This document shows positions 1 to 64,000 of a stretch of DNA of 64,000 nt, piece after piece. The stretch is from Minisyncoccota bacterium (GTDB taxonomy: Bacteria; Patescibacteriota; Minisyncoccia; Phycocordibacterales; JAQTLZ01), in assembly GCA_028714635.1 (NCBI GenBank), contig JAQTLZ010000001.1, positions 15,650 through 79,649 of the forward strand, written 5' to 3'. The notes below the pieces were generated by a model. That model saw only the letters and a list, made by a program, of their open reading frames with translations. It did not search any database and had not been told where the DNA came from. How positions within the stretch are numbered: the first letter of the stretch is position 1; the number at the start of each line of letters is the position of its first letter. Both the position numbers and the translations under genes were made by a program.

Positions 1-1027
1 TTCGATGAAGGAATTTCTTTGTAGTTGGAGAAAGCCGCAATTTTTTTGCAATTTTTCTAAAAAGCGATGATACATTTCTGTACTGTTTGACTCTTAACAC
101 ATAACCCTGGAGGCTATTTCTGCGAATATAAATTTTTTCAGGAAGATTTATATTTATTGGAGGATGCGGTTTTTCAAGCACGTCTTTCAAATTAACTACA
201 AAAATATCGCCTAGATTTCTAAGTTCGTCCATAATATTCCTCGTGAAATTTGAACAGTCAAATGCTGTAATAAAATGAAGGGCTTTAGGATTGAAAACAT
301 AGTAATGCTCTAAGAGTATGTCTCTCCAGTTATAATTTACTCTTCCAGCATCGTATTCTCTTAGATAATATGATCTAGTAAAGTGTATTCTGTGCAAATA
401 TTCAGCATCTGGGCATGTATACGCTACGAGCCCAGCGCAAAGAAATCTCCAAGAAAATCCTTGGGTATCGAAGCCGTGTTTGGTTGGATATCCGCCAATC
501 TTTTGAAAAGCGTTTTTCGTGTACATGAACGTGACGTCGAGCGGGCAGAATTCTTCTTCTGGCCTTATAAGTGATTTGAATGGTATTTTTTTGTCCGGAT
601 AAGGGGATACATCTATGTGATCGATGTTTTTTATGTTGTTTCCTCCAAATTTTATCGAGCGATGTATGCTTACGCCATCACATTTTTTTTCCTTTAAATA
701 TTGGTACATTTTCGAAAGAGATCCCGCTGGTAAAAGATCGTCGCTATCAAGGCAAAATATGACTTCACTTAGGGATTTTGCTACCGCAGTATTTCGAGTT
801 GCGCCACCTCCCTGATTTTTTTCATGAAAAAAATATCGAATATTTTTGTGTTCTAGAGCGAGTTGTTTGATAAGCGCGGGCGTACTATCTGTTGAACCAT
901 CATCAACCATTAGTACTTCAAATTCATCATTTTGAAACCCCTGTGTATAGCAAGAATTTACAGCTTCTGCCAATGTCTTTTCGCAGTTATAGCATGGAAT
1001 TATAAGGCTTAATTTGAGGTTGGGCAT
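1..1027 (-). CDS. Glycosyltransferase family 2 (GT-A fold), 3'-partial; runs off the window start
   Basis: My reverse-strand translation from the ATG at 1025-1027 reads MPNLKLSLIIPCYNCEKTLAEAVNSCYTQGFQNDEFEVLMVDDGSTDST...LDSDD (GT2 DxD/DDGSTDST signatures). The frame stays open to position 1; it is absent from the ORF track, presumably because its stop lies outside the window. Confidence 0.7.
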   Translation of the reverse strand, partial: MPNLKLSLIIPCYNCEKTLAEAVNSCYTQGFQNDEFEVLMVDDGSTDSTPALIKQLALEHKNIRYFFHEKNQGGGATRNTAVAKSLSEVIFCLDSDDLLPAGSLSKMYQYLKEKKCDGVSIHRSIKFGGNNIKNIDHIDVSPYPDKKIPFKSLIRPEEEFCPLDVTFMYTKNAFQKIGGYPTKHGFDTQGFSWRFLCAGLVAYTCPDAEYLHRIHFTRSYYLREYDAGRVNYNWRDILLEHYYVFNPKALHFITAFDCSNFTRNIMDELRNLGDIFVVNLKDVLEKPHPPININLPEKIYIRRNSLQGYVLRVKQYRNVSSLFRKIAKKLRLSPTTKKFLHR

Positions 1028-1053
1028 GACAGTATGAGTTTATCTTAAGGAAT

Positions 1054-2019
1054 CTATTGAAGCAATTTTTTCAACAATTTTGTGATCTTGAGAAATACCA
1101 ATATTTGTACAAAGAAATGCAATATCTTATCTCTCTTTCTCCCGCCCATTTTGCCATAAAATTCTTTTAATAATTCAATTGCCCCAACATTTTCTGTGAT
1201 TTTGTCTCCCATTATTATAAGTTCATTCTTATCAAGATCGACTTCGAAAGGACTTTTGCCGAGCAATCGATTGAGAGCAGTAAAATGGGTTCCATTGAAT
1301 AGCCCATTATTTTTTATAAGAGATCTGGGAGAATTCACCGCCAATCCGTTATTCAATGTTATGGCGATGTACCAACAAATGTCCCAGGGAATAGGATGTG
1401 CTTTTAATGAACCCAGGCATCTAAAAGCACCATCCAGCTCAATTTTGTTTTTTTGTTCTTCAGATAAAAGAGAAAGAGCTTCGTGTTCATTTTGGAACCA
1501 GTGAAATTTATCCCAACGATTTTTCCATGTACCCCATCCGCCACCGGTGTTTTCTGAATAGCGCCAAAGAATAGTTTTTCGATAATCATGGGGCATCCGT
1601 ATAAATGTAAAAGACGCTATGTGCATAATTTTTTCCGTATGTTCGTAAAAATCGAGAGCGTCATTCATGAATGTAAGAAAATTCTTTGCAGACACTCCGT
1701 CATCTTCTAAAACTATAATTTTTCCGTATTTGTTTACTATTTCGGTGACCCCCTCGATTATATTTCTTTCGAGATATATATTTTCTCTTCTTTCTGTGAT
1801 GGTTACAGATTTGAATCCTGTAACTGTCTTTAAATACTTTCGAACTTCTTCCACGTCTTTTTTGCTTCGCTCGGTCTTTGGTCCGTCAGAAAAAAAGAAG
1901 ACATCTGTTTTGCTCGCCAAGTAATTTTTTTGAAGCGCCGCAACTACTTCTTGAGTGTTATCTGGACGGTTATAAACAAAAATAGCGACAGGAGCCAATT
2001 TTCTTTGTGAGGTTTCCAT
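1054..2019 (-). CDS. Putative glycosyltransferase (nucleotide-sugar transferase-like, EDD motif)
   Basis: 321-aa ORF with IIVLEDDGVSAKNF (DxD-like) between two other glycan genes; family not confidently recognised. Confidence 0.4.
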   Translation of the reverse strand: METSQRKLAPVAIFVYNRPDNTQEVVAALQKNYLASKTDVFFFSDGPKTERSKKDVEEVRKYLKTVTGFKSVTITERRENIYLERNIIEGVTEIVNKYGKIIVLEDDGVSAKNFLTFMNDALDFYEHTEKIMHIASFTFIRMPHDYRKTILWRYSENTGGGWGTWKNRWDKFHWFQNEHEALSLLSEEQKNKIELDGAFRCLGSLKAHPIPWDICWYIAITLNNGLAVNSPRSLIKNNGLFNGTHFTALNRLLGKSPFEVDLDKNELIIMGDKITENVGAIELLKEFYGKMGGRKRDKILHFFVQILVFLKITKLLKKLLQ

Positions 2020-2024
2020 AAAGA

Positions 2025-2810
2025 TTATTTATGCAATGCTCGCGGGTGATTACAGGGAGTATGGGGAAGGATAGTTTTTGCGTGAACTATCCGCTTTTCA
2101 GGGGTTGGAGGAGTCATATAATTCTTGTATATGACAGATAAATATTCATGAGGCTTTCCTGGTCCGGGGTAGAGCCTGCTCTCGAATTTTATGTCTTTAA
2201 GTGGGTAGAGATATTCGAGAGGTATAGCATACATATAGCCGTTGTCTTCAGGTGTTTGTCCAATTTTGTCGCCCCTGAAGGGTGAAAAGATGAACCAGAT
2301 TAATTTACAAAAAAGATAGGCCGAATAATTTAAAACAACATTTTTTGATTTTACGAAAGTGTTTTCTCGCGTCCTTAAAGTTGCGTAGGTTAGAACTCTC
2401 CGCAACATTCTCGGCATCCTTGGGTATACCACTGAAGGAAAAATATCTATATAGATGCCATGGTGATACGGTTCCGTACCCGTTTCGTGGTGTTCAAGAA
2501 AGGTAGAATAGCAATCACGGAGTTTGGCAAAGTATTGTTTGTATGCTTTGTCAGTTTGGGGGATTTGAAGAAAAACATCCCGTGGCAACTCTTTTCCTCC
2601 GATTTCTATGAATTTTCGGTAATCTGCTATGGGCATTGAGACATCTATGTCATCATCCCACGGAATAAAACCTCCGTGTCGCACAGCGCCGAGTAAAGTA
2701 CCGAAATCGATCCAATACGTTAATTGGTGTTTTTTGCAAATTGCGTCAAGCGCCCCCAAGAGTTTCAACTGTACTTGACGGCATTCCTCTCTCTCTTGTT
2801 CGTTTATCAT
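2025..2810 (-). CDS. licD: LicD-family phosphotransferase (phosphocholine/phospho-head-group transferase fold)
   Basis: LLGAVRHGGFIPWDDDIDVSMP motif typical of LicD/FKTN nucleotidyltransferase-fold proteins. Confidence 0.7.
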   Translation of the reverse strand: MINEQEREECRQVQLKLLGALDAICKKHQLTYWIDFGTLLGAVRHGGFIPWDDDIDVSMPIADYRKFIEIGGKELPRDVFLQIPQTDKAYKQYFAKLRDCYSTFLEHHETGTEPYHHGIYIDIFPSVVYPRMPRMLRRVLTYATLRTRENTFVKSKNVVLNYSAYLFCKLIWFIFSPFRGDKIGQTPEDNGYMYAIPLEYLYPLKDIKFESRLYPGPGKPHEYLSVIYKNYMTPPTPEKRIVHAKTILPHTPCNHPRALHK

Positions 2811-2834
2811 AATTCGATTTTCACTACGGGATAA

Positions 2835-4175
2835 TTATATTTCTCTTGAAATTCCAACTCTAGAAGCGCTTCTCGACTTATGGGCACCCATGAAGCTTAG
2901 TGCTAATATTGGCGCAGCTGAATAAGAGATAAGTGTTGCCCAAGCTGCTCCTGTTAAACCGAATTTACTGATAAGTAAGAAATTTAGAAGAATATTCAGG
3001 ATCATTGGGAAAAGGTACAAGTAGAAAATTACTTTCAATTGGTTTTCGGATAAGAAATATTGCTGCAGGCCCCATAACGTAAACAACCCGATTCCAGACC
3101 AAACGTAAATTCTTAAGATTGGCACGGCTTCCATATAAGCATTACCGAATAAAAGCTTGATTGCCCATGGCGCAAAAAAAGTTGAAGGAACGGCGATTAT
3201 CACTCCTATAAAAGCTAAAAGCATGTACAATTTTTGCAGACGATCTTTATATATTTTTTCGCTAACTTTTTTTGCGTTTACAATTGCAGGCAAAAGCGAT
3301 GAGCAGATAATTCCAGGAATAAAGTACCATATTTCAACTAATCGTACTGCAGCTGCATAGAAACCCACCGATGTCTCGCCCAAGTACCATTTGATCATTA
3401 TTTGATCGACTTTTAAGAATAAGAAACTGGCACCAGCTGCAAGCATAAGAAAAAGTCCTCCCCATAACATATCTCTTGCTATTTCTCTTTCAAAATTCCA
3501 GTGTCGGAAATTGTATCCATTCTTCCTGTAGATGTAAAAACTCATGGCCGCATTCAGCAAAGATTCAAAAACGAGGATAAATATAAGCCAGGTAACTCCC
3601 TTCCCGTATACAATAAGCATAACTTTTAACACTGACGCTGCCGTGGTTGATATCATGGATACGCTGACGTTTTTTTTCGCCTGAACTGATGATTGGAAAA
3701 AGGTAGAGATAATTACGAATCCTGACCAGATGAAGGTGGAAGAGTATAGAATTATCAGATTTCTAAGGAAAAAAGACGGTTCAAAGATAAAGGCCGATAT
3801 GACGACCGATAAAAAAGCAATAATTCCCCCGCAAAATAAAAGAATGAAGCTGGTTCCCATGAGAGCCTCTCTTTTTTCTGGGTGTTTTACTAAATCACGA
3901 GCTAAAATGGTTCCGATGCCTAAATTTGCGATGAATCCGAAGATCCCAACAAAGGCAAAAACATAGTTTGCAATGCCGTAATTGGTTGGTCCGAGATATC
4001 TTGCCACCCATGCTCCGATGAAAAAGGTCATCAGTAAATAAAACATTTGTCCGAAGAACATCCAGCTGGTATTCATAAAATATTTCTTAAAGCCATCTCC
4101 CCATTGTCCAATGAGGCGTTCATACATCCACTCCGGCATAAGATGTTTTATGATTTTGAGCAAATAGTTAAACAT
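2835..4175 (-). CDS. Polysaccharide biosynthesis protein / Wzx-like oligosaccharide flippase (MOP superfamily)
   Basis: 446-aa highly hydrophobic multi-TM protein in a glycan locus. Confidence 0.6.
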   Translation of the reverse strand: MFNYLLKIIKHLMPEWMYERLIGQWGDGFKKYFMNTSWMFFGQMFYLLMTFFIGAWVARYLGPTNYGIANYVFAFVGIFGFIANLGIGTILARDLVKHPEKREALMGTSFILLFCGGIIAFLSVVISAFIFEPSFFLRNLIILYSSTFIWSGFVIISTFFQSSVQAKKNVSVSMISTTAASVLKVMLIVYGKGVTWLIFILVFESLLNAAMSFYIYRKNGYNFRHWNFEREIARDMLWGGLFLMLAAGASFLFLKVDQIMIKWYLGETSVGFYAAAVRLVEIWYFIPGIICSSLLPAIVNAKKVSEKIYKDRLQKLYMLLAFIGVIIAVPSTFFAPWAIKLLFGNAYMEAVPILRIYVWSGIGLFTLWGLQQYFLSENQLKVIFYLYLFPMILNILLNFLLISKFGLTGAAWATLISYSAAPILALSFMGAHKSRSASRVGISREI

Positions 4176-4194
4176 TTTTTTTGAAGTCCACTTT

Positions 4195-5352
4195 CTAGTA
4201 TATATTTTTTACGATCTCTGCAAGTTCACTGTCCTCGATTTTTCTAGGATTATTTCGTAGGCGCTCCTGGTTCGTTTCTCGTATGATCGTACTCCTTACT
4301 TCTTCAAGATTATATTTTTTTTCAGTAAACCATTTTCTAGGCAAACCAATTTTGTCCATCAATTTTTCCAGGAAAGCAGCTACGTCATCTGCCTCATGGT
4401 GTATTCCAAAAAAAGAATAAAGGTTTTGCATTCTTTGTCGAAAGGAATAAAGCTCGAGACGAGTATCGATATTTTGTGAAGTTATTTTACCGTTCATTCT
4501 AAACATTGTTGGTAAAGTGAGGCTAACAGCATGGCCATGCGGTAGGCCATAGTGGGCGGTCATGGCATATGAAAACGCATGAGGTGCTGTAGTTCTCGCG
4601 ATGTTTATTGCTTTGCCTGACAAGTGTGCAGCATTTAACATCTCTTTTCTCTCTGTTTTGTTTGGATTCACAACAGCTTTCTCTAGATGCTTTAAACAGG
4701 TCCGTATGCATTCTTCGCTGTATCGCAGGGATTCATTAGTCGCGTTAACTGCCCAGTATGATTCAATTCCTTGAGCAAAGGCATCCATTCCAGCACACGC
4801 TGTCAGGTAAGGAGATTGTGATTCTGTGAATTTTGCATTTAAAAGTACATGCGAGGGTAAGACTGAACTATGATCAACTGATTTTTTGATCATTCCATCG
4901 TACAGTACAGCAAATTGGGTAGTCTCACTTCCAGTGCCGGCCGTTGTTGGTACAGCCATAAGAGGCATGCAGGATTGGGCCGGGATTTTCTCCTCCGGGC
5001 TATATTTCTTGGGAGCAATTTTATGGGATACGAAAAAATTGATTGATTTTGCGATATCGATAGCGCTTCCTCCGCCCACACCTATGATAAGACTGTGGGG
5101 CAGACTTCTGAACACTTCTATTCCTCTTTCTACATCCTCCATCTTTGGATTAGAGGAGAAATCATGAAAAAAAGTCATAGGAATATTGGGTATCGTTTCG
5201 AAAAATGCTTTTGCTCCAGACAATTTAAAAGAAGACTCTCCAGCAACGACAAATACTGATGAATTTTTTTCTCGTCCATCTAAGAATTTTTCAACGAACT
5301 CTAAAGACCCCTTTTCTCCGGAGTGAACATTTTGGATTTTTGTATCATTCAT
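4195..5352 (-). CDS. Iron-containing alcohol dehydrogenase family; putative phosphonoacetaldehyde reductase
   Basis: GVGGGSAIDIAKS Fe-ADH signature; adjacent to ppd/pepM, which suggests phosphonoacetaldehyde reduction. Confidence 0.6.
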   Translation of the reverse strand: MNDTKIQNVHSGEKGSLEFVEKFLDGREKNSSVFVVAGESSFKLSGAKAFFETIPNIPMTFFHDFSSNPKMEDVERGIEVFRSLPHSLIIGVGGGSAIDIAKSINFFVSHKIAPKKYSPEEKIPAQSCMPLMAVPTTAGTGSETTQFAVLYDGMIKKSVDHSSVLPSHVLLNAKFTESQSPYLTACAGMDAFAQGIESYWAVNATNESLRYSEECIRTCLKHLEKAVVNPNKTERKEMLNAAHLSGKAINIARTTAPHAFSYAMTAHYGLPHGHAVSLTLPTMFRMNGKITSQNIDTRLELYSFRQRMQNLYSFFGIHHEADDVAAFLEKLMDKIGLPRKWFTEKKYNLEEVRSTIIRETNQERLRNNPRKIEDSELAEIVKNIY

Positions 5353-6469
5353 TTTTTCCGTTCAGGAAGCTCATAAGCATATCCTTATTTTCTACGGGGG
5401 TAGAAGTTGGTCGACCCAAATCATTGCGTACTTCTAAAGAAACTTTGATCTCGAGAAGATTTTTTCCTTTTGTTTTTAAAAGTACTGGCATGATTTTTTT
5501 GACTTCTCTCCTTGTGTGAACTGATTTCACAAATGTGTAACCGCAAGCTTTTGCTATTTTGGGGAAATCTATTTTAAAACCAACAGTCGGTTGTCCTCCA
5601 ACTGAACCATGGGCTCCATTGTTTAATATAATATGCTTAAAATTTTTTAAAGAGGATTGGCCAATGATTGCTAATGATCCAAGATGCATAAGCGCTGCGC
5701 CGTCTCCATCCAAACAGACTACTGTACGTTTCGGATGGCGCATCGCAATTCCCATTGCAATCTGTGAAGCGTGTCCCATCGAACCTACAGTCAGAAAATC
5801 TTTTCGGTGGTCATCTTTGCGAAGCTCAAAGAGTTCGCGAGAGATATGCCCAGTGGAAGAGATGACTGCTGCATGATGAGGAAGTGATGACACTATCTCT
5901 CGAATCGCATCTTCTCTTGAGAGAAGAAAAGAAGATTTTTTTGTCGAGACAGCATATTTCTCAAACGTATCTTTTTTTGCGATGAGTGCAACGGGGCAGC
6001 TATGTTTAATTGCATAAGTAATTATCTCTGAAATCACTTTTCGAGCGTCTAGTTCGTTTTCAGGTATTATTTTCCAGGCTATTCCCATTGCATCTAGTAA
6101 AGGCAAAGTTACTTTGCCTTGTTTGATATGCTGGGGCTCATCTTGTACTCCCGGTTCTCCTCGCCAACCAATGAGAAGAATCATGGGGATTCCATACACT
6201 TCTGGATCGGCAAGTGAAAGAAGGGGATTGACTGCGTTTCCTTGTCCAGCATTCTGCATATATACAAGAGCGGGTTTGCCTGTGGCGAGATAGTGTCCTG
6301 TGGCTAACCCAACAGCGCCACCTTCGTTTGCCGCAATAACATGTTTTTCACTTGGTACATTGACGGAAAGGAAGGCACAAAAATCTTTTAGGAGTGAATC
6401 AGGAATACCCGTAAAGAATGAAATCCCTTGCTGGTCAAGCCAATTATAGAATTTTTTAGAGCCGATCAT
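5345..6469 (-). CDS. ppd: Phosphonopyruvate decarboxylase (TPP-dependent)
   Basis: N-terminal LDQQGISFFTGIPDSLLKDF and the GDGAALMHLGS TPP-binding motif. Confidence 0.75.
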   Translation of the reverse strand: MIGSKKFYNWLDQQGISFFTGIPDSLLKDFCAFLSVNVPSEKHVIAANEGGAVGLATGHYLATGKPALVYMQNAGQGNAVNPLLSLADPEVYGIPMILLIGWRGEPGVQDEPQHIKQGKVTLPLLDAMGIAWKIIPENELDARKVISEIITYAIKHSCPVALIAKKDTFEKYAVSTKKSSFLLSREDAIREIVSSLPHHAAVISSTGHISRELFELRKDDHRKDFLTVGSMGHASQIAMGIAMRHPKRTVVCLDGDGAALMHLGSLAIIGQSSLKNFKHIILNNGAHGSVGGQPTVGFKIDFPKIAKACGYTFVKSVHTRREVKKIMPVLLKTKGKNLLEIKVSLEVRNDLGRPTSTPVENKDMLMSFLNGKNE

Positions 6470-6481
6470 AATTCTGTGGAT

Positions 6482-7774
6482 TTATATTAAATCGATTATT
6501 TCTTTAATGGAGACGCATAATTTATCGGCCTCCTTCGCCCTTCCGTTCATAAGTATTGTCTCTGCTGTTTTCAGCATTGCTGGGTATGAGCTTCTCAGTA
6601 GCTGATTCGCGTATATGACGATCTGCACACCATGTTTATGCAGTTCGGTTTCCGTTACTTGTGAATAGGTACTTGGTGCGACAACTAAAGGCACATGACG
6701 GGAGAGAGGAAGTTTTGCATAAGCTTTACAAAAAGCGAATATTTCATCGGGTGTTTTTTCTTTACTATGAATCATGATGGCGTCAGCGCCAGCTTTTATG
6801 TAAGAGGTGACTCGTTTTAACGCATCTTCGAGGCCAGCTCCTATGATCAAGCTTTCGCATCGCGCAATTATCATAAAATCTTCCGTTACTTGTGCATGTT
6901 TTCCCGCTTTAATTTTCTCGCTCATTTTTTCTATTGTTTCTTGCGGTTGGATGTTTCCTTGATCTAGCAGAGAATTCTGTTTCAATCCCGTTTTATCTTC
7001 TATAATGATGGCAGATACTCCTAGCCGTTCCAATGTCCGAGCAGTAAATACGAATTGTTCTGGATGCCCGCCGCTGTCTCCGTCGTAGATTATTGGTTTT
7101 GTGGTTACCTCTAAAATATCGTTGACCGTATGCAATCTGGAAGTCAGATCCACGCATTCAATATCTGGTTTGCCTTTTGATGTCGAATCTGTGAGACTGC
7201 TAAGCCACATTGCATCAAACTCTTTGTCCTTGCCTTTTTGAGATACTTTGCAATTTTCAACGATTAAACCTCCTAATCCGCTGTGCACCTCCATAACGCT
7301 GATAATGTTTTTGGCATTTAGTAATCTGCGCAGTCTCAATCTGCGAATATCTGGCGTGGTGCCGATCTCTTTTATAGCATTATGAAGCTGGCTTGAAGAA
7401 ATGCCCGAAGTATATTTTGGTTCTATCAATTTACCACCCCACGCTTTTAGTGCATTAATGACTCCTTGTCGAGTCTCTTTTTGTACTCCTTCCCGCCAGT
7501 CATCTCCGTGTACAACATAATCAGGTCTGATTTTTTTCAGATTGGGAACATAGTCTAATGTATCCTGCGGGATTACTTTGGATACGTTTTTCAATCCCTT
7601 CACTATTTCACTCCGCTGTTCGTAAGTCATGTAAGGCAAGCGTTTATAACTAGCGATAGCTTTGTCAGTTAAGATCCCAACTATAACTTCTCCGTATTGG
7701 GATGCAGTGTTTATGATATTCAAATGGCCCGGATGAATTATGTCTGCACTCATTGCTACGTAGACCTTTTTCAT
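6482..7774 (-). CDS. pepM: Cytidylyltransferase - phosphoenolpyruvate phosphomutase fusion protein
   Basis: N-terminal HxGH nucleotidyltransferase domain ([13 protein letters not shown]); C-terminal ICL/PEP-mutase-family domain (IIIEDK..., [10 protein letters not shown]). Confidence 0.75.
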
Positions 7775-7814
7775 GATTTTTTAAGAATTACTAGATAATT
7801 CGTAATAAATATTC

Positions 7815-8069
7815 TTACCACTCGCTCATTTTATCAGTGACTTTCTTTTTAAGCGAAAGGTAGGAGCGGACAGCTTTCTCTTCGGCTTCGGGAGATATGA
7901 GCCGTATGATTTCCTTTCCGAGTATTCGATATTGCCCACCCACTTTATTAGCACGAATAAGACCCTTTTTGAGAAGCCTTTTCATGGTGCTTGTGCTTAC
8001 ACGGAGAACTTTCTCTGTTTCCGCAGTAGTATAGACGCCATGAGGCTTGATCTCTTCCATACTTGCCAT
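7815..8069 (-). CDS. HTH DNA-binding protein (excisionase/MerR-type HTH_17)
   Basis: 84 aa with VYTTAETEKVLRVSTSTMKRLLKKGLI. Confidence 0.45.
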   Translation of the reverse strand: MASMEEIKPHGVYTTAETEKVLRVSTSTMKRLLKKGLIRANKVGGQYRILGKEIIRLISPEAEEKAVRSYLSLKKKVTDKMSEW

Positions 8070-8100
8070 TATAGCAAGGTGTCAGAAGGTGTCAAAAGGT

Positions 8101-9030
8101 TCACTTGGTATTTTCTTTGTACCAGAGATAAGTTTTCTTGATTCCATCCTCAAGCGAGACACTATGTTTCCAACCAAGAGTGTGAAGACGAGTTACGTCG
8201 AGAAGTTTTCGAGGAGTGCCATCGGGAATTCCGGCATTCCATTTTATTTCTCCCTCAAATTTGATTTCTTCCTTAATAAGATTAGCCAGAGATTCTATAG
8301 TGAGGTCTTCTCCCGTGCCTATGTTTAGATGATCTTTTCCGTCGTAGGTGTTCATAAGAAATATGCATGCAGAGGCAAGATCATCTACGAAGAGGAATTC
8401 TCGACGGGGTTTTCCCGTTCCCCAAAGCGTCACTGATTCTGCGCCAGCTTTTTTCGCATCATCAAATTTTTTGATGAGGGCGGGGATGACGTGAGCGGTT
8501 TCCGGGTTGAAATTGTCATTCGGGCCGTAGAGATTTGTCGGCATTGCAGAGATGAAATTTGTTCCGTATTGCCGATTGTATGATTGACACATTATGATTC
8601 CTGCAATTTTCGCGATCGCGTATGCCTCGTTCGTCTCTTCAAGTTTTCCCGTCAAGAGACTTTCTTCTCGTATCGGTTGGGGAGCGAGTTTCGGATAGAT
8701 GCATGAACTGCCGAGGAAAAGGAGCTTTTTCACTTTGACTCGGTAGCTTTCGTGGATGACATTGCTTTCAATAAGAAGATTCTCGCGGATAAAATCGGCG
8801 GGATAGGTTTGGTTTGCCATTATCCCTCCCACTTTTGCCGCTGCTAAAAATACGTACTCTGGTTTTTCTTTCTCGAAAAAATCGGAAACCGCTCGCGGAT
8901 CGATAAGATCGAGTTCTTTGTGTGTTTTTAAAATGAGATTCTTGTAGCCTTCCGCTTCCAGAGCGCGAGTTATTGCGCTTCCGACAAGACCGGTATGTCC
9001 TGCTACAAATATTTTTGATTCTTTGTCCAT
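8101..9030 (-). CDS. fcl: GDP-L-fucose synthase
   Basis: SDR fold with [10 protein letters not shown] and the SSCIYPK motif; highly similar across its length to Fcl/WcaG. Confidence 0.85.
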
Positions 9031-9034
9031 CTTT

Positions 9035-10069
9035 TTATTTTTCTTCCGCGAGTTTGAGATCAGCTTCAGCCATAATTTTTACGAGTTCCTTAAATCCCAC
9101 TTTTGGCTTCCATCCGAATGTTTTGAATGCTTTGGTCGCATCCCCGAGGAGCACATCCACTTCTGCGGGACGAAAATATCTCGGATCGATTTCGATAATA
9201 GTTTTTCCTGTTTTTTTATCCATCCCTTTTTCTTCGAGTCCCTTTCCTTTCCACTCGATTTCAAAGCCGAGGAGCTTTGCCGATTCTTCGACAAACTCTC
9301 GTACAGTATGTGTTTCGCCTGTAGCCAAGAGATAATCATCAGGCTTTTCTTCTTGAAGCATTTGCCACATTCCATAGACGAAGTCCTTTGCGTAGCCCCA
9401 GTCTCTTTTGGCATCCAAATTTCCGAGAAAAAGTTTTTCATCTTTTCCGACCTTAATTCTCGAAAGCCCTCGGGTGATTTTTCTGGTAACAAATGTTTCT
9501 CCTCGGCGAGGGGATTCGTGGTTGAACAAAATTCCGTTACAAGCGAAAAGGCCGTAACTTTCTCGATAGTTTTTGGTGATCCAGTAGGCGTAAAGTTTTG
9601 CGCACCCATAGGGAGATCGGGGATAGAAGGGGCTGGTTTCCTTGAGCGGGAGTTCAATTGCTTTCCCGAACATTTCGCTTGACGAAGCTTGGTAAAATTT
9701 TGTTTTAATTCCGGTGTCTCTGATTGCGTCGAGAATGCGAAGTGTTCCCAATCCGTCTGTATCTGCCGTATATTCTGGAATATCGAAACTCACGCGGACA
9801 TGGCTTTGCGCTCCGAGATTATAAATTTCATCTGGCTTCACTTCTTCCAGGATTCTGTTTAGATTACTTCCATCTCCGAGATCTCCGTAGTGAAGAAACA
9901 ATTTTACTCCTCGTATGTGAGGATCCTGGTACAAGTGTTCAATTCTCTCTGTATTAAAGGTGCTTGCGCGTCTTATGATGCCATGGACCTCGTATCCTTT
10001 TTCGAGAAGCAGTTCTGCCAAGTATGAGCCATCCTGGCCTGTAATTCCCGTAATGAGAGCGCGTTTCAT
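9035..10069 (-). CDS. gmd: GDP-mannose 4,6-dehydratase
   Basis: [30 protein letters not shown]...; start taken at the internal Met (ATG complement at 10067-10069) rather than the ORF-track start. Confidence 0.85.
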
Positions 10070-10156
10070 CGTCGTTTCATCGTATCCCGCTCTTTTTTTG
10101 ATGTCAATCAATCTCTTCGGTTTTTTGAAGTTGAAGCGTGTGGTATAGTACCTCTC

Positions 10157-12289
10157 ATGGAAACAAATAAAATTCTCCACCGAAGCATTCTGGTCGGCAT
10201 TTTTGCTCTTCTCCTCATTCCCTTTTTGGTTTTCAATTCGATGTTTTTCCCATTTATTACTGGAAAGAATTTTGTGTTCCGCATTATCGTAGAAATCATT
10301 TTTGGCCTTTGGCTCATTCTCATCTTTCGTGACAGACGTTTCCTGCCCAAGCGCTCAGCACTTTTTTATGCCTTTCTGGCTTTCATTGTTGCTATTACTC
10401 TCGCAGATTTTCTTGGAGTTAATCCATATAGGAGTTTTTGGAGCAACTTTGAGCGTATGGAAGGTTTGATCACTCACCTCCATCTTTTCGCGCTCTTTCT
10501 TGTTGGAAGCTCCGTGCTTAACACTAAGAAACTATGGACGCGTTTTTTCAATTCCGCGCTTGTAGTCAGTATGGCAATGGCGTTGTACGGGTTTCTTCAG
10601 CTTTTCGGCGCTCTTGAAATTCATCAAAGCAGTTCTCGTGTAGACGGACCGATTGGAAACTCTGCCTATATGGCGATTTATATGATCTTCCATGTCTTTC
10701 TTGCTCTTTTCCTTCTTTTGCGTTCGAGAGAAAGGCGGATGCAGATTATATATGCCGGGGTGGCGCTTCTTAATACTGTCATTGTTTATTACACAGCAAC
10801 TCGTGGTTCCATCATTGGTCTTATTGGAGGATTTTTCCTCATCGCTATCCTTGTTGGCATTTTTGAGAGAGAACGCAAAACCTTGAGAAAAATATCCATA
10901 ATAGCCAGCGTCGGCGTAGTTGCCATCGTCCTGCTTTTCTTTGCGGCAAAAAACACAAGTTTTGTGAAGAATAGCTCCGTTTTGAATCGTTTCGCGACCA
11001 TTTCTTTAACAGAGCAGACCACCGAATCGCGATTTCTCATTTGGAAGATGGCGTATCAAGGCTTCAAAGAACACCCAATCTTCGGTTGGGGACAGGAGAA
11101 TTTTATCCTCGTCTTTCAGAAATATTATGACGCGAAAATGTGGAATCAGGAGCCTTGGTTTGACCGCACCCATAACGTAGTCCTCGACTGGCTTATTGCG
11201 GGAGGTGCTTTAGCATTTCTCGCTTACCTTTCTCTTTTCGTAGTGTCTCTTTTCTGTATTTGGAAGAAAAGAGGTTTATTTTCTGCGACCGATAAGGCCG
11301 TGTTCACGGGGTTGCTTGCTGCATATTTCTGCCACAACCTTTTCGTGTTCGATAATCTCACAAGCTACCTTCTTTTTATCTTCGTACTTTCTTATTTTCA
11401 TTTTGTATCTATAGAAAATGGAATAGCTGATGCTTCAGAAAAAGAGTTTCCCAAGAAAATTTCAAACGAGCCATCTCAAAGTGTCCAATCTATTCTTATC
11501 CCCGTAGTTATCATCGTTTTACCGATTGCAATTTATTTTCTCAATATTCCCCAAATACTTTCCAACACTTCTCTTATAAATGCGCTACAATGGCAACGAG
11601 TTGATCCTGCAAAGAGTCTCGATTATTTTAAACAATCGCTCTCTTATGACACTTTGGGGAAGCCGGAAATACGTACTCAACTGGTTCAAAGCGCTTCCAG
11701 TGTTGCTGCTTCTTCAGCCTCGGATGAATTAAAAAAGAACTATATTGTATTTGCCAAAGATGAGATGGAGAAACAAATAGAAGAGGAACCGCTTGATGCT
11801 CGGTATCCATTTTTTCTAGGGCAATTTCTTACTCGGTTTAGCGCTATTGACGAGGCAAGGAAAAATATTGAAAAGGCTCTTGCACTTTCACCGAAGAGGC
11901 AGGATATGTTGTCTGCGATCGCAATCACATACTTCGATACTGATCTTAAAGATAAAGGGTTAGAAACTATGAAACAGGCATTCGATATAGAGCCGGAAAA
12001 TGATTCTATCCGGACTCTCTATGCAGTATTCGCGGTTTTTGCTCAAAGGGATGATTTGGTGAAAGAACTCCTATTGCCGAGATATCATACGTATCTCGTT
12101 CCTGATAACAAACTTGTCGGCGCCTATGTACGAACCGGCCAGCTGAAGAAATATATCGACCTCAATACTGTTTTTCTTCAGCAAGAATTAAAGACGGGGC
12201 TTTTGAGTCAGGCGGAAAAAGACGCGATTAGTGCGCTCAATGCGGAATTCGAAAAAAAGCTCGATGTGTACAAAAAGGCGAATCAATAG
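10157..12289 (+). CDS. O-antigen ligase-like (Wzy_C) polytopic membrane protein with C-terminal TPR repeats
   Basis: Multi-TM N-terminal region containing [12 protein letters not shown] (Wzy_C-like); C-terminal ~250 aa TPR-like. Confidence 0.65.
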
Positions 12290-12320
12290 TTTTTTGCGGG
12301 ACTATTTTGGCGTATAAAAA

Positions 12321-12350
12321 CGCAAAACCCCTCCGAGGAGGGGGCTCACG
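12321..12350. terminator. GC-rich hairpin after the ligase-like gene
   Basis: CCCTCC..GGAGGG stem immediately 3' of the gene; T-rich tract on the opposite strand. Confidence 0.35.
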
Positions 12351-12710
12351 TAGACATTCTTTTTGGGAACTAACTTTCGTTAACTCACACGACTGTATCG
12401 TAGCAAACATTAGCTTAAAAGTCAACCCCAGTAGGAGAGCAAAGCTTGCTACGGGGTAAAGTTTTTGGCAGTTTCTTTTGATGTTATAATAAAGTATATT
12501 GTTTCGATATATAGTCGGCGGCTCTGCACTCACATATAAGACATTATTTTGGAGCTAGCATCCGCCGACTATGTATCGACGCAATAATTTAGCGCTCTCC
12601 ATCGTTGCGGATTCCGCTTGTTCCCGCAATGTACTATTAAGTACATTTTGGTCACAATGCTCATCCGCGCCTCGGATAGCATCTAAATTCTTGCATCGAA
12701 AGTACCATCA

Positions 12711-13730
12711 ATGGAGATTCAGGAAAATATTGAGTTAGCACCGCATACAACATTTAAGATCGGGGGCAAAGCCCGGTATTTTTGTCTTGTTCAAAATGAG
12801 AAGGATTTGAAGGAGGCGGTTGCTTTTGCCAAAGAGAAAAAAGTCCCGATGCTTGTGCTTGGTGGGGGTTCGAATGTGCTTATTTCTGAAAAAGGATTTG
12901 ACGGACTGGTTGTAAAAATTGAATTGAAAGGAATTGAATTTGAAGAAATCGCCAAAGGCACGCTTGTCCATGTTGGAGCGGGGGAGAATTGGGATACATT
13001 AGTTTCCGAGACAGTAAAACGAGCTCTCTTCGGACTTGAAAACCTTTCTGGAATTCCCGGAACGGTTGGAGGAGCTCCGGTGCAAAATATCGGCGCCTAC
13101 GGCGCCGAGGTGAAAGATATTTTTGATTCTGTCGAAGTTTTCGATCCCTTAACCGGAGGGATTTTTGCAATGACAAAAAAGGAATGCGAATTTGGCTACC
13201 GCGACAGTATTTTTAAACATGAAGAGGGGAAACATCTCGTTATTTTGAAAGTTACATTTTTTCTCAAAGAGAACGGCGAGCTTAATACGAGCTACAAAGA
13301 TGTAAAGAAATATTTAGAAGAGAAGAAGATTACTGAACCAACGCAGGAAGAAGTTAGAAATGCTGTGATTGAAATCCGCTCGAAGAAATTTCCAGATCTG
13401 AAAAAATTCGGTACAGCTGGTTCATTTTTCAAAAATCCAATTATCCAGAGGGAAGAATTTGAGAAACTTCTCAATGATTATCCTAAACTTCCTTCATTCC
13501 CAGCAGGGGAGGGGCTGGTAAAAATTCCTGCTGGCTATCTTTTCGATGTTATCTGCGGATTCAAAGGCGTGCGGCATGGTGATGCTGGAGTATTTGAAAA
13601 TCAGGCGCTTGTGCTTGTGAACTGGGGCAAAGCTACTGCAGAGGAAATAAAAAAACTCGCGGAAGAAATGCGAGCGAAAGTGAAAGAAAAAACAGGGATT
13701 GAAATTGAATTTGAGGTCAACATTGTGTAG
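12711..13730 (+). CDS. murB: UDP-N-acetylenolpyruvoylglucosamine reductase
   Basis: HTTFKIGGKARYF...LVLGGGSNVL FAD-binding MurB signature. Confidence 0.85.
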   Translation: MEIQENIELAPHTTFKIGGKARYFCLVQNEKDLKEAVAFAKEKKVPMLVLGGGSNVLISEKGFDGLVVKIELKGIEFEEIAKGTLVHVGAGENWDTLVSETVKRALFGLENLSGIPGTVGGAPVQNIGAYGAEVKDIFDSVEVFDPLTGGIFAMTKKECEFGYRDSIFKHEEGKHLVILKVTFFLKENGELNTSYKDVKKYLEEKKITEPTQEEVRNAVIEIRSKKFPDLKKFGTAGSFFKNPIIQREEFEKLLNDYPKLPSFPAGEGLVKIPAGYLFDVICGFKGVRHGDAGVFENQALVLVNWGKATAEEIKKLAEEMRAKVKEKTGIEIEFEVNIV

Positions 13731-13759
13731 TTGACAAAACAGGATATTTATTCTATTCT
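13731..13759 (+). promoter_or_regulatory. Candidate sigma70-like promoter (TTGACA-17-TATTCT)
   Basis: TTGACA at 13731-13736, 17-nt spacer, then TATTCT; AAGGAGG SD at 13802-13808. Confidence 0.3.
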
Positions 13760-13812
13760 CTAGCATAGAGAGCTCATTGTGAGCCTCATTTTTTTCACTG
13801 AAAGGAGGTTGT

Positions 13813-14430
13813 ATGCTTTTCCTCGCGAAACTCATCCTCCCGGAAGTGGGAGATTGGGGGGTGAGTGTCTTTCTTACGCTTCTGGTCGGGTACTGTTACG
13901 GTACTCAATTAGAGTGGAAGCATTTCCTGTGGGCATTTGTTTTTGTCATTGCTCCCGATCTTATCCCGAATCCACTTTGGGTCTGGAATAAGATTTTCAG
14001 CGCTGGCAGTTTCTATGCTTCGGACTCGCACGAACATCGGGAATTTGGTCATTGGCCGCTCTTGCATTTTTTCATCTTTGCCATTATATGGATCAAATAT
14101 GGGAAGATGTTTGGCGCATTGTACGGGGTATGCGTCTTGTGGCACCTCTTCCACGATTCATTCGGAATCGGATGGGGCATCAAACCATTCGCTCCATTCT
14201 CCGACGTCAGCATAAAGCTTTTCACTGATGTGGAGAATAGGGATGCGTTCTGGCCGCCGCGCGCGCAGATTCGTTGGCCAAAGGATGAAGTCCAGGCGGT
14301 AGAGCGGTATGGAAATGATAATTGGTTCGTCGAGACCTACTTTCGGTTAACATGGGTTTCGGTGAGCGAGTACATAGCGTTCGCTGTCGGTATGATAACG
14401 CTGTTGGTAGTGAAGATGCGAAGTAAATGA
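13813..14430 (+). CDS. Membrane-bound metal-dependent hydrolase, YdjM/DUF457-like
   Basis: 205-aa hydrophobic protein with His/Asp-rich motifs (WHLFHDSFGIGWG). Confidence 0.45.
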   Translation: MLFLAKLILPEVGDWGVSVFLTLLVGYCYGTQLEWKHFLWAFVFVIAPDLIPNPLWVWNKIFSAGSFYASDSHEHREFGHWPLLHFFIFAIIWIKYGKMFGALYGVCVLWHLFHDSFGIGWGIKPFAPFSDVSIKLFTDVENRDAFWPPRAQIRWPKDEVQAVERYGNDNWFVETYFRLTWVSVSEYIAFAVGMITLLVVKMRSK

Positions 14431-14446
14431 ATCCTCGGGCTGGCGC

Positions 14447-14482
14447 CAAAACGCCAGCCCGATTTTATTTTAAAAATTTTGG
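14447..14482 (+). terminator. Rho-independent terminator
   Basis: GGGCTGGCG-CCAAAA-CGCCAGCCC stem-loop followed by GATTTTATTTTA. Confidence 0.7.
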
Positions 14483-14539
14483 CAACAGAAAACCGCCAGT
14501 CGAAGCGCGGAAATTCCGTTTACTTCAAATTCTGGCGGT

Positions 14540-14971
14540 TTAGGCCGTGAGGTCCATTTCGTAATCCGGCACAGCCTCCAACCTGCCTTCGTTGACCACC
14601 ACCATGTCGCCTTTCTCTACGTAGCACTTGTCAGTGATTATCGTAAAGACAGTTCTTGGGTCGTCTGCACTTTGCAGGACAACCAGTTCGGAGGCGGTGA
14701 AAGTGAGATCATATACTCCATCTCCCTCAGCGCGTTCGGAACTTGCGCGGGCCAGTACTCGATACTGCTTGTTTCGGTCTAGGCTCCAAACTCCTCCCGG
14801 TTTGCCACTTGTGTGCCCCCAAAGCGCAATAACCACGGTAAGAACCAGCGCGATTCCAAGGCAGAGAATCCCAGGCCAGAGAGTCGGCTGTTCCTTGAAA
14901 AAGACGCCTGCCATCACGAAACAAAAACCCTGTAGAAGAAAAAGGAATGCTACCATCTTATCAACCTCCAA
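14540..14971 (-). CDS. Hypothetical membrane protein
   Basis: 143-aa ORF with two N-terminal TM helices; no recognisable family. Confidence 0.35.
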   Translation of the reverse strand: MEVDKMVAFLFLLQGFCFVMAGVFFKEQPTLWPGILCLGIALVLTVVIALWGHTSGKPGGVWSLDRNKQYRVLARASSERAEGDGVYDLTFTASELVVLQSADDPRTVFTIITDKCYVEKGDMVVVNEGRLEAVPDYEMDLTA

Positions 14972-15131
14972 TCAGTGAGCCTTTTAGGCTCGGTTTGTGT
15001 TCAAAGTTCGTTTTCTAACCCAGGTTATATTATACCATATATAAAGAAAATTACAAGTTTTTTTCTCCGTATTTCAAGCTACAAGCTAAAAACTACCAGC
15101 TACAAGCTGTTTTGTGCTAGAATGGCCTCCT

Positions 15132-17636
15132 ATGTTTGAATCATTAAAGAAACTCTTTGGAGACCATTCCGGCAAGGCTTTGCAGGCTATTTCTCCTTTG
15201 GTCGCTCAAATCAATGGCTTTGAGGCTGAAATTAAGGCTCTATCCGACGAACAATTGAAGGCGAAAACGGAAGAATTCAGAAAGCGCCTCGCTGAAGGCG
15301 AGGCGCTCGACGATCTTCTTCCTGAAGCATTCGCTTGCGTCCGCGAAGCATCCCGCCGAACCCTCGGCCAGCGTCATTTTGACGTACAACTTATGGGAGG
15401 CATCATTTTGCATCAGGGTAAAATTGCTGAAATGCGAACTGGAGAAGGAAAGACGCTCGTCGCAACGCTTCCTGCATACTTGAATGCACTGACAGGAAAA
15501 GGTGTAAGTGTCGTTACCGTGAACGATTATCTTTCTCGACGTGATGCCGTCTGGATGGGGCAGATCTATAATGCGCTCGGACTTTCTGTTGGGGTTGTGA
15601 ATCATGAGGCATCTTTTCTTTATGATCCTACTCATCGCGAGCTTGATAAAGAAGTTGATGAAGTCGGTGCGTTCAAAGTTGTCCATGAATTTTTGCGCCC
15701 ATGTACCCGTCACGAAGCGTACATGGCAGACATCACCTATGGAACGAACAATGAATATGGTTTCGATTATCTTCGCGACAATATTGAATATGAAACAGAC
15801 AAGCTTCGACAGCGAGAATTTAATTACGCGATTGTTGACGAGATAGACTCAATTCTTATTGATGAGGCTCGAACTCCGCTTATTATTTCCGCTCCCACTC
15901 AAGAATCAGAAAATTTGTATGCAAAGTTTGCTCAGATTGCTGGTATGCTTCAAAAAGATACTGACTACACAGTGGACGAAAAATTAAAAGCAGCGACGCT
16001 TACTGACGAAGGAATTACCAAGGCAGAAAAAGTACTTGGTATCGAAAATATTTACACGGAAAAGGGAATTAAATTTGTACATCATCTCGAGACTGCTGTC
16101 CGGGCGAAAGCGCTTTTCGAACGCGACAAAGAATATGTGGTGAAGGATGGCGAGGTCATTATTGTGGATGAATTTACTGGACGCATGCAGCCGGGAAGGC
16201 GCTGGTCAGAAGGACTTCATCAGGCTGTGGAGGCGAAAGAGGGAGTAGCTGTACAGAAAGAATCTCGCACTTTTGCTTCGATCACATTCCAAAATTATTT
16301 CCGTCTCTACAAAAAACTTTCCGGTATGACTGGAACCGCTCTCACTTCAGGCGAAGAATTCTATAAAGTATACGGACTTGAAGTGGTTTCTATCCCGACG
16401 AATAAGCCACTCGCAAGAAAAGATTTGAACGATCTCATTTTCCAGACCGAAACGGGGAAATTTAAAGCGGTTGCGAAAGTGGTCAAAGAGCTCCACGCGA
16501 AAGGCCAACCGGTGCTTGTTGGTACTGTTTCAATTGAAAAAAACGAAGTGCTGTCGCAATATCTCAAACACGAGGGGGTTCCTCATGAAATGTTGAATGC
16601 CAAAAATCACGAACGCGAAGGAGAAATTATCGCTCAAGCGGGACGCCGCGGAGCGGTGACTGTGGCGACAAACATGGCAGGCCGAGGCGTGGATATTAAA
16701 CTTGGCGGTGCGCCAGCGACGGCAGAGGCGTATGAAGCAGTGAAAGCTCTTGATGGCGTCTATGTCATCGGTACGGAAAGACATGAAGCGCGACGAATCG
16801 ATAACCAGCTTCGAGGACGTTCGGGACGACAGGGAGATCCTGGGGCGACGCAGTTTTTTGTCTCGCTCGAGGATTCGCTCATGAGAATTTTCGCATCCGA
16901 TACTATTAAAAAGATGATGGGAAGACTTGGCGTGAAAGAAGATGAGCCGATCGAGAACTCTCTCATTACTCGCTCGCTTGAGTCTGCACAGAAAAAAATT
17001 GAGGGGTTCAATTTTGACGCCCGAAAACACGTGCTTGAATACGATGATGTGCTGAACCTCCAAAGAAAAACTGTCTATGAAAGACGGCGAAAAATTCTTA
17101 TGGGCAAGCGGGAAGATATTGAAGCGGAATTAGCGACACTGATTGCCGGAGATGAAAAATTGATCGCGCTCGTGGAGGAAAAGAAAAAATCATTTGCTGA
17201 AGATGAATTTTATACTGTAGTGCGAAGAATGTTCCTTCAGACTATCGATATGTTTTGGGTGGAGCATTTGGAAGTAATGGAATATACGCGCGGTTCGGTA
17301 AATCTCCGAGCATATGGCCAGCGCGATCCGCTCGTGGAATATAAAAAAGAGGGACTTCGCCTTTTCAAAGAAATGCAGGAGGCGATCAATGCACAAATTA
17401 TTTCTCTTCTCGGTTCTCTTCAAACCGGCGCATTTTCAAAAGAAGAAGCAGAGCTCCGGGCGATTCAGAAACAAGCGAAAGAGCTCGGCGGTTCGGATTC
17501 GGCTGGAGTAGGAACAGCTTTCACCTCTGCAAAGCCTGTCATAAAAAATGCTGAAGGCAAGAAAATTGGCAGGAATGATCCATGCTATTGCGGAAGTGGA
17601 AAGAAATATAAAAATTGCCATGGTAAAGGGAAATAA
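15132..17636 (+). CDS. secA: Preprotein translocase ATPase SecA
   Basis: Full-length SecA (DEAD motor, MAGRGVDIKLGG) with the C-terminal CYCGSGKKYKNCHG zinc-binding tail; start at MFESLKK. Confidence 0.9.
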   Translation: MFESLKKLFGDHSGKALQAISPLVAQINGFEAEIKALSDEQLKAKTEEFRKRLAEGEALDDLLPEAFACVREASRRTLGQRHFDVQLMGGIILHQGKIAEMRTGEGKTLVATLPAYLNALTGKGVSVVTVNDYLSRRDAVWMGQIYNALGLSVGVVNHEASFLYDPTHRELDKEVDEVGAFKVVHEFLRPCTRHEAYMADITYGTNNEYGFDYLRDNIEYETDKLRQREFNYAIVDEIDSILIDEARTPLIISAPTQESENLYAKFAQIAGMLQKDTDYTVDEKLKAATLTDEGITKAEKVLGIENIYTEKGIKFVHHLETAVRAKALFERDKEYVVKDGEVIIVDEFTGRMQPGRRWSEGLHQAVEAKEGVAVQKESRTFASITFQNYFRLYKKLSGMTGTALTSGEEFYKVYGLEVVSIPTNKPLARKDLNDLIFQTETGKFKAVAKVVKELHAKGQPVLVGTVSIEKNEVLSQYLKHEGVPHEMLNAKNHEREGEIIAQAGRRGAVTVATNMAGRGVDIKLGGAPATAEAYEAVKALDGVYVIGTERHEARRIDNQLRGRSGRQGDPGATQFFVSLEDSLMRIFASDTIKKMMGRLGVKEDEPIENSLITRSLESAQKKIEGFNFDARKHVLEYDDVLNLQRKTVYERRRKILMGKREDIEAELATLIAGDEKLIALVEEKKKSFAEDEFYTVVRRMFLQTIDMFWVEHLEVMEYTRGSVNLRAYGQRDPLVEYKKEGLRLFKEMQEAINAQIISLLGSLQTGAFSKEEAELRAIQKQAKELGGSDSAGVGTAFTSAKPVIKNAEGKKIGRNDPCYCGSGKKYKNCHGKGK

Positions 17637-17643
17637 TCTTTCT

Positions 17644-18132
17644 ATGAAAATCACATTCATTCAAACAGGAGGTACTATCGATAAAGATCTGCCCAAAGTC
17701 TCGAAGGGGTATGCTTTTGAGATTGGTGCTCCCGCTGTTATAAAAATCCTTGGAAGAATAAAACCAAATTTTCAGTATGAAATTGTTCCGCTTCTTCAGA
17801 AAGACAGCCTGGATCTCGATGCAAAAGATCGTGAAAAAATTCTGAAAGCTTGCCAAAATGTTAAGGGCGACAAAATAGTGGTGACGCATGGCACGGATAC
17901 CATGACAAAAACTGCCAAAGTTCTTTCGAAGATTAAAAACAAGACGATTGTCTTTACCGGAGCATCGCGGCCTGAAAAATTCGCTGATTCTGACGCAATG
18001 TTTAATGTCGGTGCGGCGATTATGGCAGCGGAGCTTCTCCCGTATGGCGTGTATATCGCAATGAATGGAAAAGTACATGAGTGGAACAAGACCCGAAAGG
18101 ATACAAAGACGGGCCAATTTGTAGAAATCTAG
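17644..18132 (+). CDS. Asparaginase-family protein, N-terminal catalytic domain only
   Basis: MKITFIQTGGTIDK (TGGTI catalytic-Thr motif) and VVTHGTDTM; only ~162 aa. Confidence 0.55.
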   Translation: MKITFIQTGGTIDKDLPKVSKGYAFEIGAPAVIKILGRIKPNFQYEIVPLLQKDSLDLDAKDREKILKACQNVKGDKIVVTHGTDTMTKTAKVLSKIKNKTIVFTGASRPEKFADSDAMFNVGAAIMAAELLPYGVYIAMNGKVHEWNKTRKDTKTGQFVEI

Positions 18133-18227
18133 AAGCTTGCCCTGTAGTCAGCTTCGCTGTACTACGGGGTGGATTAGTCGGTTTGCCCGAGGAAAGAGGG
18201 GTTGTATAATTATAAATAAGCTTTCTT

Positions 18228-18596
18228 TTGTCGAAGAAAGAATCACTATTCATAAATTCATTATTCATGGAACCAAATCAAACACAGAGTACACAGGGTC
18301 CTGATCAGGACAAGACAATGGCGATCATTGCCTACATTATTTTCTTCGTGCCGCTTCTTATGGGGAATCGAAGCCAATTTGTAAACTATCATACGAATCA
18401 GGGGACCGTGCTCTTCATTTTTATGATCATTCTTCAGGTTGTCCTTTCTTTTCTCGTTTTCATTCCTCTCATCGGACTTCTCCTCCAAATCGCAAGACTG
18501 CTTCCTTTTGTGCTTATGGTCATCGGAATAATGAATGCGGCAAAGGGTGCAATGAATCCGCTTCCCATCATTGGCGGGTTTACTATCATCAAATAA
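18228..18596 (+). CDS. DUF4870-family small membrane protein
   Basis: IIAYIIFFVPLL...NYHTNQG motif; alternative starts at 18267 and 18318. Confidence 0.5.
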   Translation: MSKKESLFINSLFMEPNQTQSTQGPDQDKTMAIIAYIIFFVPLLMGNRSQFVNYHTNQGTVLFIFMIILQVVLSFLVFIPLIGLLLQIARLLPFVLMVIGIMNAAKGAMNPLPIIGGFTIIK

Positions 18597-18610
18597 TTTC
18601 TGTTCTCAAA

Positions 18611-18654
18611 CAGCAGACGAAAAATCTCCCGAAAGGGAGATTTTTCGTCTGCTG
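18611..18654. terminator. Perfect 20-bp stem / GAAA tetraloop hairpin
   Basis: CAGCAGACGAAAAATCTCCC-GAAA-GGGAGATTTTTCGTCTGCTG in the intergenic gap. Confidence 0.45.
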
Positions 18655-18669
18655 TGCTACTATAAAAAT

Positions 18670-19332
18670 ATGATGACCGAAAAAGAAATCGATGTGCTAG
18701 CGAAAAGGATTTGGGATTACCATTTTTTAAATCAGCCTCTTCGGAAAGCAGATATTATTTTCGGCTTGAGTAGTAATGATCTTCGTATCGCAGAGTGGTC
18801 GGCACATCTTTTCTTGGAAGGATATGCTCCGCTTATTGTCTTTTCCGGAGGAATTTCTCATATTGGCGATCTCTTAGAGGCGAAATGGAAATGCACTGAT
18901 GCAGAAATCTTTGCCGAGACGGCAATAAAATTAGGAGTTCCCAAAGAAAAAATCCTTCTTGAGTCAAAAGCAACCAATACCGGAGAAAATGTCGTTTTTA
19001 CTAGAAAACTTCTGGAGGATAAGGGGATCGATCCCAAAAGTTTCATTCTTGTTCAAAAGCCCCATATGCAAAGGAGAGTGTGCGCTACGTTCAAAAAACT
19101 TTGGCCGGGAAAGGATTTTGTCGTGAGCTCGCCTCCACTTTCTTTTGAGGAATTTTCTAATGAGGATATTTCCAAAGAAGATGCAATTAATCTCATGGTG
19201 GGAGATTTGCAACGTATCAAAGAATATCCCCAAAAAGGTTTTGCGATAGAACAGGAAATTCCAAAAGAGGTTTGGGAAGCGTATGAACAACTAGTGAAGG
19301 CTGGATTTACAAAACACCTTATAAAATTCTAA
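18670..19332 (+). CDS. DUF218 / YdcF-ElyC-like protein
   Basis: ADIIFGLSSNDLRIAEW...LIVFSGG pattern. Confidence 0.5.
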   Translation: MMTEKEIDVLAKRIWDYHFLNQPLRKADIIFGLSSNDLRIAEWSAHLFLEGYAPLIVFSGGISHIGDLLEAKWKCTDAEIFAETAIKLGVPKEKILLESKATNTGENVVFTRKLLEDKGIDPKSFILVQKPHMQRRVCATFKKLWPGKDFVVSSPPLSFEEFSNEDISKEDAINLMVGDLQRIKEYPQKGFAIEQEIPKEVWEAYEQLVKAGFTKHLIKF

Positions 19333-19979
19333 TGGAGATATCAACGATTTATAAAAAATATAAAATAGTATCGTTTCTGGAGATGCATATGTACCGAGTT
19401 GCCGGAGTGGCTTTGTACATTTGCCAGAATGCAAAAGAAAAAGTGCTGACCGACAATATTGTCTCTGCATGCCTGCTTCATGATATGGGAAATATTTTGA
19501 AATTCGATTTTACTATTTTCCCTGAAGTGTTCGAACCGGAGGGGATTCCATATTGGCAGAAAGTGAGGGTGGAATTTGCGGAAAAATATGGTGAAGATGA
19601 ACATAACGCTACTCTTGCCATCGCAAAAGAGATTGGGGTTAGCGAGAAAACCTATGAATATATTCTGTCAATTGGATTTTCTAAGATTGCTGAAACCTTC
19701 GCTTCAGCTGATTTAGGAAAGTATATCTCAACCTATGCAGATATGCGGGTCTCTCCGTACGGCGTAGTTTCAATGGAAGAGAGACTTGCGGAAGGCCACA
19801 AGCGTTATGAGAATAGCAAACGCATCTTTGTGAATAAGGAATTCTTTAAAGAAAACAAGGCTTGCTTATGTGAGATGGAAAAGAGCATTTTCTCAAAAAC
19901 GAGCCTTACGCCCGAATCAATTACATCTGAAGTCATACATCCGCTTTTGGATGATCTGAAGAAGTTTAAAATTGTCTAG
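19332..19979 (+). CDS. HD-domain phosphohydrolase
   Basis: H...LLHDMGN HD motif. Confidence 0.55.
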   Translation: MEISTIYKKYKIVSFLEMHMYRVAGVALYICQNAKEKVLTDNIVSACLLHDMGNILKFDFTIFPEVFEPEGIPYWQKVRVEFAEKYGEDEHNATLAIAKEIGVSEKTYEYILSIGFSKIAETFASADLGKYISTYADMRVSPYGVVSMEERLAEGHKRYENSKRIFVNKEFFKENKACLCEMEKSIFSKTSLTPESITSEVIHPLLDDLKKFKIV

Positions 19980-20015
19980 TTTGTCTCGAGGTATGAATTT
20001 TGGTATCCTGTAGCT

Positions 20016-20456
20016 ATGGATTCATCACAAAAAACAACAGTTATTGTTATTGTTGCAATGGTCATTATTGTCGCCGGTCTTATCGGTGTTTCTGTTTTTT
20101 ATTCGAATCAGCCTGGGACTCATGATGTCTTTGCGCAGTGTCTCACCGAAAAAGGCGCGACATTTTATGGAGCATTTTGGTGTCCGCATTGCCAAGCAAC
20201 GAAAGCACTTTTCGGAAAAAGCATTAAATATGTGAAATATGTAGAATGTTCCACTCCTGATGGAAGCGGTCAACTTCAGGTGTGTAAGGATAAAAATATA
20301 GAAACATATCCTACCTGGGAATTCGCCGACGGATCAAGGCTTACTGGCGAACTTTCACTTCAGGAACTTTCAGACAAAACAAGCTGTCCTCTAACAGAGG
20401 GCCAACAGCCTGTTGCCAGTAATCAGCCACTGGCGACTAGCTCACCAATACAATGA
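20016..20456 (+). CDS. Membrane-anchored thioredoxin-fold thiol-disulfide oxidoreductase (DsbA-like)
   Basis: N-terminal TM helix then a WCPHC CxxC active site. Confidence 0.55.
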   Translation: MDSSQKTTVIVIVAMVIIVAGLIGVSVFYSNQPGTHDVFAQCLTEKGATFYGAFWCPHCQATKALFGKSIKYVKYVECSTPDGSGQLQVCKDKNIETYPTWEFADGSRLTGELSLQELSDKTSCPLTEGQQPVASNQPLATSSPIQ

Positions 20457-20983
20457 CTTTCTCTGATTTTTTGACATTCGTCTTTTCGATTCTGACTTTG
20501 GTTGGAATCGTCCTCGTTGTCGTGCTTCTTGTTTTTCTCACCGCCAAAAATACGAGAAATAACAAAGTATTTGCTCACATTGATCAGTATGCGCACCACC
20601 ATGTTTTTTTTGTAGTATTTCTTTCTGTTTTAGGAAGTCTTCTCTATTCAAATGTTATTGGTTTCGAGCCCTGTACGCTCTGTTGGATTCAGCGGATCTT
20701 TATGTATCCGATGCTTGTGCTTCTCATTGTTTCGTTTGTAAGAAATGAATCGAAACTTATGCGTCCCTATCTGCTCTGGCTTTCAGGGCTTGGTGGACTT
20801 GTTGCTGTCTATCAGTACCTTCTTCAGTTTGGAATTGTCCCGAGCGTTGTCTGCAGCGCAACGGCAGTTTCCTGCGCGAAACTTTATGTTCTTGGTTTTG
20901 GCTTTGTGACGATTCCGCTCATGTCGCTCACGGTATTTGCCCTCGTTTTTCTCACCCTCTTGCTTCAAGGCTCTCGAAAATAA
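20453..20983 (+). CDS. Disulfide bond formation protein B-like (DsbB/BdbC)
   Basis: Four-TM protein with EPCTLCWIQR and a second Cys pair; translationally coupled to the DsbA-like gene. Confidence 0.55.
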   Translation: MTFSDFLTFVFSILTLVGIVLVVVLLVFLTAKNTRNNKVFAHIDQYAHHHVFFVVFLSVLGSLLYSNVIGFEPCTLCWIQRIFMYPMLVLLIVSFVRNESKLMRPYLLWLSGLGGLVAVYQYLLQFGIVPSVVCSATAVSCAKLYVLGFGFVTIPLMSLTVFALVFLTLLLQGSRK

Positions 20984-20998
20984 GTTTGCGCTCCTTCT

Positions 20999-21460
20999 AT
21001 GAAACGGAAATTGCTTACCGTGTGTCTTTTTCGGAAGGACGGAGAAGTTCTTTTGGGCATGAAGAAGCGTGGGTTTGGTATGGGACGCTGGAATGGGTTT
21101 GGTGGAAAAGTGGAAGTTGGGGAAACTATAGAAGAGGCCGCAATGCGTGAGGTGCTCGAAGAAATTAGCGTTTCCGTTTCTGAGATAGAAAAATTTGCAG
21201 AAATCCTTTTTTCGTTCGAGGGGAAAGAAGAAGTGCTCGATGTTCATTTTTTCAGTGCGTTGAAATGGACAGGGGAACCGAAAGAAAGTGAAGAAATGAA
21301 GCCTAAGTGGTTTCCTGTGGACAAAATTCCGTATAAAAAAATGTGGTCAGATGATGAGTACTGGTTTCCTCTTTTTTTGGCAGGTAAAAAATTCAAAGGC
21401 AAATTCCACTTTGACACGCGGGATAAAGTGTTAGAATATGAGCTCAATGAAGAAAAATAA
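20999..21460 (+). CDS. NUDIX hydrolase
   Basis: Nudix box GGKVEVGETIEEAAMREVLEEISV. Confidence 0.75.
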   Translation: MKRKLLTVCLFRKDGEVLLGMKKRGFGMGRWNGFGGKVEVGETIEEAAMREVLEEISVSVSEIEKFAEILFSFEGKEEVLDVHFFSALKWTGEPKESEEMKPKWFPVDKIPYKKMWSDDEYWFPLFLAGKKFKGKFHFDTRDKVLEYELNEEK

Positions 21461-21920
21461 AAAAGAAATTGTAGTTGTGACAAGCGGAGGCTTTGATCCG
21501 CTTCATATCGGCCATATAAGGCTTTTTGAGGAATCAAAAAAACTCGGAGATAAACTTATCATTATCTTAAACAATGATAACTGGCTTTTAAAGAAGAAAG
21601 GCTGTGTTTTTATGCCGGAGACTGAACGGAAAGAGATTATCGAAGCGCTTAGGATGGTTGATGAAGTTGTTCTCACCAAGCATCCAGAAAATCCTAACGA
21701 TATGAGCATTTGTCATATGCTCGAAGAAATTCGTCCGGATATTCTTTCGAAAGGGGGTGATCGCGACCAAAAAGATGCTAATAAAGCGAGCTCTTCCTTA
21801 AATCCAGAACAAAAGCTCTGCAAGCGTCTAGGAATCAAGCTGGTATTCAATGTAGGTCGTGGAGGTAAAGTTCAATCAAGCTCTTGGCTTATAGCGAAGG
21901 TGAAAGATAGTAAGAAATAG
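21438..21920 (+). CDS. Cytidylyltransferase-like nucleotidyltransferase (HxGH)
   Basis: VVTSGGFDPLHIGHIRLF motif. Confidence 0.55.
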   Translation: MSSMKKNKKEIVVVTSGGFDPLHIGHIRLFEESKKLGDKLIIILNNDNWLLKKKGCVFMPETERKEIIEALRMVDEVVLTKHPENPNDMSICHMLEEIRPDILSKGGDRDQKDANKASSSLNPEQKLCKRLGIKLVFNVGRGGKVQSSSWLIAKVKDSKK

Positions 21921-21943
21921 GAATAAAATTTTCGATATTCTGG

Positions 21944-21987
21944 TATACCCCCACACCAACTTCTGAAAAAGTTGGTGTGGGGGTATA
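21944..21987. terminator. Perfect 17-bp hairpin overlapping a TATAAT box
   Basis: TATACCCCCACACCAAC-TTCTGAAAAA-GTTGGTGTGGGGGTATA; the 3' arm runs into GGGTATAAT 10 nt before the next ATG. Confidence 0.45.
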
Positions 21988-21996
21988 ATAGGACGC

Positions 21997-22422
21997 ATGC
22001 TCAGCTTCTTCAAGAAAATCCAAAATCTGTTCGATAAATTCGAAGATAAAATCCGTTTTAATTTCAGCAGGCATCCTGTTCCGTATAGTCTCGTGGCGGG
22101 CGTGTTTATTGTTCTTTTTTGGAAAGGAATTGAGGATACAGCCAGCATGTTTCCTTCTATCACTGGCCCGCACCTCATTCTTATCAGTGTGCCGGTACTT
22201 CTCATGACGGGTGTCTTTGTATCCTTCTTTGTCACTGACGGAGTTATTTTGTCAGGACTCAAGAAAGAACAGAAGGTTGTGCAGGAAGCAGAAATACAAA
22301 TTAAAGAAGAAAAAGCCGAAATTAAACAAGAGGATATTCTTTTGAAAAAAGTTGCTGAAAAGCTCGACGAAATCGATAGGGAAGTCCATCATATTGAAGA
22401 ACGTCTCGATAAGCAGAAATAA
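21997..22422 (+). CDS. Hypothetical membrane / coiled-coil protein
   Basis: 141-aa ORF with two TM segments and a charged coiled-coil tail. Confidence 0.3.
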   Translation: MLSFFKKIQNLFDKFEDKIRFNFSRHPVPYSLVAGVFIVLFWKGIEDTASMFPSITGPHLILISVPVLLMTGVFVSFFVTDGVILSGLKKEQKVVQEAEIQIKEEKAEIKQEDILLKKVAEKLDEIDREVHHIEERLDKQK

Positions 22423-22508
22423 AATGGATCCCGTTAGAAGCAATCAATATTTATATCACATGCTTTATTCTAAACATTATCAATTAATCGAAGGTAGCTT
22501 CTAACGGG

Positions 22509-23075
22509 ATGGAAAAACTCTCTATACCAGTAATACTTGGAACTGCCCGCGAGGGGCGATGGTCTGAAAAGGTCGCGCATTTGATGTTCAAGGAAATAAA
22601 AAAACGTTCGGAAGTCGATTCCGTGTTTATTGATGTCAAAGATTATATTTTAGGAAAAACGGCGCGATTTGGTTCTGAACAAAATGAGAAAAATGAAGCG
22701 TGGCATGAAGTGGCAGAAAAGGCGGACGGATTTCTTTTTGTTATCCCGGAGTACAATCACTCCTTTCCTGGGGAATTTAAAATGTTCATCGATTCTCTTT
22801 TTAAAGAATACGCGAAAAAACCAGTAGCGATTTGCGGGGTATCGGACGGAGCATTTGGCGGGACGAGAATGATCGACGCGGTAAGGCCGGTTTTAAGTTA
22901 TCTCGGAATGATCCCCGTTAATCCTCCTGTCCAATTTATGAAGGTGAATACGATCTTTGATGCAAGCGGTGTGCTTCTTGACGAATCTTATAATAAAAAA
23001 ATTGCCACGACATTGGACGAGCTTATTCAATACACGAAAGCAATGAAAGAGGTTAGAAAAACCCTAAAAAAATGA
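22509..23075 (+). CDS. NAD(P)H-dependent FMN reductase-like flavoprotein
   Basis: Flavodoxin-like fold; ILGTAREGRWSEKVA...FVIPEYNHSFPG. Confidence 0.55.
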   Translation: MEKLSIPVILGTAREGRWSEKVAHLMFKEIKKRSEVDSVFIDVKDYILGKTARFGSEQNEKNEAWHEVAEKADGFLFVIPEYNHSFPGEFKMFIDSLFKEYAKKPVAICGVSDGAFGGTRMIDAVRPVLSYLGMIPVNPPVQFMKVNTIFDASGVLLDESYNKKIATTLDELIQYTKAMKEVRKTLKK

Positions 23076-23968
23076 TATTCAAGAAAAAAATCAAAGCAGT
23101 AACGCATAATGGCTATTTTCACGCTGACGACGTGTTCTCGGCCGCGCTACTCCTTATCGTGCTTGGAGAAAATATTTCTTTCACTCGAACACGCAACGAA
23201 AAAGAAATTCAAGACGCTGATTATACTTTTGATGTTGGGGGGGTGTATAATCCGTCGAAACATCGGTACGACCATCATCAAACTGGAGGCGCTGGCAAAA
23301 GAGAAAATGGCATTCCATACGCGGCGTTCGGACTTTTTTGGAAACAATATGGAGAAAAAATGTGCGGCTCTATTGGAGTTGCGGAAAAAATTGAAAAGAA
23401 ATTAGTGATGCCGATTGATGCGAATGATGTTGGCGTTGATATTGTAAAATCAATTTACCCTGAAATTTCTTCTTATACAGTAAACGATATTGTCTCTTCT
23501 TTCAGGCCATCGTGGAAGGAAGACGACGATACTATGGATGCATGCTTTATGGAAGCCGTAAGGTGGGCAAAGACAATTCTTTCTCGAGAAATTAAAAAAG
23601 CAAAAGACGCGGAAGAGGCGCAGCAATTTGTGGAGAAAGCGTACGAGGAAGCGAGCGATAAACGTCTCATTATTCTTTCCAGAAAATACCCATGGGGAGA
23701 TACACTTCGAAAACATCCAGAACCGCTTTTTGTTGTTCAAGAAAATACTATTGATAATACCTGGCGTGCCTACGCTGTTTCGAAAGACAAAAATACCTTT
23801 GAGAATAGGAAAAATTTTCCTGCGAGTTGGGCCGGAAAAAAAGACGCGGAATTGGCTTCGATCACTGGAGTGCCAGATGCGAGATTTTGTCATAATGGGT
23901 TATTTTTAGCAGTTGCAAAATCAAAAGAGGGAGCTCTCAAACTTGCTGATATCGCTCTAAAAAGCTAG
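23072..23968 (+). CDS. MYG1/UPF0160-family metal-dependent hydrolase
   Basis: VTHNGYFHADDVFSAALL signature. Confidence 0.7.
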   Translation: MIFKKKIKAVTHNGYFHADDVFSAALLLIVLGENISFTRTRNEKEIQDADYTFDVGGVYNPSKHRYDHHQTGGAGKRENGIPYAAFGLFWKQYGEKMCGSIGVAEKIEKKLVMPIDANDVGVDIVKSIYPEISSYTVNDIVSSFRPSWKEDDDTMDACFMEAVRWAKTILSREIKKAKDAEEAQQFVEKAYEEASDKRLIILSRKYPWGDTLRKHPEPLFVVQENTIDNTWRAYAVSKDKNTFENRKNFPASWAGKKDAELASITGVPDARFCHNGLFLAVAKSKEGALKLADIALKS

Positions 23969-23980
23969 GCTTGTAGCACT

Positions 23981-25087
23981 ATGGCTTTTATCGACGAAAT
24001 CACGCTTCATATGAAAGCCGGAAAGGGCGGGGACGGCTATGTTGGCTGGCGCAATGAAAAGGGGCGCGAATTCGGCGGGCCTGCAGGAGGGAATGGCGGC
24101 CGCGGAGGCGACGTGTATGTTCGGGGTGTTCGTGATTACACGATTCTTCTCAAATATCGAAATATAAAAGATTTTGCCGCAAAAAATGGTCAGAATGGAA
24201 TGGGAGGAAATGTGTGGGGCAAAAACGGGCAGGATCTCATTTTGGATGTACCGATTGGTTCGGTACTCACTAATGAGACGACTGGAGAAAAATTCGAGGT
24301 GTTGAAAGAGGGCGAGCTCATTTTCCTTTTGAAAGGCGGAAAGGCGGGGCTTGGAAATGCAGAATTTAAAGGACCGAAAAATGTTGCGCCAGAGCAATTC
24401 ACGCTTGGAAATGAAGGGGAGAGGGCAGATTTCTTTCTCGAACTTCAGCTTGTCGTGGATCTCGGGTTTGTCGGATTTCCCAATGCTGGGAAATCATCTC
24501 TTTTGAATGAACTTACCCGAGCGCACGCAAAAGTTGCTGCGTATCAATTTACGACTCTCGAGCCGAACTTGGGAGATTTGCACGGCTACATTCTTGCCGA
24601 TATTCCAGGGCTCATCGAAGGCGCGTCGGAAGGAAAAGGACTTGGTTTTAAATTTTTGCGTCACGTCAATCGCACCAAAGCGATTTTGCATCTCGTTTCT
24701 CTCGAAAATGAAAATATTACGGAAGCGTACAAAACGATTCGCGGAGAACTTGCGACGTATAGCAAGGAGCTTTCGGAAAAGAAAGAAATTTTACTCCTTA
24801 CAAAAACAGATTTGGTAACGCCGGCAGTTTTGAAAAAGAAAATTGCGGAAGCGAAGAAACTCAACAAACTTGTCTTCACGCTTTCAATCATTGATGACAA
24901 ATCTATAAAGGAATTCAAAGATTCGCTCATAAAAATCCTGCGAGAACTCGAAAAAGAATCCGGTGTAAAGAAGAAATCTAAAAAGGAGGAAGATGAAGCT
25001 GTAGTATTTAAAACAGACACGGCCCCCACGAAATTTCTTGAAGAAAGAGCAGAACGAGCGGCGAAAAAAATAAAGGGAAAGAAATAA
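23981..25087 (+). CDS. obg: GTPase Obg
   Basis: Gly-rich Obg fold (GGDGGRGGDVYV) and G-domain motifs (GFPNAGKSSLL). Confidence 0.9.
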   Translation: MAFIDEITLHMKAGKGGDGYVGWRNEKGREFGGPAGGNGGRGGDVYVRGVRDYTILLKYRNIKDFAAKNGQNGMGGNVWGKNGQDLILDVPIGSVLTNETTGEKFEVLKEGELIFLLKGGKAGLGNAEFKGPKNVAPEQFTLGNEGERADFFLELQLVVDLGFVGFPNAGKSSLLNELTRAHAKVAAYQFTTLEPNLGDLHGYILADIPGLIEGASEGKGLGFKFLRHVNRTKAILHLVSLENENITEAYKTIRGELATYSKELSEKKEILLLTKTDLVTPAVLKKKIAEAKKLNKLVFTLSIIDDKSIKEFKDSLIKILRELEKESGVKKKSKKEEDEAVVFKTDTAPTKFLEERAERAAKKIKGKK

Positions 25088-25089
25088 TT

Positions 25090-25953
25090 TTGTATATCTC
25101 TAGGCCGAGTGATATAGTGCAATTGGAACGGCCAAGCCTGTATCGGGTCCTTCGACTCGATCAAGAGGCTCATGCCATAGATAAAGGAGCTTTCTCGATG
25201 CAGAAGGCAACGTTAGAAGAAGCAGGACCAATCCTGAAATTTTTCGAGGATATGTCCAAGGAGGAACTCTGCGAGTTGCGCAAAAGCGGAGCGCTTGCAG
25301 AACTGGTAACTGCGGGAAGGTCGAAGCGGATTTCACCGGATGCGAGGGACAAGATCCGGGGAGCGCTTGGACTTCTTCCTCGCACGTTGAGTCTTTCGGC
25401 ATGCAAACACCCACTCTTCGAGTTGGTGAAGGAGAATATTTTTGTTCCTGAATGCAAGAAGTATACACCGATCACTTGTTTCTTTGGTATGAAGAGCGGT
25501 GTCATGTACGATACCCATCTTCTGCATGATAACCGATTGTGGCCGGGAAAAGAGAAAATTGCTCTTTCCGCCTATGAGGCATGCGTCGAATCCGGAGATT
25601 TAAGACTCGACACCAAAAGTGCGGTAGAAGCGATCATTGGCAAATCATTACCTGGCGATGGGGCCAAAGAATGGCTCTTGGAAAGTGACAAGCTTATGGC
25701 TCTGCCACAGGTTCAGTCTCTGCTCTTACGCGATGACGCGGGGGAGGGACTGCTTCTGGGTCAACGGCCGGATAATGTATATAAAGACGGAAAGAATTTT
25801 TTTCTGGTACGCGGGCCAGAGGATACTGTCATTTCCGTCTGCGTCGGACGGTCAGGAGATTTTAAATTGAAATGGTCTGTAACAAAGCAGGATGGACTCG
25901 GGGGAATTGGCCCGTATTTCCATCATGGTGATTATTTCTGGGTTCCGTCGTAG
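25090..25953 (+). CDS. Hypothetical protein, higher GC than its neighbours
   Basis: 287-aa ORF with no recognised family; alternative start near 25198; followed by a strong terminator. Confidence 0.35.
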   Translation: MYISRPSDIVQLERPSLYRVLRLDQEAHAIDKGAFSMQKATLEEAGPILKFFEDMSKEELCELRKSGALAELVTAGRSKRISPDARDKIRGALGLLPRTLSLSACKHPLFELVKENIFVPECKKYTPITCFFGMKSGVMYDTHLLHDNRLWPGKEKIALSAYEACVESGDLRLDTKSAVEAIIGKSLPGDGAKEWLLESDKLMALPQVQSLLLRDDAGEGLLLGQRPDNVYKDGKNFFLVRGPEDTVISVCVGRSGDFKLKWSVTKQDGLGGIGPYFHHGDYFWVPS

Positions 25954-25963
25954 GTGAAAATTT

Positions 25964-26000
25964 GGCGTCGCGCGTACTCGCGCGACGCCTTTTCTTTTTG
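25964..26000 (+). terminator. Rho-independent terminator
   Basis: GGCGTCGCGCG-TACTC-CGCGCGACGCC followed by TTTTCTTTTTG. Confidence 0.75.
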
Positions 26001-26035
26001 TTTCAAAAGAGCGTGCAGAAAGAGCAGCAAAAAAA

Positions 26036-26071
26036 TTGAAAAAATAAACGACTTCCACTCGGAAGTCGTTT
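26036..26071 (-). terminator. Rho-independent terminator for the minus-strand gene
   Basis: AAACGACTTCC-ACTC-GGAAGTCGTTT with a T-run on the minus strand. Confidence 0.6.
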
Positions 26072-26101
26072 CACTCATGAAATTCTGCGGTCATTTCGGC
26101 A

Positions 26102-26470
26102 CTACATTCTCTGCGTGATAGCAGTGAGTGTCACCTTACGGCATCGAACCATGCCGGTCTTTCTCATCTCCAGCCAGTAAATCACTCCGCTGACCGGGGT
26201 CTGTTTCTCGTCCATGTCGCCACCCCCGGGCCTGACCTCGATATTGAAGGTGCGGAGGTAGTTCCGGATTCCCTTGTTGTTGTAGAGCGAATCGTGCCCC
26301 CATGCGCCTTCTTTGACGAGAGCGTCAATTGCTTCCCGGAGGGGGACCTTCTCAATCGAAATGTGTGCCCCCTGCTCCGCCGTCAAGGCGAACATTTTAT
26401 GGTGGAGACTCGCCGTCACAATGCAGTCTTTTTCGCCCGCGAGACCGCCACCAACCGCTATTTTTCTCAT
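26102..26470 (-). CDS. Hypothetical protein
   Basis: 122-aa ORF of moderately elevated GC; no recognised family. Confidence 0.35.
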   Translation of the reverse strand: MRKIAVGGGLAGEKDCIVTASLHHKMFALTAEQGAHISIEKVPLREAIDALVKEGAWGHDSLYNNKGIRNYLRTFNIEVRPGGGDMDEKQTPVSGVIYWLEMRKTGMVRCRKVTLTAITQRM

Positions 26471-26609
26471 TCCTTTTTTCCTCCTAGTGAACTGGGTTTA
26501 ATTGCACCGGGTCCAATTATATGACATATATTGTGCTATTGTCAAGCACTGTATTTGTTTTCTCAAGTCTCTCTGTTTTTAGGACATATTTTCTGCTATA
26601 GTTTCTCTT

Positions 26610-28058
26610 ATGTCAGAGAAGAAATACTACACAACCGTTGGACTTGAGGTGCATGCTGAACTTAAAACGCAGACCAAAATGTTCTGTAATTCTAAGAACG
26701 ACCCCGACGAGGAACGTCCGAATGTGAATATTTGCCCAGTATGTATGGGGCATCCTGGGACGCTTCCCGTAGTAAACAAAGAAGCTGTGAAGCATGTTTT
26801 GAAAGTTGGTGTCGCTGTCGGCGGAGAACTTGCAGATTTTACTGAATTTGACCGCAAAAATTATTTCTATCCGGATATTCCAAAAGGTTATCAGATTTCT
26901 CAATACAAATATCCGCTTGTTTCTGGTGGGGAACTCGCCGGGGTGAAATTAACACGTGTGCATCTTGAGGAAGATACAGGGACATCCAAACACGAGGAAG
27001 GAGATTTCAGTTTGGTTGATTTTAATCGCGCGGGAGTGCCACTTATGGAACTTGTGACCGAGCCGGTGATTCATTCAGCCGAAGAAGCGACAAATTTCGC
27101 GAAAGAATTGCAACTCCTTTTACGAACTCTCGGTGCAGGCGAAGCGAATATGGAAAAAGGCGAGATGCGCGTTGAAGCGAACATCTCTGTTTCGGACGAC
27201 CCAAAAAAATTTGGTACGAAAGTTGAAGTAAAAAACTTAAATTCATTTCGTTCTGTTGGGCGGGCTATTGAATATGAAGTGGAACGTCATATTCGGATGA
27301 TCGAAAAGGGAGAAAAAATCGAACAAGAGACTCGTGGGTGGGACGAGACAAAAGAGACGACTTACTCACAGCGAAAGAAAGAAGATTCTCACGATTATCG
27401 CTATTTTCCAGACCCAGATATTCCGAAACTTTGGATTTCTGAAATTCCGGAATTTTCTGCTGAAAATCTGAAAAAAGAAATGCCAGAATTGCCGTGGATA
27501 AAACGAGAGAAATATAAAAAATATAAACTCAAACCAGAAGAAATTGAAGTGTCTCTCCAGCACCCCACTTTGGGAGACTATATAGAAGAACTTTCTCGAG
27601 AATTCAAGGAAGATATTGAACATGTGAGGCTCGCGGCGAATTATTTGTACTCGGATATCTTGGGAATTTTGAAATCTGCTACCAAAGCGGGAGAGACTTT
27701 CGATTTTTCGAAATCTGAAAAAATGATTACGCCGAAACAGCTTGCCGAGATCACCAGAATGCTCAAATCCGGAGAAATTTCATCTCGCGGAGCAAAAGAT
27801 ATCTTGGCAGTTATTATGAAAGATGGAGGAGATCCGAAAAAGATTGCAGACGAGAAGGGTTTAATCCAAAAAAGCGACCCGGAAGCGCTGAAAAAAATTA
27901 TTGAGAAAATTATTGCCGATAATCCGAAAGCTGTCTCTGAATACAAAGCCGGTAAGCTCAACAATCTCCAATTTCTCATCGGCCAAGCGATGAAAGAGAC
28001 AAAAGGCTCGGCAAATCCAGCGCTGCTCAAAGAACTTTTTGAAGGTGCACTCAAGTAG
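26610..28058 (+). CDS. gatB: Asp-tRNA(Asn)/Glu-tRNA(Gln) amidotransferase subunit B
   Basis: YYTTVGLEVHAELKTQTKMFC... and a C-terminal GatB_Yqey domain. Confidence 0.9.
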   Translation: MSEKKYYTTVGLEVHAELKTQTKMFCNSKNDPDEERPNVNICPVCMGHPGTLPVVNKEAVKHVLKVGVAVGGELADFTEFDRKNYFYPDIPKGYQISQYKYPLVSGGELAGVKLTRVHLEEDTGTSKHEEGDFSLVDFNRAGVPLMELVTEPVIHSAEEATNFAKELQLLLRTLGAGEANMEKGEMRVEANISVSDDPKKFGTKVEVKNLNSFRSVGRAIEYEVERHIRMIEKGEKIEQETRGWDETKETTYSQRKKEDSHDYRYFPDPDIPKLWISEIPEFSAENLKKEMPELPWIKREKYKKYKLKPEEIEVSLQHPTLGDYIEELSREFKEDIEHVRLAANYLYSDILGILKSATKAGETFDFSKSEKMITPKQLAEITRMLKSGEISSRGAKDILAVIMKDGGDPKKIADEKGLIQKSDPEALKKIIEKIIADNPKAVSEYKAGKLNNLQFLIGQAMKETKGSANPALLKELFEGALK

Positions 28059-28125
28059 CTTTCTTTTCACTTTGGGCGTATTCTTTCACGGGAGTAGTTT
28101 TTTCTTTTTTCACTGGAGGTGACAC

Positions 28126-28377
28126 ATGGACACGGACCACCCGAGTTCACATGAACCTTTTCACAGGAGTTGGCCAACGACCGGCTCAATTGCTCACCGT
28201 AGGCCAAACTTTCCGTGGCCACACCGAAGGCGCGAACCTTTGGAGGAACCTGGACCGGCGACCGTGATACCGACACCGGATCGCTGCGGCCGGTGTAGCA
28301 CTGTTTTGACCACGCCACTTCCTGCCACTTGCCCGCACTGTGGCAGAAACCTTGGGATCCAAGGAAAGCACAACTGA
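28126..28377 (+). CDS. Putative small zinc-ribbon protein (83 aa); could instead be a structured RNA
   Basis: Strong GGAGGTG SD 4 nt before the ATG; CGRCS...CPHCG double CxxC; followed by a terminator. The segment is high-GC and open on both strands, so an RNA gene cannot be excluded. Confidence 0.3.
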   Translation: MDTDHPSSHEPFHRSWPTTGSIAHRRPNFPWPHRRREPLEEPGPATVIPTPDRCGRCSTVLTTPLPATCPHCGRNLGIQGKHN

Positions 28378-28391
28378 TTGTGAAGACTGCA

Positions 28392-28420
28392 AGACCGCCG
28401 AAAGACGGTCTTTTTTGTTT
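28392..28420 (+). terminator. Rho-independent terminator
   Basis: AGACCG-CCGAAAGA-CGGTCT followed by TTTTTTGTTT. Confidence 0.6.
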
Positions 28421-28440
28421 CCCGAGAATCTTGCTATAAT
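28405..28440 (+). promoter_or_regulatory. Candidate extended -10 promoter for gap (TGCTATAAT)
   Basis: TGnTATAAT at 28432-28440, ~35 nt before the gap ATG. Confidence 0.3.
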
Positions 28441-28474
28441 AACTCTATCTTTTATAAAAAATAATTTTTACTTT

Positions 28475-29512
28475 ATGGCGAAAATTCGAGTTGCGATTAA
28501 TGGGTTTGGCAGAATTGGACGGGCGTTTCTCAAAGTCTCTCTTGAACACAAGGAATTGGAGGTGGTGGCGGTGAATGACCTCACTTCGATCGAAAATATC
28601 GCGTATCTTTTAAAATATGACACTGCATATGGCACTTCGCCGTTTGAAGTGAAAATCAAAGACCCAACGACACTTCTTGTGGCGGGGAAAGAAATCGCCT
28701 ACATTTCCGAAAAAGATGCGACCAAATTACCCTGGAAGGCTCACGACATCGATGTAGTAGTAGAATCCACTGGACTTTTCACAGAATTTGCAAAAGCGAA
28801 AGTGCACCTCGACGCTGGTGCAAAAAAAGTGGTTATTACTGCTCCCGCAAAAGATGAGCCTCTCGCTGACACTCCATCCGGCACGTTCCTTCTTGGAATC
28901 AATAGCGACAAAATTAAATCCTGTTCAATTACCTCGAACGCTTCTTGCACCACAAACGCAGCAAGCCCGCTTATCGCAATCCTTCACGAAACAATTGGAA
29001 TTGAAAAGGCAATTTTGAATACGGTGCATGGATATACTGCGAGCCAGTCTCTCGTTGACGGCCCAAGTAAGAAAGATTTCCGAGAGGGAAGAGCAGCAGC
29101 AATGAACATCGTGCCTTCTTCCACAGGTGCAGCAATTGCTGTGACGAAAGCATTACCAGAGCTCGCTGGGAAATTTGATGGCATATCAGTGCGAGTGCCC
29201 GTCGTTACCGGCTCTATAGTGGACGTAACATTTATTGCAAAACGAAATACGACGAAAGAAGAAATAAACGACATCTTGAAAAAAGCCGCAACTGATAAAC
29301 GATGGTCAAAGACCTTCTCTGTAACAGAAGAACAGCTTGTATCAAGGGACATCGTCGGAAGCCCATTTGCTTCCATTGCCGACCTTAATTTCACCCGAGT
29401 TGTAGACGGAAATTTAGTAAAAGTAATGGCATGGTACGACAACGAAATGGGGTATACGCATACCCTGGTGGAGCATGTGGTACTTGCTGGGAAAGCAGAG
29501 ATTGACCAATGA
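28475..29512 (+). CDS. gap: Glyceraldehyde-3-phosphate dehydrogenase, type I
   Basis: MAKIRVAINGFGRIGR...SCTTN...AWYDNEMGYT; start at the internal Met, not the ORF-track start; the last ~20 codons look element-supplied. Confidence 0.9.
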   Translation: MAKIRVAINGFGRIGRAFLKVSLEHKELEVVAVNDLTSIENIAYLLKYDTAYGTSPFEVKIKDPTTLLVAGKEIAYISEKDATKLPWKAHDIDVVVESTGLFTEFAKAKVHLDAGAKKVVITAPAKDEPLADTPSGTFLLGINSDKIKSCSITSNASCTTNAASPLIAILHETIGIEKAILNTVHGYTASQSLVDGPSKKDFREGRAAAMNIVPSSTGAAIAVTKALPELAGKFDGISVRVPVVTGSIVDVTFIAKRNTTKEEINDILKKAATDKRWSKTFSVTEEQLVSRDIVGSPFASIADLNFTRVVDGNLVKVMAWYDNEMGYTHTLVEHVVLAGKAEIDQ

Positions 29513-29572
29513 ATTAGTAGCTTCGCTTGTCGGTCGAATTATCAGAATCGCTTTTCGCTATTCGTTCAACAG

Positions 29573-30148
29573 TTGTTTCCTCAACCGCGTTACCAGATTA
29601 TTTACGCCGATCCGCCCTGGCGCTACTCGAAGTTCCGTCATTGGCGCGTCATGGGCAAAGGCATCGCTGCCTATTACGAAACACTGACGACCTCGGAAAT
29701 CGCGGCACTGCCAGTTTCCAAAATTGCGGCCGGCGACTGCATCCTGTTTCTGTGGACGACGTTTCCGCGCTTGCCCGATGCTCTGGCCGTGATCGCGGCC
29801 TGGGGCTTCACGTACAAAACGGTGGGATTCACCTGGCTCAAACTCAATGCTCGGAACGGCAAACCGTTCTTCGGCATGGGCCACTACACCCGGAGCAATT
29901 GCGAAGTCTGCCTCATCGGCGTCAAAGGCAGGTCGCTGCGCGTGAGCAACCGCGTCTCGTCGGTGGTCTTTGCTCCCCGGCAGGAGCACAGTCGCAAGCC
30001 GGATGAAGTTCGGGAGCGGATTGTCACGCTCTGCGGCAACCGGCCCCGCATTGAACTGTTCGCCCGTGAACGGGTGTCCGGCTGGGATGCCTGGGGAGAC
30101 GAAGTGAAAAGCGACATTGAACTTGCGCCGCCATCGGAAGCGTCCTGA
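29573..30148 (+). CDS. MT-A70-family N6-adenine DNA methyltransferase (orphan)
   Basis: IIYADPPW motif; TTG start; first gene inside the element's left end. Confidence 0.75.
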   Translation: MFPQPRYQIIYADPPWRYSKFRHWRVMGKGIAAYYETLTTSEIAALPVSKIAAGDCILFLWTTFPRLPDALAVIAAWGFTYKTVGFTWLKLNARNGKPFFGMGHYTRSNCEVCLIGVKGRSLRVSNRVSSVVFAPRQEHSRKPDEVRERIVTLCGNRPRIELFARERVSGWDAWGDEVKSDIELAPPSEAS

Positions 30149-30211
30149 TCGTTATGTCTCTTTTCTCCAACCCTAAATTTTGGTTCCTTACTCATAACGA
30201 GGGGAACGCAT

Positions 30212-30808
30212 TTGTCGCTTTGTCGAAAGCGGAAGGGTTGGGGAAAAGGGAAGCTGGCGCTTCCATGGCCGTGCTTCATTACCATGTATTATTTCATCGT
30301 CTCGAAGGGCCTCCTCGATGCCAAGCACCGCAGAAGGATGGGCGTTGCAGTTTGGGAATTTCTTTGGTGCTTGGACCGCGTGACTAAAATCAATGCAGAT
30401 GGCCTGGGCCTTGTCCTCGGCGGCAAGCCGGTCAACCTCTGCGATTTCACCGGCAGCCTGGGGACTTCAGAGGTCACAGTCAGCCGCAACCTGCAAAAAC
30501 TGGCCCGCTGGAATTATCTCACGCTCGTCCATGCGCCCTACGGCATCGTCATCCAGGTGCCAAAAGCCAAGAAGAGGTTTGTCAAAAATGCTAATCCACA
30601 CGGAATCCACAGGTTTAGCGGAAATGATCGGCCTGGATTTATCAAATCTGCTCAACCTCCCTTCAGAAATGATAAACCTGACTTCAGAAGTGATAAACCT
30701 AATAAGAGAAGTAAGGATGAGAATGAAGATGAGAAAGGGCTTATCGCCATGAATGCACTCATCGAGGAAAGAAAACTGGAGATTTCACGCCTCGTAAAAT
30801 CACTATGA
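30212..30808 (+). CDS. Winged-helix DNA-binding protein (putative replication initiator or regulator) with a Lys/Asp-rich tandem-repeat tail
   Basis: GVAVWEFLWCLDRV...GTSEVTVSRNLQKLARWNYL wHTH-like region; TTG start with a GAGGGG SD, alternative ATG at 30284; C-terminal FRNDKPDFRSDKPNKR tail encoded by tandem 21-bp repeats. Confidence 0.45.
   Translation: MSLCRKRKGWGKGKLALPWPCFITMYYFIVSKGLLDAKHRRRMGVAVWEFLWCLDRVTKINADGLGLVLGGKPVNLCDFTGSLGTSEVTVSRNLQKLARWNYLTLVHAPYGIVIQVPKAKKRFVKNANPHGIHRFSGNDRPGFIKSAQPPFRNDKPDFRSDKPNKRSKDENEDEKGLIAMNALIEERKLEISRLVKSL
30654..30738. repeat. Repeat R1a: two tandem 21-bp units (TTCAGAARTGATAAACCT...) at the 3' end of the wHTH gene; copy of R1b
   Basis: ~90% identical by eye to 58052-58135. 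Confidence 0.7.
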
Positions 30809-31023
30809 CTGAAATTGAACAAATCCAAAATATTATGCTCGCCAAAGCCGTGTACGCCCTGAGCGAGATTCAGCGCACCGTTGGCCGGTTCAAAAACCAG
30901 AAACGCGCGCTCAACCGAATTGAAGCCGTAGCCAGCCGGTCCCTCCACGAGATTGACGTGCTCAAGGAGACGGTTGGCATGAAAATCAGGAACAGGGAAG
31001 GTCTCGGCACGATCAAATTCTGA
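30805..31023 (+). CDS. Hypothetical small protein (72 aa)
   Basis: 4-bp overlap with the upstream gene; its 3' end is duplicated downstream of the giant protease gene. Confidence 0.4.
   Translation: MTEIEQIQNIMLAKAVYALSEIQRTVGRFKNQKRALNRIEAVASRSLHEIDVLKETVGMKIRNREGLGTIKF
30931..31023. repeat. Repeat R2a (~93 bp), 3' end of the small ORF; copy of R2b
   Basis: ~88% identical by eye to 35651-35743. Confidence 0.7.
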
Positions 31024-31198
31024 CCTGTGGTTTTCTGGTTGTCGCTCAAGAGTCACACGAAGCATGTGCCTCACAACTTATTTGAAACCCCCATCCTCGC
31101 GTTCGCGAGAGCGGGGTTTCTTGTCCACATTGTCCCCCTTCCTTCACCGGTAGTGGATGCTGTATACTACATACTGATATTATTTCAATTCGAGAGGC

Positions 31199-34100
31199 AT
31201 GAAAACAATCCACGAGAAACTTCAGAACGGAAGCCAAGCCTACGCCGACTGGCACAACAAGCCGGCGCATCCGTATGTTCATGGAGCGATCTATGTAGCC
31301 GTCCTCTTTTTTGCTATTCAAGCGGTAGCTATCGACACGAATTCTCTTATTGACAGTTATTTTAGCTCAACATCTTTTGTTACAATTGCCGTCCGCTCGC
31401 TTGCCACTAATGTCAAAGCCCTGACAGACAAAGCGGTCTTCCTGGCTGAAGCGTTGCGTTCGTATCCGGAAAATCAAAGACCGGCGCTTTCCGCCGAACT
31501 TGAACAGACTCTCGCGAATCGCTTTGCCGCGCTCTCACGTCTTGCCGACAGCAACTCGCAGAGTTTCCTTTCCTCGATCTTTACGGCGGAACAGAGAGCG
31601 CTCATGCCCGCATCGGTTGCTTCCGCAATAGAGACGCCTGTCAATCCGAATGATACCTATACCTATCTGGTGAAGCATTCTGATGAAGGTCTTTGTGAAT
31701 CTCCGGCGCACTCCGACAATCCCAAAGCTCCTCCGCCTGCCGAAAAGCACTGCGATGCCCGCGGCATTTTCCAAGACCGCTTGAAAGGCAAAGACGGCAA
31801 CATTTTTGAAGCTCATTTTGGGGGCAAGAAACCGCGCCTCGGCGAACAAATCAAAATCAAGAAAGGCCAGAGAGTGGGCCAGCAGATTGTTGTATCGGCA
31901 GATGCCGATGCTACTGAAGTGGTTGCTCCGATAAAGGCGCAGTTGGGCGCAGGTGGCGCAGGCGCAGGCGGGTCAACCTCAAGCATGCCGACGACGGGTG
32001 TTAAAACCGTGCTCTACATGCTCGTCGGTTTTCCCGATGTCGTTGATACCACAGGATCAATTACGGGTACGGTAGGTGGAATACTTGCTCCGGGATTGCC
32101 GGGATCGTCTGGATCGTCACAGGTTAGCGAAGCTCAGGCTATGACTGACGCTCAATCAGAAATGGGAAAGGTGAATCAATTCCTGTCGGATAATTCCCAC
32201 GGTTTGACTTCATTTTCAACGGTCGTCACTCCGCTTCTTGTTTTGCCCAACACCTCAACTTATTATGCGAGCCATACATCCTTCCCATACGGTGATGACC
32301 TGATCCAGGCCGATGCCCGCGCTGCCGCCCTCGCCAAAGGGTATAACTATCTGGATTACACTCTTGATGCCGTCCGTTACAACGGCAGTTACGGCAATTT
32401 CGGCGGCGAAGCATACATTGGCAGCCGAGGCGTGTGGCTCAAGTCATCCCGCTTTACCGTGGCGGCTCATGAATTCGGCCACAACTATGGTCTTTTCCAC
32501 GCCAACACATGGGTTACTACTGATGGGACGACGCTTGGAGCTGGCGCGAATCAAGAGTATGGTGACTTATTCGACAGCATGAGCAGCAGTTCGTTGGGAG
32601 GATATTTCAACGCATTTGAAAAATATTGGTTGCAATGGCTTCCTCCTGCAAACACTACGTCAGTCACCACAAGTGGCACGTATGCTGTCAGTTCCTTCGA
32701 CCAGCCCGCTTTCAGTGCTGGACTCAAATATGCTCTCAAAATTACCAAAGATACCGATCGCGATTATTGGATCGGTTTTCGGCAGGGTTTCCCGGCAAAT
32801 ATCTGGGAGACGAATGGCGCTGAAGTGCTTTGGGATCCTTGGACAAATAGCAACGGCGGCAGCCAGCTTTTGGACACGAACCCTGGCGGTACGAATGGCT
32901 GGAATGACGCCGCACTTGTTGTTGGTCGCACTCTTGCGGATACCAGCGCAGGAATATATATAACACCGATACGTAAAAATCCGGCAAATGGGACAGTCCC
33001 CTCATCAATAGATGTGGTGGTAAATCTCGGCGCATTTTCCGGAAATGTCGCCCCAACCCTTTCTGTGGCGCCAAGCGCGACTTCCATTCCGATGTATCAG
33101 CCTGTTACTTTTACCCTGAACGCAAATGACGGGAACGGGGATGCTTTGGCATACTACTGCGATTTCGGAGACAAAACATTCAGCAACATGAGCGCTGGTG
33201 TTCTTTCTAAGGTATACGTTGCGCCCGGCACATTCACGGTTATGTGTGAAGTTTCCGACATGAAAGGCGGAAAAGCGACAGCGGCAACGAGTCTTACGGT
33301 AACGGCTGCTGCCCCTCTCAACAATATGTTCGCCAATGCTTTTGTTCTCACAGGCTCAGCAGCGAATGCGACCGGCGCGAATAATTACGCTACGAAGGAA
33401 TCCGGCGAACCGACTATCGCCAGCACGATCGGCGGCAAGTCGGTCTGGTGGACGTGGACCGCGCCCGCTTCAGGAGCGACCACCATCGCTCTCGCGGGAA
33501 GCAATTTTGATACGCTCCTCGGCGTCTATACCGGTACGGCAGTCAACGCTCTCACCCTCGTCGCTTCAAATGATGATAATGGAACTTCGCCTCGAAGCAG
33601 GGTTGTCTTTAATGCTACGGCGGGAACGACATACCACATTGCAGTAGATGGATATGGCGGGTCATGGGGAAACATTGCTCTTTCTGTGTCCGGGCCTTCC
33701 GCCACTGTCAATACAGCGCCGACTGTCGCCACTTCCGCCAGCGTTTCCCCAAGTCCTGTGACGGGAACCACCGCTACACTTTCTGCTCTTGGCACTGATG
33801 ATGGGGGAGAATCCGCACTCACCTATACTTGGGCTGTTACGGGCACACCTCCTGGTCCTGTCGTCTTTAGTACAAATGCAACCAATGCCGCAAAGATAAC
33901 CACTGCTACTTTCGACAAAGCCGGTACTTACAACCTCCAAGTTACTGTCAAAGATGCTGGTAATCTATCAGTCACAAGTTCTGTTACGGCAACAGTCAAT
34001 CAAACACTCTCCACTCTTTCTGTCACACCAGCTACGGCAACGGTTTTGACTTCCGGAACGCAACAATTTAGCGCGGTTGCAAAAGACCAGTTTGGAAATC

Positions 34101-35632
34101 TGCTCACCGTGGCGCCCGCCCTCACCTGGGCGGTTTCGGGCGGCGGATCGATCAATTCCGCCGGCCTCTTCACTGCTGGTTCCACCGCGGGCGGGTCGTT
34201 CACGGTCACGGCCACCAGTGGCGCGGTGTCGGGCACAGCCACAGTTACGGTAGGCGCCGTGCCAATTCTCACGACAATTTCCGTGTTCCCAAGCTCCACG
34301 CTGGTCGCGACTAACGGAACCAAGCAGTTTACCGCAACGGCCAAGGATCAGTTTGGTGTTGCGCTTTCACTTCAGCCAACATTCACTTGGAGCGTTACTG
34401 GCGGAGGTACTATTTCTTCCACCGGCCTTTTCACTGCGGGGTCCACTTCAGGCGGGCCTTACACTGTGGCGGCGTCAAGTGGTGGTGTCAGTGGCACGAC
34501 TACTCTCTCGGTCATCGTCATTCCGGTGCTAACGACAATTACCGTTTCTCCTTCCAATCCAACTGTTCAGCCGGGAGGAACCCAACAATTCACCGCGACT
34601 GGAAAAGATCAGAATGGCAGCACTCTCACGTCCCAACCGACATTCACCTGGAGCGTCTCGGGTGGTGGCACGATGAGCGCAAGTGGTCTCTTTACCGCAA
34701 GCGCCACCGCGAAGGGTTCGTACACGGTTACTGCGACAAGCGGCAGCGTTTCTGGAACTGCTTCCGTCAGTGTTCCTGCCGTCCTAAAATCCATCACTCT
34801 TTCTCCTTCCAGCGCTTCAGTGCAGACAAACGGAACACAGCAATTTACAGCCCAAGGTGTTGATCAGACCGGCGCATCCATGACCTTCGCCCCGGTTTGG
34901 ACGGTAAATGGGGGAGGCACGCTCTCTTCGAGCGGCCTCTTCACTGCCGGAGGCACAGCGGGTGGTCCATACACGGTGACCGTCACCAACAATCCTGTTA
35001 CCGCAACCGCCAGCGCTTCTGTCACAATCACCGCGCCAGCTCCTGTTCTCACATCGATCACTCTTTCTCCGATCTCCGCTTCGCTTGTTTCCGGAGCGAC
35101 ACAAACATTTACCGCTACCGCAAAAGATCAAAATGGAACTGCGATGTCTCCACAACCAAGTTTCACTTGGACAGCAACTGGCCAATCATCACTTGCACCG
35201 AGCGGTTCTACAGCGACCTACACAGCGGGCAACACGGCAGGCGCTTCCTTTGGAATAACAGCTTCTTCGGGAGGGAAAAGCGCCACCGCTCCTATTAGTA
35301 TCACGGTGCCTGTGACACCGTCTCCCCCGCCACCAACAGGGGGAGATGTCACTCCGCCTACGGTCAGCTTGAAACCTCCGCCTTCTAATGGTGACATCAT
35401 ACAGAGAAGTACAAGGACTCTTTGGGCCAACGCCTCTGACAATGCAAAAATTGCCAAAGTGGAATTCTACGCCAACACCACTTTGCTTTGCACTGTCAAA
35501 CGCTCCGCCAATTTTTACTGCAATTGGGATCCGACCGGTAGCAGCGTCACCTACAATCTCACGGCAAAAGCCTACGACACGTCGAATAATTCCGCCGTCT
35601 CTCCTGTGGTCACAGTGACGACAGTTCCCTAA
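31199..35632 (+). CDS. Giant secreted/membrane-anchored zinc metalloprotease (HExxH) with PKD, pre-peptidase C-terminal (PPC) and ~12 Big_2 Ig-like repeats
   Basis: N-terminal TM helix; AAHEFGHNYGLFH zincin motif; PKD-like YYCDFGDKTF; PPC-like domain (TTYHIAVDGYGGSWGNIALSVSG); repeated ~85-aa Big_2 units (GLFTAGSTAGGSFTVTATSG...TATVTV). Confidence 0.7.
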   Translation: MKTIHEKLQNGSQAYADWHNKPAHPYVHGAIYVAVLFFAIQAVAIDTNSLIDSYFSSTSFVTIAVRSLATNVKALTDKAVFLAEALRSYPENQRPALSAELEQTLANRFAALSRLADSNSQSFLSSIFTAEQRALMPASVASAIETPVNPNDTYTYLVKHSDEGLCESPAHSDNPKAPPPAEKHCDARGIFQDRLKGKDGNIFEAHFGGKKPRLGEQIKIKKGQRVGQQIVVSADADATEVVAPIKAQLGAGGAGAGGSTSSMPTTGVKTVLYMLVGFPDVVDTTGSITGTVGGILAPGLPGSSGSSQVSEAQAMTDAQSEMGKVNQFLSDNSHGLTSFSTVVTPLLVLPNTSTYYASHTSFPYGDDLIQADARAAALAKGYNYLDYTLDAVRYNGSYGNFGGEAYIGSRGVWLKSSRFTVAAHEFGHNYGLFHANTWVTTDGTTLGAGANQEYGDLFDSMSSSSLGGYFNAFEKYWLQWLPPANTTSVTTSGTYAVSSFDQPAFSAGLKYALKITKDTDRDYWIGFRQGFPANIWETNGAEVLWDPWTNSNGGSQLLDTNPGGTNGWNDAALVVGRTLADTSAGIYITPIRKNPANGTVPSSIDVVVNLGAFSGNVAPTLSVAPSATSIPMYQPVTFTLNANDGNGDALAYYCDFGDKTFSNMSAGVLSKVYVAPGTFTVMCEVSDMKGGKATAATSLTVTAAAPLNNMFANAFVLTGSAANATGANNYATKESGEPTIASTIGGKSVWWTWTAPASGATTIALAGSNFDTLLGVYTGTAVNALTLVASNDDNGTSPRSRVVFNATAGTTYHIAVDGYGGSWGNIALSVSGPSATVNTAPTVATSASVSPSPVTGTTATLSALGTDDGGESALTYTWAVTGTPPGPVVFSTNATNAAKITTATFDKAGTYNLQVTVKDAGNLSVTSSVTATVNQTLSTLSVTPATATVLTSGTQQFSAVAKDQFGNLLTVAPALTWAVSGGGSINSAGLFTAGSTAGGSFTVTATSGAVSGTATVTVGAVPILTTISVFPSSTLVATNGTKQFTATAKDQFGVALSLQPTFTWSVTGGGTISSTGLFTAGSTSGGPYTVAASSGGVSGTTTLSVIVIPVLTTITVSPSNPTVQPGGTQQFTATGKDQNGSTLTSQPTFTWSVSGGGTMSASGLFTASATAKGSYTVTATSGSVSGTASVSVPAVLKSITLSPSSASVQTNGTQQFTAQGVDQTGASMTFAPVWTVNGGGTLSSSGLFTAGGTAGGPYTVTVTNNPVTATASASVTITAPAPVLTSITLSPISASLVSGATQTFTATAKDQNGTAMSPQPSFTWTATGQSSLAPSGSTATYTAGNTAGASFGITASSGGKSATAPISITVPVTPSPPPPTGGDVTPPTVSLKPPPSNGDIIQRSTRTLWANASDNAKIAKVEFYANTTLLCTVKRSANFYCNWDPTGSSVTYNLTAKAYDTSNNSAVSPVVTVTTVP

Positions 35633-35650
35633 CAAGAAGCGCGCCCAAAA

Positions 35651-35743
35651 GCCAGCCAGTCGCTCCACGAGATTGGTGTTCTCAAGGAGACGGTGGGCAT
35701 GAAAATCAGGAACGGGGAAGGACTTGGCACGATCAAATTCTAA
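35651..35743. repeat. Repeat R2b (~93 bp) directly after the protease stop codon
   Basis: Continues in frame after the TAA and encodes ...SLHEIGVLKETVGMKIRNGEGLGTIKF*, homologous to the C-terminus of ORF 30805-31023. Confidence 0.7.
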
Positions 35744-35908
35744 CGCTGGTTTTGCGGCCACCCGGCTGCCTCGAAAAGTGGCTGCCAGTGCCGGCGTGCC
35801 CGGCAGAAAAGTCAGAGAAAGTTTTCATTGCGGGGCTGGTGAACTTGCATATACTCGCCATCACCTAAGCAAGTCGGGGCAGACAACAAGGTGAAAGGAG
35901 GAGGGGTC

Positions 35909-36418
35909 ATGCCGGAAGAAGTTCTCGGCGGGATGTGGGAAAGCATCAAGACAGAGTGGGAATCGGCCCGGCCACAGGTGACGGGGCATTGCACGCTCAT
36001 TGAAGATTTCCAAGCTTCGCCCACTCACTTTTACGGCCTCGTCGAAAAGGCAATTGAGCGCCGCAAGATTCCGGGTCTGCGCATGTCGCATGTCCTGCAT
36101 CGGGAAGGCTGGATCATGTCCGCGGCGCGCGAGTACCTGCGCGCCGAGCGCGGCAAGATTTCGTTTGAAATCTGCGGCGCGCCCTTCGGGACCGGGTTTT
36201 TCGTGTCGTGCCGCATGATCGTCATGCCGGAAAAGAATGGCATCTTCGCCCGGATTTGGAAGTTCCTGTTCAATCCCAACACCTTCTACCAAATGGACGT
36301 TGCCGCCATGTACCAATCGGCAATCGAATCAGCGGTGAAGGAAGCGAAGAACGAATTGACGCAGACGAAACTCTCCGTGCCGGGCCTGCGCACCAGCGCT
36401 GTTCCGGTGCTTGCGTGA
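35909..36418 (+). CDS. Hypothetical protein (170 aa), first gene of a three-gene operon
   Basis: Strong GGAGGAGGGG SD; no recognised family; ends 5 nt before the ATPase start. Confidence 0.4.
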   Translation: MPEEVLGGMWESIKTEWESARPQVTGHCTLIEDFQASPTHFYGLVEKAIERRKIPGLRMSHVLHREGWIMSAAREYLRAERGKISFEICGAPFGTGFFVSCRMIVMPEKNGIFARIWKFLFNPNTFYQMDVAAMYQSAIESAVKEAKNELTQTKLSVPGLRTSAVPVLA

Positions 36419-36423
36419 CGGCC

Positions 36424-39400
36424 ATGAGCGCAAACGAATACGCCCTGGCCCGGCCTCAAGCGCACGGCAGCACCGCCGATTTGGTCGCGAGCGAATTCTC
36501 CCGCTGGCTTGCCTTGGGGCAAGGCACGCGGGAATGGGATTTCCCTGTCTTTATCGAGCCGCCCTACAGTCCGATCATCGTCGCTCCCGCTGTTATCGAG
36601 GACGACGGCAGGCAGCCGACGATTCTCAGCGCTCTGGCGGATACCGTCGGCAACTGGCTGAGTCCGAAAAAGAGACCCGCGCCTAAAGCGAACACGGTCG
36701 TTGCCGGCGATCTCAATTGGCTGGCATTTCCCAATTGCAGCACGCCCGTTGAATTTCAAGCGCTCATTCCTCCGCACATCAGCATCCGCAAGGACAGCTT
36801 CGAGCAATTCTTAATGAGCGTCAGGTACTGCCACTTTCCGCTCTGTTTCGAATTGATCGGCCGCGCGGATTCGATCACGGTTCAACTGGTCGCGCAGCAA
36901 GATGACGTGGCGCACGTCGAACCGCAACTCGCGGCGCACTTTCCGGACATTGTCTTCGCTAAACGCACGGGGCATCTGGAAAAAGTCTGGCAGGAGACGG
37001 AAGGCGAGCATCGCTTTCTTTTTGGGTTCAGCCTGTTGCAGCCGTTTCTCCTGCCGCTCGAATCCTATCGGGGTTTTCCCGTCGATCCGCTCGTTGGCCT
37101 GGCTGGCGCACTTTCCGACATCCGCAAGGACGAGGCCGCCGTCTTCCAAGTGCTCTTTGAACCGGCGCGCAATCCGTGGCTTGAGACGCTGGCTCAAGTC
37201 GCCGAGTTCGCGCCGGAACTCAGCCCGCATATTCGCAAGAAGATTGCGTATCCGTTTTTTGCGGTGGTGGCGCGGCTGGCTTGCAAGGCCGCGAGTGAAG
37301 AGCGCTTGGTGCAATTGCTCAAGAATCTCGACGGCGCGATGCGCGTATTTTCAACCCCTGCTGGAAACGGATTGACCGTGCTTTCCAACAAGGGCTATTC
37401 GAGTGGCCGGCAGGAAATTGATCTGTTACTGCGACAAACGCACCGCAGCGGCATGTTGCTGAACAGCGACGAACTGCTGGGCCTTGCGCATTGGCCGACA
37501 CCCGCGGTGCGCACGCCGAAGCTGGACCGCGCCACGCGCAAGACAAGGCCGGCGCCCACGCTCTGCCTGAATCATGCGTTGACGCTCGGCACGAACAACC
37601 ACAACGGAGAAGACAGCACCGTGACGCTCGCGCCCGCGCAGCGCGTCAAGCACATGCACGTCGTCGGCGCGTCGGGCACCGGCAAGTCAACGTTTCTACT
37701 CAACCTCATCATCCAGGACATTGAAAACGGCGAGGGCGTCGGCGTGCTCGATCCGCATGGCGACCTTGTGGATGAAATTCTCGCCCACATTCCCGCAGAA
37801 CGCCACGACGATGTGGTCCTCGTCGATCCGTCCGATGAAGAATACCCGGTCGGTTTCAATATCCTTTCGGCGCACTCGAATCTCGAAAAGAACCTGCTGG
37901 CTTCGGACCTCGTTTCCGTTTTTCGCCGCCTGTCCACAAGCTGGGGCGATCAAATGACCTCAGTGCTCGGAAACGCCGTGCTCTCGTTTTTGGAAAGCAG
38001 CACTGGCGGCACGCTCTCCGATTTACGGCGGTTTCTGATTGAACCGGGCTTCCGCGCGGAATTTCTTGAAACGGTGCGTGACGAGGAAGTCGTGTATTTC
38101 TGGAAGAAGGAATTTCCGCTCCTCTCCGGCAAGCCGCAAGCATCGCTGTTGACCCGGCTCGATTCCTTCCTGCGCCCCAAGCCGATTCGCCACATGGTTT
38201 GCCAGAAGGAGAACAAGCTCGACTTCGCGAGCATCATGGATTCCAAGAAAATCTTTTTGGCGAAACTCTCGCAAGGATTGATCGGGCAGGAAAACTCATA
38301 CCTGCTTGGCTCGCTGTTCGTCTCGAAATTCCATCAACTTGTCATGGGCCGTCAGGAAGTGCGCCAGTCCGAACGTGAAAACTTCTGGCTCTACCTCGAC
38401 GAATTTCAGAATTTCGTCACCCCGTCGATGGCGGCGATTCTCTCCGGCGCGCGTAAATACCGCCTCGGCCTTATTCTCTCGCACCAGGACATGCACCAAC
38501 TGGTGAGCCGCGATCCCGATGTGGCAAATGCCGTCCTTGCCAACGCCTTTACGCGCGTCTGTTTCCGGCTCGGCGACTCCGACGCGCGGCGCATGACCGA
38601 AGGCTTCTCGAATTTCGATGCTCACGATTTGCAGAGCTTGGGCACCGGCGATGCAATCTGCCGCATTGAGCGTTCCGCCTTCGATTTCAACATGTATACC
38701 GCATTGCCGGAACTCGTTGACGAAGAACTCGCCGAAGAACGGCGGCGGCGCATTCGGGAATTTTCGCGCGCCAAGCACAGCAAGAGGCGGACGGAGCTTG
38801 AGCCGCCGCGAGGCCAGACTCCGGCAGCGCCAGCATTCCCCAAAGCCGAAGATACCACTCCCACGCCAGCGGCGCCGAGGCCCGAACCCGCGCCGCTCCA
38901 AATCGCCAAGTCCACTCCAGGCAAAGGCGGCCACGAGCACAAAGTTTTTCAGCAAGTGCTTTGCGATTGGGCTGGCGATCTCGGCTTTACGGCTGCAATC
39001 GAACAGGAACTTCCGAGCGGACAGGGCAGTGTCGATGTCGAAATCGAAACCGGCTCCGAATCCATCGCCTGCGAAATTTCCGTCACAACCAGTATTGCCG
39101 ATGAACTGAGCAATCTCACGAAATGCCTGACGGCCGGCTACGATCACCTGCTGATGATCTGCACCGATCGCGGCAAACTCGACGCCTTGAAACGCAGTGC
39201 CGCTGCCAAGTTTCCTGCTGACGCGCTTGAGCGGGTCCAGTTTGTGACGCCAACCGAAGCGTTCCAATTCCTGCATAGCTTGATCGACGGCGTCTCAATC
39301 ACGGCGAAAGGCGCGCTGTCAAGTTACGGATGCGACGTGCGCGTAAATTACCCGCCCGCCGCGAGCGCACCTTCCAGCAAGAAAGGCGGCGTGGCGCAAG

Positions 39401-39444
39401 CCGTCAGGAATGCCACCAAGCGTCTTCGCGACGGAAGAAAATAG
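36424..39444 (+). CDS. Large P-loop NTPase of the TraD/VirD4/HerA-FtsK (AAA_10/TraG-D_C-like) class, with a ~430-aa non-membrane N-terminal region and a C-terminal nuclease-like domain
   Basis: Walker A HVVGASGTGKST, VLDPHGD, Walker B LYLDEFQNF, and a LILSHQDMHQL motif; no TM helices. The C-terminal ~150 aa (VDVEIETGSESIACEIS) are acidic and possibly PD-(D/E)xK-like. Confidence 0.55.
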   Translation: MSANEYALARPQAHGSTADLVASEFSRWLALGQGTREWDFPVFIEPPYSPIIVAPAVIEDDGRQPTILSALADTVGNWLSPKKRPAPKANTVVAGDLNWLAFPNCSTPVEFQALIPPHISIRKDSFEQFLMSVRYCHFPLCFELIGRADSITVQLVAQQDDVAHVEPQLAAHFPDIVFAKRTGHLEKVWQETEGEHRFLFGFSLLQPFLLPLESYRGFPVDPLVGLAGALSDIRKDEAAVFQVLFEPARNPWLETLAQVAEFAPELSPHIRKKIAYPFFAVVARLACKAASEERLVQLLKNLDGAMRVFSTPAGNGLTVLSNKGYSSGRQEIDLLLRQTHRSGMLLNSDELLGLAHWPTPAVRTPKLDRATRKTRPAPTLCLNHALTLGTNNHNGEDSTVTLAPAQRVKHMHVVGASGTGKSTFLLNLIIQDIENGEGVGVLDPHGDLVDEILAHIPAERHDDVVLVDPSDEEYPVGFNILSAHSNLEKNLLASDLVSVFRRLSTSWGDQMTSVLGNAVLSFLESSTGGTLSDLRRFLIEPGFRAEFLETVRDEEVVYFWKKEFPLLSGKPQASLLTRLDSFLRPKPIRHMVCQKENKLDFASIMDSKKIFLAKLSQGLIGQENSYLLGSLFVSKFHQLVMGRQEVRQSERENFWLYLDEFQNFVTPSMAAILSGARKYRLGLILSHQDMHQLVSRDPDVANAVLANAFTRVCFRLGDSDARRMTEGFSNFDAHDLQSLGTGDAICRIERSAFDFNMYTALPELVDEELAEERRRRIREFSRAKHSKRRTELEPPRGQTPAAPAFPKAEDTTPTPAAPRPEPAPLQIAKSTPGKGGHEHKVFQQVLCDWAGDLGFTAAIEQELPSGQGSVDVEIETGSESIACEISVTTSIADELSNLTKCLTAGYDHLLMICTDRGKLDALKRSAAAKFPADALERVQFVTPTEAFQFLHSLIDGVSITAKGALSSYGCDVRVNYPPAASAPSSKKGGVAQAVRNATKRLRDGRK

Positions 39445-39455
39445 GTGGTTGCCGC

Positions 39456-40622
39456 ATGTCTCAAACCAACGAGGTCAAACTTTCCAGGCATGTGCCATTC
39501 GGCTATCGGCGCGAACCGGCAGGCGAACTCGTGCCGGACCCCGTCGAGGCTCCCATTCGAAAGGAGCTTTACGAGCTTTTTCTCCGTCATGGCCGCAAAA
39601 AGACAGTCGCCAAATTACTGAACGAAGCTGGCCACCGCACGCGCGACGGGTCGCTTTTTTCAGACGCAACAATCGGCAGGTTGCTCCGCGATCCCATCGT
39701 GACCGGCGCTGCAACCTCGACGTTCAAGATCGAGCCGCTTATTTCGGAAGAAGTTTGGCGGCAGTGCCAGGAATTGCTGCAACATCCCGTTCCGAAAACA
39801 CCGGCACATCTCTTCGCCGGAATCGTCCAGTGCGCGTGTGGCACGAAAATGTACGTGCCAACGAACTCCGACAAATATGTTTGCGCGAACTGCCGGCGAA
39901 AGGTTCCAGCACGTCGTCTTGAAAACATCTTCTTCGACCAGTTCAAAACCTGCTTCCTGGTGCCGCTCGAAACCGGAAGCGAAGGCGGTGAACTGGTCCA
40001 GAATGTTCAAATCTGGCCGCACTTCACGCCTGAAGAGAAACGGCAGGTCGTCGAATCAATGACACAATCGATCGTTGTCGCTGATCGGAGGATCGACATT
40101 AACCTGTATTATTTGCCTTCGGTAAAAGACATGACAAATTGGCAACACGAACAAATTGGCAACAAGTCCGGCGAACGCCAGTCTACGCGCGTCCATGAAA
40201 GTCCGCTGCGGTTCAACGTAGATACCCGTGAACTCCGGCACGGCGAAACGTCATTGACGTACAAGCTCAATGAAACCACCCGCAACTTTCTCACGGTTTT
40301 GGCGCTCAATATCACAAACGGGATACACCTCCCGCTCGAACTCGACCGGCCCTTCGCGGACGGAGCCAGTTGCACAACGCGCAATGCCCTCGATACCCTG
40401 CGTAAACAGATCGGGGCGGTGATCTGCAAGCGCCTCATCAAAACCGAGCGCGGTTCAGCCACAAGGCCCGGCGGCGTCAGGCTTCAGAATGTAGAAATTG
40501 CTGGCGTTGGGAAGCGGGAAATCACTCTCAATCCCGAAGCTGTCCACGCCGCCAAATCCAACCGAACCGGCCAGTCCGCAAGGCAGCGCAAGCCACTTTC
40601 CGGTGAGCATTTTGAGCGTTGA
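39456..40622 (+). CDS. Serine-recombinase paralogue with the recombinase domain and zinc ribbon only (no resolvase catalytic domain)
   Basis: HVPFGYRREP...LVPDPVEAPIRKELYELFL (Recombinase domain) and CACGTKMY...YVCANC zinc beta-ribbon; no N-terminal catalytic Ser domain; AGGTGG SD. Confidence 0.55.
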   Translation: MSQTNEVKLSRHVPFGYRREPAGELVPDPVEAPIRKELYELFLRHGRKKTVAKLLNEAGHRTRDGSLFSDATIGRLLRDPIVTGAATSTFKIEPLISEEVWRQCQELLQHPVPKTPAHLFAGIVQCACGTKMYVPTNSDKYVCANCRRKVPARRLENIFFDQFKTCFLVPLETGSEGGELVQNVQIWPHFTPEEKRQVVESMTQSIVVADRRIDINLYYLPSVKDMTNWQHEQIGNKSGERQSTRVHESPLRFNVDTRELRHGETSLTYKLNETTRNFLTVLALNITNGIHLPLELDRPFADGASCTTRNALDTLRKQIGAVICKRLIKTERGSATRPGGVRLQNVEIAGVGKREITLNPEAVHAAKSNRTGQSARQRKPLSGEHFER

Positions 40623-40706
40623 CCTAGCCGAAGACCGGCGCATCACCGGCGTAAGTCCGGCGTAACACCGATTTTTATATTTTTTAACTCCCTTTCAAAT
40701 CAGGAC

Positions 40707-41120
40707 TTGCGCTTGGCGCCGGACTTCCAGCGAGTGTTTTCCATCAATAGGTATGGGGCGAACATGATTGCTTCGTTGCTCATGCCGCTTTGGAACGCCT
40801 CTGAGGGTCAATCCTCCATGCCGCACTCGCAGTCTCAGCAAATTCCAGCCACAGAAATACAAGAAATCGGCACAGAATCTTTCACAGATTTTACTGGACA
40901 GGATGACGCGGCTCGAGGTAATGTCCCTGTGTCCGCAGGACCGACAAGGCCGCTCGCGTTGAACAGGATTACGGACGAATTGCTCGACGATACGCTGCGG
41001 GTCTGGTCGGGAGCCTACGGCCAAACAATGACCGAAGACGATGGCGTGGAAATCCTGCTCAACGTCAAGCGTCTGGCCGAAGTGCTTATGAAGTCAGGAC
41101 AAAAAGGAGATATGCGATGA
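40707..41120 (+). CDS. Hypothetical protein, 4-bp overlap with the serine recombinase gene
   Basis: TTG start; no recognised family; alternative start at MIASLL. Confidence 0.3.
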   Translation: MRLAPDFQRVFSINRYGANMIASLLMPLWNASEGQSSMPHSQSQQIPATEIQEIGTESFTDFTGQDDAARGNVPVSAGPTRPLALNRITDELLDDTLRVWSGAYGQTMTEDDGVEILLNVKRLAEVLMKSGQKGDMR

Positions 41121-42712
41121 ACGTGATTGTCTGGGCGCGGGTCTCGTCCCGCGAGCAGCGCGAAGGATACTCCCTTGACGCGCAGCTTCGCGCCGCGCGT
41201 GAACGTGCGACAAAGAACGGCTGGACGGTTCTCAAGGAGTTCGTGGTCGCGGAATCGGCCCGGCGTGGTGCCGAGCGGGTGGCTTTCAACGAGATGTTTC
41301 AATGGGTGAAAGCCAACGCCAAACGTGATGGCATCAAAGCAATTCTGAGCCACAAACTGGATCGTGTCTGCCGCAATATGCGCGACGCGGTGCGCTTGCA
41401 AGAACTTGAAGACACCTGCGGCGTGCATCTGGCCTTCGTCGAAAACCAGTTTGGGCCGGGAGCCGCGGGCGCGCTGTCGTTTAACGTCATGGCCGCCGTG
41501 GCTCAGTATTACTCCGACAACCTGCGCAACGAAGTCTTGAAGGGCATGGATGAAAAAGTCCGGCAGGGCTGGCCCACGGGACTTGCGCCGTTCGGATACC
41601 AGAACGTGGAGAACCGCAACGAGCCGGTGGTTCCGCATCCCGTCGAATCCATAGCAGTGGCGCGCATTTTCGAGTTGTACTCGTCTGGCAACTGGACATT
41701 CAAAAGTCTCGGTGACCAGCTTGAGCGGGAGGGCATCATCTACCGTCCAAGCCAGCCGCGCTTTACGTCCTCGGCGCTCTCAAAGATTCTCAACAACCGA
41801 TTCTACATGGGCCAGATTATCCGCCGCGGCCAGGCTTTCCCCGGCAAGTACCGCGCGCTGATTGACCGCAGCGTCTTTGAAGCCTGTCAGCAGTTGCTCC
41901 ACGGCAAGAACCGGCGCACGGGCAATCCCGAAATCATGCTCTCCGGCGGCATCCTGCGCTGCGCGCATTGCGGCCACGCCATCACCGGAGAGTTCATCCG
42001 GCGCAAGCTGAGATGCGGCGGCGTCAATGTCCACACGTACTACAAATGCGGCAATAACAACCAGGCGCCGGAACATCCCAAAGTCCGCTGGCGCGAAGAG
42101 GCTGTTGAAGAAGCGCTCTTGCACGAGTTCCTTGCTCTGAAGCTGCCCACGCCGGAATCGGCGGAGTGGTTCCGAACAGCCTTGCGGGCCGGATTTGCGA
42201 ACGTGGATGAAAACCAGCGCCGCCAAAAGCAAATGTTGGGCAAGCGCACAACTGAATTGGTGAACATGCAGGACCGGTTGTTGAATGGCTATCTGGCTGG
42301 AGCCATTGACGAGGCAGTTTTCAACCGCAAATCCACCGAGTTGAAAGCGCAAGCCGTGGAGACTCAAAGCGCTCTGGAAAAGGCGGATGCGTACGATCCC
42401 GAAGCGGCGGAGCGCGCCCTGTCAGTGTTCGACTTCAGCCAGAATTTGGCCGAGCGCTGGCGCGGTTCGAACTATTCAGTCCGGCGTGAAATCCTGCTCT
42501 GCGTGAGTTCGAACCGGCTCCTTGGCACTACAACTCTTGAACTGCAAAAGAGAAAGCCCTTCGACGCGCTCGCCGAAGATCTCGTTTTGAAGATTGGTCG
42601 GGGCGACTGTACAGACTTCGAACCAACTTCTTTCATTGATTCATTCCTTCGTCCACCCGAACCGCACATTCTAACCGCTGCGCGATTGGAACGGGAGAAC
42701 ACTTTCTGTTAA
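41117..42712 (+). CDS. Large serine recombinase (integrase)
   Basis: N-terminal resolvase domain MNVIVWARVSSREQ...; recombinase domain (GLAPFGYQ); zinc ribbon (CAHCGHAI...YYKCGN); coiled-coil C-terminus. Confidence 0.85.
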   Translation: MNVIVWARVSSREQREGYSLDAQLRAARERATKNGWTVLKEFVVAESARRGAERVAFNEMFQWVKANAKRDGIKAILSHKLDRVCRNMRDAVRLQELEDTCGVHLAFVENQFGPGAAGALSFNVMAAVAQYYSDNLRNEVLKGMDEKVRQGWPTGLAPFGYQNVENRNEPVVPHPVESIAVARIFELYSSGNWTFKSLGDQLEREGIIYRPSQPRFTSSALSKILNNRFYMGQIIRRGQAFPGKYRALIDRSVFEACQQLLHGKNRRTGNPEIMLSGGILRCAHCGHAITGEFIRRKLRCGGVNVHTYYKCGNNNQAPEHPKVRWREEAVEEALLHEFLALKLPTPESAEWFRTALRAGFANVDENQRRQKQMLGKRTTELVNMQDRLLNGYLAGAIDEAVFNRKSTELKAQAVETQSALEKADAYDPEAAERALSVFDFSQNLAERWRGSNYSVRREILLCVSSNRLLGTTTLELQKRKPFDALAEDLVLKIGRGDCTDFEPTSFIDSFLRPPEPHILTAARLERENTFC

Positions 42713-42736
42713 ACGCTCATGCGAAAATGGCGCGGC

Positions 42737-43000
42737 TCATTTGAGGTACGCATGCACGATGTCAATCAACTCCGAGGCGGACTCTTTCTGTTTCTGCGAA
42801 CCAGTATCGGAAAGTTGATGAATGTGAGCTTCGATGATCTCCGCCATGAGACCGTTGAGCGCGCCACGGCAAGCCGCCGCGTTCTGGAGAATTTTGAACG
42901 TGTGCCGGTCTTGCGCAAGCATGTTTTCCACGCCGTTAAGCTGTCCCCGGATCCGGCTGATGCGTTGGAGCAGTTTCTTTTTGTGGCGCGGGTCAAGCAT
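42737..43000 (-). CDS. CsoR/RcnR/FrmR-family metal- or formaldehyde-sensing transcriptional repressor
   Basis: LLQRISRIRGQLNGVENM...C...H.H pattern; start taken at the internal Met; AT-rich, lower-GC segment. Confidence 0.55.
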   Translation of the reverse strand: MLDPRHKKKLLQRISRIRGQLNGVENMLAQDRHTFKILQNAAACRGALNGLMAEIIEAHIHQLSDTGSQKQKESASELIDIVHAYLK

Positions 43001-43118
43001 GAACGATATTACAATACACCAGTATAGTATTATCAAGGGCAGAAATCTGTTAAAAAGCAGCGCTTATGCACACCTCTATTCAAGAATTTCTGTTATACTT
43101 GAGGCGTTGTAAATTTAA

Positions 43119-46100
43119 TTGAAATCAATGACGAGAAAGGGCCTGAGTCAGTTTTCCATTGGGATGTCAGCTCTTTTGCTGTTGGCAATTTTCCTTGCTG
43201 CCGGGTCCGTTCTCGCCGTCCCGCCGGATTCACCGTACGCGCCGGGAGAGACACTTGATCCCGCGTGTGCTCCTGGGGAACCGAATTGCACGGTGAGCAC
43301 AATTTCCCCCTGGGGAAGCATTACGGGCACGCTTTCCAACCAAACTGATTTGCAGTCCGCGCTGGACGCGAAGGCATCGACCACCGCGAATATTTCCGGC
43401 TTCACCAACGACATCGGTTATCAAACCGCCGCAAATGTTTCCACGTACGTCACGGGGCTTCCCATTTCAACATTCACAAACGATGCCGGCTTCATCACCA
43501 ATTCTTCTTTGAGCGGGTATGTTCCGTACACGGGCGCCACGGGGAATGTCAATTTGGGCGCAAACAATCTCACAACGTCTGGCACGCTCTCCGCCGCTAA
43601 TCTTTCCGGCGTCAACACCGGAGACCTCACCTTGAGTGACGTAACGGGTCTTTCTCTTTCCGGACAAGTGCTTTCCGTTACCTCTGGCTATGCCATTCCG
43701 CTTACCGCTTCGACCACGAACTGGAACAGCTTCTTAGACACGCCGTCCACCCGTATCAGCGCGGGTACTGGCCTTTCATGGAGCGGGAATACGCTCAATG
43801 CTACAGGCGGTGCCGGCTCCGTCACCTCCGTTGACGCCTCCGGCGGCGCGACCGGCCTTTCCTTCAGCGGCGGCCCGATCACTACATCCGGCACGTTGAC
43901 GCTTTCAGGCATTCTTGGTGTGGGAAGCGGAGGCACGGGAACTTCCACCGCTCCGTCATTCGGTCAGGTTCTCCTCGGCAACAATTCGGGAGGGTATGAT
44001 TTGGTGGCCACTTCTTCCCTCGGATTTAGCGGTGGTCCCATTTTCGCTGACAGCCCTCTCACCGGAGACGGCACATCAGGAAATCACTTAACGATCCCCG
44101 GTCTTTTCATCAATGTTCCGAATAATGTCTATGGAATCGGGGATTCTGCGAATACGTTGGTTGGAAATACCGGAACTGATGTCAATGCACTCGGACCATT
44201 GGCCGCCCAAAGCAACATCGGCAACGATGTCAACGCTTTCGGAGGAAATGCCGCATACCAAAACATCGGGGCGAATGTAAACGCTTTGGGAAACAACGCC
44301 GGGAACGGCAATACTTCCGGCGACGTCAACGCCTTTGGTTCTTCTGCAGGTCAAGGCAACTCTGGCACCTCTCTCAATGCTTTGGGAAGCGGAGCAGGTC
44401 AAGGAAACTCCGGAGGAAACGTCAATGCTTTCGGTTCTGCTGCGGCAAACGGAAACACAGCAAACAATTTGAACGCTTTTGGAAGTGGGGCAGGCCTTTC
44501 CAACACAGGGACAGATGTAAACGCTTTCGGACAGTCTGCTGGATTCTCAAACACCGGTACCAATTCTAACTTCATGGGAAATCTGGCGGGCATAGGTAAT
44601 TCTGGAAACAATGTCAATGCTTTCGGAAATGGAGCTCTTAACAGCAACACCGGCAATGACATCGTTGCCATAGGCAACGGAGCGGGAAGTTTCAACACCT
44701 ACAACAACCTGGCTTTGTTTGGAATTGGCGCCACCGCATCTTCGAGCAATCAGGCACAGTTGGGAACAGACTCAAACCCTCTCGATACCTATATCCACGG
44801 CAACCTCTCTTTCACTGGAGGCTTGTATGACAGTGCTTCTTCACTGGGAACTTCCGGCTATGTCCTTTCCTCTACCGGTTCGCAGGTGCAGTGGGTGGCG
44901 ACCTCAACTCTCGGACTTGGAGGCTCGAGCGGGACGGTGAGTTCTGTAGATGCTTCCGGCGGTACAACAGGACTCACTTTCTCTGGTGGTCCTATTACCA
45001 CTTCAGGCACACTGACGCTTGGCGGGGTTCTGGGAACGGCAAATGGCGGGACGGGAACATCAACCACAGCGAACAACAGCATTTTTGTTACCAATGGTTC
45101 CGGCACACCATCATGGCGCACGACGCTCCCTGCCTTCACCCTCGGCGGAACAGTCACCGGCAACTCCCAAAATCTCACCGGCCTCAATCAACTCACGGTG
45201 ACCGGCGCTACTGCCACCTCCACGTTCTCGACCGGAGGCTTCACCATCGGCGGCAATCAGTTTGTGGTGCAGCAGACTTCGGGAAACATCGGCATCGGCA
45301 CTTCGGTTCCGGGATCGAGATTTCATGTTCTGTCCTCTTTCGGAAATTCATCCAATTCTATTTTCACCACAAATGATTTTGTCAGCGGTTCTACGGGAAG
45401 TGACTTATCAATTAGTTTTGGAGCAACCAGTGGCAATACATCTTCTGTCTTAACCGCCGCAACTGCAGGGGGCAGTTTATTTGGCGCAATGGAATTCGAT
45501 GCAAGCAAGTTTGCATTCATGAACGGCAACGTCGGCGTCGGCACCACTACTCCAGCGACGAAGCTCCACATCCTCGGCACCACCGAACAGCTCCGCCTCG
45601 GCTACGACGCGTCCGACTATGCTTCCTTCACGGTCGGCTCTGACGGCGCGTTTTCTATCACTCCAACAAATAGCGCCACTACTACCGTCACCAACGCGCT
45701 CGTAGCGTCAAACCTCTCTGGCACGAACACGGGAAATGTCACTCTGACAGGAGAAAATTATCTTTCGCTTTCCGGCCAGCAGATTACGGCGAGCGCAATC
45801 AATTTGAGCGGCTCGAACGTGACCGGCACATTGGCGGTCAACAAAGGCGGCACCGGAACCACCACCTTCGGCGGCGCCAACACCCTTCTTTATACCACCG
45901 CCGCCGATGCGCTTTCCTCCATCGCCACCGGCAACAACGGCGTGCTCATCACGTCCTCTGGCGGTGTACCCTCAATTTCTTCAACCCTTCCCGCTGCCGT
46001 GCAGGGCAACATCACCTCGCTTGGCACGCTCACAAGCGGCGTGTGGAACGGTTCGGCAATCGGCCCGACCTATGGCGGCACGGGCCTCACCTCCTACGCA

Positions 46101-47912
46101 ACCGGCGATCTCATCTATGCTTCAGGGTCGAATACGCTTGCAAATCGGATAATCGGAAATGCCGGTGACGTTCTTTCGGTTTCGGGCGGAGTGCCGACAT
46201 GGATGGCGACCTCGACGCTCGGTATTATCTCGTCACAATGGATCACCAATGGCCCGGATATTTATTTCAACACCGGCAACGCCGGGATCGGCATTGCGTC
46301 TCCCTCCGCCAAGCTTGATATTCTAGGCGCCACCGAACAGCTTCGCCTGCGCTACGATACGAGCGACTATTCATCACTCACTGTTGATTCAGGCGGAGGC
46401 TTGACCATTTCCGGTTCTGGCGCAAACAGCGGGAAATTATCTGCCGGAATATTTGCCGCCACCTCAAGCACAACCCCTTCAACCTTCAACGATGTTACGC
46501 TCGGAAGCCAGGTGGAAGGCGATGCCCCGGTTCAATTCGGCATTGATGGGAACGCCTGGACCATCGGCTATTTATCGGCGGACAAGTCATTCAGGATTGC
46601 GTCGTCAACAACACTCACGAGCAATGTCGCCCTTGCGGTTTTGAAAGGCGGATTGGTCGGGATTGGGACGGTCGCCCCCACTCAAACGCTCACGGTGCAG
46701 GGCGGAGTATGTGTTACGGCAGGCAACGCCTGCCCTTCGGAAGTCTCCGGCAAGATCGTGGCCCAGGGACTCATCGTCCAGAGCGCTTTTGACCTTGCGG
46801 AAAATTATCCGACGGCCGACGAGACGCTTTCCGCCGGGGAAATCGTTTCTCTCGATCCCGCAAACCCCGGATTTATCTTGCGGGCGGAACAATCAACGAT
46901 GACGCCGCTTCTCGGAATTGTCTCGACAGCTCCCGGTCTTACCCTGGGAGATTCGGCAAAGAGCAAGCCTATCGCGCTCTCCGGCCGCGTGCCCGTTAAG
47001 GTCAATCTCGAAGGCGGCGCTATCGCCGTCGGGGACAGGATCGCGCTCTCGTCCGTCCCCGGCGTCGGCAAAAAGGCCGCTCTGGCGGAAGAGTCGGTCG
47101 GCATTGCCCTGAGCGCGCTTTCTTCGCCGAATGGCACTGTCGTGGTCTTTGTCCAAAGCCGTGAGGCTGCTTCTCCGTCAATTTCTTCGCCGGGCGCTGA
47201 GACGGTTTCCTCGCTATTCTCGACACTCGCTCAACCTGTCGCGGCTGCTTTTAGATCTCTCGGCGTTGCGCTAACCGACACGGTCACTTATTTCAAAAAT
47301 CTTGTGGTCGAAAAGATTACCGCGCTCACCGGAGTGTTCGAAAGCGTGGATACGTATAATGCTCATATTAAAAATGATCTTGAGGTTGGCGGGAATGTTC
47401 AGGCCGGCGGGAATGTTTCGATTGACGGCGGGCTGCAACTCAAAGACGAGGCCACGGGCGAAACCTATTGCGTAAAAATCCGCAACGGCGACTGGAACAA
47501 AGAGAAAGGACTTTGTACGGCGGCAACCTCAACGCCTGTCCTTGCGACACCGCTGGTTGAAGCCCAAACCCCAACTCCATCTCCATCCCCGGCTCCTTCT
47601 TCTGGTGTGGGAGCGGAAGCGCCGGCACCGGCTGTTTCTCCGGAGGCAACCTCCACGCCAGATGCTTCCCCGGCTCCTTCCGCAACTTCTTCGCCGACGC
47701 CCTCCGCTTCACCTGCTTCAGATATTTCTCCAAGCCCGACTCCTTCTCCAACGAGTCCCGAACCAAGTCCTGAAATAACTTCATCGCCCGCGCCGGAAGC
47801 CACGACAACTCCTTCGCCTGAAGTGGCGCCGCCACCCGATGAACCGGCCGCGACACCAACTCCCGCGCAAGACAGCGCTCCAACTTCGGATGAACCTCCC
47901 GCAACGCCATAA
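43119..47912 (+). CDS. Giant (1597 aa) secreted surface protein with Hep_Hag/YadA-head-like short repeats and a Pro/Ser/Thr-rich C-terminal tail
   Basis: Signal peptide; ~25 tandem ~14-15-aa repeats (G.DVNAFG..AG.GNTG); a duplicated ~33-aa motif (TGLSFSGGPITTSGTLTL.G.LG..GGTGTST); C-terminal SPSPTPSPTSPEPSPE low-complexity tail. Confidence 0.6.
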   Translation: MKSMTRKGLSQFSIGMSALLLLAIFLAAGSVLAVPPDSPYAPGETLDPACAPGEPNCTVSTISPWGSITGTLSNQTDLQSALDAKASTTANISGFTNDIGYQTAANVSTYVTGLPISTFTNDAGFITNSSLSGYVPYTGATGNVNLGANNLTTSGTLSAANLSGVNTGDLTLSDVTGLSLSGQVLSVTSGYAIPLTASTTNWNSFLDTPSTRISAGTGLSWSGNTLNATGGAGSVTSVDASGGATGLSFSGGPITTSGTLTLSGILGVGSGGTGTSTAPSFGQVLLGNNSGGYDLVATSSLGFSGGPIFADSPLTGDGTSGNHLTIPGLFINVPNNVYGIGDSANTLVGNTGTDVNALGPLAAQSNIGNDVNAFGGNAAYQNIGANVNALGNNAGNGNTSGDVNAFGSSAGQGNSGTSLNALGSGAGQGNSGGNVNAFGSAAANGNTANNLNAFGSGAGLSNTGTDVNAFGQSAGFSNTGTNSNFMGNLAGIGNSGNNVNAFGNGALNSNTGNDIVAIGNGAGSFNTYNNLALFGIGATASSSNQAQLGTDSNPLDTYIHGNLSFTGGLYDSASSLGTSGYVLSSTGSQVQWVATSTLGLGGSSGTVSSVDASGGTTGLTFSGGPITTSGTLTLGGVLGTANGGTGTSTTANNSIFVTNGSGTPSWRTTLPAFTLGGTVTGNSQNLTGLNQLTVTGATATSTFSTGGFTIGGNQFVVQQTSGNIGIGTSVPGSRFHVLSSFGNSSNSIFTTNDFVSGSTGSDLSISFGATSGNTSSVLTAATAGGSLFGAMEFDASKFAFMNGNVGVGTTTPATKLHILGTTEQLRLGYDASDYASFTVGSDGAFSITPTNSATTTVTNALVASNLSGTNTGNVTLTGENYLSLSGQQITASAINLSGSNVTGTLAVNKGGTGTTTFGGANTLLYTTAADALSSIATGNNGVLITSSGGVPSISSTLPAAVQGNITSLGTLTSGVWNGSAIGPTYGGTGLTSYATGDLIYASGSNTLANRIIGNAGDVLSVSGGVPTWMATSTLGIISSQWITNGPDIYFNTGNAGIGIASPSAKLDILGATEQLRLRYDTSDYSSLTVDSGGGLTISGSGANSGKLSAGIFAATSSTTPSTFNDVTLGSQVEGDAPVQFGIDGNAWTIGYLSADKSFRIASSTTLTSNVALAVLKGGLVGIGTVAPTQTLTVQGGVCVTAGNACPSEVSGKIVAQGLIVQSAFDLAENYPTADETLSAGEIVSLDPANPGFILRAEQSTMTPLLGIVSTAPGLTLGDSAKSKPIALSGRVPVKVNLEGGAIAVGDRIALSSVPGVGKKAALAEESVGIALSALSSPNGTVVVFVQSREAASPSISSPGAETVSSLFSTLAQPVAAAFRSLGVALTDTVTYFKNLVVEKITALTGVFESVDTYNAHIKNDLEVGGNVQAGGNVSIDGGLQLKDEATGETYCVKIRNGDWNKEKGLCTAATSTPVLATPLVEAQTPTPSPSPAPSSGVGAEAPAPAVSPEATSTPDASPAPSATSSPTPSASPASDISPSPTPSPTSPEPSPEITSSPAPEATTTPSPEVAPPPDEPAATPTPAQDSAPTSDEPPATP
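44150..44720 (+). repeat. Tandem Hep_Hag-like coding repeats inside the 1597-aa gene
   Basis: Recurrent GTCAA(C/T)GC(T/A)TT(C/T)GG units. Confidence 0.6.
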
Positions 47913-47969
47913 TCCGTTTCTTTTGCCATCGTCATGCCCAGAGCGATTATCGCTTCTTAAAAACAACCC

Positions 47970-50900
47970 ATGAAAAAACTACTGCTCACACTATCTCTTG
48001 TTTCTTTCATCTTTCTTTTCAGCCCGCGGCTGGCTTTTGCCGCCACCAAATACTGGTCCGGCACCGGCACATGGAACGCCGCCAATACCAACTGGGGCAC
48101 CAGTCCGGGCGGTCCTTACAACGCCGCAACTTTCAATACCGGCGACGATGCCGTATTTGAAGGAAGCGCCGGTACTGTAACCGTATCTGCGCCGAATCAT
48201 CCCAATTCCATAACGTTCAACAAGACTGGATACACATTAAACAGCGGCACGCTGACTCTCGATGGCCCCTCAATCGCCGTAAGCTCCGGCGCCGCCACCA
48301 TCAATTCAAGCATTGCCGGCTCCGCCGGCCTTGCCAAGAGCGGTGGCGGAACGCTCACGCTATCCGGCAACAACTCCTTTACCGGCGGCTTGACCGTGAA
48401 GTCGGGCACACTCGAGGGCACGGGGAGCGTGAATGCCTTTGGCGGCTCTGGAACCGGCGCCATCACCCTCGGTGATTCCAGCGGCAGCGCCAACGCCACG
48501 CTGAGCGGCGGCGCCGGTCCATTTGCCAATCCGATCTCCGTGGCCTCCGGCAACACGGGCGCCGCCACCATCATCAGAAACGGTGTCGGCGGCAATAGCA
48601 CTTTCAGCGGCGCGGTCACGCTCAACTCGCATAACCTCGTCCTCAATCCCGGCGGCAATGCGCTCAGCATGAGCGGCGGCTTCACGGGCGCCGGAAATCT
48701 TGCATTCAATTCCTCGTTCAACTCGATCACTATTCAAACCGGCAGCGTCAACAACACGGGCACGATCACGCAATCTGGCGCCGGCGCGGTGACGGTGAGC
48801 GGCGGTGTCGGCGCCAACGTCACGGACATTATTCAAAACGGCACGGCGTCTCTCACCATCAGCACGACGGCGCTCACCGTCAATAGCGGCGGCACTACCT
48901 TGACCAACACCAGCAGTAACGGATCTCTATTGACCGTCTCCGGCGGCGTGAACGGCACGGGCAACCTCATTATCAAGAACAATACCGGCACGGCCAACGC
49001 TGTCACGCTCTCGACAAATAGCGTCAACAACACCGGCGCGGTCACCAACTCCGGCGCCGGCAGCGGCGGCGCCACCATCAGCGCGGTTGTTGGCGTCAAC
49101 GTCACTGGAGTGGTTCAAAACAGCGCCAGCTCAAGTTTGACACTCAGCGGCGCCAACACGTACACCGGCCCGACAACGGTCAGCGCCGGCACGCTTCAAG
49201 CGGGCGTGGCCTCGGTGGCAAACGTCAGCGGCGCATTTGGCAAAAACTCTACTGTGACGATGGCGAACGTTGCGGGCGCCGCCTTGAATATCACCGGCTT
49301 CAATACACAGATCGGCTCTCTCACCGGCGGCGGAGCGGCGGGCGGCAACGTGACGCTCGGATCCGCGACGCTGACGGTTGGCGGAGACAACACCAGTCCG
49401 GCGGCGTACGCGGGCGTGCTCTCCGGCGCGGGCGGCCTGACCAAGATTGGCGCCGGAACGTTGACGCTGACGGGGATAAATACCTATGCCGGCGCGACGA
49501 CCATTGCCGCGGGAACATTGAACGCAAATTCCACCTCGGCGCTCGGCAGCGGCGGCGCGGCCAACACGCTCATCTTCAGCGGCGGCGCCTTGCAAGCCTC
49601 CGGCGCCATTACTTCACCGGGCACCCGGACACTGACGCTGACCAGCACCGGCCTCATTGACACCAACGGCCAGAGCGTGAGCATTGCCGGAGTCATGAGC
49701 GGCGCGGGCGGTCTTACCAAATCCGGCGCGGGCACGCTCACCCTCTCCGCCGCCAATACCTTCACGGGCAAAACCAGCATTACCGGCGGCGCCCTGAGCG
49801 TTACCAACAATGGCAATCTCGGCGCAACCCCTGGTTCTGTCACTCCAGACAGCATCACGCTTAACGGCGGCACTCTTCAATTCACGGGCGGCACGACCGG
49901 CCAAACTGCCACGCTCGCCACCAACCGCGGCATCACGCTCGGCAGCCTGGGCGGAACCCTCAAAATCACGTACACGGTAGCGAGCGGCTCTTTCAACGCG
50001 CTGACGGACACTCCCTCATTCGTTTACTCGGGCATTATCGCCGGCACAAGCGGCGGTAACCTGGCCATCCAGGGCGGCGCTGGCACGAATAACGGATCCA
50101 ATCCGTACCTCTTTAAGTTTAATGGCGCTTCCACCTACAATGGCAACACTACCATTGATAACGCTACTCTGACCTATTTCAATTCCGGGTCGGCGGGCGA
50201 CAATCGCCTGCCTGCGAGCACAGTCCTTACTATTATCAATAATGGGGCGTTCAATATTTGCGGTCAGGCTTCCGGCACAAGGACCCAGACTCTCGCGGGT
50301 CTCATCGGTGACTCGACGGCTAAAGTCGGCGGCACGAACCAGGTAAATCCCGCTGTGCTGGCGCTCAATCCCTCTGCTTCCAGTTTCACCTGGAGCGGCG
50401 TTATTGGTGTCACCACCGTAGTCGACAAGACCGGCATAAACAGCTTGCAATCGGTGGTTAAATCCGGCGCAGGCACGGAGATTTTTGCCGGTCAAAATAC
50501 GTACGCGGGCGCGACGAACGTGAATGCCGGAGTGCTTCGGGCGGGCGTGGCTTCGGTGGCAAACGTCAGCGGCGCGTTTGGCAATAATTCAGCCGTGACC
50601 CTGGCAAATGCCGCGAGCGCCGTTTTGGACCTTGCGGACTTCAATACGCAGATTGGGTCTTTGACCGGCGGCGGCGGAACGGGCGGTAACGTGACGCTCG
50701 GATCCGCGACCCTCACGGTTGGCGGCGACAACACCAGCCCGGCGGCGTACGCGGGCGTGCTCTCCGGCGCAGGTTCTCTGGCCAAGATCGGAACAGGCGC
50801 TTTTTCAATCTCGAACACTGTCACTCTCGGCGGCGATTTTACGATTTCCGCCGGAACCGTCTCGGCTAATAGCTCTATGATGAACGTAGCTGGCAACTGG

Positions 50901-51362
50901 AGCAACTCGGGAACATTTTCTGCCGGAACGAGTATGGTCACCCTTAATGGAGCGGGCGCGCAGACAATGAGCGGGGCCAACACTTTTTACGGATTGGCGA
51001 TCACTGGCGGCGGCCGGACCGTCTCTTTTCAAAGCGGCGCGGCTCAGTCAATCGCGGCAAACGGCTCGCTGGCCCTGAGCGGCTCTGCCGGCCACCTGCT
51101 CACGCTCGCTCCGTTGACTCCCGCTTCCGAGTGGCAGCTTCACCTTGATGCCGCCGCCGCTCAAGCTGTTTCGTATGTTTCAGTTTCGTATTCAAATGCG
51201 GGCGGTTTTGCCGAGGTGAATGCCGCCAACGGGACAAACAGCGATGGCGGCAATACCACAAACTGGAATTTCGGCGCAATCATCAATCATGCGGCGCGGC
51301 TGAAGATTTGGAATGCCTCCCTGCGAATATCAGGCGGTTCCCGCTTGCGCATCACACGCTAA
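47970..51362 (+). CDS. Giant (1130 aa) secreted protein built from autotransporter-associated beta-strand (PATR) repeats
   Basis: Signal peptide MKKLLLTLSLVSFIFLFSPRLAFA; many GAGTLTLSG.NT(F/Y)TG.T.(V/I).(S/A)GTL units; two near-identical ~40-aa segments (GVASVANVSGAFG.NS.VT.ANAA). Confidence 0.65.
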   Translation: MKKLLLTLSLVSFIFLFSPRLAFAATKYWSGTGTWNAANTNWGTSPGGPYNAATFNTGDDAVFEGSAGTVTVSAPNHPNSITFNKTGYTLNSGTLTLDGPSIAVSSGAATINSSIAGSAGLAKSGGGTLTLSGNNSFTGGLTVKSGTLEGTGSVNAFGGSGTGAITLGDSSGSANATLSGGAGPFANPISVASGNTGAATIIRNGVGGNSTFSGAVTLNSHNLVLNPGGNALSMSGGFTGAGNLAFNSSFNSITIQTGSVNNTGTITQSGAGAVTVSGGVGANVTDIIQNGTASLTISTTALTVNSGGTTLTNTSSNGSLLTVSGGVNGTGNLIIKNNTGTANAVTLSTNSVNNTGAVTNSGAGSGGATISAVVGVNVTGVVQNSASSSLTLSGANTYTGPTTVSAGTLQAGVASVANVSGAFGKNSTVTMANVAGAALNITGFNTQIGSLTGGGAAGGNVTLGSATLTVGGDNTSPAAYAGVLSGAGGLTKIGAGTLTLTGINTYAGATTIAAGTLNANSTSALGSGGAANTLIFSGGALQASGAITSPGTRTLTLTSTGLIDTNGQSVSIAGVMSGAGGLTKSGAGTLTLSAANTFTGKTSITGGALSVTNNGNLGATPGSVTPDSITLNGGTLQFTGGTTGQTATLATNRGITLGSLGGTLKITYTVASGSFNALTDTPSFVYSGIIAGTSGGNLAIQGGAGTNNGSNPYLFKFNGASTYNGNTTIDNATLTYFNSGSAGDNRLPASTVLTIINNGAFNICGQASGTRTQTLAGLIGDSTAKVGGTNQVNPAVLALNPSASSFTWSGVIGVTTVVDKTGINSLQSVVKSGAGTEIFAGQNTYAGATNVNAGVLRAGVASVANVSGAFGNNSAVTLANAASAVLDLADFNTQIGSLTGGGGTGGNVTLGSATLTVGGDNTSPAAYAGVLSGAGSLAKIGTGAFSISNTVTLGGDFTISAGTVSANSSMMNVAGNWSNSGTFSAGTSMVTLNGAGAQTMSGANTFYGLAITGGGRTVSFQSGAAQSIAANGSLALSGSAGHLLTLAPLTPASEWQLHLDAAAAQAVSYVSVSYSNAGGFAEVNAANGTNSDGGNTTNWNFGAIINHAARLKIWNASLRISGGSRLRITR

Positions 51363-51433
51363 ATTCCCTCACACATAGCTGCTTTGTCTTGGCGGATTGC
51401 TCGTCCGCAAGCTGTGGCGGCGCGATAAAAGAT

Positions 51434-51462
51434 AAAGCCCTTCTTTTTCAAAGAAGGGCTTG
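51434..51462. terminator. Terminator hairpin between convergent genes
   Basis: AAAGCCCTTCTTT-TTCAA-AGAAGGGCTT perfect stem; A/T tracts on the minus-strand side. Confidence 0.6.
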
Positions 51463-51492
51463 TGAAAGAACAAAAATACCAGTGAACGGTTG

Positions 51493-52452
51493 CTATTTTT
51501 CTTGTGCCGAAGGCTGAGACTGACCGGGGGTGTTGATGGTTTCCAGTTTGGCGGGTTGCGACAACGTGAGTTTCCCGGCCTCCGCCAAAAGCAAGTTGAC
51601 GGCATCGCACGTTCGCTTCAACACGTCCAGGCACGCCTGCATCGGCGCGATGTCCGCTGCTTCGGCATAGCGCTCAATATATTTGAAGCAGCCTCCGCGG
51701 TCGGATTCCTGCTCGAAGCCCAAAGCTTCAAGCAGGACCGCGCCGCCCAATTCGGCAACGGTCTCCGAGCGCCAGTGCTGGCCGCGTTCGATAAGGTGGC
51801 CGAGGCGGTCATCGGCGGCATGAATGAGCTCATGCGCCCATGTGGATAGATTTTTCACCCCAAGGGCGATCTGCTGGCCGCGAACGTACTTGCCCAGCGC
51901 CCCGCCCTCCTTCCCATTAAACGCTTCCACATTCAAACCCCATGCGCGGGCTACGTCGAGGAGCGGCAGAGAATTGATCCACTGTAACACTTCGGGGTCT
52001 GCGGGCGGGATTGCCGCCCCCTCCGTGACTTCGATGGCGAACACTGGCGCGGTTCTCACACCGAAGAGAACCGGCACTTCCTTTTCCTCGCCGGTTTCTT
52101 CATCCTTGACCTTGACGGCTTTGGTCATGGGCACGAGGATATCGAACGATTTTGCGCCTTTCTTCACCGTGCGTTCAACCGCGTTCCACTGCCTCATGCC
52201 GCGAGCATCGTTCGTATTGTTGAGGGCGCAGAGCAACTGATTGCCCCACGACCATGAGCGGCAGGGCACACAGTCTTTCCGGCGCACGAAGATGGGAGCG
52301 ATGGCTTTGGCGACATCGCCCCGCATGAATGCGTCCAGTATCTTTTGGGCGGTCTCTTCCGCCCGTCCGTAGTATTTCACGGACACCTCCTTTCTATTGG
52401 GTGTTAAGTGTGTTGGGAAGAAAATGACCCCGGCGGGGTCATTGAACTGCAA
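51493..52452 (-). CDS. ArdC-like antirestriction protein (ssDNA-binding N-domain plus zincin-like metalloprotease)
   Basis: ArdC_N-like W...N.LL...ARG...W...TVKKGAKSF; C-terminal HELIHA HExxH. Confidence 0.6.
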   Translation of the reverse strand: MQFNDPAGVIFFPTHLTPNRKEVSVKYYGRAEETAQKILDAFMRGDVAKAIAPIFVRRKDCVPCRSWSWGNQLLCALNNTNDARGMRQWNAVERTVKKGAKSFDILVPMTKAVKVKDEETGEEKEVPVLFGVRTAPVFAIEVTEGAAIPPADPEVLQWINSLPLLDVARAWGLNVEAFNGKEGGALGKYVRGQQIALGVKNLSTWAHELIHAADDRLGHLIERGQHWRSETVAELGGAVLLEALGFEQESDRGGCFKYIERYAEAADIAPMQACLDVLKRTCDAVNLLLAEAGKLTLSQPAKLETINTPGQSQPSAQEK

Positions 52453-52467
52453 TAGAAAAGAACTGAG

Positions 52468-52800
52468 TCAATAATCCTCAGGCAGGAGCACCGTCGTATA
52501 CATGCGGTTCCACTCGGTGATGACATAGAACTTCGTGCGCTTCATCGAATGGTAAATCGAGACGATCCGCTCGCCGTTTACGAGCGCCCGTTTGTTGGCG
52601 CTGCGGTCCTCAGCATCCAGATCGCCCCAGTCTCCATAAGCATGGCGGCTGATGGCACGCAGGACTTCTTCCGGTGACAGCACGGCGTTTGCGGCGGCGG
52701 TGATGACGACTTGTCCGAGTTCAAGCGGCTCCGGCTGGGAAGCCGCACGATGTTGTTTGGCTACTGGCATGCGACCTCCTTTCGATGTGATGCCGCTCAC
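52468..52800 (-). CDS. Hypothetical small protein (plasmid-associated context)
   Basis: 110 aa; 4-bp overlap with the primase gene; family not recognised. Confidence 0.3.
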   Translation of the reverse strand: MSGITSKGGRMPVAKQHRAASQPEPLELGQVVITAAANAVLSPEEVLRAISRHAYGDWGDLDAEDRSANKRALVNGERIVSIYHSMKRTKFYVITEWNRMYTTVLLPEDY

Positions 52801-53852
52801 TGCAAGAGTTCAAGAATTTCGGTGGGGGAAAGCTGGTCGGGCTGCGGCCGTTCCGGCTTTAAGGCGACCGTCTGGACAAAAACCTTCGATGCCAGCTTAA
52901 CGAGCGCCTGCTCCTGGCCGGCTTGCCCGACTTTGCCGGCGTCGAGCATGAAGATAACTCTGCCATTCTTGCCAACCACCTGGGCAATCAAAGCGGCTTG
53001 CACGTCCGAAAGAAACCAGCCGGTGATGGCTACTACTCTGTGAATGCCGGCTTGCCATACTGTGAAGCATCCGAAATATCCTTCGACCACGACCAGCGGC
53101 GCACCCGGTTCCGCCTTGGCTGCGCGGTGCAGATTGAAGACTTCCACGTTCTTCCTGAATCCTTTGGGGAGCTTGTACTTCGGTGTGTCGTCCGACGGCG
53201 TGCCAGGAAAGCGTCCGGCATAACCGACAAGCTCGCCACCGATATTGTGAATCGGAATGACGATCCGCCCGGTCATGGTGCCTTTCTCACAGAAGCCGAG
53301 GCCAAACGTTTCAACGGTCTCTTTCGTGAGTCCGCGTTCTTGCAAATACGGATGCGCCGTGTTGAGATTCTTCAATGCAAATCCGAGCGGCTTGTTGGGC
53401 GCGTCGGATTCTTCCTGCTGCTTTGGTGTCTCCGCTGGCGGACTTGTTGGCTCCGGCTTTTCGACCGGCGGGCATGCTGGCTTCTGTGGTTCTGACGTGG
53501 CCGGTGCCTTCGGCGTATTCTCCGCGGGCTTTTTCCCCTTGGATGAATCGACCGAAAACCACTTCTGAATCAAGAGCGCGGCATTACGGATGTTCACGTT
53601 CTCTTTCTTTGCCACGAAATCCAGAATGTTGCCGCCTGCTTGGCATTCCCCGAAACAGTTGTAGCAGTTCTTCGCTACGCTCACTCGAAACTGCGTCGGG
53701 TTGTGTCCGCCATGCAGCGGACACGGGCCGTTCAACGTATCGCCGGTTCGCTTGAGGCTCGCCGTGATGCCGTAATGATCCAAAATCTGCAGGATCGTCA
53801 CGGACTGCTTGACCTGCTTGAAATCGACAAACTCTCCCTTGCCTTTTGGCAT
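52797..53852 (-). CDS. DNA primase (CHC2 zinc finger plus Toprim), plasmid/phage type
   Basis: CPLHGGHNPTQFRV...CFGEC..GGN CHC2 finger; Toprim-like VVVVEGYFG...IFMLDAG. Confidence 0.7.
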   Translation of the reverse strand: MPKGKGEFVDFKQVKQSVTILQILDHYGITASLKRTGDTLNGPCPLHGGHNPTQFRVSVAKNCYNCFGECQAGGNILDFVAKKENVNIRNAALLIQKWFSVDSSKGKKPAENTPKAPATSEPQKPACPPVEKPEPTSPPAETPKQQEESDAPNKPLGFALKNLNTAHPYLQERGLTKETVETFGLGFCEKGTMTGRIVIPIHNIGGELVGYAGRFPGTPSDDTPKYKLPKGFRKNVEVFNLHRAAKAEPGAPLVVVEGYFGCFTVWQAGIHRVVAITGWFLSDVQAALIAQVVGKNGRVIFMLDAGKVGQAGQEQALVKLASKVFVQTVALKPERPQPDQLSPTEILELLQ

Positions 53853-53876
53853 GACTGTTCTCCTTTCTGTTGTGGG

Positions 53877-54671
53877 CTATTCGAATGGAAGTAAGAGCTG
53901 CACGGGCCAATTAGGAAATTCTATGAACTCCTTGCCGCGTGCAACTCGCCAGAACTGACCTAACGGCATTCTGAAGGTGCGCTCGATGATTTCTGCCGTG
54001 GCGCCGTGGTCCCGGATGAACTCGCTCTTGCTGTTGCGCATAGCGAGCGCCACAAGCGTCCGATGCTTCTTCAGTTTCTCTTTAAGGTACGCGCGTTGTT
54101 CCACGCGCCGGTTATATGGACTGGTACGACGATACAGGTAGAGGATGCGCTCGTGATCGCATGGCGTCTCAACATCAAGCGGACTCAAACCAATACAGCG
54201 CCCGAACGAATTCTTCGTTCCACTGCATGACACGCAGGTTCCCAGGTCAGAGACAGAAGCCGCGTGCTCAAATTCCAATGCGATTGGAGTATGCCTGTAG
54301 ATTTCCGTGACAGTCATTAACCGCCGTTCGATTGCCCGCTGCACGTCTGCGTTGGAAAACGCCGCTGCAATGCACTTTCGGGCCAGAGCGACTGTATTTT
54401 CGATTGCACTCCGTTCGCTCTGTGCAAACCAGCTTGGAGCGGAATAGAAGAGCAACTGCTTGGCGAGCGCGGGAACGTTGTTTTCAGCATATCCATTTCG
54501 TTCAAGCGCGCTCTTTATCATGCGAATGCGCAGCAATGCGCAGCGATAGCGGGCCAGGGTAATGAGCCGCTTGGCGCGCTCATGCTCCTCTCTTTCCTTG
54601 CGTGACTTCATGCAATCCCTCCTTTGAATGCGGCGGTTGTCACGCGCCTTTTGCCGAAACTGAATTGTCAA
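53877..54671 (-). CDS. Hypothetical protein
   Basis: 264-aa ORF (possible start at 54611); no recognised family. Confidence 0.3.
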   Translation of the reverse strand: MTIQFRQKARDNRRIQRRDCMKSRKEREEHERAKRLITLARYRCALLRIRMIKSALERNGYAENNVPALAKQLLFYSAPSWFAQSERSAIENTVALARKCIAAAFSNADVQRAIERRLMTVTEIYRHTPIALEFEHAASVSDLGTCVSCSGTKNSFGRCIGLSPLDVETPCDHERILYLYRRTSPYNRRVEQRAYLKEKLKKHRTLVALAMRNSKSEFIRDHGATAEIIERTFRMPLGQFWRVARGKEFIEFPNWPVQLLLPFE

Positions 54672-54743
54672 ATGAACTGAACTGAAAAAAGGGTAACATT
54701 GAAATCGTTTTTAATGTCAATGTTGGCACGCAATGCACAACAA

Positions 54744-55706
54744 CTATTGAATAATGTCCAGGAGCGTGGTGCTTTCCGATGCGCCATTGAGCAGTGGGGC
54801 GGTCAAAGTATTCTCCGAATTTAGAAACGATGTATCGGCAAAGAGGAAAAGCCGTGAGCCTTTGCCCTGGCTGAATTGCCGGTTCGCTTCGAGCAAGGTC
54901 TTGATGCGCGCCTGGCTTGTAGTCACGATCAAGACGCAAAAGCGCCTGATGTTGAAGTGGCGTTCGTGCAGCCCTTGTTTCCACGATTCCTGATACGCAA
55001 GCATTTTGCGAAAGAGGGAAGTTCGTTCAAAGCCTTCGCGCGCGACGGGCATCGTGGCCCGGTCGGCTTCCAAAAAGAAATATGCAGGGTTGTTTTGGTC
55101 CTGAAAGTGAAGTCCGAAAACCTTGTCCGGGTGGACGCCAAGCGACAGCGGAACGCCGTTGTAACTGCACCGCACATTCCATTTGAACGGGTTGTGCCTA
55201 TGTTTTGTTTCTTCGGGACATTGGGCAAGAATTTCTTCACTGTCGATGATCCGTACATTGGCGCGCTTGCTTCCCGTTTCCAATTTCAGCATTACTTCGG
55301 CAACCAGGAGCGTATGCTGCAAGAAAGGCCGCTTCGCCGAGTGGTTTTTGGCCTGCCAGTCGATCTTGCGGCGGGGGATTGAGAAGCGCGCGGACAGAAC
55401 ATCCGCGCCACGGTTTCCAAGAGCGTAGACCATTGTCTGATTGCCGTTCTGCCTATAGTAGTCGATCTGCGCGCGCGGGCGGTCAAGGAAGCGGGCGTGA
55501 TAGAGAAGCTGAAGGCGGCGCAAAATGTTCCGCGGACTGCCGCCGCAAAGCGCGGCGATTTGGTCGGAGCGTAGAAAGCGGTGCTTGTAGACCTGCTTGA
55601 TAATTTCCATGTCTCGCTCCGTAATATGAAAGGCGGGCGCTTCATGGGATCGCTCGAAACGCGGCCTGCGCGAAGATGCTTCAGTCATGGCGGAGGAATT
55701 ATACAA
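54744..55706 (-). CDS. Replication-relaxation family protein (Replic_Relax)
   Basis: ITERDMEIIKQVYKHRFLRSDQIAALCG...RRLQLLYHARFLDR matches the N-terminal wHTH of the plasmid replication-relaxation family. Confidence 0.6.
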   Translation of the reverse strand: MYNSSAMTEASSRRPRFERSHEAPAFHITERDMEIIKQVYKHRFLRSDQIAALCGGSPRNILRRLQLLYHARFLDRPRAQIDYYRQNGNQTMVYALGNRGADVLSARFSIPRRKIDWQAKNHSAKRPFLQHTLLVAEVMLKLETGSKRANVRIIDSEEILAQCPEETKHRHNPFKWNVRCSYNGVPLSLGVHPDKVFGLHFQDQNNPAYFFLEADRATMPVAREGFERTSLFRKMLAYQESWKQGLHERHFNIRRFCVLIVTTSQARIKTLLEANRQFSQGKGSRLFLFADTSFLNSENTLTAPLLNGASESTTLLDIIQ

Positions 55707-55736
55707 GCAAAAACAGCATGGCTATCTTCTCGCCGG

Positions 55737-56279
55737 TTACTTCATACCATTTTTGCTCCAGCGCTCGATTTTATCTTCAATCACTGCCCGTGGCATGGCG
55801 TAGCGCTCCCGCGAACGCCGAATCATGTTTTCCTTTTTGCCGTAGCGCGTGCCGGACGGGGGATAGGTCGTGGCGAGAAATGGCTCGCCGTGAACTCCGC
55901 CGTCAAGGATCTTCATGTACGTGTCATAGTTGTTCAAATCCATAAACTGAGTTGAGCGGAACGCGTTGCCGAATTCTTTTTCCAAAATCTCGGCGTCAGT
56001 GCTTCCAACCCGGAAAGAAATGATGCTGCCGACATTGCCAAGAATCGCCGTGCGGACTTCATTGGTAAGCTGGTCCATGTACTGGTGACTGAGCGTCAAA
56101 CAGAGCCGGTATTTGCGGGCCTCGGCAAGAATAGCCGCGAAACTATCCGTGGTGAAGTTGTGGTATACCCATTCTTTAATCTGGCATGTTTTGGAGATGG
56201 GACAATAGAAATTCGTGCAGGATGTGAAGGCGATGCAAAGCTTATCAACAGGAGTCGAACTTGTTGTCAGGCTTTGCAT
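55737..56279 (-). pseudogene. Truncated paralogue of the TraD/HerA-like ATPase (C-terminal fragment, no Walker A)
   Basis: ARKYRLCLTLSHQYMDQL... aligns with ARKYRLGLILSHQDMHQL... of 36424-39444; the reading frame begins just after the Walker B position; intermediate GC; abuts the AT-rich boundary. Confidence 0.55.
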
Positions 56280-56381
56280 TGGAAATAAGGAGCTCCGCTT
56301 GTTTGTAATTACAATTTGATGTCACAGAACGTGATCTCATACGTTGTAATAATTATAAAGTGTGGTAATATAATAAATACT

Positions 56382-56576
56382 ATGATAATCAACTGGACAC
56401 ATTTGATTGAGAAATATAAGGGAATGTGGGTAGCTCTCAAGGATGACGAGACCTCTGTCGTCGCCAGCGGCAAGACCGCAAAAGAGGCATTCCAAGCTGC
56501 TCTCAAAAAGGGCTATTCTCACCCGCTCCTTACTCGCGTACCGGACAAACTGACCGCGTTTGTCGGTGCTCTCTAG
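56382..56576 (+). CDS. DUF5678-family small protein
   Basis: MIINWTHLIEKYKGMWVALKDDETSVVASGKTAKEAFQAALKKGY pattern. Confidence 0.5.
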   Translation: MIINWTHLIEKYKGMWVALKDDETSVVASGKTAKEAFQAALKKGYSHPLLTRVPDKLTAFVGAL

Positions 56577-56589
56577 TACCTGCTCTAAA

Positions 56590-57009
56590 ATGAAATTCTC
56601 GTACAAGAAGTTGGCGACGGGACACGTTCGCCCGATTATTCAGGTAGAGGTAAGTCATAACGGAGGGCAAGCAATCAACTACTTTGCGCTTATAGATTCT
56701 GGCGCTGATATTTGTATCTTTCACGCAGAAATCGCCGAATTGATTGGAATCGAAGATATTACAACTGGAAGAAAAGGAACTGTTGGAGGCATTACGCAAG
56801 GCGAACAGCAGGACTACTGGATACATCCGGTCAGCATCAATGTCGGCGGCTGGAAATATGATCTGGAAGTGGCCTTCATGCCGACACTGTCACGGTTGGG
56901 GTATGGTGTCTTTGGTCAGAAAGGATTTTTCGATTCGTTTGCGATAAAATTTCGAAAAGTGAAGGGGGAGATTGAACTGGTTGACGAAACACAAAAGACA
57001 AAGGAGTAA
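56590..57009 (+). CDS. Retropepsin-like aspartic protease
   Basis: ALIDSGADICIF (D-S/T-G-A motif) and single-domain size; overlaps the 3' end of the DUF5678 gene. Confidence 0.65.
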   Translation: MKFSYKKLATGHVRPIIQVEVSHNGGQAINYFALIDSGADICIFHAEIAELIGIEDITTGRKGTVGGITQGEQQDYWIHPVSINVGGWKYDLEVAFMPTLSRLGYGVFGQKGFFDSFAIKFRKVKGEIELVDETQKTKE

Positions 57010-57700
57010 GCCTCGGGTTTATCGGCTTAAATCAAGACACACTGTTCCGGGACAGAATCCGGAGAAATGCGTCTTTCCTTTTCACTCGGAATGATATTAC
57101 ACGCTTGATAGTAGAGAGAATCTTGATATTTCCCGAAGATTGTTTCGTAACGAGTATCCTATCACAAATACTGTTGCAATGAAAATAGGTAATGCGGTAT
57201 AATTCTCCTTGTAGGAGTGTTATGGTGAACAGTCATTAGTAAGAGAAAAACCGATATTGTAAAAGTAAAAACTCTCGTTTTGAATCGGGGTATCAGGATA
57301 AAACCTTATACTCCTACAAGTTGAGGCGCATTCTTTCTACGAAATGAGTGTTCCTTGATACTCCGATTCAGGATAAGAGTTTTTTATTTTGGGTGGATTT
57401 AAATAGCTCTAGCTAATTCAGCAAGCTCCAAAATAAAGCTCAAAAAAATAACAATGAAAACTTTCATTGTCGGCGGATGTATAGCACTTGAGTGCTGTAT
57501 TGATGCCCGAGGCCAGAGAATTTGCTGGCCACTGGGGAAGAAACAGAAAACGCCCCCACCTATTAAGGTTAAGAGCGTTTTCATTCAAACGTCAGTGAAA
57601 GCTTAAGCTTTCAACGCATTACATCTTTAGCGGGATGTAATGTGTTTTTATTATACCCTTCGGTACGGGCAGATACCATATCAAAAAAGTGGATAGAAAG

Positions 57701-57913
57701 TCAAACCTTTTCCTTCTTTATCCATACATAAACCCGTATACCACGAATCCAAATCCAGACTAAAATACATAACAACGCGACAAGAAACCACCAGATTTGC
57801 GCGGGGGTATCTGGACTACTTATTACAAGCCAAAGAAGACCAAGAAAAAATAACAGAATGAAGGTAAATGCAATTATACTCTTTCCTTTTCTGCCTACTA
57901 ACCAGAATAACAT
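57701..57913 (-). CDS. Small hypothetical membrane protein (70 aa)
   Basis: Two predicted TM helices; low confidence that it is a real gene. Confidence 0.3.
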   Translation of the reverse strand: MLFWLVGRKGKSIIAFTFILLFFLGLLWLVISSPDTPAQIWWFLVALLCILVWIWIRGIRVYVWIKKEKV

Positions 57914-58051
57914 ATTTGAATCATAGTTCTTTCTGTGTTTTCAATCAAGTGGATAAATCAATTATGCCGTAAAGGGAGACGTGTGTGCTAATCCTCAAGA
58001 AATCCACAGGTTCAACAGATTTGCTAATCCACAGCTTTATCATTTCCGCCG

Positions 58052-58135
58052 AACCTCCCTTCAAAAGTGATAAACCTCGCTTCAGAAATGATAAACCTAA
58101 TAAGAGAATTAAGTAGAGAATGAAGATGAGAAAGG
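58052..58135. repeat. Repeat R1b: degenerate copy of the wHTH gene 3' end with two tandem 21-bp units
   Basis: ~90% identical by eye to 30654-30738; reads ...PPFKSDKPRFRNDKPNKRIK* in one frame. Confidence 0.7.
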
Positions 58136-58408
58136 AAATGAATTTGCAAACTTGGAAAGATTTGTTGGAGTCGCCCGCAGACGCCAGACATATTGACGAA
58201 CGTGTCCTGCGATTGTGTGCTGTCACTTTGTCTCTTGCCAAAAACTAAGACCAAGTAAATAATTCCAGCAGAGATAAATGTTCGTTGAAAAAAGAATATT
58301 CGCTCGTCTGCAAAGGTCACAATAAGAATTGCGAATTTTGTAGACAAGCGAGCGGAGGTAATTCAAACAACGCGGGATTTGTGTTAATCTAAAGCAATGG
58401 CAATATCA

Positions 58409-58477
58409 GCATGGCACCACAATGAAGTCGGGTATACGCACTCTCTTATTTGGCATGTGCTTGAGATGGGGAAGTAA
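58409..58477 (+). pseudogene. Displaced remnant of the gap 3' end (23 codons) at the right attachment site
   Basis: Translates to AWHHNEVGYTHSLIWHVLEMGK*, versus AWYDNEMGYTHTLVEHVVLAGK in the intact gene; shared GGGTATACGCA core. Confidence 0.6.
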
Positions 58478-58482
58478 ATTTT

Positions 58483-59355
58483 ATGCAGAGATATATTTTT
58501 CTTTTATTTTTCGCTCTATCCGCTTGTATTTTCTTACCAAAGATTGTAAACGCGGATATGTTTCCTATGCCTCCAGGAACACAAACTGTTTATGTCACAT
58601 ATGGTCAGAAAGCCATTCCCGATCAGAAATTTCATGAGGAAGTATTACTTTGCGGTAATTTTAAACAGTCATACAACGAGAAATCGTATCAGATTTTATA
58701 TTTTGCAAAGCCAATCCCCCAGTTATTGAATATCTCACAATTTGACTCTGCAAGGAAGTGCTCTTGGGAGCCTTATTATCCAATGAGACTTTGCTCAAAT
58801 AGTAAATGTGGGATGGAAAGTTTCGGCTATCCTAGCGAATTCAAATTAGCTATTTTTATTCCCAGTCTTAATAAGGTCTTTATTACGAATGAAATCTTAA
58901 GGTCAAATTTCAATGCTGATTATAAGGCTGAATTATACACGGATGGCTCAGCTAAGCTTACTGATACAACATTCTTTTTCGAAAGAGATCAGGTATCGTC
59001 ATTCACTCTGGCATTTCTTATAACGATAGCTTTGGAGTTACTGACCACGTGGTTGCTTATTTCCAGATGGCAGAAACCAAAAAAAATCCTCCTTATTGTT
59101 CTTTTCGCAAACATAATATCTTTACCTTTCGTCTGGTTTTTCTTTCCTTTACTAGCATCAATACTGGGTTTTATGAGTATACTAATCTCAGAAATTTTTG
59201 CAGTATTTTTTGAAGCATATTTTATCTATTTTGTCGGAAGAAAGACACTGACTCTAGGACAATCAATGAGGTTGAGCTTAATAAACAATCTTGTAAGCGT
59301 AATTATAGGTATGCCTATTTTTCTAATCCTGACTCTTTTTACTTATATTTTTTAG
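58483..59355 (+). CDS. Hypothetical secreted/membrane protein
   Basis: Signal peptide and C-terminal TM helices; Cys-rich middle region. Confidence 0.4.
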   Translation: MQRYIFLLFFALSACIFLPKIVNADMFPMPPGTQTVYVTYGQKAIPDQKFHEEVLLCGNFKQSYNEKSYQILYFAKPIPQLLNISQFDSARKCSWEPYYPMRLCSNSKCGMESFGYPSEFKLAIFIPSLNKVFITNEILRSNFNADYKAELYTDGSAKLTDTTFFFERDQVSSFTLAFLITIALELLTTWLLISRWQKPKKILLIVLFANIISLPFVWFFFPLLASILGFMSILISEIFAVFFEAYFIYFVGRKTLTLGQSMRLSLINNLVSVIIGMPIFLILTLFTYIF

Positions 59356-59364
59356 TTTTTAAAA

Positions 59365-59814
59365 ATGAAAATCTACATTGGTTCCGATCATGCAGGGTTT
59401 GAATTAAAAAATACGCTTATTCCCTTTGTAGAAAAATTAGGCTATGAAGTGATTGATTGCGGGGCGAAGACACTGGATCTAAAAGATGATTTTCCTGATT
59501 ATATTTTGCCTGTCGCTAAGGCTGTCAGCGCAGATTTAAAAGATTCAAAAGGCATTGTTATTGGGGGTTCTGGTGAAGGCGAAGCTATTGTTGCAAATAA
59601 AATCGGGGGCATCAGAGCCGCGGAATATTACGGCGGGAATTTGGAAATTGTAAAACTTTCACGCGAGCATAATGATGCAAATATTTTCTCCCTCGGTGCA
59701 CGATTTATTAGTGAGAAAGACGCAAAAGAAGCAGTGAAGCTCTGGCTCTCAACTCCATTTTCCGGAGACGCTCGACATGTGCGTAGAATTAAGGAAATTG
59801 ACGACCAAACATGA
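59365..59814 (+). CDS. rpiB: Ribose-5-phosphate isomerase B
   Basis: MKIYIGSDHAGFELKN...GIVIGGSGEGEAI RpiB/LacAB signature. Confidence 0.8.
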   Translation: MKIYIGSDHAGFELKNTLIPFVEKLGYEVIDCGAKTLDLKDDFPDYILPVAKAVSADLKDSKGIVIGGSGEGEAIVANKIGGIRAAEYYGGNLEIVKLSREHNDANIFSLGARFISEKDAKEAVKLWLSTPFSGDARHVRRIKEIDDQT

Positions 59815-60527
59815 CTGAAATAATTCCCGCAGTTTTAGCAAAAGACTACGTGTCTCTTTCCGAGACGCTTTCTCGATTGGCTGGAATTACATCTCTCGCA
59901 CAAATAGATATTTGCGATGGGAAATTTGTACCATCATCTACTTGGCCATACGGAAAGGAAGACATGCATTTCAAAGCGATGCTCGAAGAGAAAGAGGGAA
60001 TGCCGAACTGGGAAGAAATGGATTTTGAATTTGATCTTATGATCGAGAATCCGGAAGAAAGAATTGATGACTTTGTGCAGATAGGTGCCGCGCGAATTGT
60101 GGTGCACATTGAAAGTACGAAAGATTTCGGTGCGATCTTAAAAAAATTTGATGAAAAGTATGGCAGAAGCAGTGAATTTTCTGTCGCGCCAGAGCTTGGC
60201 ATTGCACTGAACGTCTCTACTCCAAACGAAGCAATCGAGCCATTTGTAGATAGCGTTGATTTTGTTCAGTTTATGGGAATCCGAAAAGTGGGCTATCAAG
60301 GCCAGTCTTTTGATGAACGAGTGCTCGAAAAGATATCAACATTAAGAAAAAGCCACGAGGACGTTATAATAAGTGTTGACGGGGGTGTCAATTTAACAAC
60401 CGCACAGGCACTTGTAAAAGCCGGAGCAGACAGACTTATAGCCGGTTCGGTTATTTTGAATAGCGAAAATCCCGCCGAAATAATCCGAGAGCTGAAAAAA
60501 TTAGCTCACGATGCAAAAAATGTCTGA
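59811..60527 (+). CDS. Ribulose-phosphate 3-epimerase-like protein
   Basis: TIM-barrel Rpe-like pattern (IDICDGKFVP...HIE...VDGG). Confidence 0.55.
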   Translation: MTEIIPAVLAKDYVSLSETLSRLAGITSLAQIDICDGKFVPSSTWPYGKEDMHFKAMLEEKEGMPNWEEMDFEFDLMIENPEERIDDFVQIGAARIVVHIESTKDFGAILKKFDEKYGRSSEFSVAPELGIALNVSTPNEAIEPFVDSVDFVQFMGIRKVGYQGQSFDERVLEKISTLRKSHEDVIISVDGGVNLTTAQALVKAGADRLIAGSVILNSENPAEIIRELKKLAHDAKNV

Positions 60528-60627
60528 TCTTTCTGACCAAAAAGTAAAAGAGCTCGAGCTTCAGGCGAATTCCCCCGGTACCACAGCAAAGCTGGCTACG
60601 GGGCGAGAGGTGGTAATATAAATTTCT

Positions 60628-61497
60628 ATGAGTACTTTAACTGACAGCAGAATAAAGGAGTTAGAGTTGCAAGCTAACCTCATTCGCATAAGTATTATTG
60701 AAATGCTTGTTGAAGCGGGGAGCGGGCATACTGCAGGGCCGCTTGGCATGGCAGATATTTTTACCGCTTTATATTTTCATATTCTTAAACATGATCCGAA
60801 AAAACCGGATTGGGCAGAACGCGACCGGCTTGTGCTCTCAAACGGTCACATTTGCCCAGTCTACTATTCGACACTCGCTCATGCCGGATATTTTCCAGTC
60901 AAAGAGCTCCTCACACTTCGCAAATTTGGAACGCGACTTCAAGGTCATCCACATCGGGAATATCTGCCGATTGTCGAGACAAGCTCTGGCCCGCTCGGCG
61001 CTGGGTTATCGCAAGCTGTTGGTATGGCTCTCGCAGATAGAATGGACAAAGGTGTCTCAGGCGACCGATTTATCTATGCATTAACATCCGACGGCGAGCA
61101 CGACGAAGGAAATACCTGGGAAGCGGTGCTTATGGCTGGCAAAGAAAAGCTCCACAATCTCATCGCCATAATGGACAGAAACAATATCCAGATCGACGGC
61201 TTTACCGAGGACATCATGCCGCTTGAAAGCGTGCGGGCGAAATACGAAGCGTTCAACTGGCACGTCATCGAAATTGACGGGCACGATATGCGAGAAATTG
61301 TGGATGCGGTGGAACAAGCAAAAGCGATCTTTGAGAAACCAAAGATGATCATTGCTCACACGATTCCCGGAAAAGGCGTTAAAGAATTCGAGCGAAAATA
61401 CGAATGGCACGGCAAACCGCCGAATAAAGAGGAGGCTGCGATGGCTTTGAAGGAATTACGAACGTTGGGAGGGAAAATTAAGAGTGAGCATGAATAA
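60628..61497 (+). CDS. Transketolase, N-terminal subunit
   Basis: EAGSGHTAGPLGMADIFTALYF...DRLVLSNGH TPP-binding region. Confidence 0.8.
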   Translation: MSTLTDSRIKELELQANLIRISIIEMLVEAGSGHTAGPLGMADIFTALYFHILKHDPKKPDWAERDRLVLSNGHICPVYYSTLAHAGYFPVKELLTLRKFGTRLQGHPHREYLPIVETSSGPLGAGLSQAVGMALADRMDKGVSGDRFIYALTSDGEHDEGNTWEAVLMAGKEKLHNLIAIMDRNNIQIDGFTEDIMPLESVRAKYEAFNWHVIEIDGHDMREIVDAVEQAKAIFEKPKMIIAHTIPGKGVKEFERKYEWHGKPPNKEEAAMALKELRTLGGKIKSEHE

Positions 61498-61520
61498 AAT
61501 TATTATTTTATAGATTAAAA

Positions 61521-61892
61521 ATGGCAATACCAATAAATCGTCAATTTTTGAAAGGATTGCGAGGGTTATTGATGGCAGTAAATATAGTTGCTCTGCTTAT
61601 TGTAGCGCCATTTTTGCTACTCATTCTTTTTAGGGTGGATCTCCTTTCTTCTGATTCGTCTTCATTCGTATTTTATGAAAAAATCGTAGCACTCCTCTTG
61701 ATTCTTTGTTCTTTTGGCGACTTGATTTTGGTTCCACTTTTTTTGTTTTTACGAGGTCGGGGGAGATTGCAAGGTGTTGTGCTAGAACCTGCTCAAAAAT
61801 CCATGATTATTTTAAAAGGATTGTTTTTGATTTATTTCTTATCTTTTTTCTTGGGCGTGTTTATCTTACTTTCAACTGGTTTTCATCATTGA
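61521..61892 (+). CDS. Hypothetical membrane protein
   Basis: 123 aa with three TM helices, between the split tkt halves. Confidence 0.3.
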   Translation: MAIPINRQFLKGLRGLLMAVNIVALLIVAPFLLLILFRVDLLSSDSSSFVFYEKIVALLLILCSFGDLILVPLFLFLRGRGRLQGVVLEPAQKSMIILKGLFLIYFLSFFLGVFILLSTGFHH

Positions 61893-61896
61893 TTAA

Positions 61897-62892
61897 ATGT
61901 TAAACCAAACTGCAAAACTAAATAGTAAAATATTCGATAAAGATGTCGAGCAAGCTCCAATACGCAAGGGGTTCGGAGAGGGTTTGCTTATTGCTGGAAA
62001 AGCGGATGAGCAAGTTGTTGCGCTTTGCGCTGACCTTACCGAATCCACCAAGATGGATCTCTTTGCCAAGGAATTTCCAAAGCGATTTATCGAAGTTGGG
62101 GTAGCGGAGCAGAATTTGGTGACTGTAGCATCAGGAATGGCAGCGATGGGAAAGATTCCATTTGTCAGCTCATACGCCATGTTTTCTCCGGGGCGAAATT
62201 GGGAACAGATCCGCACCACAATCACCTATAATGATCGACCGGTAAAAATCGTCGGTTCTCATGCGGGAATTTCTGTTGGTCCAGACGGTGGAACACATCA
62301 AGCCATCGAAGATATCGCTCTGATGCGCGTCATGCCCCGAATGGTAGTGCTTTCTCCGTGCGATGCTATTGAGGCCAAAAAAGCGACCATTGCGGCGGCA
62401 AAAAACGGCACGCCAGTCTATTTGCGGCTTGCTCGAGAAAAAACTCCGATCATCACAACCGAAGACACTCCGTTCGAAATAGGGAAGGCGCAAGTTTTCT
62501 TCGCTCCGGAGAAAAAAGCTCAAGTGGGGATTATTGCAACGGGTGCCCTTGTTGCCCGCGCACTTCGGGTTGCTCACACACTTTCCGATAAAGGAATTTC
62601 GGTCAAAGTAGTAAATCTCGCAACAATCAAGCCCCTCGATACTGAAGCAATTTTGAATTTAGCAAAAGAAACCGGTGCGATTGTAACTGTTGAAGAGCAT
62701 CAAATTGCCGGAGGAATGGGTTCGGCAGTAGCAGAATGTCTGGCAAAATGGCTTCCAACTCCGCAAGAATTTATCGGTGTTCACGACCAATTCGGCCAAT
62801 CAGGAACGATGGAGGAACTCATTAAACACTATGGGATGGACGAGGTCGCAATTGAGAACGCAGTTAAAGAAGTTCTCCAGAGAAAAAAATAA
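61897..62892 (+). CDS. Transketolase, C-terminal subunit
   Basis: Pyrimidine-binding and C-terminal domains (GMAAMGKIPFVSSYAMF, VEEHQIAGGMGSAV). Confidence 0.8.
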   Translation: MLNQTAKLNSKIFDKDVEQAPIRKGFGEGLLIAGKADEQVVALCADLTESTKMDLFAKEFPKRFIEVGVAEQNLVTVASGMAAMGKIPFVSSYAMFSPGRNWEQIRTTITYNDRPVKIVGSHAGISVGPDGGTHQAIEDIALMRVMPRMVVLSPCDAIEAKKATIAAAKNGTPVYLRLAREKTPIITTEDTPFEIGKAQVFFAPEKKAQVGIIATGALVARALRVAHTLSDKGISVKVVNLATIKPLDTEAILNLAKETGAIVTVEEHQIAGGMGSAVAECLAKWLPTPQEFIGVHDQFGQSGTMEELIKHYGMDEVAIENAVKEVLQRKK

Positions 62893-62899
62893 AATTATT

Positions 62900-63532
62900 A
62901 TGAAATATTTCAAAATAAAGAAGAGAGAAGTTGTCTTGATAGTATTAATCTTAGCTATTGTTTTTGGGGGAATAGTTGCATCGAAGTTTTCCCAGAAAAT
63001 AAACACGCATTCCCTCGCTTCAGGTGGATTTGATATTTTTGAATGGTTTAAAAATAGAACCAAGTCGCCCCCGAGACCTCCTGTGGCTGTAAGGAATCTG
63101 CTGGCGACAAAGCCTCGGAGTCTCACCTGCTATGCAAATCCGACAACCATAAAACCTGGAAATTCGTCCACTCTTGTAGCAGTCATTCAAGACGACAGTC
63201 TATTAAGTAAGGGACATATTTACGAATGGTATGACATTACCAACGGTTCTCGCTTAAATACAAGTTATTCAAGCACTAAATATGATGCGATACCGGTAAC
63301 ACCGAATAGACTTGGTGTAAATTATTACAAATTTACAATATTTGTTAATAATGCACCCAATGGGCCATCAGCTCTCGTTACGTCTTGCATGACGTCGGTA
63401 TTAGTGGAAGATTCTGATACTGTATCTTCAGGCGTTGTTAGGCCAACTCCGGAATCCCTAGACGGGAGCCTTAGATCCAATAGTGCTGGCTATTACGAAC
63501 TTCCAGTCTCCCAACAGCCGACAAACTACTGA
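62900..63532 (+). CDS. Hypothetical membrane-anchored protein
   Basis: Start taken at MKYFKIKK; N-terminal TM helix. Confidence 0.35.
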   Translation: MKYFKIKKREVVLIVLILAIVFGGIVASKFSQKINTHSLASGGFDIFEWFKNRTKSPPRPPVAVRNLLATKPRSLTCYANPTTIKPGNSSTLVAVIQDDSLLSKGHIYEWYDITNGSRLNTSYSSTKYDAIPVTPNRLGVNYYKFTIFVNNAPNGPSALVTSCMTSVLVEDSDTVSSGVVRPTPESLDGSLRSNSAGYYELPVSQQPTNY

Positions 63533-63536
63533 CACT

Positions 63537-64000
63537 TCATTTTTTAGGCGCATCTTTTAGTTCTCCGCTTCGGAAAAGCTGAATAAGTTCCATAAATGCT
63601 TTTACAATTACGCTTGGTTTTGCTCCACTCATTTTCCCCCGCATTCGCATTCTGTGGCTCACAGCCACTTCTTTTATTTTGTAACCTTTCTGTTTTAGTT
63701 TGATGAGAATTTCAGCGCTGATCATTGCTCCGTGGGAGGTGATTGTGATATCTTCGAGCGCCATTCGTCTGAAAAGTTTGAACGCGCAGTCGATATCCTT
63801 GACCTTGAGCCCAAACATTACTCGATTCAAGATATTCCATCCCTTCGCGTTCACTAGGCGCATAAAATGATCCATCCGCTTTTCTCGGTATCCGATCACC
63901 ACATCGTATGCGGGTATGAAAGGTATAAGCCTCTTTATTTCTTCCATATAAAATTGGAGATCTGCGTCCGTGAAAAATACATATTCGAGAGCTGATGACT
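63537..64000 (-). CDS. GT2-family glycosyltransferase (DPM1-like), 5'-partial; runs off the window end
   Basis: IDCAFKLFRR motif typical of dolichyl-phosphate-sugar-type GT2; the ORF continues past 64000. Confidence 0.55.
   Translation of the reverse strand, partial: SSALEYVFFTDADLQFYMEEIKRLIPFIPAYDVVIGYREKRMDHFMRLVNAKGWNILNRVMFGLKVKDIDCAFKLFRRMALEDITITSHGAMISAEILIKLKQKGYKIKEVAVSHRMRMRGKMSGAKPSVIVKAFMELIQLFRSGELKDAPKK

Follow-up and report, generated by a model that had tools for sequence, protein, structure and literature searches.

The locus at positions 2025–7774 is probably a surface-glycan operon of Candidatus Paceibacterota that carries a complete three-gene cassette for making CMP-activated 2-hydroxyethylphosphonate (CMP-HEP), together with a LicD-family transferase that would decorate the glycan. 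The cassette comprises a cytidylyltransferase–PEP mutase (PepM) fusion, a phosphonopyruvate decarboxylase (Ppd) and an iron-type alcohol dehydrogenase (Fe-ADH). The window, by which we mean the whole 64-kb stretch of DNA that was analysed, is labelled by NCBI as a Candidatus Paceibacterota MAG (CPR), in agreement with the small-genome organism suggested in the preliminary description.

Organization of the locus

The five ORFs that had been proposed as a phosphonate gene set (LicD, Wzx flippase, Fe-ADH, Ppd and the fusion) were recovered with exactly the expected coordinates, all on the minus strand, and their families were matched by profile searches, as were those of the flanking gmd/fcl and O-antigen-ligase-like genes. 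Because the intergenic distances across the locus genes are only −8 to 40 nt, the arrangement is operon-like. The features are as follows:

2..1027, minus strand: GT2 glycosyltransferase (PF00535, 7.5e-34), open from the ATG at 1027 to the window edge
1054..2019, minus strand: GT-A-like putative glycosyltransferase, 321 aa (PF00535, 20.9 bits, under the 23.3 cut-off)
2025..2810, minus strand: LicD-family transferase (PF04991, 4e-40, 138.7 bits)
2835..4175, minus strand: Wzx/MOP-family flippase, putative lipid-linked repeat-unit export (PF01943, 7.7e-27; PF13440, 2.2e-23)
4195..5352, minus strand: group III iron-type ADH, a predicted PhpC/FomC/DhpG-like phosphonoacetaldehyde reductase (PF00465, 2.4e-34; PF25137, 7.4e-28)
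5345..6469, minus strand: Ppd, TPP-dependent (TIGR03297; TPP_enzyme_N and TPP_enzyme_C)
6482..7774, minus strand: bifunctional Fom1-like cytidylyltransferase–PEP mutase fusion (PF01467, 4.1e-16; PF13714, 3.5e-55; TIGR02320)
7815..8069, minus strand: small HTH_17/excisionase-family DNA-binding protein (PF12728, 6.1e-10)
8068..8095, minus strand: sigma-70 consensus promoter (12/12 match, extended −10)
8101..9030, minus strand: GDP-L-fucose synthase, Fcl (NF047922, 484 bits, just below the 500 cut-off; PF01370, 5.7e-65)
9035..10069, minus strand: GDP-mannose 4,6-dehydratase, Gmd (TIGR01472, 579.9 bits versus a cut-off of 415)
10157..12289, plus strand: membrane protein of 710 aa with a Wzy_C domain of O-antigen ligase/polymerase-like type and C-terminal TPR repeats (PF04932, 2.9e-22, plus TPR matches)

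The GT2 gene is the last operon gene seen, and its 3′ end lies beyond the window start. The product of 1054..2019, for which an NCBIfam model search returned no match, is tentatively a glycosyltransferase. The mechanical ORF for gmd reaches 10180, while the NCBI call is 344 aa, and the Wzy_C–TPR gene is transcribed divergently from the minus-strand module.

The module appears to have a strong promoter of its own, judging from a perfect consensus match (TTGACA, 16 nt, TATAAT, the latter preceded by TGc) located 7 nt upstream of the ATG of the HTH gene; two perfect sigma-70 sites are observed in the 64 kb versus 0.01 expected. This promoter holds a tandem TGACACCTT repeat, a 9-mer whose only two copies in the window lie here, 10 bp from each other. 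The HTH gene is the first of the module, with a likely start at ATG 8060 (81 aa per the NCBI gene call); none of the other 80 loci compared below was found to have it beside the cassette. GC content is uneven over the window: the low GC mentioned in the preliminary description describes the backbone (37–47%) but not the region from 28 to 56 kb (52–63%).

Enzymes of the predicted CMP-HEP cassette

The identities of PepM, Ppd and the cytidylyltransferase (CyTase), which would carry out steps 1, 2 and 4 of the pathway proposed below, are shown at the sequence level. The fusion consists of an N-terminal putative HEP CyTase domain (approximately residues 1–137) and a C-terminal PEP mutase domain (approximately residues 145–430). 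In an NCBIfam profile search, the latter scores 377.9 bits with TIGR02320, over the equivalog cut-off of 319.55 that sets PEP mutases apart from the rest of the isocitrate-lyase superfamily; phosphonopyruvate hydrolase, the next-best family, was rejected at 149 bits versus a cut-off of 374. The EDK(x)5NS-type motif, on which the original PepM assignment was to stand or fall, is present at residues 259–268 and in each of the 76 related fusion proteins compared, and EDKXXXXXNS is cited as diagnostic for Ppm (PMC6697681).

The CyTase domain contains an HPGH motif of the nucleotide-binding HxGH type, with HxGH likewise found in all 76 related fusions. Its residues 4–137 are 61% identical to the CyTase domain of Fom1 (PDB 5x3d) over 134 ungapped residues (190.6 bits, E = 4.4e-55), while scores with other families are 54 bits for ECT, 35 bits for TagD (1coz) and 26 bits for CCT. 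A grouping with glycerol-3-phosphate cytidylyltransferases, raised beforehand as a finding that would count against the assignment, is thus rejected (35 bits for 1coz versus 190.6 for 5x3d), and the domain falls with the HEP domain of Fom1. For Fom1, HEP cytidylyltransferase activity has been published (Cho 2017, as reported in PMC6697681), and by homology we infer that the domain described here catalyses the conversion of CTP and 2-HEP to CMP-HEP and PPi. Ppd scores 482.1 bits with TIGR03297 (NCBIfam equivalog cut-off 312.5) and matches both TPP-binding domains (PF02776 and PF02775).

The Fe-ADH gene overlaps the Ppd gene by 8 nt, and its product is predicted to reduce phosphonoacetaldehyde (PnAA) to 2-HEP, based on conserved synteny (69 of 80 loci), the existence of Ppd–ADH fusions and the NCBI name. 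This substrate assignment rests on synteny since the protein scores under every NCBIfam equivalog cut-off, including those of ErcA (147 bits versus 550) and TIGR03405 (Phn_Fe-ADH, 139.9 versus 423.7). The metal-ligand positions are occupied by D190, Q194, H258 and H272, of which D190, H258 and H272 are conserved; among 67 aligned sequences (this protein and 66 syntenic homologues), 39 have Q and 28 have H at position 194, where the active enzyme 6jko likewise has Q.

Taken in order, the C-terminal PepM domain would convert PEP to phosphonopyruvate (step 1), which Ppd would decarboxylate to phosphonoacetaldehyde, pulling the unfavourable mutase equilibrium forward (step 2). Fe-ADH would then give 2-HEP (step 3), which the N-terminal Fom1-type CyTase domain would couple with CTP to yield CMP-HEP (step 4). 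From this donor, LicD may pass the hydroxyethylphosphonyl group to a sugar hydroxyl with release of CMP (step 5); the acceptor would be a lipid-linked oligosaccharide that contains fucose, assembled by the neighbouring glycosyltransferases with GDP-fucose supplied by Gmd and Fcl. The unit so decorated would be exported by the Wzx flippase (step 6) and either polymerised or ligated to its final acceptor by the Wzy_C–TPR protein (step 7). Family membership and gene context are the basis on which steps 3 and 5 to 7 are inferred.

Proposed transfer to the glycan and choice of head group

The LicD protein matches PF04991 well above the gathering score (138.7 versus 22.6 bits), over profile positions 1–108 of 227, and its DxD segment, WDDDIDV, aligns with WDYDVDL in the catalytic region of FKRP (6kaj). 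Operon context and the recurrence of LicD in 17 of 80 loci suggest that it moves 2-hydroxyethylphosphonyl from CMP-HEP onto a glycan hydroxyl; biochemical proof of phosphonyl transfer by any LicD-family enzyme was not found in the literature searched. Only about one in five related loci has LicD beside the cassette, and the transferase is therefore no fixed part of the cassette. The locus also bears the hallmarks of Wzx/Wzy assembly, namely a MOP-family flippase (PF01943, PF13440) and a protein with a Wzy_C domain (PF04932). The pairing of LicD with Wzx resembles that of LicD1/LicD2 with TacF. An initiating phosphoglycosyltransferase of the WbaP/WecA type was not seen among the window ORFs scanned; such a gene may lie outside the window, as the operon continues past the window start. 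HEP-bearing exopolysaccharides are known (PMC8942020).

With CMP-HEP made as proposed, the final product could instead be a phosphonolipid or a lipid-anchored polymer, LicD and Wzx acting on a glycolipid or teichoic-acid-like molecule. CDP-alcohol phosphatidyltransferases are paired with the cassette in 9 related loci (including one from CPR, L014) and TagF-like glycerophosphotransferases in 7, and one LicD-type NCBIfam match is to a diacylglycerol cholinephosphotransferase (Mf1), at 67.7 bits far under the cut-off of 225. However, neither CDP-OH_P_transf nor TagF-like genes are seen among the window ORFs scanned, and an operon with Wzx, two glycosyltransferases, gmd, fcl and an adjoining Wzy_C gene has a Wzx/Wzy-type signature, which makes the lipid product unlikely.

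We consider it quite improbable that CMP-HEP is a transient intermediate of a fosfomycin-like small-molecule phosphonate or a methylphosphonate precursor, with LicD decorating the glycan from an unrelated CDP-activated alcohol such as phosphocholine, ribitol phosphate or glycerol phosphate. Fom1 itself operates in this manner (PMC6697681), B12-radical SAM enzymes and methyltransferases come after the nearest homologues of the fusion (77–79% identity), and a B12-radical SAM neighbour occurs in 5 of the 80 loci. Yet the window ORFs scanned include no visible radical SAM (B12-dependent or other), Fom4/HppE, FomD, HEPD or MpnS-like gene, nor licA/licB/licC, TarI/TarJ or another cytidylyltransferase that might feed LicD. 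PepM carries the sole cytidylyltransferase seen in those ORFs, and this fusion gene belongs to the same operon as LicD, two genes upstream of it.

Glycan decoration was originally proposed with CMP-activated 2-aminoethylphosphonate (AEP) or HEP, and it is the HEP option that is supported. An Aminotran_5/PhnW-type aminotransferase was not seen among the window ORFs scanned (several shorter ORFs fall outside the scan), and we therefore predict HEP, not AEP, as the head group; the choice is narrowed further because Fe-ADH directly follows Ppd, as in 69 of the 80 loci. That the head group is nonetheless AEP, with a transaminase encoded elsewhere and Fe-ADH in another role, is very hard to credit: AEP is the commonest product of pepM neighbourhoods by a wide margin (56% versus 8.5% for HEP; PMC8942020) and was left open at first, but besides the unseen aminotransferase, Fe-ADH is translationally coupled to Ppd and fused to it in close relatives, and the CyTase is of the PF01467 Fom1 type (HEP) rather than the PF12804 PntC type shown on AEP (PMC6697681).

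Known systems and distribution

When compared to the Streptomyces fosfomycin system, the locus shares three enzymes with Fom1, Fom2 and FomC (CyTase–PepM fusion, Ppd and Fe-ADH PnAA reductase), an identical domain order in the fusion and the predicted intermediate CMP-HEP. Fom3 (a B12-radical SAM methyltransferase), the Fom4 epoxidase and the FomD hydrolase are unseen in the locus. In the Fom system, CMP-HEP is a transient handle, whereas the cassette described here shares a glycan operon with LicD and Wzx, and for this reason we predict that CMP-HEP serves as the transfer donor.

The Pnt model (Rice et al. 2019, PMC6697681) takes the pneumococcal Lic phosphocholine pathway as its analogue and joins PepM–Ppd–AEPT to a PntC cytidylyltransferase and a LicD-like transferase. 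The logic is shared: a phosphonate is made and CMP-activated, and a LicD-family enzyme then places it on a surface glycan that has yet to be flipped. The two differ in the head group (HEP via Fe-ADH here versus AEP via an aminotransferase) and in the cytidylyltransferase, which is of the PF01467 type here and of the biochemically characterised PF12804 PntC type in Pnt; PF01467–PepM fusions make up 23.6% of the Ppm proteins surveyed (PMC6697681). HEP-type pepM neighbourhoods, which account for 8.5% (Li & Horsman 2022, PMC8942020), include those of Campylobacter jejuni, Helicobacter cinaedi and Stackebrandtia nassauensis, and an exopolysaccharide has yielded a purified HEP conjugate (PMC8942020). 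Their Ppm–Ppd–PhpC-like Fe-ADH core, which predicts HEP, is also found in our locus, while the host here is an uncultured member of the Paceibacterota (CPR).

The fusion family comprises at least 8000 protein clusters and is carried by at least 580 species genomes. We compared the neighbourhoods of the 80 nearest loci, one set of species genomes spanning many phyla. The gene order of the cassette recurs there, with Ppd after the fusion in 75 loci and Fe-ADH in 69, and the closest relatives encode Ppd and Fe-ADH as a single protein. The cassette-bearing genomes in this set include four others from CPR and three from DPANN, and one of the 17 LicD-bearing loci is from another Paceibacterota genome, with LicD between Ppd and Fe-ADH. 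The description of the pathway as unusual for such a genome was thus overstated, also in that correct NCBI names (PEP mutase, phosphonoacetaldehyde reductase, LicD family protein) were already in place: pathways of this type are familiar and widely distributed, and solely the CPR host is mildly unusual. The literature searched contained no paper linking Paceibacterota to pepM pathways.

The cassette appears to have reached its host by horizontal transfer. A more specific scenario, which we put forward tentatively and regard as somewhat doubtful, is that an ultra-small, host-dependent member of the Paceibacterota took the HEP–CMP cassette from anaerobic free-living bacteria and uses it to put a coat of hydrolysis-resistant phosphonate esters on a fucose-containing surface glycan or glycoprotein. 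If so, such a coat might protect the epibiont surface against phosphatases or glycosidases of the host, or mediate attachment. Were this general across the other CPR (at least four) and three DPANN genomes, phosphonoglycans would recur as a surface feature among episymbiotic prokaryotes, and they would represent an environmental source of HEP that has been overlooked. Glycan genes make up most of the remaining neighbours in related loci (GT2, GT4, NDP-sugar dehydratases, DegT, FdtA, NeuB and Wzx), and in another Paceibacterota genome (L012) a homologue of the Wzy_C–TPR protein, 36% identical, lies 3.8 kb from the cassette.

The phosphonate gene cluster and its probable promoter

The gene cluster at 2025-7774 is real, and its earlier interpretation, as a pathway for 2-aminoethylphosphonate (AEP) or 2-hydroxyethylphosphonate (HEP) inside a surface-glycan locus, is correct; it can be narrowed to HEP, with predicted activation of the Fom1 type. 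The gene list and coordinates of the preliminary description agree with our ORF listing and with Pfam and NCBIfam scans, and the NCBI names for the window's phosphonate proteins are likewise correct. The minus-strand genes are tightly packed, with spacing from an 8-nt overlap up to 40 nt. Searching all 64 kb for Rfam families and tRNAs gave no match, which leaves no rRNA or tRNA marker for taxonomy; the taxon is taken from the NCBI names of identical proteins.

Genes of the locus (window positions, strand, assignment and its source)
2-1027, minus, GT2 glycosyltransferase, open at the window edge (Pfam)
1054-2019, minus, weakly GT2-like 321-aa protein (Pfam/NCBIfam scans)
2025-2810, minus, LicD (PF04991, 4e-40)
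2835-4175, minus, Wzx/MOP flippase (Pfam)
4195-5352, minus, iron-dependent alcohol dehydrogenase, Fe-ADH (Pfam)
5345-6469, minus, phosphonopyruvate decarboxylase, Ppd (TIGR03297, 482 bits vs cut-off 312.5)
6482-7774, minus, CTP_transf_like-PEP_mutase fusion (TIGR02320, 378 bits vs cut-off 319.6)
7815-8069, minus, HTH_17 protein (Pfam)
8101-9030, minus, Fcl (Pfam/NCBIfam scans)
9035-10180 (ORF), minus, Gmd (TIGR01472, 580 bits vs cut-off 415)
10157-12289, plus (divergent), Wzy_C + TPR membrane protein, 710 aa (Pfam)

The two refuting checks set in the preliminary description were run on the fusion protein, and neither counts against the interpretation. The PEP mutase (Ppm) domain carries the EDKXXXXXNS motif, which is diagnostic of Ppm (PMC6697681). 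The N-terminal domain sides with Fom1 and not with glycerol-3-phosphate cytidylyltransferase: when residues 4-137 are compared with all PDB sequences, the best match is the crystallized cytidylyltransferase domain of Streptomyces Fom1 (5x3d, 190.6 bits, E 4.4e-55), with 61% identity over 134 ungapped residues, whereas the ethanolamine-phosphate, glycerol-3-phosphate and choline-phosphate cytidylyltransferases in the PDB reach 54, 35 and 26 bits, respectively. The Fom1 domain makes CMP-HEP from HEP and CTP (Cho et al. 2017, cited through PMC6697681). Among the scanned window ORFs, no second cytidylyltransferase was seen besides the one fused to PEP mutase.

Between the stop codon of fcl, which it immediately follows, and the HTH gene, whose ATG (8060) is 7 nt further on, lies a sequence that matches the sigma-70 promoter consensus at 12/12 positions with an extended -10 TG (TTGACA-16-TATAAT; 8095-8068, minus strand). 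Such perfect sites occur twice in 64 kb versus 0.01 expected, the second being at 26516-26545 (minus strand). The phosphonate module, from the HTH gene to GT2, is thus probably transcribed from a promoter of its own, and its first gene would, given the 7-nt spacing, be leaderless or near-leaderless. The promoter also holds a tandem TGACACCTT repeat, 10 bp apart, whose two copies are the only ones in the window and which is a candidate operator. The HTH_17/excisionase-family gene itself (7815-8069, minus strand), situated between fcl and the fusion gene, encodes a product with weak matches to MamR and excisionase models. It is not found beside the cassette of fusion, ppd and Fe-ADH genes in any of 80 related loci, which come from species-representative genomes and are the nearest of at least 580, and may be either a local regulator or a remnant of the insertion event.

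The predicted head group

The last 8 nt of ppd are shared with the Fe-ADH gene. Ppd follows the fusion in 75/80 related loci and Fe-ADH in 69/80, with the gene order almost always preserved. Those metagenomic loci whose fusion is the closest relative of the window's (77-79% identity) encode Ppd and Fe-ADH as one protein of ~761 aa.

Fused Ppd-Fe-ADH polypeptides in loci of the closest relatives of the fusion
L082, 5700-7988
L083, 11308-13593
L084, 7353-9638

The Fe-ADH passes no curated equivalog cut-off in NCBIfam (TIGR03405, 140 bits vs 424), and its role as a phosphonoacetaldehyde reductase therefore rests on synteny; NCBI's name for an identical protein agrees with this role. The ligand positions D190, H258 and H272 are retained, while position 194 is a glutamine. 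That this residue renders the enzyme inactive can be rejected, as glutamine is the majority state in an alignment of the window protein with 66 syntenic homologues (Q in 39 and H in 28 of the 67 sequences) and also occupies the equivalent position in the active enzyme 6jko.

The scan, which took in the window's ORFs except for several shorter ones, showed no aminotransferase. Because the Fe-ADH is coupled to Ppd and the scanned ORFs include no aminotransferase, the head group is predicted to be HEP, and AEP is rejected as the product. A fosfomycin-like or methylphosphonate route is likewise rejected, with no rSAM, HppE, FomD, HEPD or MpnS gene among the scanned ORFs of the window.

Predicted fate of CMP-HEP

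LicD shares an operon with the fusion; in alignment, its DxD segment corresponds to the one in FKRP, an enzyme that uses CDP-ribitol. The other companions of the cassette in the window are Wzx, two glycosyltransferases, gmd/fcl and Wzy_C, and together they point to decoration of a lipid-linked, fucose-containing unit followed by flipping. CMP-HEP would decorate the repeat unit at the cytoplasmic face, and the decorated unit would then be flipped and polymerised or ligated. This proposal corresponds to the published Pnt model, which is analogous to the pneumococcal Lic pathway (PMC6697681). We infer LicD-type phosphonyl transfer from CMP-HEP; direct biochemical proof of such transfer was not found in the literature searched. 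At ~6 kb and with a probable promoter of its own, the module offers a compact case for showing biochemically that LicD uses a CMP-phosphonate donor.

The scanned window ORFs include no initiating phosphoglycosyltransferase; the operon runs on beyond the window start. The divergent membrane protein (10157-12289, plus strand) combines an O-antigen ligase/polymerase-like domain (Wzy_C) with an extended TPR region at its C terminus and is a candidate polymerase, ligase or protein O-oligosaccharyltransferase.

LicD is a frequent but non-fixed partner of the cassette: LicD-like genes lie beside it in 17/80 related loci by iterated HMM search (6/80 by plain blastp with the window LicD), a frequency at which we reject LicD as part of the conserved cassette. 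In one of these 17, the locus L012 of another Paceibacterota genome, LicD is placed between Ppd and Fe-ADH, with a Wzy_C homologue 3.8 kb away; this protein is 36% identical to that of the window and is 459 aa long, with no TPR match reported. Elsewhere, the cassette occurs with CDP-alcohol phosphatidyltransferases, TagF-like, sulfatase-family or B12-radical SAM enzymes, and given these varied partners, the three genes behave as a portable module serving different end points. In the closest metagenomic loci (L082-L084), a sulfatase-family protein and a B12-radical SAM enzyme come after the Ppd-Fe-ADH fusion; there the same cassette for CMP-HEP is joined to a different downstream chemistry. In L083 and L084, the cassette lies in an ABC-transporter (Wzm/Wzt-type) glycan locus.

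Distribution, origin and other features of the window

Nothing in the pathway logic is new: fusion, cassette and a model of LicD-type transfer have all been published, and the NCBI names are correct. Fusions of PF01467 with Ppm make up 23.6% of RefSeq Ppm proteins (PMC6697681), HEP-type neighbourhoods account for 8.5% of pepM neighbourhoods, and an exopolysaccharide bearing HEP has been isolated (PMC8942020). The fusion family comprises at least 8000 clusters (90% identity, E <= 1e-50) and is found in at least 580 species genomes; JGI names its members 'phosphoenolpyruvate phosphomutase / 2-hydroxyethylphosphonate cytidylyltransferase'. The 80 nearest genomes include four from other CPR bacteria and three from DPANN archaea, and no paper linking Patescibacteria to pepM pathways or phosphonates was found in the literature searched. 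CPR bacteria have minimal biosynthetic capacity; that they would spend PEP and CTP to place a phosphonate on their surface therefore implies a benefit from the decoration, possibly in host contact or resistance to degradation.

In NCBI, the window's fusion, Fe-ADH, LicD, Obg and GatB have identical counterparts recorded as products of Candidatus Paceibacterota MAGs, on contigs that include one of 256,608 bp and JAQTSW010000018.1. The operon genes have 36-44% GC, at or just under the 42-46% of the housekeeping genes measured. The window's fusion resembles its counterparts in Desulfatiglandales, Syntrophales, Verrucomicrobiota and Kiritimatiellales (69-74% identity) more than those in the four other CPR genomes (L012, L014, L030 and L069; 63-66%), and the cassette was therefore likely acquired horizontally, as judged from pairwise identities and not from a tree. 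The fusions of these CPR and the DPANN (L019, L046 and L063) share 64-90% identity among themselves, closer than to the window's, a hint that episymbiont lineages have exchanged the cassette.

Further along the window, GC content rises from about 40-47% to 52-63% between 28000 and 56300. This block resembles a conjugative or mobilisable element of foreign composition that has integrated into a Paceibacterota contig; the alternative is an assembly chimera.

Features of the GC-rich block
31199-35632, PKD/Big-domain surface protein, 1477 aa
36208-39444, TrwB/TraG-like type IV coupling protein
39330-40622 and 41117-42712, two serine recombinases
43119-47912, 1597-aa ORF without a Pfam match
47970-51362, PATR-repeat protein
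51493-55706, minus, ArdC-like protein, DnaG-type primase and Replic_Relax protein

Finally, transketolase is encoded by two plus-strand genes adjoining that of ribulose-phosphate 3-epimerase, one for the N-terminal TPP-binding half (60628-61497) and one for the pyrimidine-binding/C-terminal half (61897-62892).

Follow-up and report, generated by a model that had tools for sequence, protein, structure and literature searches.

ICESt1 and ICESt3 are integrated in the 3' end of the fda gene. A review of elements with site-specific integration describes the restored end of the target gene as a tyrosine-integrase pattern, whereas elements with site-specific serine recombinases interrupt genes (PMC5704250). 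Tandem accretion and elements which keep flanking att sites but have no integrase (CIMEs, cis-mobilizable elements) are presented there as an evolutionary route. Our limited literature search did not find any description of gap as an integration site in Patescibacteria. We have studied a 64-kb stretch of DNA (the window) in which the glycolysis gene gap and rpiB are separated by about 29 kb of foreign DNA. This interval probably holds two site-specific elements in a tandem array which has decayed, placed at a tyrosine-integrase gap site in a Patescibacteria (CPR) host of Paceibacteria type. Its features are given in Table 1.

Table 1. Features of the gap–rpiB interval (positions in the window). 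Functions and origins are predicted from sequence.
Feature	Position	Strand	Basis or remark
gap (type I GAPDH, 345 aa)	28475–29512	+	putatively host-derived up to core; final 17 codons putatively element-derived
attL core GGGTATACGCA	29450–29460	+	identical 11-mer at 58430–58440
Tail A, putative replacement gap 3' end borne by element (..HTLVEHVVLAGKAEIDQ, stop), P' arm	29461–29512	+	
MT-A70 family DNA methyltransferase (orphan, phage-type)	29573–30148	+	Pfam MT-A70 6e-30; PHROG 359 4.6e-78
Winged-helix DnaD-like replication protein (wHTH), phage early gene	30284–30808	+	PHROG 7498, 6.9e-24
orf72, wHTH partner	30805–31023	+	56% identical to ORF after wHTH in L186
Giant protein 1, 1477 aa	31199–35632	+	Pfam PKD, Big_2, Big_7; flanked by D8 repeat
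Conserved protein preceding coupling protein in mobilizable-element family	35909–36418	+	tblastn; gene call in Logan contig L172
Type IV coupling-protein-like ATPase, ~1006 aa, full length	36424–39444	+	Pfam TrwB_AAD_bind 2.4e-10, TraG-D_C
Truncated copy of mobilizable family's own large serine recombinase	39456–40622	+	catalytic domain deleted
Small ORF accompanying serine recombinase	40764–41120	+	Planctomycetota loci
Intact large serine recombinase, 531 aa, Planctomycetota-prophage type	41117–42712	+	Pfam Resolvase 2.7e-20, Recombinase, Zn_ribbon_recom
Giant protein 2, 1597 aa	43119–47912	+	ORF; internal repeats, Pro/Ser/Thr-rich C-terminus
Giant protein 3, 1130 aa, autotransporter-associated PATR repeats	47970–51362	+	Pfam PATR 6.9e-37; source annotation name
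ArdC-like protein (weak match)	51493–52380	-	Pfam ArdcN 4.2e-4, below curated cutoff
orf110, conserved small protein of mobilizable-element family	52468–52800	-	after primase in 34/80 related loci
DnaG-type primase (CHC2 zinc finger + Toprim)	52797–53852	-	Pfam
Replic_Relax family protein (putative relaxase or replication protein)	54744–55610	-	Pfam 1.8e-24
3' fragment (C-terminal ~140 aa) of family's second TrwB/HerA-like ATPase	55737–56165	-	tblastn breakpoints
attM, internal half-site: core variant TGGTATACCCA + tail B (YTHSLIWHVLEMGQ, stop)	56161–56208	+	putative boundary of two elements
DUF5678 protein	56382–56576	+	Pfam DUF5678 4.1e-9
Retropepsin-like aspartyl protease	56590–57009	+	Pfam Asp_protease_2 1.3e-4
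Second wHTH gene, frameshifted 3' fragment	57985–58135	+	86% identity over 78 nt to 30638–30715
P arm of attR, putative element-derived gap imitation (AWHHNEV)	58409–58429	+	16/21 nt identical to gap
attR core GGGTATACGCA	58430–58440	+	identical 11-mer at 29450–29460
Tail C, putative displaced original host gap 3' end (..HSLIWHVLEMGK, stop)	58441–58477	+	tails of closest relatives

The product of gap matches exactly MDD5356567.1, found on a 256,608-bp contig of a Ca. Pacebacteria MAG. Its Pfam-annotated homologs have 71–91% identity, and those with a name belong to Patescibacteria/Paceibacterota. The gene ends in ...AWYDNEMGYTHTLVEHVVLAGKAEIDQ and a stop, and at 58409–58477 we read in the same frame AWHHNEVGYTHSLIWHVLEMGK and a stop. 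The gap tail (29429–29512) and this copy are identical in 44 of 66 nt without any gap; the second-best match in the window, with both strands searched, reaches 33/66. The likeness starts sharply at GCATGG: only 17 of the preceding 90 nt agree. The sequence GGGTATACGCA is present in both tails and has exactly two copies in the window. The original prediction of a displaced gap-tail remnant, with a shared crossover core around GTATAC and foreign DNA brought into the 3' end of gap by site-specific recombination, is thus supported by the duplication of tail and core and by the empty sites of relatives.

The remnant had also been called a decaying copy, a description which does not fit either of its parts. 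Tail C has the protein sequence found in the tails of P0001/L003, L010 and L011; it differs by 4 codons from L010 and by 9 from L003, all of them synonymous, and by one replacement from L009, as expected for a native host tail. The 21 nt to the left of the core would be the element's own arm: they carry three amino-acid changes within the gap motif WYDNEM, which is unchanged in 59 of 60 homolog tails among the matches listed (the other has I for M). Comparable gap-like arms are found in contigs L092, L176 and L179. Tail A is unlike what the closest relatives have as their native tail. Its resemblance is to tails from other Paceibacteria, and it has 82.7% identity over 52 nt with the attP of L092. 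Judged by these alignments, the tail now used by gap is one that arrived with the element, and the sequence to the right of the core, from 58441, is the original host tail.

Empty sites in related genomes had been named in the original prediction as a check on the insertion. Three such genomes (L009, L010 and L011) have an intact gap–rpiB locus: the order gatB–gap/rpiB–rpe–tktN–tktC is uninterrupted and conserved on both flanks, with 77–87% nucleotide identity.

As had been stated from the first reading, there is no tyrosine integrase in the window: Pfam, tblastn and a family HMM searched over the translations of all six frames (best E = 2.6) did not find any, nor did we find in the 64 kb a relic of the L092-type family. 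The integrase role therefore rests on relatives. Related elements with the same core have a tyrosine integrase beside the att site, namely one attP contig (L092) and three IMG/VR prophage contigs. L092 has a Phage_integrase ORF (2.2e-24), a gap mimic which reads AWYKNEMGYTSTLVEHVLKAGQSIL and a stop and contains GGGTATACG, and then a wHTH gene, whose protein is 60% identical to that of the window. The prophages are organized as gap–attL ... tyrosine integrase – attR tail remnant – rpiB, with integrases 50–54% identical to that of L092. In one metagenome an empty attB (L173) can be compared with an attR (L176): an arm rich in mismatches gives way to near identity exactly at GGGTACAC. The gap-linked integrases of relatives are 50–56% identical to each other, and only three lineages are tied to gap. 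We did not see a gap mimic near more distant members of the family (38–52% identical), several of these loci having only 12–600 nt of downstream sequence.

We propose that the attachment site is formed by the final ~22 codons of gap, with a crossover in or beside GGGTAYAC, and that temperate elements of one clade, which have tyrosine integrases, use it. Their attP would imitate the 3' end of gap over ~75 nt, to the left and right of the core; integration would then swap the gap tail, and the gene would not be destroyed. Thus attL (29450) would be made of host gap, core and tail A of the element, and attR (58430) of element arm, core and the original host tail C.

A third copy of the gap tail was missed in the original prediction. 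At 56161–56208 we read (W)YTHSLIWHVLEMGQ and a stop; 35 of its 48 nt agree with 58430–58477, while the chance maximum is 26/48. Eight synonymous codon changes and one non-synonymous change separate tail B from tail C. The presence of a third tail indicates two insertion events: what had been taken as a single element of ~29 kb is divided by attM into two tandem elements, a high-GC one of 26.7 kb (E2) and a remnant of 2.26 kb (E1) with host-like GC. The sharp difference in composition claimed for everything between the tails holds for 29461–56160 (GC 0.561), but not for 56172–58429 (0.408, the host having 0.42). The only intact genes of E1 are those of the DUF5678 protein and the retropepsin-like protease; its wHTH fragment has 73% identity over 146 nt with L186. 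Most simply, tail B would be the replacement tail of a first-arrived, host-adapted element, now E1, and E2 would have integrated second, into the rebuilt gap end. The left flank of attM shows no resemblance to a P arm: it is ATPase coding sequence, and the proposed order therefore requires an extra deletion ending exactly at the core, which may be either a coincidence or a secondary event mediated by the integrase.

E2 would consist of a phage early backbone joined to ~20 kb of high-GC DNA. Its backbone (MT-A70 methylase, DnaD-like protein and orf72) has the features of a temperate-phage early module. The order MT-A70–wHTH is also found in L112. The wHTH protein has 1303 representatives in the library searched; its gene follows an ImmA/CI/Cro lysogeny switch in L186 and lies immediately to the right of attP in L092. 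The final 95 nt of orf72 recur at 35650–35744 with 89% identity (repeat D8).

The high-GC block is best described, from its gene content, as a rearranged and truncated mobilizable-element module with two TrwB-like ATPases, Replic_Relax, primase and ArdC-like genes. The coupling protein aligns end to end with 1028–1042-aa proteins of relatives (44–52% identity); upstream of it, tblastn from L069, L058, L077 and L086 matches 35759–36268. The Replic_Relax protein has 1292 homologs, and the best 80 genome loci are all outside Patescibacteria; its identity with relatives of the mobilizable family is 41–61%. The primase is found in 52 of the 80 related loci with 32–57% identity, and relatives have ArdcN + MPTase-PolyVal in the position of the ArdC-like protein. 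The closest locus overall is L184 (Replic_Relax 61%, primase 55%, ArdC-like neighbour 68%). The second ATPase is cut directly after its Walker B motif: alignments with the 424–658-aa ATPases of relatives all end at 56165–56171, where relatives have FIDE/FQNF and the window KEWV/YHNFTTD. No mating-pore genes were seen in the window or, by Pfam, among the remaining large ORFs of one relative, L048. The relatives found here belong to Verrucomicrobiota, Acidobacteriota and Proteobacteria, so that E2 appears to carry a plasmid-like transfer module whose other carriers in our searches were all from unrelated phyla. A serine recombinase of Planctomycetota type and three giant proteins are also encoded in the block. 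These look secreted or surface-anchored: by eye, the first has an N-terminal hydrophobic stretch and the other two a signal-peptide-like one. The second has no Pfam match.

How the block was joined to the phage backbone may be read in another way. A 20-kb plasmid-like block is an odd cargo for a phage backbone reduced to 1.6 kb, it has two serine recombinases, and its inverted gene order with respect to the family, together with the 95-nt repeats around giant protein 1, suggests further recombination. It is conceivable, although we find it rather unlikely, that the block was not delivered by the gap-targeting element and came later, by insertion into a resident prophage remnant or by recombination with it, for example through one of its own serine recombinases; most phage genes would have been replaced in place and the biology of the att site would be unchanged. 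However no serine-type junctions or target duplications can be identified at the block edges, and the right edge coincides with a tyrosine-type att core, not with a recombinase-proximal site. We favor delivery of the block as part of E2.

The large serine recombinase proposed as the likely integrase is real: its three Pfam domains are present, its PDB matches are serine recombinases and its N-terminal RVSS aligns with RVST of resolvase 3guv. It is the only intact recombinase of the region; in the truncated copy Pfam finds only Recombinase and the Zn ribbon (residues 164–346 of the 496–556-aa recombinases of relatives align from 39492, 48 nt past the coupling-protein stop). The common core, at 11 bp, has a length compatible with serine-integrase sites, and the window has no tyrosine integrase. 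Nevertheless we consider it improbable that a single 29-kb element was integrated by this enzyme at GGGTATACGCA and could excise again. Between its gene and the junctions there are 11.6 kb on the attL side and 15.7 kb on the attR side, whereas in its closest relatives it is found right at a prophage edge. These homologs (63–70% identity, every named one from Planctomycetota) have no gap gene nearby; their upstream ORF is 49–54% identical to the C-terminal 57 aa of the ORF at 40764. Elements with the same core and a gap-mimicking attP have tyrosine integrases, integration has left the target gene repaired and not interrupted, the left and right arms both mimic gap in register, and the third tail speaks of two insertions. 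The 531-aa enzyme is thus unlikely to have made the att junctions.

Independent Logan contigs cover 29556–42051 and 50741–59935, and a second MAG has the same attR. A chimeric assembly or binning, with high-GC DNA of a co-occurring Planctomycetota or Verrucomicrobiota genome misjoined to a Patescibacteria contig, would agree with the sharp GC step, with gene relatives which are all non-Patescibacteria and with an attL junction (29450–29555) present only in the NCBI MAG contig, but it is very improbable: host DNA in conserved order lies on both flanks, both edges coincide with att sites of known geometry, the gap tail provided by tail A is in frame, Paceibacteria-like and similar to the L092 attP, one Logan contig extends out of the high-GC block through attM and attR to rpiB–rpe and another links the phage backbone with the high-GC block.

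In the tandem array that we propose, the cognate tyrosine integrases of E1 and E2 would both have been lost, and the right end of E2 would be a deletion scar where the att core is fused to what is left of the ATPase gene. Excision of the array through its own cognate pathway would therefore not be possible and, we infer, it is at present probably immobile on its own. At most, the integrase of a related incoming phage might mobilize the entire array (attL x attR).

When compared with described systems, the 531-aa protein carries all the domains of large serine integrases of prophages (phiC31, A118, SPbeta SprA type), and its Planctomycetota relatives lie at prophage ends with the same small upstream ORF. 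It differs by its internal position, far from the junctions, and nothing ties it to the gap site. The mobilizable module belongs to an unnamed serine-recombinase family known to us from MAGs of Verrucomicrobiota, Acidobacteriota and Proteobacteria, with the order TrwB-like ATPase – Replic_Relax – primase – orf110 – ArdC – X – ~1040-aa coupling protein – large serine recombinase. All the family genes are present in the window, but one ATPase and the family recombinase are truncated, the segment with the coupling protein has the opposite orientation, genes for giant proteins and a second recombinase lie in between, and the host belongs to a different phylum.

There is also similarity with prophages, ICEs and IMEs which use a tyrosine integrase at the 3' end of a housekeeping gene and bring a replacement end: attL and attR share a core, attP supplies a functional new gene end (PMC5704250), relatives have empty sites, and in related prophages the integrase adjoins attR. 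The differences are the target gap, the host Patescibacteria and a copy without integrase. As in the streptococcal ICE/IME accretion arrays and CIMEs (PMC5704250, citing Pavlovic 2004 and Bellanger 2011), two elements adjoin at one att site, the smaller one is decayed, with its att kept and its integrase absent, and the array retains proper outer attL and attR sites. The window differs from them by an internal half-site fused to a truncated gene and by a larger element, E2, which also has no integrase and in which the coupling protein and putative relaxase retained are those of an unrelated element family.

The tail of gap is found again in a second stretch of the window, in frame (see table). 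The two stretches are equal in 44 of 66 nt without gaps; the best other match in the window, on either strand, has 33 of 66. The likeness sets in sharply at GCATGG: in the preceding 90 nt only 17 are equal. Both stretches contain the core GGGTATACGCA, which has exactly two copies in the window, at 29450 (attL) and 58430 (attR), so that the insert is bracketed by two sites with a common core. The original prediction of a duplicated gap tail with a shared core is therefore well founded, and the second copy truly aligns with gap. The gap ORF is kept whole by reading through into a replacement 3′ end (tail A, 29461–29512), with the stop at 29512. Neither tRNA nor Rfam scans gave any match, be it in the region or in the rest of the window, so that the insertion has no RNA gene as its target.

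The second copy had also been described as decaying, which is not the case. The gap proteins nearest to that of the window (340 aa, about 91% identical) end in ...GYTHSLIWHVLEMGK (stop), a peptide which differs from the tail now used by the window gap and is the one found to the right of the core in the supposed remnant (tail C, 58441–58477). Tail C differs from the host relative L010 in 4 codons and from L003, where the native tail is also seen, in 9 codons: all the changes are synonymous. With respect to L009 there is one amino acid replacement. On the left of the attR core, 21 nt alter three residues of WYDNEM, a peptide unaltered in 59 of the 60 gap homolog tails printed. Tail A resembles the tails of other Paceibacteria (e.g. 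HTLVEHVVLAGSSVK) and the attP site of the metagenomic contig L092. Since the native tail of the relatives lies to the right of the core and the 21 nt to its left alter WYDNEM, attR is best read as element arm, core and original host tail, and attL as host gap, core and element-borne tail A.

Coordinates of features at the gap locus
Feature	Position	Strand	Remarks
gap	28475-29512	+	ends ...AWYDNEMGYTHTLVEHVVLAGKAEIDQ (stop)
Second large serine recombinase	39456-40622		first ~163 residues (catalytic domain) missing
E1, DUF5678 gene and, 13 nt on, retropepsin-like aspartyl protease gene	56382-57009		both intact; no others intact in the remnant
E1, frameshifted 3′ fragment	57985-58135		second copy of the E2 gene 30284-30808
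Second tail stretch	58409-58477		in frame; reads AWHHNEVGYTHSLIWHVLEMGK (stop)

Homologs of gap belong to Patescibacteria or Paceibacterota wherever they are named. As the original prediction anticipated, related genomes have an empty site: in L009, L010 and L011 a gap of 340 aa is followed by rpiB-rpe-tktN-tktC, either directly or past one small ORF. L010 and L011 also have gatB upstream of gap, and their gene order equals that of the two flanks of the window. The flanking genes of these three loci have 77–87% nt identity with the window, and empty sites were found only in relatives at this distance: exact-protein look-ups of the flanking genes for the same species gave only contigs identical to the window or a contig of a second MAG which starts inside the remnant. 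Between the original gap tail and rpiB the window has an ORF of 290 aa (58483–59355, GC 0.34) with a signal-like N-terminal stretch, as judged by eye, and no Pfam match. It has no counterpart in L010 and L011, where rpiB begins 2 nt past gap; L009 has an ORF of 104 aa instead. It may be an older insertion relic. The spot directly downstream of gap is thus variable even outside the att sites. The low-GC host flank also contains short GC-rich stretches (0.56–0.58), with ORFs at 26102–26470 (− strand) and 28126–28377 (+ strand), for which neither Pfam nor Rfam gave a match.

A scan with the core and tail C detected a third tail copy at 56161–56208, TGGTATACCCATTCTTTAATCTGGCATGTTTTGGAGATGGGACAATAG, which reads (W)YTHSLIWHVLEMGQ (stop) and matches in 35 of 48 nt, with a chance maximum of 26. 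This tail B differs from tail C by eight synonymous codon changes and one non-synonymous, so it evolved as a working gap tail. It falls exactly at a drop in composition: GC is 0.42 in each flank, 0.561 at 29461–56160 and 0.408 in the 2.26 kb that precede the second tail. The interval 29449–58477 had been predicted to be a single 29-kb element of sharply different composition. The difference holds for 29461–56160 and fails for the final 2.26 kb, so that the compositional island is shorter, and the internal tail copy divides the interval. Given this copy and its position at the GC drop, we interpret the interval as a tandem of two elements: E2 (29461–56163, 26.7 kb, high GC) and E1 (56172–58429, 2.26 kb, host-like GC). 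The internal att copy which separates them at the same target (attM) is att-like in its right half only: as a P arm its left flank shows no significant similarity, with a best match of 11/23 which is equalled by 4% of random 24-mers.

Pfam found no mobility genes in E1. Its two intact genes may form an addiction or defence module which holds the relic in place. The gene common to both elements suggests that E1 and E2 are related. The tyrosine integrase is missing from the array, yet E2 still encodes Replic_Relax and coupling proteins together with an intact serine recombinase. A 78-nt repeat at 30638 and 58036 was considered as a mark of other ends of the elements or as arm-type sites of an integrase, and rejected: it is simply coding sequence shared by a wHTH gene and a fragment of its paralogue.

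The E2 copy of this gene encodes a DnaD-like phage replication protein of a large family (PHROG 7498). In a related locus (L186) the DnaD-like gene and orf72 come after an ImmA/CI/Cro lysogeny switch. The best metagenomic relative, L092, has in order a tyrosine integrase (Pfam Phage_integrase, 2.2e-24; integrase also in PHROG), 150 nt, AWYKNEMGYTSTLVEHVLKAGQSIL (stop) with GGGTATACG, and the DnaD-like gene. This site would be an attP with an imitation of gap on either side of the core; it looks like the attP of a relative, not of the element in the window.

A pattern scan of IMG/VR for the coding motif WY.NE.GYT gave 11 matches. UViG_3300014208_001117 has gap with attL (L182) and also, in this order, a tyrosine integrase, a tail remnant and rpiB (L179/L187). 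This integrase is 54% identical to that of L092, and the two sites have in common a 56-nt repeat whose first bases are the TGG of the W codon. UViG_3300025323_000513 has attL (L183) and integrase plus attR (L176/L188); integrase plus attR is found again in a third contig (L175). The uninterrupted site is found in L173, from the same metagenome as L176. These two differ in 5 of 18 nt in the arm, and near identity starts exactly at GGGTACAC and runs beyond the stop codon; the crossover in these prophages thus maps to the same place as in the window. Metagenome 3300025323 contains together the empty gap site (L173) and the prophage attL and attR (L183, L176), and the prophage in gap is apparently polymorphic in its population. 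More distant members of the integrase family (38–52% identical) show no gap mimic, several of these loci reaching only 12–600 nt past the integrase. A locus with integrase, wHTH and a distant Replic_Relax (L131) was rejected as an intact model of E2, being too distant. No earlier description of gap as an attachment site, or of att sites of CPR prophages, was found in the open-access papers searched.

The absence of a tyrosine integrase from the element, as originally predicted, extends to the whole 64-kb window: neither tblastn with three integrases (E > 0.3) nor the family HMM in six frames (best E = 2.6) detected one or a relic of it. No integrase adjoins the att sites of the window; a tyrosine integrase adjoins the same site in L092, L176/L188, L175 and L179/L187. 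An alternative is the serine recombinase at 41117–42712, which had been proposed as the integrase. This protein of 531 aa is intact, with Resolvase, Recombinase and zinc ribbon domains (Pfam), and its N-terminal RVSS aligns with RVST of the resolvase 3guv in PDB. The 11-bp core would also fit the short crossover of a serine enzyme; yet gap is restored and the two arms mimic it in register, as is characteristic of tyrosine-type elements, which use gene ends without disruption, while serine-type elements interrupt genes (PMC5704250). Furthermore 11.6 kb separate the recombinase from attL and 15.7 kb from attR. Its nearest relatives are 63–70% identical, and all the named ones come from Planctomycetota: there they lie outermost in prophages, just behind a small ORF which is conserved in the window (40764–41120), and have no gap gene nearby. 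Distance, relatives and the tyrosine integrases at the same site all argue against this proposal: a recombinase found in an island need not be the one that inserted it.

The weakest alternative, an assembly chimera joining the high-GC block to the host contig, is very unlikely: the attL junction is seen in the NCBI contig only, but its sequence is a regular hybrid site like the L092 attP, a second MAG of the same species has the same attR, and Logan contigs (SRR22315509, SRR22315508), identical to the window over 29556–42051, 50741–59935 and 58232–59930, cover the passage between phage backbone and block as well as the way out of the block through both right-hand att sites into rpiB-rpe. The independent assemblies (Logan contigs and the second MAG, GCA_028711105.1) break at 29556, 42051, 50741, 58179 and 58232; the 29556 break is 44 nt past the gap stop and the 58179 break about 45 nt past the repeated wHTH fragment. 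Strain heterogeneity at the att site is possible.

The high-GC block belongs to a different type of element. We scanned the GTDB species genomes with a Replic_Relax profile and kept the best 80 of 277 confirmed loci (41–50% identity): these 80 come from Acidobacteriota, Verrucomicrobiota, Proteobacteria and a few other groups, with none from Patescibacteria. The loci have a common module: TrwB/HerA-like ATPase, Replic_Relax, primase, orf110, ArdC (ArdcN + MPTase), a conserved protein, a coupling protein of about 1040 aa and a large serine recombinase. Ordinary host genes adjoin the module in L048. The closest locus overall is L184 (Replic_Relax 61%, primase 55%, ArdC-like 68%).

All members of the module are present in the window, which differs from the family in four features. 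Of the ATPase only the last ~140 aa remain, with the break directly behind the Walker B motif, and all its alignments end at 56165–56171, the core of attM. The copy of the family's own serine recombinase is truncated. The segment at about 35.7–51.4 kb (35745–51450), from the conserved and coupling proteins through giant protein 3, is inverted, with no inverted repeat above 8 nt at its inferred ends. Finally, the module genes are interspersed with the Planctomycetota-type recombinase and two genes for giant proteins, one of which has PATR repeats. Both serine recombinases and giant protein 2 are also part of the inverted segment. Giant proteins 2 and 3 contain many shorter repeat families, and the PATR gene has an internal repeat of 296 nt (49155–49450 and 50496–50791, 80% identical, 1341 nt apart). 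Another giant gene (1477 aa, PKD/Big) is flanked by a 95-nt direct repeat (30930–31024 and 35650–35744, 89% identical) which is the 3′ end of orf72; this suggests that the gene entered when two related elements recombined. The block has a putative relaxase (Replic_Relax, 1.8e-24) and a coupling protein (TrwB_AAD_bind, 2.4e-10), as in an ICE. Pfam found no mating-pore genes (type IV secretion, e.g. VirB4) in the scanned ORFs of the region, and likewise none in those of L048, so the block would be mobilizable at best.

From sequence comparison, the best reading of the locus is that two site-specific integrations by tyrosine integrases took place at the gap 3′ end and were followed by decay. E1 would have arrived first, adapted to this host clade, which fits with its tail B, hardly different from that of the host. 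E2, whose tail is of the type seen in other Paceibacteria, would next have integrated into the rebuilt gap end, leaving an internal P-core-P′ site. The half-site observed would then require a later deletion, reaching from within the ATPase gene up to the border of the core. The same deletion would also take out the E2 integrase, since in this family it sits just left of the P arm. The deletion ends between GG and TATAC. As tyrosine recombinases cleave at either end of the overlap region, we conjecture that the deletion may be an aberrant integrase event; the ATPase flank is not significantly P-arm-like. The array should be fixed in place without its cognate integrase, unless a related phage supplies one. 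The outer attL and attR are intact hybrid sites.

The mobile elements of Patescibacteria are poorly known. The locus and its comparators define the gap 3′ end, with crossover at GGGTAYAC, as a recurrent attachment site, together with the clade of tyrosine integrases which uses it; both should help to find and delimit CPR prophages. About 20 kb of conjugation-type DNA lie in a CPR chromosome of ~41% GC, and the relatives found lie in other phyla: this is a concrete example, open to dating, of genes passing from phylum to phylum, and it may give a clue to the epibiont's bacterial partner. A more specific scenario, which we consider rather unlikely, is that a phage att site in a Patescibacteria cell captured an incoming mobilizable element which belongs to diderm phyla (of the Verrucomicrobiota, Planctomycetota or Acidobacteriota type). 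As proper outer attL and attR still flank them, the whole 29 kb could be excised by a superinfecting gap-targeting phage; coupling protein and Replic_Relax might then permit transfer. If so, the locus would record physical DNA traffic between a CPR epibiont and its diderm partner, hint at the identity of this partner and provide a phage-integrase-dependent vehicle for gene flow between phyla.

This kind of element is already known: tandem accretion, with integrase-less relics which can be mobilised in cis, has been described for streptococcal elements (PMC5704250). In Patescibacteria relaxases are rare, 109 in 103 genomes, and the same recent survey inferred an occasional acquisition of foreign elements (PMC12102498), so a module with its relatives found in other phyla extends its results and does not overturn them. 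What is new is the gap target and the phylum, the integrase clade with its att geometry, and the presence in a CPR chromosome of a module for which the relatives found belong to other phyla.

Follow-up and report, generated by a model that had tools for sequence, protein, structure and literature searches.

An origin-like stretch in the initiator gene of an integrative element of a Minisyncoccota bacterium, and its second copy in a probable decayed sister element

The genome of a Minisyncoccota bacterium carries a short gene for a winged-helix protein whose 3' part contains tandem 21-bp units. The same units recur about 27 kb away, in AT-rich DNA close to a remnant of the host gap gene. Why is part of a coding sequence present a second time, at such a distance and outside its gene? 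A sequence-only reading of this DNA proposed that the units could also be iteron-like sites to which a protein binds, and that the two copies reflect either a binding module shared by the ends of one element or recombination between related elements, as composite or successive insertions. Here we follow up these proposals in the window, the whole stretch of 64,000 nucleotides analysed (positions 15,650 to 79,649 of contig JAQTLZ010000001.1). The explanation that we regard as probable is that the copy inside the gene (copy A) is the replication origin of an integrative element, E1, and that the distant copy (copy B) is a relic from E2, an older, decayed sister element that lies in tandem with it.

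Extent and homology of the two copies

The gene, the two copies and their sites are as follows.

30284..30808, + strand: initiator gene, 174 aa, with an N-terminal winged-helix domain (codons 1-97), a repeat-bearing linker and a short C-terminal helix
30573..30738, + strand: copy A, the proposed origin (site map, conservation by codon position and at synonymous sites, family-wide repeats)
30576(-), 30589(+), 30612(-), 30636(-), 30649(+), 30670(+), 30691(+): TGATAAACC-like sites of copy A (site map)
30701-30738, + strand: purine-rich tract after the sites of copy A
57986..58135, + strand: copy B, an orphan non-coding origin stretch (alignment, site map)
57986(+), 58009(-), 58022(+), 58034(-), 58068(+), 58089(+): sites of copy B, followed by the purine tract

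The copies are homologous over a longer stretch than was first noticed. Pairwise alignment of 30589-30738 with 57986-58135 gives 80.8% identity (122 of 151 columns), and blastn of A against B with the low-complexity filter off returns an E value of 7.7e-33. Beyond these 151 columns identity is 42-48% and both edges are sharp, so that no homology extends there. Two perfect TGATAAACCT units 21 bp apart are found in each copy (30670/30691 in A and 58068/58089 in B), in line with the original description. The similarity is not confined to low-complexity Lys/Asp codons, the case that the sequence-only reading had set against itself, but takes in AATCCACAGGTT, CCTCCCTTCA and the spacers. From the end of copy B to the gap remnant (about 58391/58409-58477) the distance is 256-274 bp, close to the 300 bp first estimated.

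The exact 10-mer is not enriched in the window (6 matches with at most 1 mismatch, 3.7 expected). Sites like TGATAAACC, with at most 2 mismatches, occur at a window-wide rate of 2.4 per kb, and a cluster search of the kind suggested at the outset returned A and B as the two densest 150-nt windows of the 64 kb, with 7 sites in each against about 0.36 expected. Copy A has its seven sites within 30576-30699, a density some 20 times that of the window as a whole. Four of them are direct and three inverted, and the last three of the seven are 21 bp, or two helical turns, apart. The tract that follows (30701-30738) is purine at 33 of its 38 top-strand positions (87%), contains no C, is 63% A+T and is conserved in six of six sequences; it is a candidate unwinding element of uncertain role.

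Copy A lies in frame inside the gene at 30284-30808. Copy B is non-coding: one nucleotide is inserted and one deleted, and a TAG stands at 58114-58116. The first inverted site of A is missing from B, and the 1-nt insertion falls between the inverted and the direct groups of sites. Of the 76 columns that do not vary among five functional genes, B nonetheless keeps 74, and in a leave-one-out comparison no functional gene fits the invariant columns better. Its best match among the available sequences is A, and A is 80.3% identical over the same columns to a metagenomic relative, L002.

The initiator gene and the constraint on its linker

The 174-aa product is identical to P0001, a hypothetical protein at NCBI from a Candidatus Pacebacteria metagenome-assembled genome. 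Residues 2-107 match PHROG 7498, 'DnaD-like helicase loader' (E 7e-24). This PHROG annotation is matched by nine of nine family members, and 'replication initiation O-like' by five. Pfam and NCBIfam searches gave no family for the initiator and no Pfam replication-protein family, with weak matches to MarR/Crp-type winged helices alone, and a PDB-sequence profile search likewise returned generic MarR/ArsR-type winged-helix matches. The AlphaFold model, built from a 9-sequence alignment, has a pLDDT of 44 and is too poor for use. Distant homologs of the initiator lie in phage contigs that carry terminase genes, and a scan of IMG/VR added 41 further phage loci. The closer homologs (56-70% identity) share the short 174-aa form and lie in contexts like that of E1. 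In L002 the order is initiator, two small ORFs and coupling protein, as in E1; in L005 an ImmA/ImmR-like pair and a Cro-like gene stand upstream of the initiator. Kinship to phage initiators and an N-terminal winged-helix domain, the latter seen in the PHROG match and the weak Pfam matches, are features that the gene shares with the initiator genes of lambda O / SPP1 G38P type.

Five full-length initiator genes were aligned codon by codon, with codons 1-97 taken as the domain and codons 98-152 as the linker. Pairwise amino-acid identity is 74% in the winged-helix domain and 51% in the linker. Where the residue is the same, the codon is identical in 44% of cases in the domain (298/673) and in 81% in the linker (214/263), and the fraction rises to 87-91% in codons 121-152 alone. 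Identity at codon positions 1, 2 and 3 is 0.80, 0.88 and 0.46 in the domain, a profile of the usual protein-coding type; in the linker it is flat, at 0.71, 0.70 and 0.72. Because the linker is rich in two-codon residues, a residue-stratified control was applied: the per-residue rates of the domain predict 130 identical-codon pairs in the linker, and 214 are seen. Arginine codons are identical in 35 of 35 linker pairs against 12 of 38 in the domain, and proline codons in 28 of 34 against 9 of 29. No alternative frame is open in all five genes, each being interrupted in some relative, and an overlapping gene therefore does not explain the conservation of the linker. These comparisons indicate that the constraint on the repeat-bearing linker acts on its DNA and not on the peptide that it encodes.

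The site map is common to A, B and four relatives: inverted sites come first, direct sites spaced by 24/21/21 bp follow, and ACCTAATAAGAGAA and the purine tract come last. An array of repeats just after the DNA-binding domain is also found in L002, L004, L005 and L006. The last of these has the variant TGnTGAACC at five of its five sites, a concerted change of the sort expected if the sites track their binding protein. The units encode a repeated peptide, FRNDKP/FRSDKP, in a tail rich in Lys, Asp, Asn and Arg.

Repeats in this place are a property of the family. The relatives L001 and L003 have 3-4 tandem repeats of wholly different sequence at the same position, with 21-33-bp spacing. In the 41 phage loci, tandem 10-mers that agree at 9 or more of their 10 positions and recur at lags of 15-35 nt were scored in five segments of 260 nt each. 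In the segment after the domain the mean score is 10.2 and 29 of the 41 loci score at least 5; the means of the four control segments (upstream, the domain, and two downstream) are 0.15-0.42, and none of about 41 loci reaches 5. The lags of the repeats run from 18 to 35 nt, with clusters at 21-22 nt (the mode) and 33 nt, that is, two and three helical turns, and the repeat sequences vary between lineages. The idea that the units are iteron-like binding sites has stood up well: it is well supported by the match to phage initiators, by conservation that ignores codon position and by the repeats of the 29 phage relatives. Given the DNA-level conservation, the family-wide repeats and an arrangement known from phages, we read copy A as the origin of its element, most likely one of the lambda/SPP1 type embedded in the initiator gene.

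Two other accounts of the similarity were considered. Selection for the FRNDKP/FRSDKP tail, or merely low-complexity codons, with no role for the DNA itself, could be invoked since a repeated peptide is encoded and its composition is skewed. However, no part of the protein is less conserved than the linker, which has the most conserved synonymous sites, its conservation is flat over the codon positions, copy B is conserved despite a broken frame and a stop, and phage relatives carry quite different repeats at the same place. The codon-position and synonymous-site data, with the conservation of B, largely refute this reading, and we hold it to be very improbable. The other account makes B a recent intragenomic duplication of A, or a product of gene conversion, and draws on A being the best available match of B. 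But the divergence between A and B equals that between A and L002, B agrees with A at just 47 of 75 variable columns, and some of its states are found in other lineages (for example ANPQ.IHRFN and TGTTGAACC). We give recent duplication next to no credence; the equal divergence and the shared states point instead to a sister element as the source of B.

Two adjacent segments at the gap gene

The following features place the two copies in relation to the gap gene and to the inserted DNA.

28475..29512, + strand: host gap (GAPDH) gene (translation; alignment with the native gene of L007)
29441..29460, + strand: attL junction region (AACGAAATGGGGTATACGCA), with the crossover in or near GGGTATAC
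29573..30148, + strand: MT-A70 DNA methyltransferase, cargo at the left end of E1 (Pfam PF05063, E 6e-30)
36208..39444, + strand: type IV coupling-protein-like / FtsK-like ATPase (Pfam TrwB_AAD_bind, TraG-D_C)
41117..42712, + strand: large serine recombinase, the presumed E1 integrase (Pfam Resolvase, Recombinase, Zn_ribbon_recom)
56150..56208, + strand: middle attachment site, comprising a degenerate P arm of E1, GGTATAC (56162-56168) and the gap-tail mimic of E2 (YTHSLIWHVLEMGQ, then stop)
56169..58440, + strand: E2, a decayed sister element of about 2.3 kb, AT-rich, without recombinase or transfer gene
56316-57009, + strand: DUF5678 and aspartyl-protease-like gene pair in E2
58300..58440, + strand: right-end arm of E2, with weak homology to the right end of L004 and a degenerate gap mimic (AWHHNEVGYT)
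58441..58477, + strand: displaced native gap 3' end (ending HSLIWHVLEMGK, then stop), right arm of attR (P0010 tail, DNA alignment)

The 3' end of gap is present in three copies (29429-29512, 56150-56208 and 58409-58477), and within them lie attachment sites at 29450-29460, 56162-56168 and 58430-58440. These three direct att repeats bound two adjacent segments, as in tandem accretion. At attL the left side matches the native gap of L007 and the right side is a tail of the element type, the last 17 or so gap codons (29461-29512, ending HTLVEHVVLAGKAEIDQ) having been supplied by the inserted element as its P' arm. The alignment with the native gap of L007 covers 28451-29461 and picks up again at 58409-58477; the 33 nt of L007 that match 58409-58441 are counted at attL too. 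The closest GAPDH in the databases, P0010 (91% identical), ends in GYTHSLIWHVLEMGK, the exact translation of the rightmost remnant (58429-58477), and the functional gap of the window ends in GYTHTLVEHVVLAGKAEIDQ. The L007 alignment and the P0010 tail together imply that everything from about 29461 to about 58440 is inserted and that the current gap tail is borne by the element, the native end having been displaced to the far side. This current tail (CCTGGTGGA) resembles the right (P') arm of the attP of L004. In L004 the joined attP form runs from the right end of the element through a gap mimic (SAWYTNEMGYTYSLVEHAILLGRGI, then stop) and about 100 bp to the initiator gene, so that initiator and origin adjoin the attachment site in this family.

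The tails also bear on the age of the insertions. Read directly from the DNA alignment, the middle tail and the rightmost remnant differ over 14 codons by seven synonymous changes and one K/Q, and between the rightmost remnant and L007 there are nine synonymous changes with zero replacements. Changes so nearly confined to synonymous sites imply that both tails were translated until recently. No fourth attachment site was found within E1. Neither an empty-site nor an E2-alone strain variant was found (two contigs with the downstream 290-aa protein, 100% identical to the window). The island is flanked on one side, the left, by gatB and gap and on the right by the genes for a 290-aa membrane protein and rpiB, followed by genes that are rpe and transketolase by position and by similarity to L008. 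In L008, which is without the island, gap is followed by two unrelated genes and rpiB-rpe-tkt. Searches for RNA features at 29-59 kb found zero tRNA genes and zero Rfam families.

The left segment, E1, is GC-rich, about 26.7 kb long and ends on the right at about 56.17 kb. GC content is about 40% in the window but 51-65% over 29.5-56.2 kb, with a step down at 56.2 kb, where it falls from about 55% to only 38%. Besides the genes listed above, E1 carries a second recombinase-domain protein and three giant surface proteins and, on the opposite strand, an ArdC-like protein, a DnaG-type primase, a Replic_Relax protein and a coupling-protein fragment. No VirB4-type ATPase or mating-pore protein was recognised among the E1 ORFs scanned, and for this reason E1 is not called a proven conjugative element (ICE). 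From its gene content it appears to be an integrative and possibly mobilizable element.

The right segment, E2, has no recombination or transfer genes but is flanked by attachment sites. It holds the DUF5678/aspartyl-protease-like pair and otherwise small ORFs; the aspartyl-protease-like ORF, with the start codon chosen here, has no database record. Kinship with E1 is seen in copy B and in the weak homology of the right arm, whose local alignment score against the L004 right end is 23, compared with 15.8 +/- 2.2 for shuffled sequences (8 of 500 shuffles reach 23). When 56.0-58.7 kb was compared with E1 and with every relative by blastn and tblastx, the only matches were copy B, the gap remnant and a coupling-protein fragment. 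A search of L001 (20.7 kb), L003 (11.4 kb), L002, L004 and L005, as far as these are available, gave no second iteron cluster. An exact-pattern scan for the tandem units (TGAYAAACCTNNNTTCAGAARTGAYAAACCT) in collections of genome and metagenome contigs found nothing, and even the known JGI relative was missed, which indicates that the collections scanned are without this family. In E2 the distance from the origin stretch to the left arm is about 1.8 kb, and to the right arm 0.3 kb; this layout differs from that of L004 and E1, so that at least two deletions are needed if B is a relic.

Of the two origins first proposed for the duplication, successive insertion of related elements is supported by this map, in which B lies in a tandem 2.3-kb decayed sister and the gap tail is present three times. 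A binding module shared by the ends of one element is not, as the ends are set by the gap-tail copies and E1 stops at about 56.17 kb.

Alternative readings of copy B and comparison with known systems

In the reading that we prefer, the serine recombinase would excise E1 as a circle, and the winged-helix protein of 174 aa would then bind the TGATAAACC-like sites and open the adjacent purine-rich tract, and the circle would replicate. Lambda O works in this way at ori-lambda, and so does G38P of SPP1 at oriL. E2 would have integrated first into the 3' end of gap, supplying the middle tail, and would then have shrunk by deletions to 2.3 kb, keeping its attachment arms and origin stretch and losing the DNA-binding domain of its initiator. 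A small deletion may have removed the winged-helix part of the E2 initiator gene, and a large one the DNA between the origin stretch and a point some 210 bp short of the right arm. Later integration of E1 at the same site would have produced the tandem.

That copy B is a relic carries about two-thirds of our confidence, and the other readings have to be weighed against it. As terminal modules of one element spanning 29.5-58.4 kb, A and B would be sites for a recombinase, a transposase or a partition protein, and the position of A some 1.1 kb inside the left junction and of B some 0.3 kb inside the right one lends this some appeal. Yet the junctions are set by gap-tail copies, the block is divided in two by a third junction, at 56.16 kb, where the GC content drops, the copies are direct, at unequal distances from the ends and in one case inside a gene, and the right ends of E1 and L004 are without a repeat cluster; we find this reading hardly credible. 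An unlikely but more substantial alternative is that B is a working orphan iteron cluster, bound in trans by the initiator of E1. It could then be a second origin, like oriR of SPP1, or a titrating or handcuffing site that restrains E1, like incA of P1, or the origin of a minimal satellite in which E2, reduced to arms and origin, is excised by the E1 recombinase and replicated by the E1 initiator. Two perfect TGATAAACCT sites at 21 bp, four other sites and the purine tract are kept in B, almost every family-invariant column is matched, the homology spans the proposed origin with a sharp stop on either side, E2 has both attachment arms, and G38P of SPP1 binds two separate regions, oriL and oriR. 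Set against this are the missing inverted site and the 1-nt insertion between the groups of sites, the lack of a second cluster in the available parts of L001, L003, L002 and L004, and the fact that B is a single example. The nearly synonymous tail changes speak of recent insertions, moreover, and a fresh relic would show the same pattern of conservation as B.

As a counter-point to the relic reading, the homology of B stops at the edges of the proposed origin with the invariant columns kept, and these sharp edges and this conservation fit a cis site still in use equally well. A bolder form of the idea makes E2 a live 2.3-kb hitchhiker that moves with E1 and consists of arms, an initiator-less origin and a toxin-antitoxin-like pair, or else makes B an initiator decoy that restrains E1. 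This is decidedly unlikely in our estimation. If the hitchhiker version were true, the E1 recombinase would excise E2 and the E1 initiator would replicate it through B.

The arrangement that we propose for copy A has precedents. In lambdoid phages the origin lies inside the O gene, and the initiator-bound repeats in mid-gene, which precede a tract that opens readily, impose repeated residues on the linker, extra iterons adding residues (PMC7466680). The gene described here resembles lambdoid O (ori-lambda and the Stx phages P27 and 933W) in its N-terminal DNA-binding domain, in the direct repeats in mid-gene followed by a tract, and in the five initiator-family members that match the 'replication initiation O-like' PHROG. 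It differs in having no match to Pfam Phage_rep_O, in its length of 174 aa and in lacking the large C-terminal helicase-loader domain. The sites also differ from those of ori-lambda, being 9-10 bp long, in both orientations and spaced by 21 bp, and the tract is purine-rich rather than strongly AT-rich. Unlike lambda, E1 is not a phage but an integrative element with a serine recombinase and a coupling protein, and its origin activity is predicted.

SPP1 has oriL in gene 38 and a distant second cluster, oriR, that is bound with similar affinity (PMC5737612). A cluster inside the initiator gene together with a distant second one makes SPP1 the nearest precedent for the distant copy; in SPP1, however, both clusters belong to one genome, whereas B is 19% diverged and lies in a separate decayed element beyond the right att site of E1. 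The incA cluster of P1 and the incC cluster of F are copy-number controls on the same replicon. B is like them in being a cluster of repeats outside the origin proper whose sites match those of A, but it lies in a different element, outside the att sites of E1, and a control role for it is a candidate only.

Elements related to ICESt1 and ICESt3 of Streptococcus thermophilus target fda. For these a three-step tandem accretion of ICEs or IMEs with a decayed CIME has been described (PMC5704250). The present locus shares with the ICE/IME-CIME system a target in the 3' end of a housekeeping gene, a decayed remnant with att sites and three direct att copies. It differs from the S. thermophilus elements in its CPR host, its gap target, its presumed large serine recombinase and a remnant that holds an origin-like stretch. 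The likeness is drawn from sequence, and excision and cis-mobilization of E1 and E2 are predictions.

There are thus clear precedents both for an origin placed within the gene of its initiator and for tandem accretion beside a relative that has decayed. The novelty lies in the setting, with gap as the target and a serine recombinase in a CPR bacterium, and in a remnant that keeps just its attachment arms and an origin-like stretch. The duplication needs no new biology unless the remnant is replicated or mobilized in trans. The mobile elements of CPR bacteria (Patescibacteria) are poorly described, and the window offers a cleanly delimited example. The pairing of tandem repeats of about 21 bp after a winged-helix domain with conservation that ignores codon position may serve as an annotation signature for such origins, one that holds in dozens of uncultivated phages of the initiator family.

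Composition and cargo of the GC-rich element

The integrative element E1 (29461-56168) is a 26.7-kb island with a GC content of 51-65%, in a surrounding Pacebacteria (CPR) genome of about 40% GC. This difference suggests either that the island came recently from a host of a very different kind, or that it is an element whose composition is its own. The island encodes three giant surface-type proteins:

a PKD/Big-domain protein of 1477 aa
a 1597-aa protein without a Pfam match
a PATR-repeat protein of 1130 aa

The gene for the 1130-aa protein contains a 296-nt internal repeat (49155-49450 and 50496-50791, 80% identical). The 1477-aa gene is flanked by a 95-nt direct repeat (30930-31024 and 35650-35744, 89% identical), which is the duplicated 3' end of a 72-aa ORF, the next after the winged-helix initiator gene. 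Because a giant gene of this type is absent from the corresponding position in L002, a relative carrying an initiator homologue, the 1477-aa gene appears to have been added to E1 later, as cargo.

Recombinases and a coupling-protein fragment

E1 has two neighbouring recombinase genes, of which the second encodes a complete large serine recombinase. A coupling-protein fragment adjoins the right attachment arm.

39330-40622, recombinase gene 1 (430 aa), Recombinase and zinc-ribbon domains without the catalytic resolvase domain
40707-41120, 137-aa ORF between the two recombinase genes
41117-42712, recombinase gene 2 (531 aa)
55737-56279, minus strand, C-terminal fragment of a coupling protein, cut at the Walker B region

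With only 41% identity to the full coupling protein of E1, the fragment is probably left over from a further element.

The decayed sister element and the displaced gap tails

The decayed element E2, in tandem with E1, retains a pair of overlapping genes that may be of the addiction type, helping the remnant to persist:

56316-57009, DUF5678 protein and retropepsin-like aspartyl protease

The two displaced copies of the gap 3' end (56162-56208 and 58429-58477) differ from each other, and from the native tail of the relative L007 (1474-1522), almost only at synonymous positions. This argues that both displaced tails were translated until recently and that both insertions are young.

Relatives of the element family

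Among the relatives with initiator homologues, L005 carries upstream of the initiator (159-1555) a divergent pair of an ImmA-like peptidase and an HTH repressor facing a Cro-like HTH gene, which is a phage/ICE-type switch. This switch is lacking in E1, where an MT-A70 methylase takes its place. In L006 (440-515) all five iteron-like sites have G rather than A at position 5 (TGnTGAACC), and this concerted change suggests that the sites have co-evolved with the recognition surface of the initiator. In L004 (560-850) the two element ends are joined: the right end is followed by a gap mimic of 85 bp, a further 100 bp and then the initiator gene. The junction belongs either to a circle formed by excision or to two elements in tandem. 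L004 thereby shows that gap serves as the target of this element family in other hosts as well.

Follow-up and report, generated by a model that had tools for sequence, protein, structure and literature searches.

In Escherichia coli, e14 (and phage 21) is inserted in icd in such a way that the insert supplies the 3' end of the gene, and a tail pseudogene, icdC, is left on its right (PMC13626634). The icd and icdC copies at e14 differ mostly by conservative or synonymous changes, and recombination that removes the insert produces a chimeric but intact gene (PMC13626634). Accretion of the ICESt1/ICESt3 type and cis-mobilizable elements have been described as sources of composite islands, which contain several direct repeats of target-gene ends as well as decayed internal elements (PMC5704250).

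The locus described here lies in a 29-kb integrative element with a GC content of 53-60%, found in the GC-42% chromosome of a member of the Paceibacterota (CPR); the window, that is, the whole stretch of DNA that was analysed, spans 64,000 nt. The insertion site of the island is the 3' end of GAPDH, for which the element supplies a substitute tail, while the original tail has been displaced to the far end. Direct repeats of the GAPDH end are found at both island borders with the gene intact on one side, attL and attR share the core listed in Table 1, and GAPDH retains a complete Gp_dh_C domain. A joined, attP-like form is present in L027, one of the loci of a related element, where positions 2657-2716 match window positions 58309-58367 and are followed by positions 2748-2801, which match 29428-29481 (89%). 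The island also codes for a large serine recombinase (41117-42712) with Resolvase, Recombinase and Zn_ribbon_recom domains, which resembles CcrA/B and XisF.

Two further gene tails are duplicated inside the island. The end of orf174 occurs at 30589-30738 and again at 57986-58135, and the end of small72, a short gene downstream of orf174, is repeated on the far side of a gene coding for a giant putative protease (Table 1). The three repeat pairs of the island are nested and belong to three different genes, GAPDH, orf174 and small72. The stretch at 58180-58248 was considered as the missing N-terminus of a small72 allele, which would have made the second small72 tail and the orf174 remnant the two sides of one break, and was rejected as it has no match to the HMM of the small72 family.

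Table 1. Coordinates in the window of the features discussed in the text.
Feature	Coordinates	Strand	Description
attL	29429..29495	+	GAPDH 3' end, right part from the element; core GGGTATACGCA
orf174	30284..30808	+	rep-like, N-terminal DnaD-like winged-helix domain; phrog_7498 E = 7e-24; directly upstream of small72; backbone
small72	30805..31023	+	72 codons; start overlaps stop of upstream rep-like gene (ATGA)
R2a	30930..31024	+	small72 3' tail, functional; codons 43-72 and TGA
Terminator-like hairpin	31084..31120	+	between small72 and protease gene; UUUCUUGU follows; MFE fold
Protease gene (putative cargo)	31199..35632	+	4434 nt, 1477 aa; putative zinc metalloprotease
Linker, protease TAA to R2b	35633..35649	+	17 nt; right-hand junction of the putative insert
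R2b	35650..35744	+	probable tail-only remnant of a small72 allele, no start codon, ends in TAA
orf169	35909..36418	+	conserved partner of the coupling-protein-like ATPase; directly downstream of small72 in relatives
Type IV coupling-protein-like ATPase	36424..39444	+	TrwB_AAD_bind, TraG-D_C; backbone
attR	58409..58474	+	displaced original GAPDH tail (AWHHNEVGYTHSLIWHVLEMGK*); next host gene begins 5 nt past its stop

The pair of small72 tails, R2, had been described in a first-pass annotation as direct repeats of ~93 bp with ~88% identity judged by eye. The repeats are real: a repeat search of the window and a count on the alignment gave a gapless direct repeat of 95 nt in which 85 of 95 positions are identical (89%), and about 9e-31 such repeats would be expected by chance in the window. 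Weak similarity runs for a further ~10-14 nt beyond the two stops (TGGTTTT; to ~31034-31038 and ~35753-35757). An extension upstream across a 16-nt gap (AACCAGAAACGCGC / AACAAGAAGCGCGC), which would have reached the protease stop, was rejected as not significant, since its score was equalled in 240 of 2000 shuffles; it also has no match to the small72-family HMM. The annotation correctly took R2a for the 3' end of the small ORF that we call small72. It had also placed R2b directly after the protease stop and in the protease frame, and here the frame was right (the translation reads ...P*QEARPKASQSLHEIGVLKETVGMKIRNGEGLGTIKF*) but the position was not, as R2b begins 17 nt beyond the TAA at 35630-35632. 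A target-site duplication left by a transposon or insertion sequence would measure 2-15 bp, whereas this repeat is 95 nt long and diverged, and neither flanking inverted repeats nor a transposase gene was found.

The small72 family is very small. An exhaustive HMMER search of 1.8e9 representative proteins found only P0111 (70 aa, 49% identity, also ending in IKF) and P0112 as homologues, a word-indexed search of 5.8e9 proteins recovered only the query itself, a scan of the JGI metagenomes found nothing, and Pfam, PHROG and NCBIfam gave no match. Against the family HMM, R2b matches model positions 43-70 only, there is no in-frame start codon upstream of it, and it carries a D to G change at a residue that is conserved in both outgroups, P0111 and P0112; R2b is therefore most likely a dead, non-functional remnant. 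R2b is separated by 164 nt from orf169 downstream and so occupies the native place of a small72 tail.

The other possibility for R2b is that it still has a function, either as a C-terminus of the protease reached by readthrough, as a mini-ORF (AAGGAG, 9 nt, ATG: MKIRNGEGLGTIKF) or as a cis-regulatory leader of orf169. Its frame is that of the protease, the bias towards synonymous changes and the retained stop described below could be read in the same way, and R2b is probably transcribed, as the stretch from the protease gene to orf169 has no flagged terminator. However, the shared frame has a prior of one in three and is a coincidence of that order, Rfam holds no known RNA family that matches around R2, the tail is the least conserved stretch in the small72 family, and the spacer of the related element L027 has nothing comparable, which, with the substitution at the conserved residue, makes a functional R2b very unlikely. 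Nor does the sequence point to programmed readthrough or recoding of the protease stop: TAA, TAG and TGA all appear to serve as ordinary stops in host and island genes and P0057, the homologue of the protease, ends without an R2b-like tail.

The 4.7-kb segment between small72 and orf169 consists of a small72 tail, the terminator-like hairpin and the protease gene. Gene calling gives no other gene between the repeats, either in the window or in independent calls on L003/L032; no recombinase gene lies inside the bracketed segment. The mechanical list of ORFs includes other short frames between the R2 copies. The predicted protein has an N-terminal membrane anchor followed by PKD, PPC and repeated Big_2 and Big_7 domains (Pfam). 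It is labelled a metalloprotease on the basis of an HEFGHNYGL motif that is conserved in P0057, of sub-threshold matches to M66 and M6, and of a weak match of residues 400-436, motif included, to the catalytic domains of collagenase-3 (MMP-13). P0057 is the sole full-length homologue (45% identity over 1251 aligned positions), and the start codon of the protease is also conserved in it. The gene for P0057 is chromosomal, located between RmuC and ribosomal protein L21 in another Paceibacterota MAG, and its locus has no island backbone gene.

In codon usage the protease gene is intermediate, with a GC3 of 0.515 against a mean of 0.67 for the backbone and 0.39 for the host, and its codon usage correlates with that of the host at 0.48, compared with -0.08 for the ATPase. 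Composition and ancestry both set the protease apart from the backbone, to which it seems foreign. GC content makes no sharp step at the R2 boundaries. The match of the terminator scan at 31100-31115, within the hairpin, was not above the shuffle level for the region, and the 58-nt spacer of L027 has no counterpart of the hairpin. The two intergenic regions gave no consensus promoter, although this consensus may not be that of the CPR.

The occupied state of this position can be compared with a related element (L027-L029), which has the same gene order as the window, namely the rep-like gene (orf174), small72, orf169, the coupling-protein-like ATPase and a recombinase-domain gene (rec388), with protein identities of 51%, 49%, 46%, 53-57% and 49%, respectively. 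In this element 58 nt separate the stop of the small72 homologue from the orf169 homologue. There is one tail and no protease gene, and no second small72 tail was found anywhere in 13.5 kb. The protease looks like inserted cargo because this relative keeps the same order with a single tail and without the protease. It is the single relative found to have the small72 module, and it is distant (~50% protein identity), so that the comparison holds for the family rather than for a near-isogenic sister; from it we infer that the change was a gain here and not a loss in L027. Ten other loci (L001, L002, L004-L009, L030 and L031) have only the orf169-ATPase pair in common with the window, and their upstream regions are mutually unrelated and lack small72; annotated plasmid relatives of the ATPase above 35% identity were not found. 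Anchoring on orf174 gave 14 metagenome loci that share only the N-terminal DnaD-like domain and are uninformative on the slot. Several of these 14 loci adjoin other small genes of unknown function.

Two sister assemblies from two sequencing runs cover the same region. L032 (SRR22315509) is identical base for base to window positions 29556-42051, and L033 (SRR22315508) to 34825-37335, which includes the junction of protease gene, R2b and orf169. Both are occupied, and no variant with the protease deleted was found in either. An assembly artefact, such as a chimeric contig or a collapsed repeat, might be suspected in a metagenome-assembled genome, but the complete identity of two other assemblies across the junctions, and a repeat that at 95 nt and 89% identity is not prone to collapse, make it extremely unlikely.

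The divergence of the two tails bears on where the second one came from. Their nine coding differences comprise six synonymous and three non-synonymous changes (omega of ~0.12), the variants in R2b being Q, G and G, both tails keep a stop (TGA in R2a, TAA in R2b), and there are no indels over the 95 nt. The synonymous excess is significant against neutrality (P = 0.006), while against a model in which one copy is neutral and the other constrained it is marginal (P = 0.05), with only nine changes to count. Since the differences are mainly synonymous, they suggest that the tails are two diverged alleles of the small72 end that were joined through recombination. Alternatively, a short duplication of the tail, tandem or dispersed, could have arisen in situ through slippage or unequal crossing-over, with the protease gene inserted afterwards between the two tails, or an illegitimate insertion may itself have produced the duplication; in both cases R2b would have been decaying since. 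The final layout would be identical, and all of the interpretable amino-acid changes are on the R2b side and at conserved residues, as for a decaying copy. Free drift of one copy, however, predicts ~35% synonymous changes where six of nine were observed, and the copies have no indels over the 95 nt and both retain a stop codon; we consider duplication in situ unlikely.

Taken together, cargo insertion is the probable explanation of R2, which would be its scar: the segment is absent from the same position in L027-L029, and its composition and ancestry are unlike those of the backbone. If the tails are diverged alleles, the segment was probably brought in when the island recombined with a related element bearing another allele of small72. 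One side of the exchange would have been anchored in the homologous rep-small72 region, and the other closed by an illegitimate join beside the protease stop codon. The same structure could also have come from one crossover with a circular intermediate that had a small72 tail. By either route small72 would stay intact through R2a and orf169 would keep its native upstream sequence. A donor element in which the protease gene follows small72 is not known.

That a cargo cassette was gained had already been proposed in the first-pass annotation, and the empty state of L027-L029, the codon usage of the protease gene and the chromosomal location of the P0057 gene all support it; the variant with one tail and no protease gene that the annotation suggested looking for corresponds to these three loci. 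Its further suggestion, that the cassette is swappable by recombination between the repeats, did not hold up as well. As the alignment is gapless, a crossover between R2a and R2b would remove the protease gene and leave small72 as an intact hybrid, directly upstream of orf169, but the longest identical run between the tails is only 18 nt and homologous deletion should therefore be rare today; both sister assemblies are occupied, and one occupied and one empty state are all that was seen. On the same two states, the idea of a modular slot for surface proteins goes beyond the evidence.

A nested site-specific cassette would resemble the island itself. The segment from R2a through the protease gene would be a non-autonomous unit with the 3' end of small72 as its target; it would bring a substitute tail and be moved by a recombinase acting in trans, with R2a and R2b as its attL and attR. 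The layout is formally equal to the GAPDH ends of the island and to icd/icdC at e14 (PMC13626634), the large serine recombinase of the island is complete, and a further tail duplication exists at orf174. Nonetheless, the segment has no recombinase gene of its own, alignment of R2 to the GAPDH att core in attL and attR scores no better than shuffles, R2 has no dyad symmetry (no inverted repeat of at least 6 nt), the tail DNA of R2 is not conserved in L027, and elements with serine recombinases normally have very short flanking repeats (PMC5704250). We regard such a cassette as improbable. More speculative, and likewise improbable, is a general habit of this element family behind the three nested tail duplications, in which DNA coming in, be it an entire element or one cargo gene, would settle at a resident gene's 3' end and supply a substitute for its tail, and the protease unit would be a recombinase-less, tail-substituting cassette, movable or precisely lost, that shuttles giant surface proteases among CPR bacteria.

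With cargo insertion as the preferred reading, the locus is a clean example of an integrative element acquiring a host-type gene. The insertion leaves both neighbouring transcription units intact, and the repeat pair could later remove the protease gene precisely. The host is a CPR bacterium with a small genome, and the high-GC element that targets its GAPDH gene carries a giant membrane-anchored putative metalloprotease; little has been documented about mobile elements in the CPR or about how the large surface proteins of these bacteria move.

Among known systems, e14 in icd is closely matched by the GAPDH ends of the island, and R2 matches it in layout. The integrase and the defined att core of e14 have no equivalent in the R2 segment, which holds one cargo gene and no recombinase and whose repeats lack att-like features. 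Accretion of the ICESt1/ICESt3 type tandemly repeats one att sequence, whereas the pairs of the island are tails of different genes set one inside the other. Morons, for which lambdoid phages are the classical case, and the cargo modules of ICEs and IMEs resemble the protease gene, which is one extra gene of distinct composition with a terminator-like hairpin ahead of it, placed between two genes that are adjacent in a relative; to our knowledge, duplications of ~100 nt of a neighbouring gene are not usual at the flanks of morons. Such a duplication is what homology-facilitated illegitimate recombination would yield, namely an intact small72 (a), the cargo and a truncated small72 (b), which is the layout observed, and here this process is read solely from its end product. 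In this comparison R2 would be an ordinary scar of cargo acquisition by an already known mechanism, and one that is unusually easy to read.

The gene for the giant protease is flanked by a gapless 95-nt direct repeat whose copies, R2a and R2b, are identical at 85 of 95 positions, when about 1e-30 such pairs would be expected by chance in 64 kb. R2a corresponds to codons 43-72 and the TGA of small72, a 72-codon gene, and R2b starts 17 nt 3' of the TAA of the 1477-codon protease ORF, in the same frame, reading QEARPK-ASQSLHEIGVLKETVGMKIRNGEGLGTIKF followed by a stop. Similarity dies out about 10-14 nt past both stop codons, and an upstream extension of the repeat with a 16-nt gap was rejected as not significant (240 of 2000 shuffles scored equally). 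Two further assemblies, each from its own sequencing run (SRR22315509 and SRR22315508), are 100% identical to positions 29556-42051 and 34825-37335, respectively. With the repeat confirmed and the same sequence present in both, the first-pass annotation was correct as to the repeats, the identity of R2a as the 3' end of a small ORF and the frame of R2b, but had R2b adjoining the protease TAA, from which a 17-nt spacer separates it. Within both copies (30966-31023 and 35686-35743), AAGGAG is followed after 9 nt by an ATG that opens a 14-codon frame, MKIRN[R/G]EGLGTIKF; this probably just reflects the Lys-Glu codons in small72.

Relatives of small72 were found neither by word-indexed protein search nor in JGI contigs. 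An exhaustive HMMER search recovered P0111, a 70-aa homologue with 49% identity that likewise ends in IKF, and the fragment P0112. P0111 is encoded on three contigs of a related element, L027, L028 and L029, in which homologues of the rep-like gene orf174 (51%), small72 (49%), orf169 (46%), the coupling-protein-like ATPase (53-57%) and the Recombinase-domain gene (49%) follow in that order. These contigs carry no protease gene; in L027 the small72 homologue ends 58 nt upstream of the orf169 homologue, and no second small72 tail occurs across the 13.5-kb contig. A protease-free variant with one repeat copy, which the earlier annotation had proposed looking for, was thus found, though in a distant relative, and its suggestion that the protease is gained cargo is supported by this related element with a single tail and the same gene order. 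Elements sharing only orf169 and the ATPase were uninformative on the slot because their upstream regions are unrelated.

The small72-family HMM covers R2b at model positions 43-70 only, and no in-frame start codon lies upstream of it. R2b could also be read as a C-terminal extension of the protease through stop-codon recoding; we rejected this, as TAA, TAG and TGA are all in normal use as stops and the frame match has a prior of 1 in 3. No RNA family matched the R2 region. The copies differ by no indels, retain the stop codon and show three amino-acid differences: a D->G at a residue conserved in both outgroups, an ambiguous R->Q and an uninformative third. Six of the nine codon differences are synonymous and three non-synonymous (dS 0.375, dN 0.044, omega about 0.12), rejecting neutral divergence (P = 0.006); omega is also marginally low for a model of one copy drifting freely after in-place duplication (P = 0.05). 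The simplest reading of these substitutions is that R2a and R2b would be small72 tail alleles whose divergence took place while each was still coding, that fairly recent recombination between related elements put them together, and that R2b is the tail remaining at the native site upstream of orf169.

The protease ORF carries PKD, PPC, Big_2 and Big_7 domains, a sub-threshold Peptidase_M66 match in Pfam, a weak M6-domain match in NCBIfam and, at residues 400-436, a weak match to collagenase-3 (MMP-13) catalytic domains; a hydrophobic N-terminal anchor was read by eye. Its product can reasonably be called a predicted membrane-anchored zinc metalloprotease with Ig-like repeats. At 34067-35182 a 261-nt unit, about 87 codons long, recurs and corresponds to the Big_2-type domains, with 60-71% identity among its copies. 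The sole full-length homologue, P0057 (1340 aa), is 45% identical over 1251 aligned positions, anchor and catalytic region included, and keeps the HEFGHNYGL motif; other matches involve repeat domains only. Its gene is chromosomal, lies between those for RmuC and ribosomal protein L21 (4083-8105 of its locus in GCA_028711065.1) and belongs to a second Paceibacterota MAG obtained from the same sequencing runs. GC3 of the protease gene is 0.515, versus means of 0.67 for the backbone and 0.39 for the host, and its codon usage correlates with both host and backbone sets, whereas backbone genes correlate with the backbone only. From homology and composition, we infer that the gene was derived from the CPR gene pool and did not come with the high-GC backbone.

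Judged from the end product, a mechanism would have to yield, in this order, intact small72, hairpin, protease, a shortened small72 tail and orf169. Recombination anchored by homology and completed by an illegitimate join next to the protease stop codon could have done so (for comparison, PMC3240628), as could one crossover with a circular intermediate bearing a small72 tail. An att pair was rejected, R2 being unlike the element's att core, devoid of dyad symmetry and without a recombinase in the segment; a transposon duplication was likewise rejected. Since the R2 alignment is gapless, a crossover anywhere in it would remove the protease gene and re-create a complete 72-codon gene beside orf169. 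The longest run identical between the copies is 18 nt, so such crossovers should be rare today, and the protease-deleted form is absent from both sister assemblies. The proposals of cargo swappable by repeat recombination and of a modular surface-protein slot are not supported by these results.

The flanks (up to 29.5 kb and from 58.5 kb onwards) are ordinary chromosome with about 42% GC, encoding SecA, Obg, GatB and GAPDH, and the block between them is mostly 53-60% GC. The 3' end of GAPDH is present in two copies sharing a GGGTATACGCA core; the right one resembles the host in composition and is followed, 5 nt past its stop codon, by the start of the next host gene. At 2657-2801 of L027, the right-arm homologue is joined straight to the left-arm homologue in an attP-like form carrying the dyad GGGTAT-ACGC-ATACCC, and its GAPDH-like tail is 89% identical to the left copy, against 66-72% for the remaining element. 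Because the tail is duplicated and the L027 arms are joined with a conserved GAPDH-like tail, we take the block as a 29-kb integrative element in the host GAPDH 3' end, supplying a substitute tail. The tail at the right border is the displaced original, an arrangement familiar from e14 at icd and icdC (PMC13626634).

Features of the island and its borders
Feature	Position	Remarks
GAPDH 3' end, left copy	29429-29495
MT-A70 methyltransferase gene	29573-30148	between attL and orf174
orf174	30284-30808 (+)	rep-like protein, DnaD-like N-terminal domain
orf174 tail, repeated segment	30589-30738
small72	30805-31023 (+)	island block gene
R2a	30930-31024
Protease gene	31199-35632	island block gene
R2b	35650-35744
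orf169	35909-36418 (+)	island block gene
Type IV coupling-protein-like ATPase gene	36424-39444 (+)	island block gene
Recombinase-domain gene	39456-40622	after ATPase; without Resolvase catalytic domain
Full large serine recombinase gene		island block gene
Giant gene, 1597 aa	43119-47912	GC3 0.58; no Pfam match
Giant gene, 1130 aa	47970-51362	GC3 0.71; five PATR autotransporter-associated repeats
ArdC-like, primase and Replic_Relax genes		island block, opposite strand
orf174 tail, second copy	57986-58135
GAPDH 3' end, right copy	58409-58474

The two other giant genes may be further surface-protein cargo. L027 lacks the MT-A70 gene, with 130 nt from the att-like site to the orf174 homologue. No repeats flank this gene, which appears to be a further element-specific insertion. 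In L027 the gene after the ATPase likewise has only the Recombinase domain (7488-8600, 370 aa), while a full version of 598 aa is present at locus L009; the short form appears to be conserved and not a one-off truncation. On the strand opposite to the ATPase gene, a 180-aa ORF (55737-56279) is 41% identical to ATPase residues 655-748, and is either part of a second coupling-protein gene or a short independent paralogue. The relaxase block is separated from the orf174 remnant by AT-rich DNA (56300-57985) whose composition is host-like and whose small ORFs had no family matches.

Roughly the final 150 nt of orf174 reappear near the right border with about 80% identity; this second copy has lost 1 nt and contains a premature TAG. 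Iteron-like repeats occur in each copy (TTCAGAARTGATAAACCT twice, AATCCACAG two or three times), so the segment might be functional, perhaps a second origin-like site; alternatively, it may be a gene remnant. The three tail pairs are nested, GAPDH outermost, orf174 in the middle and small72 innermost, each with the full gene at left and the remnant at right; recurrent recombination among related elements could account for this. A single break in a second element might have had the orf174 remnant on one side and R2b on the other, but this idea is unsupported, as the HMM finds no small72 N-terminus adjoining the remnant.

The appeal of the R2 locus lies mainly in its CPR setting and the clarity of the scar. 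Its layout resembles both e14 at icd/icdC (PMC13626634) and the GAPDH ends of the island itself, and its content is that of an insertion of single-gene, moron-like cargo. R2 is most probably a cargo-insertion scar of a known type, not a new mechanism.
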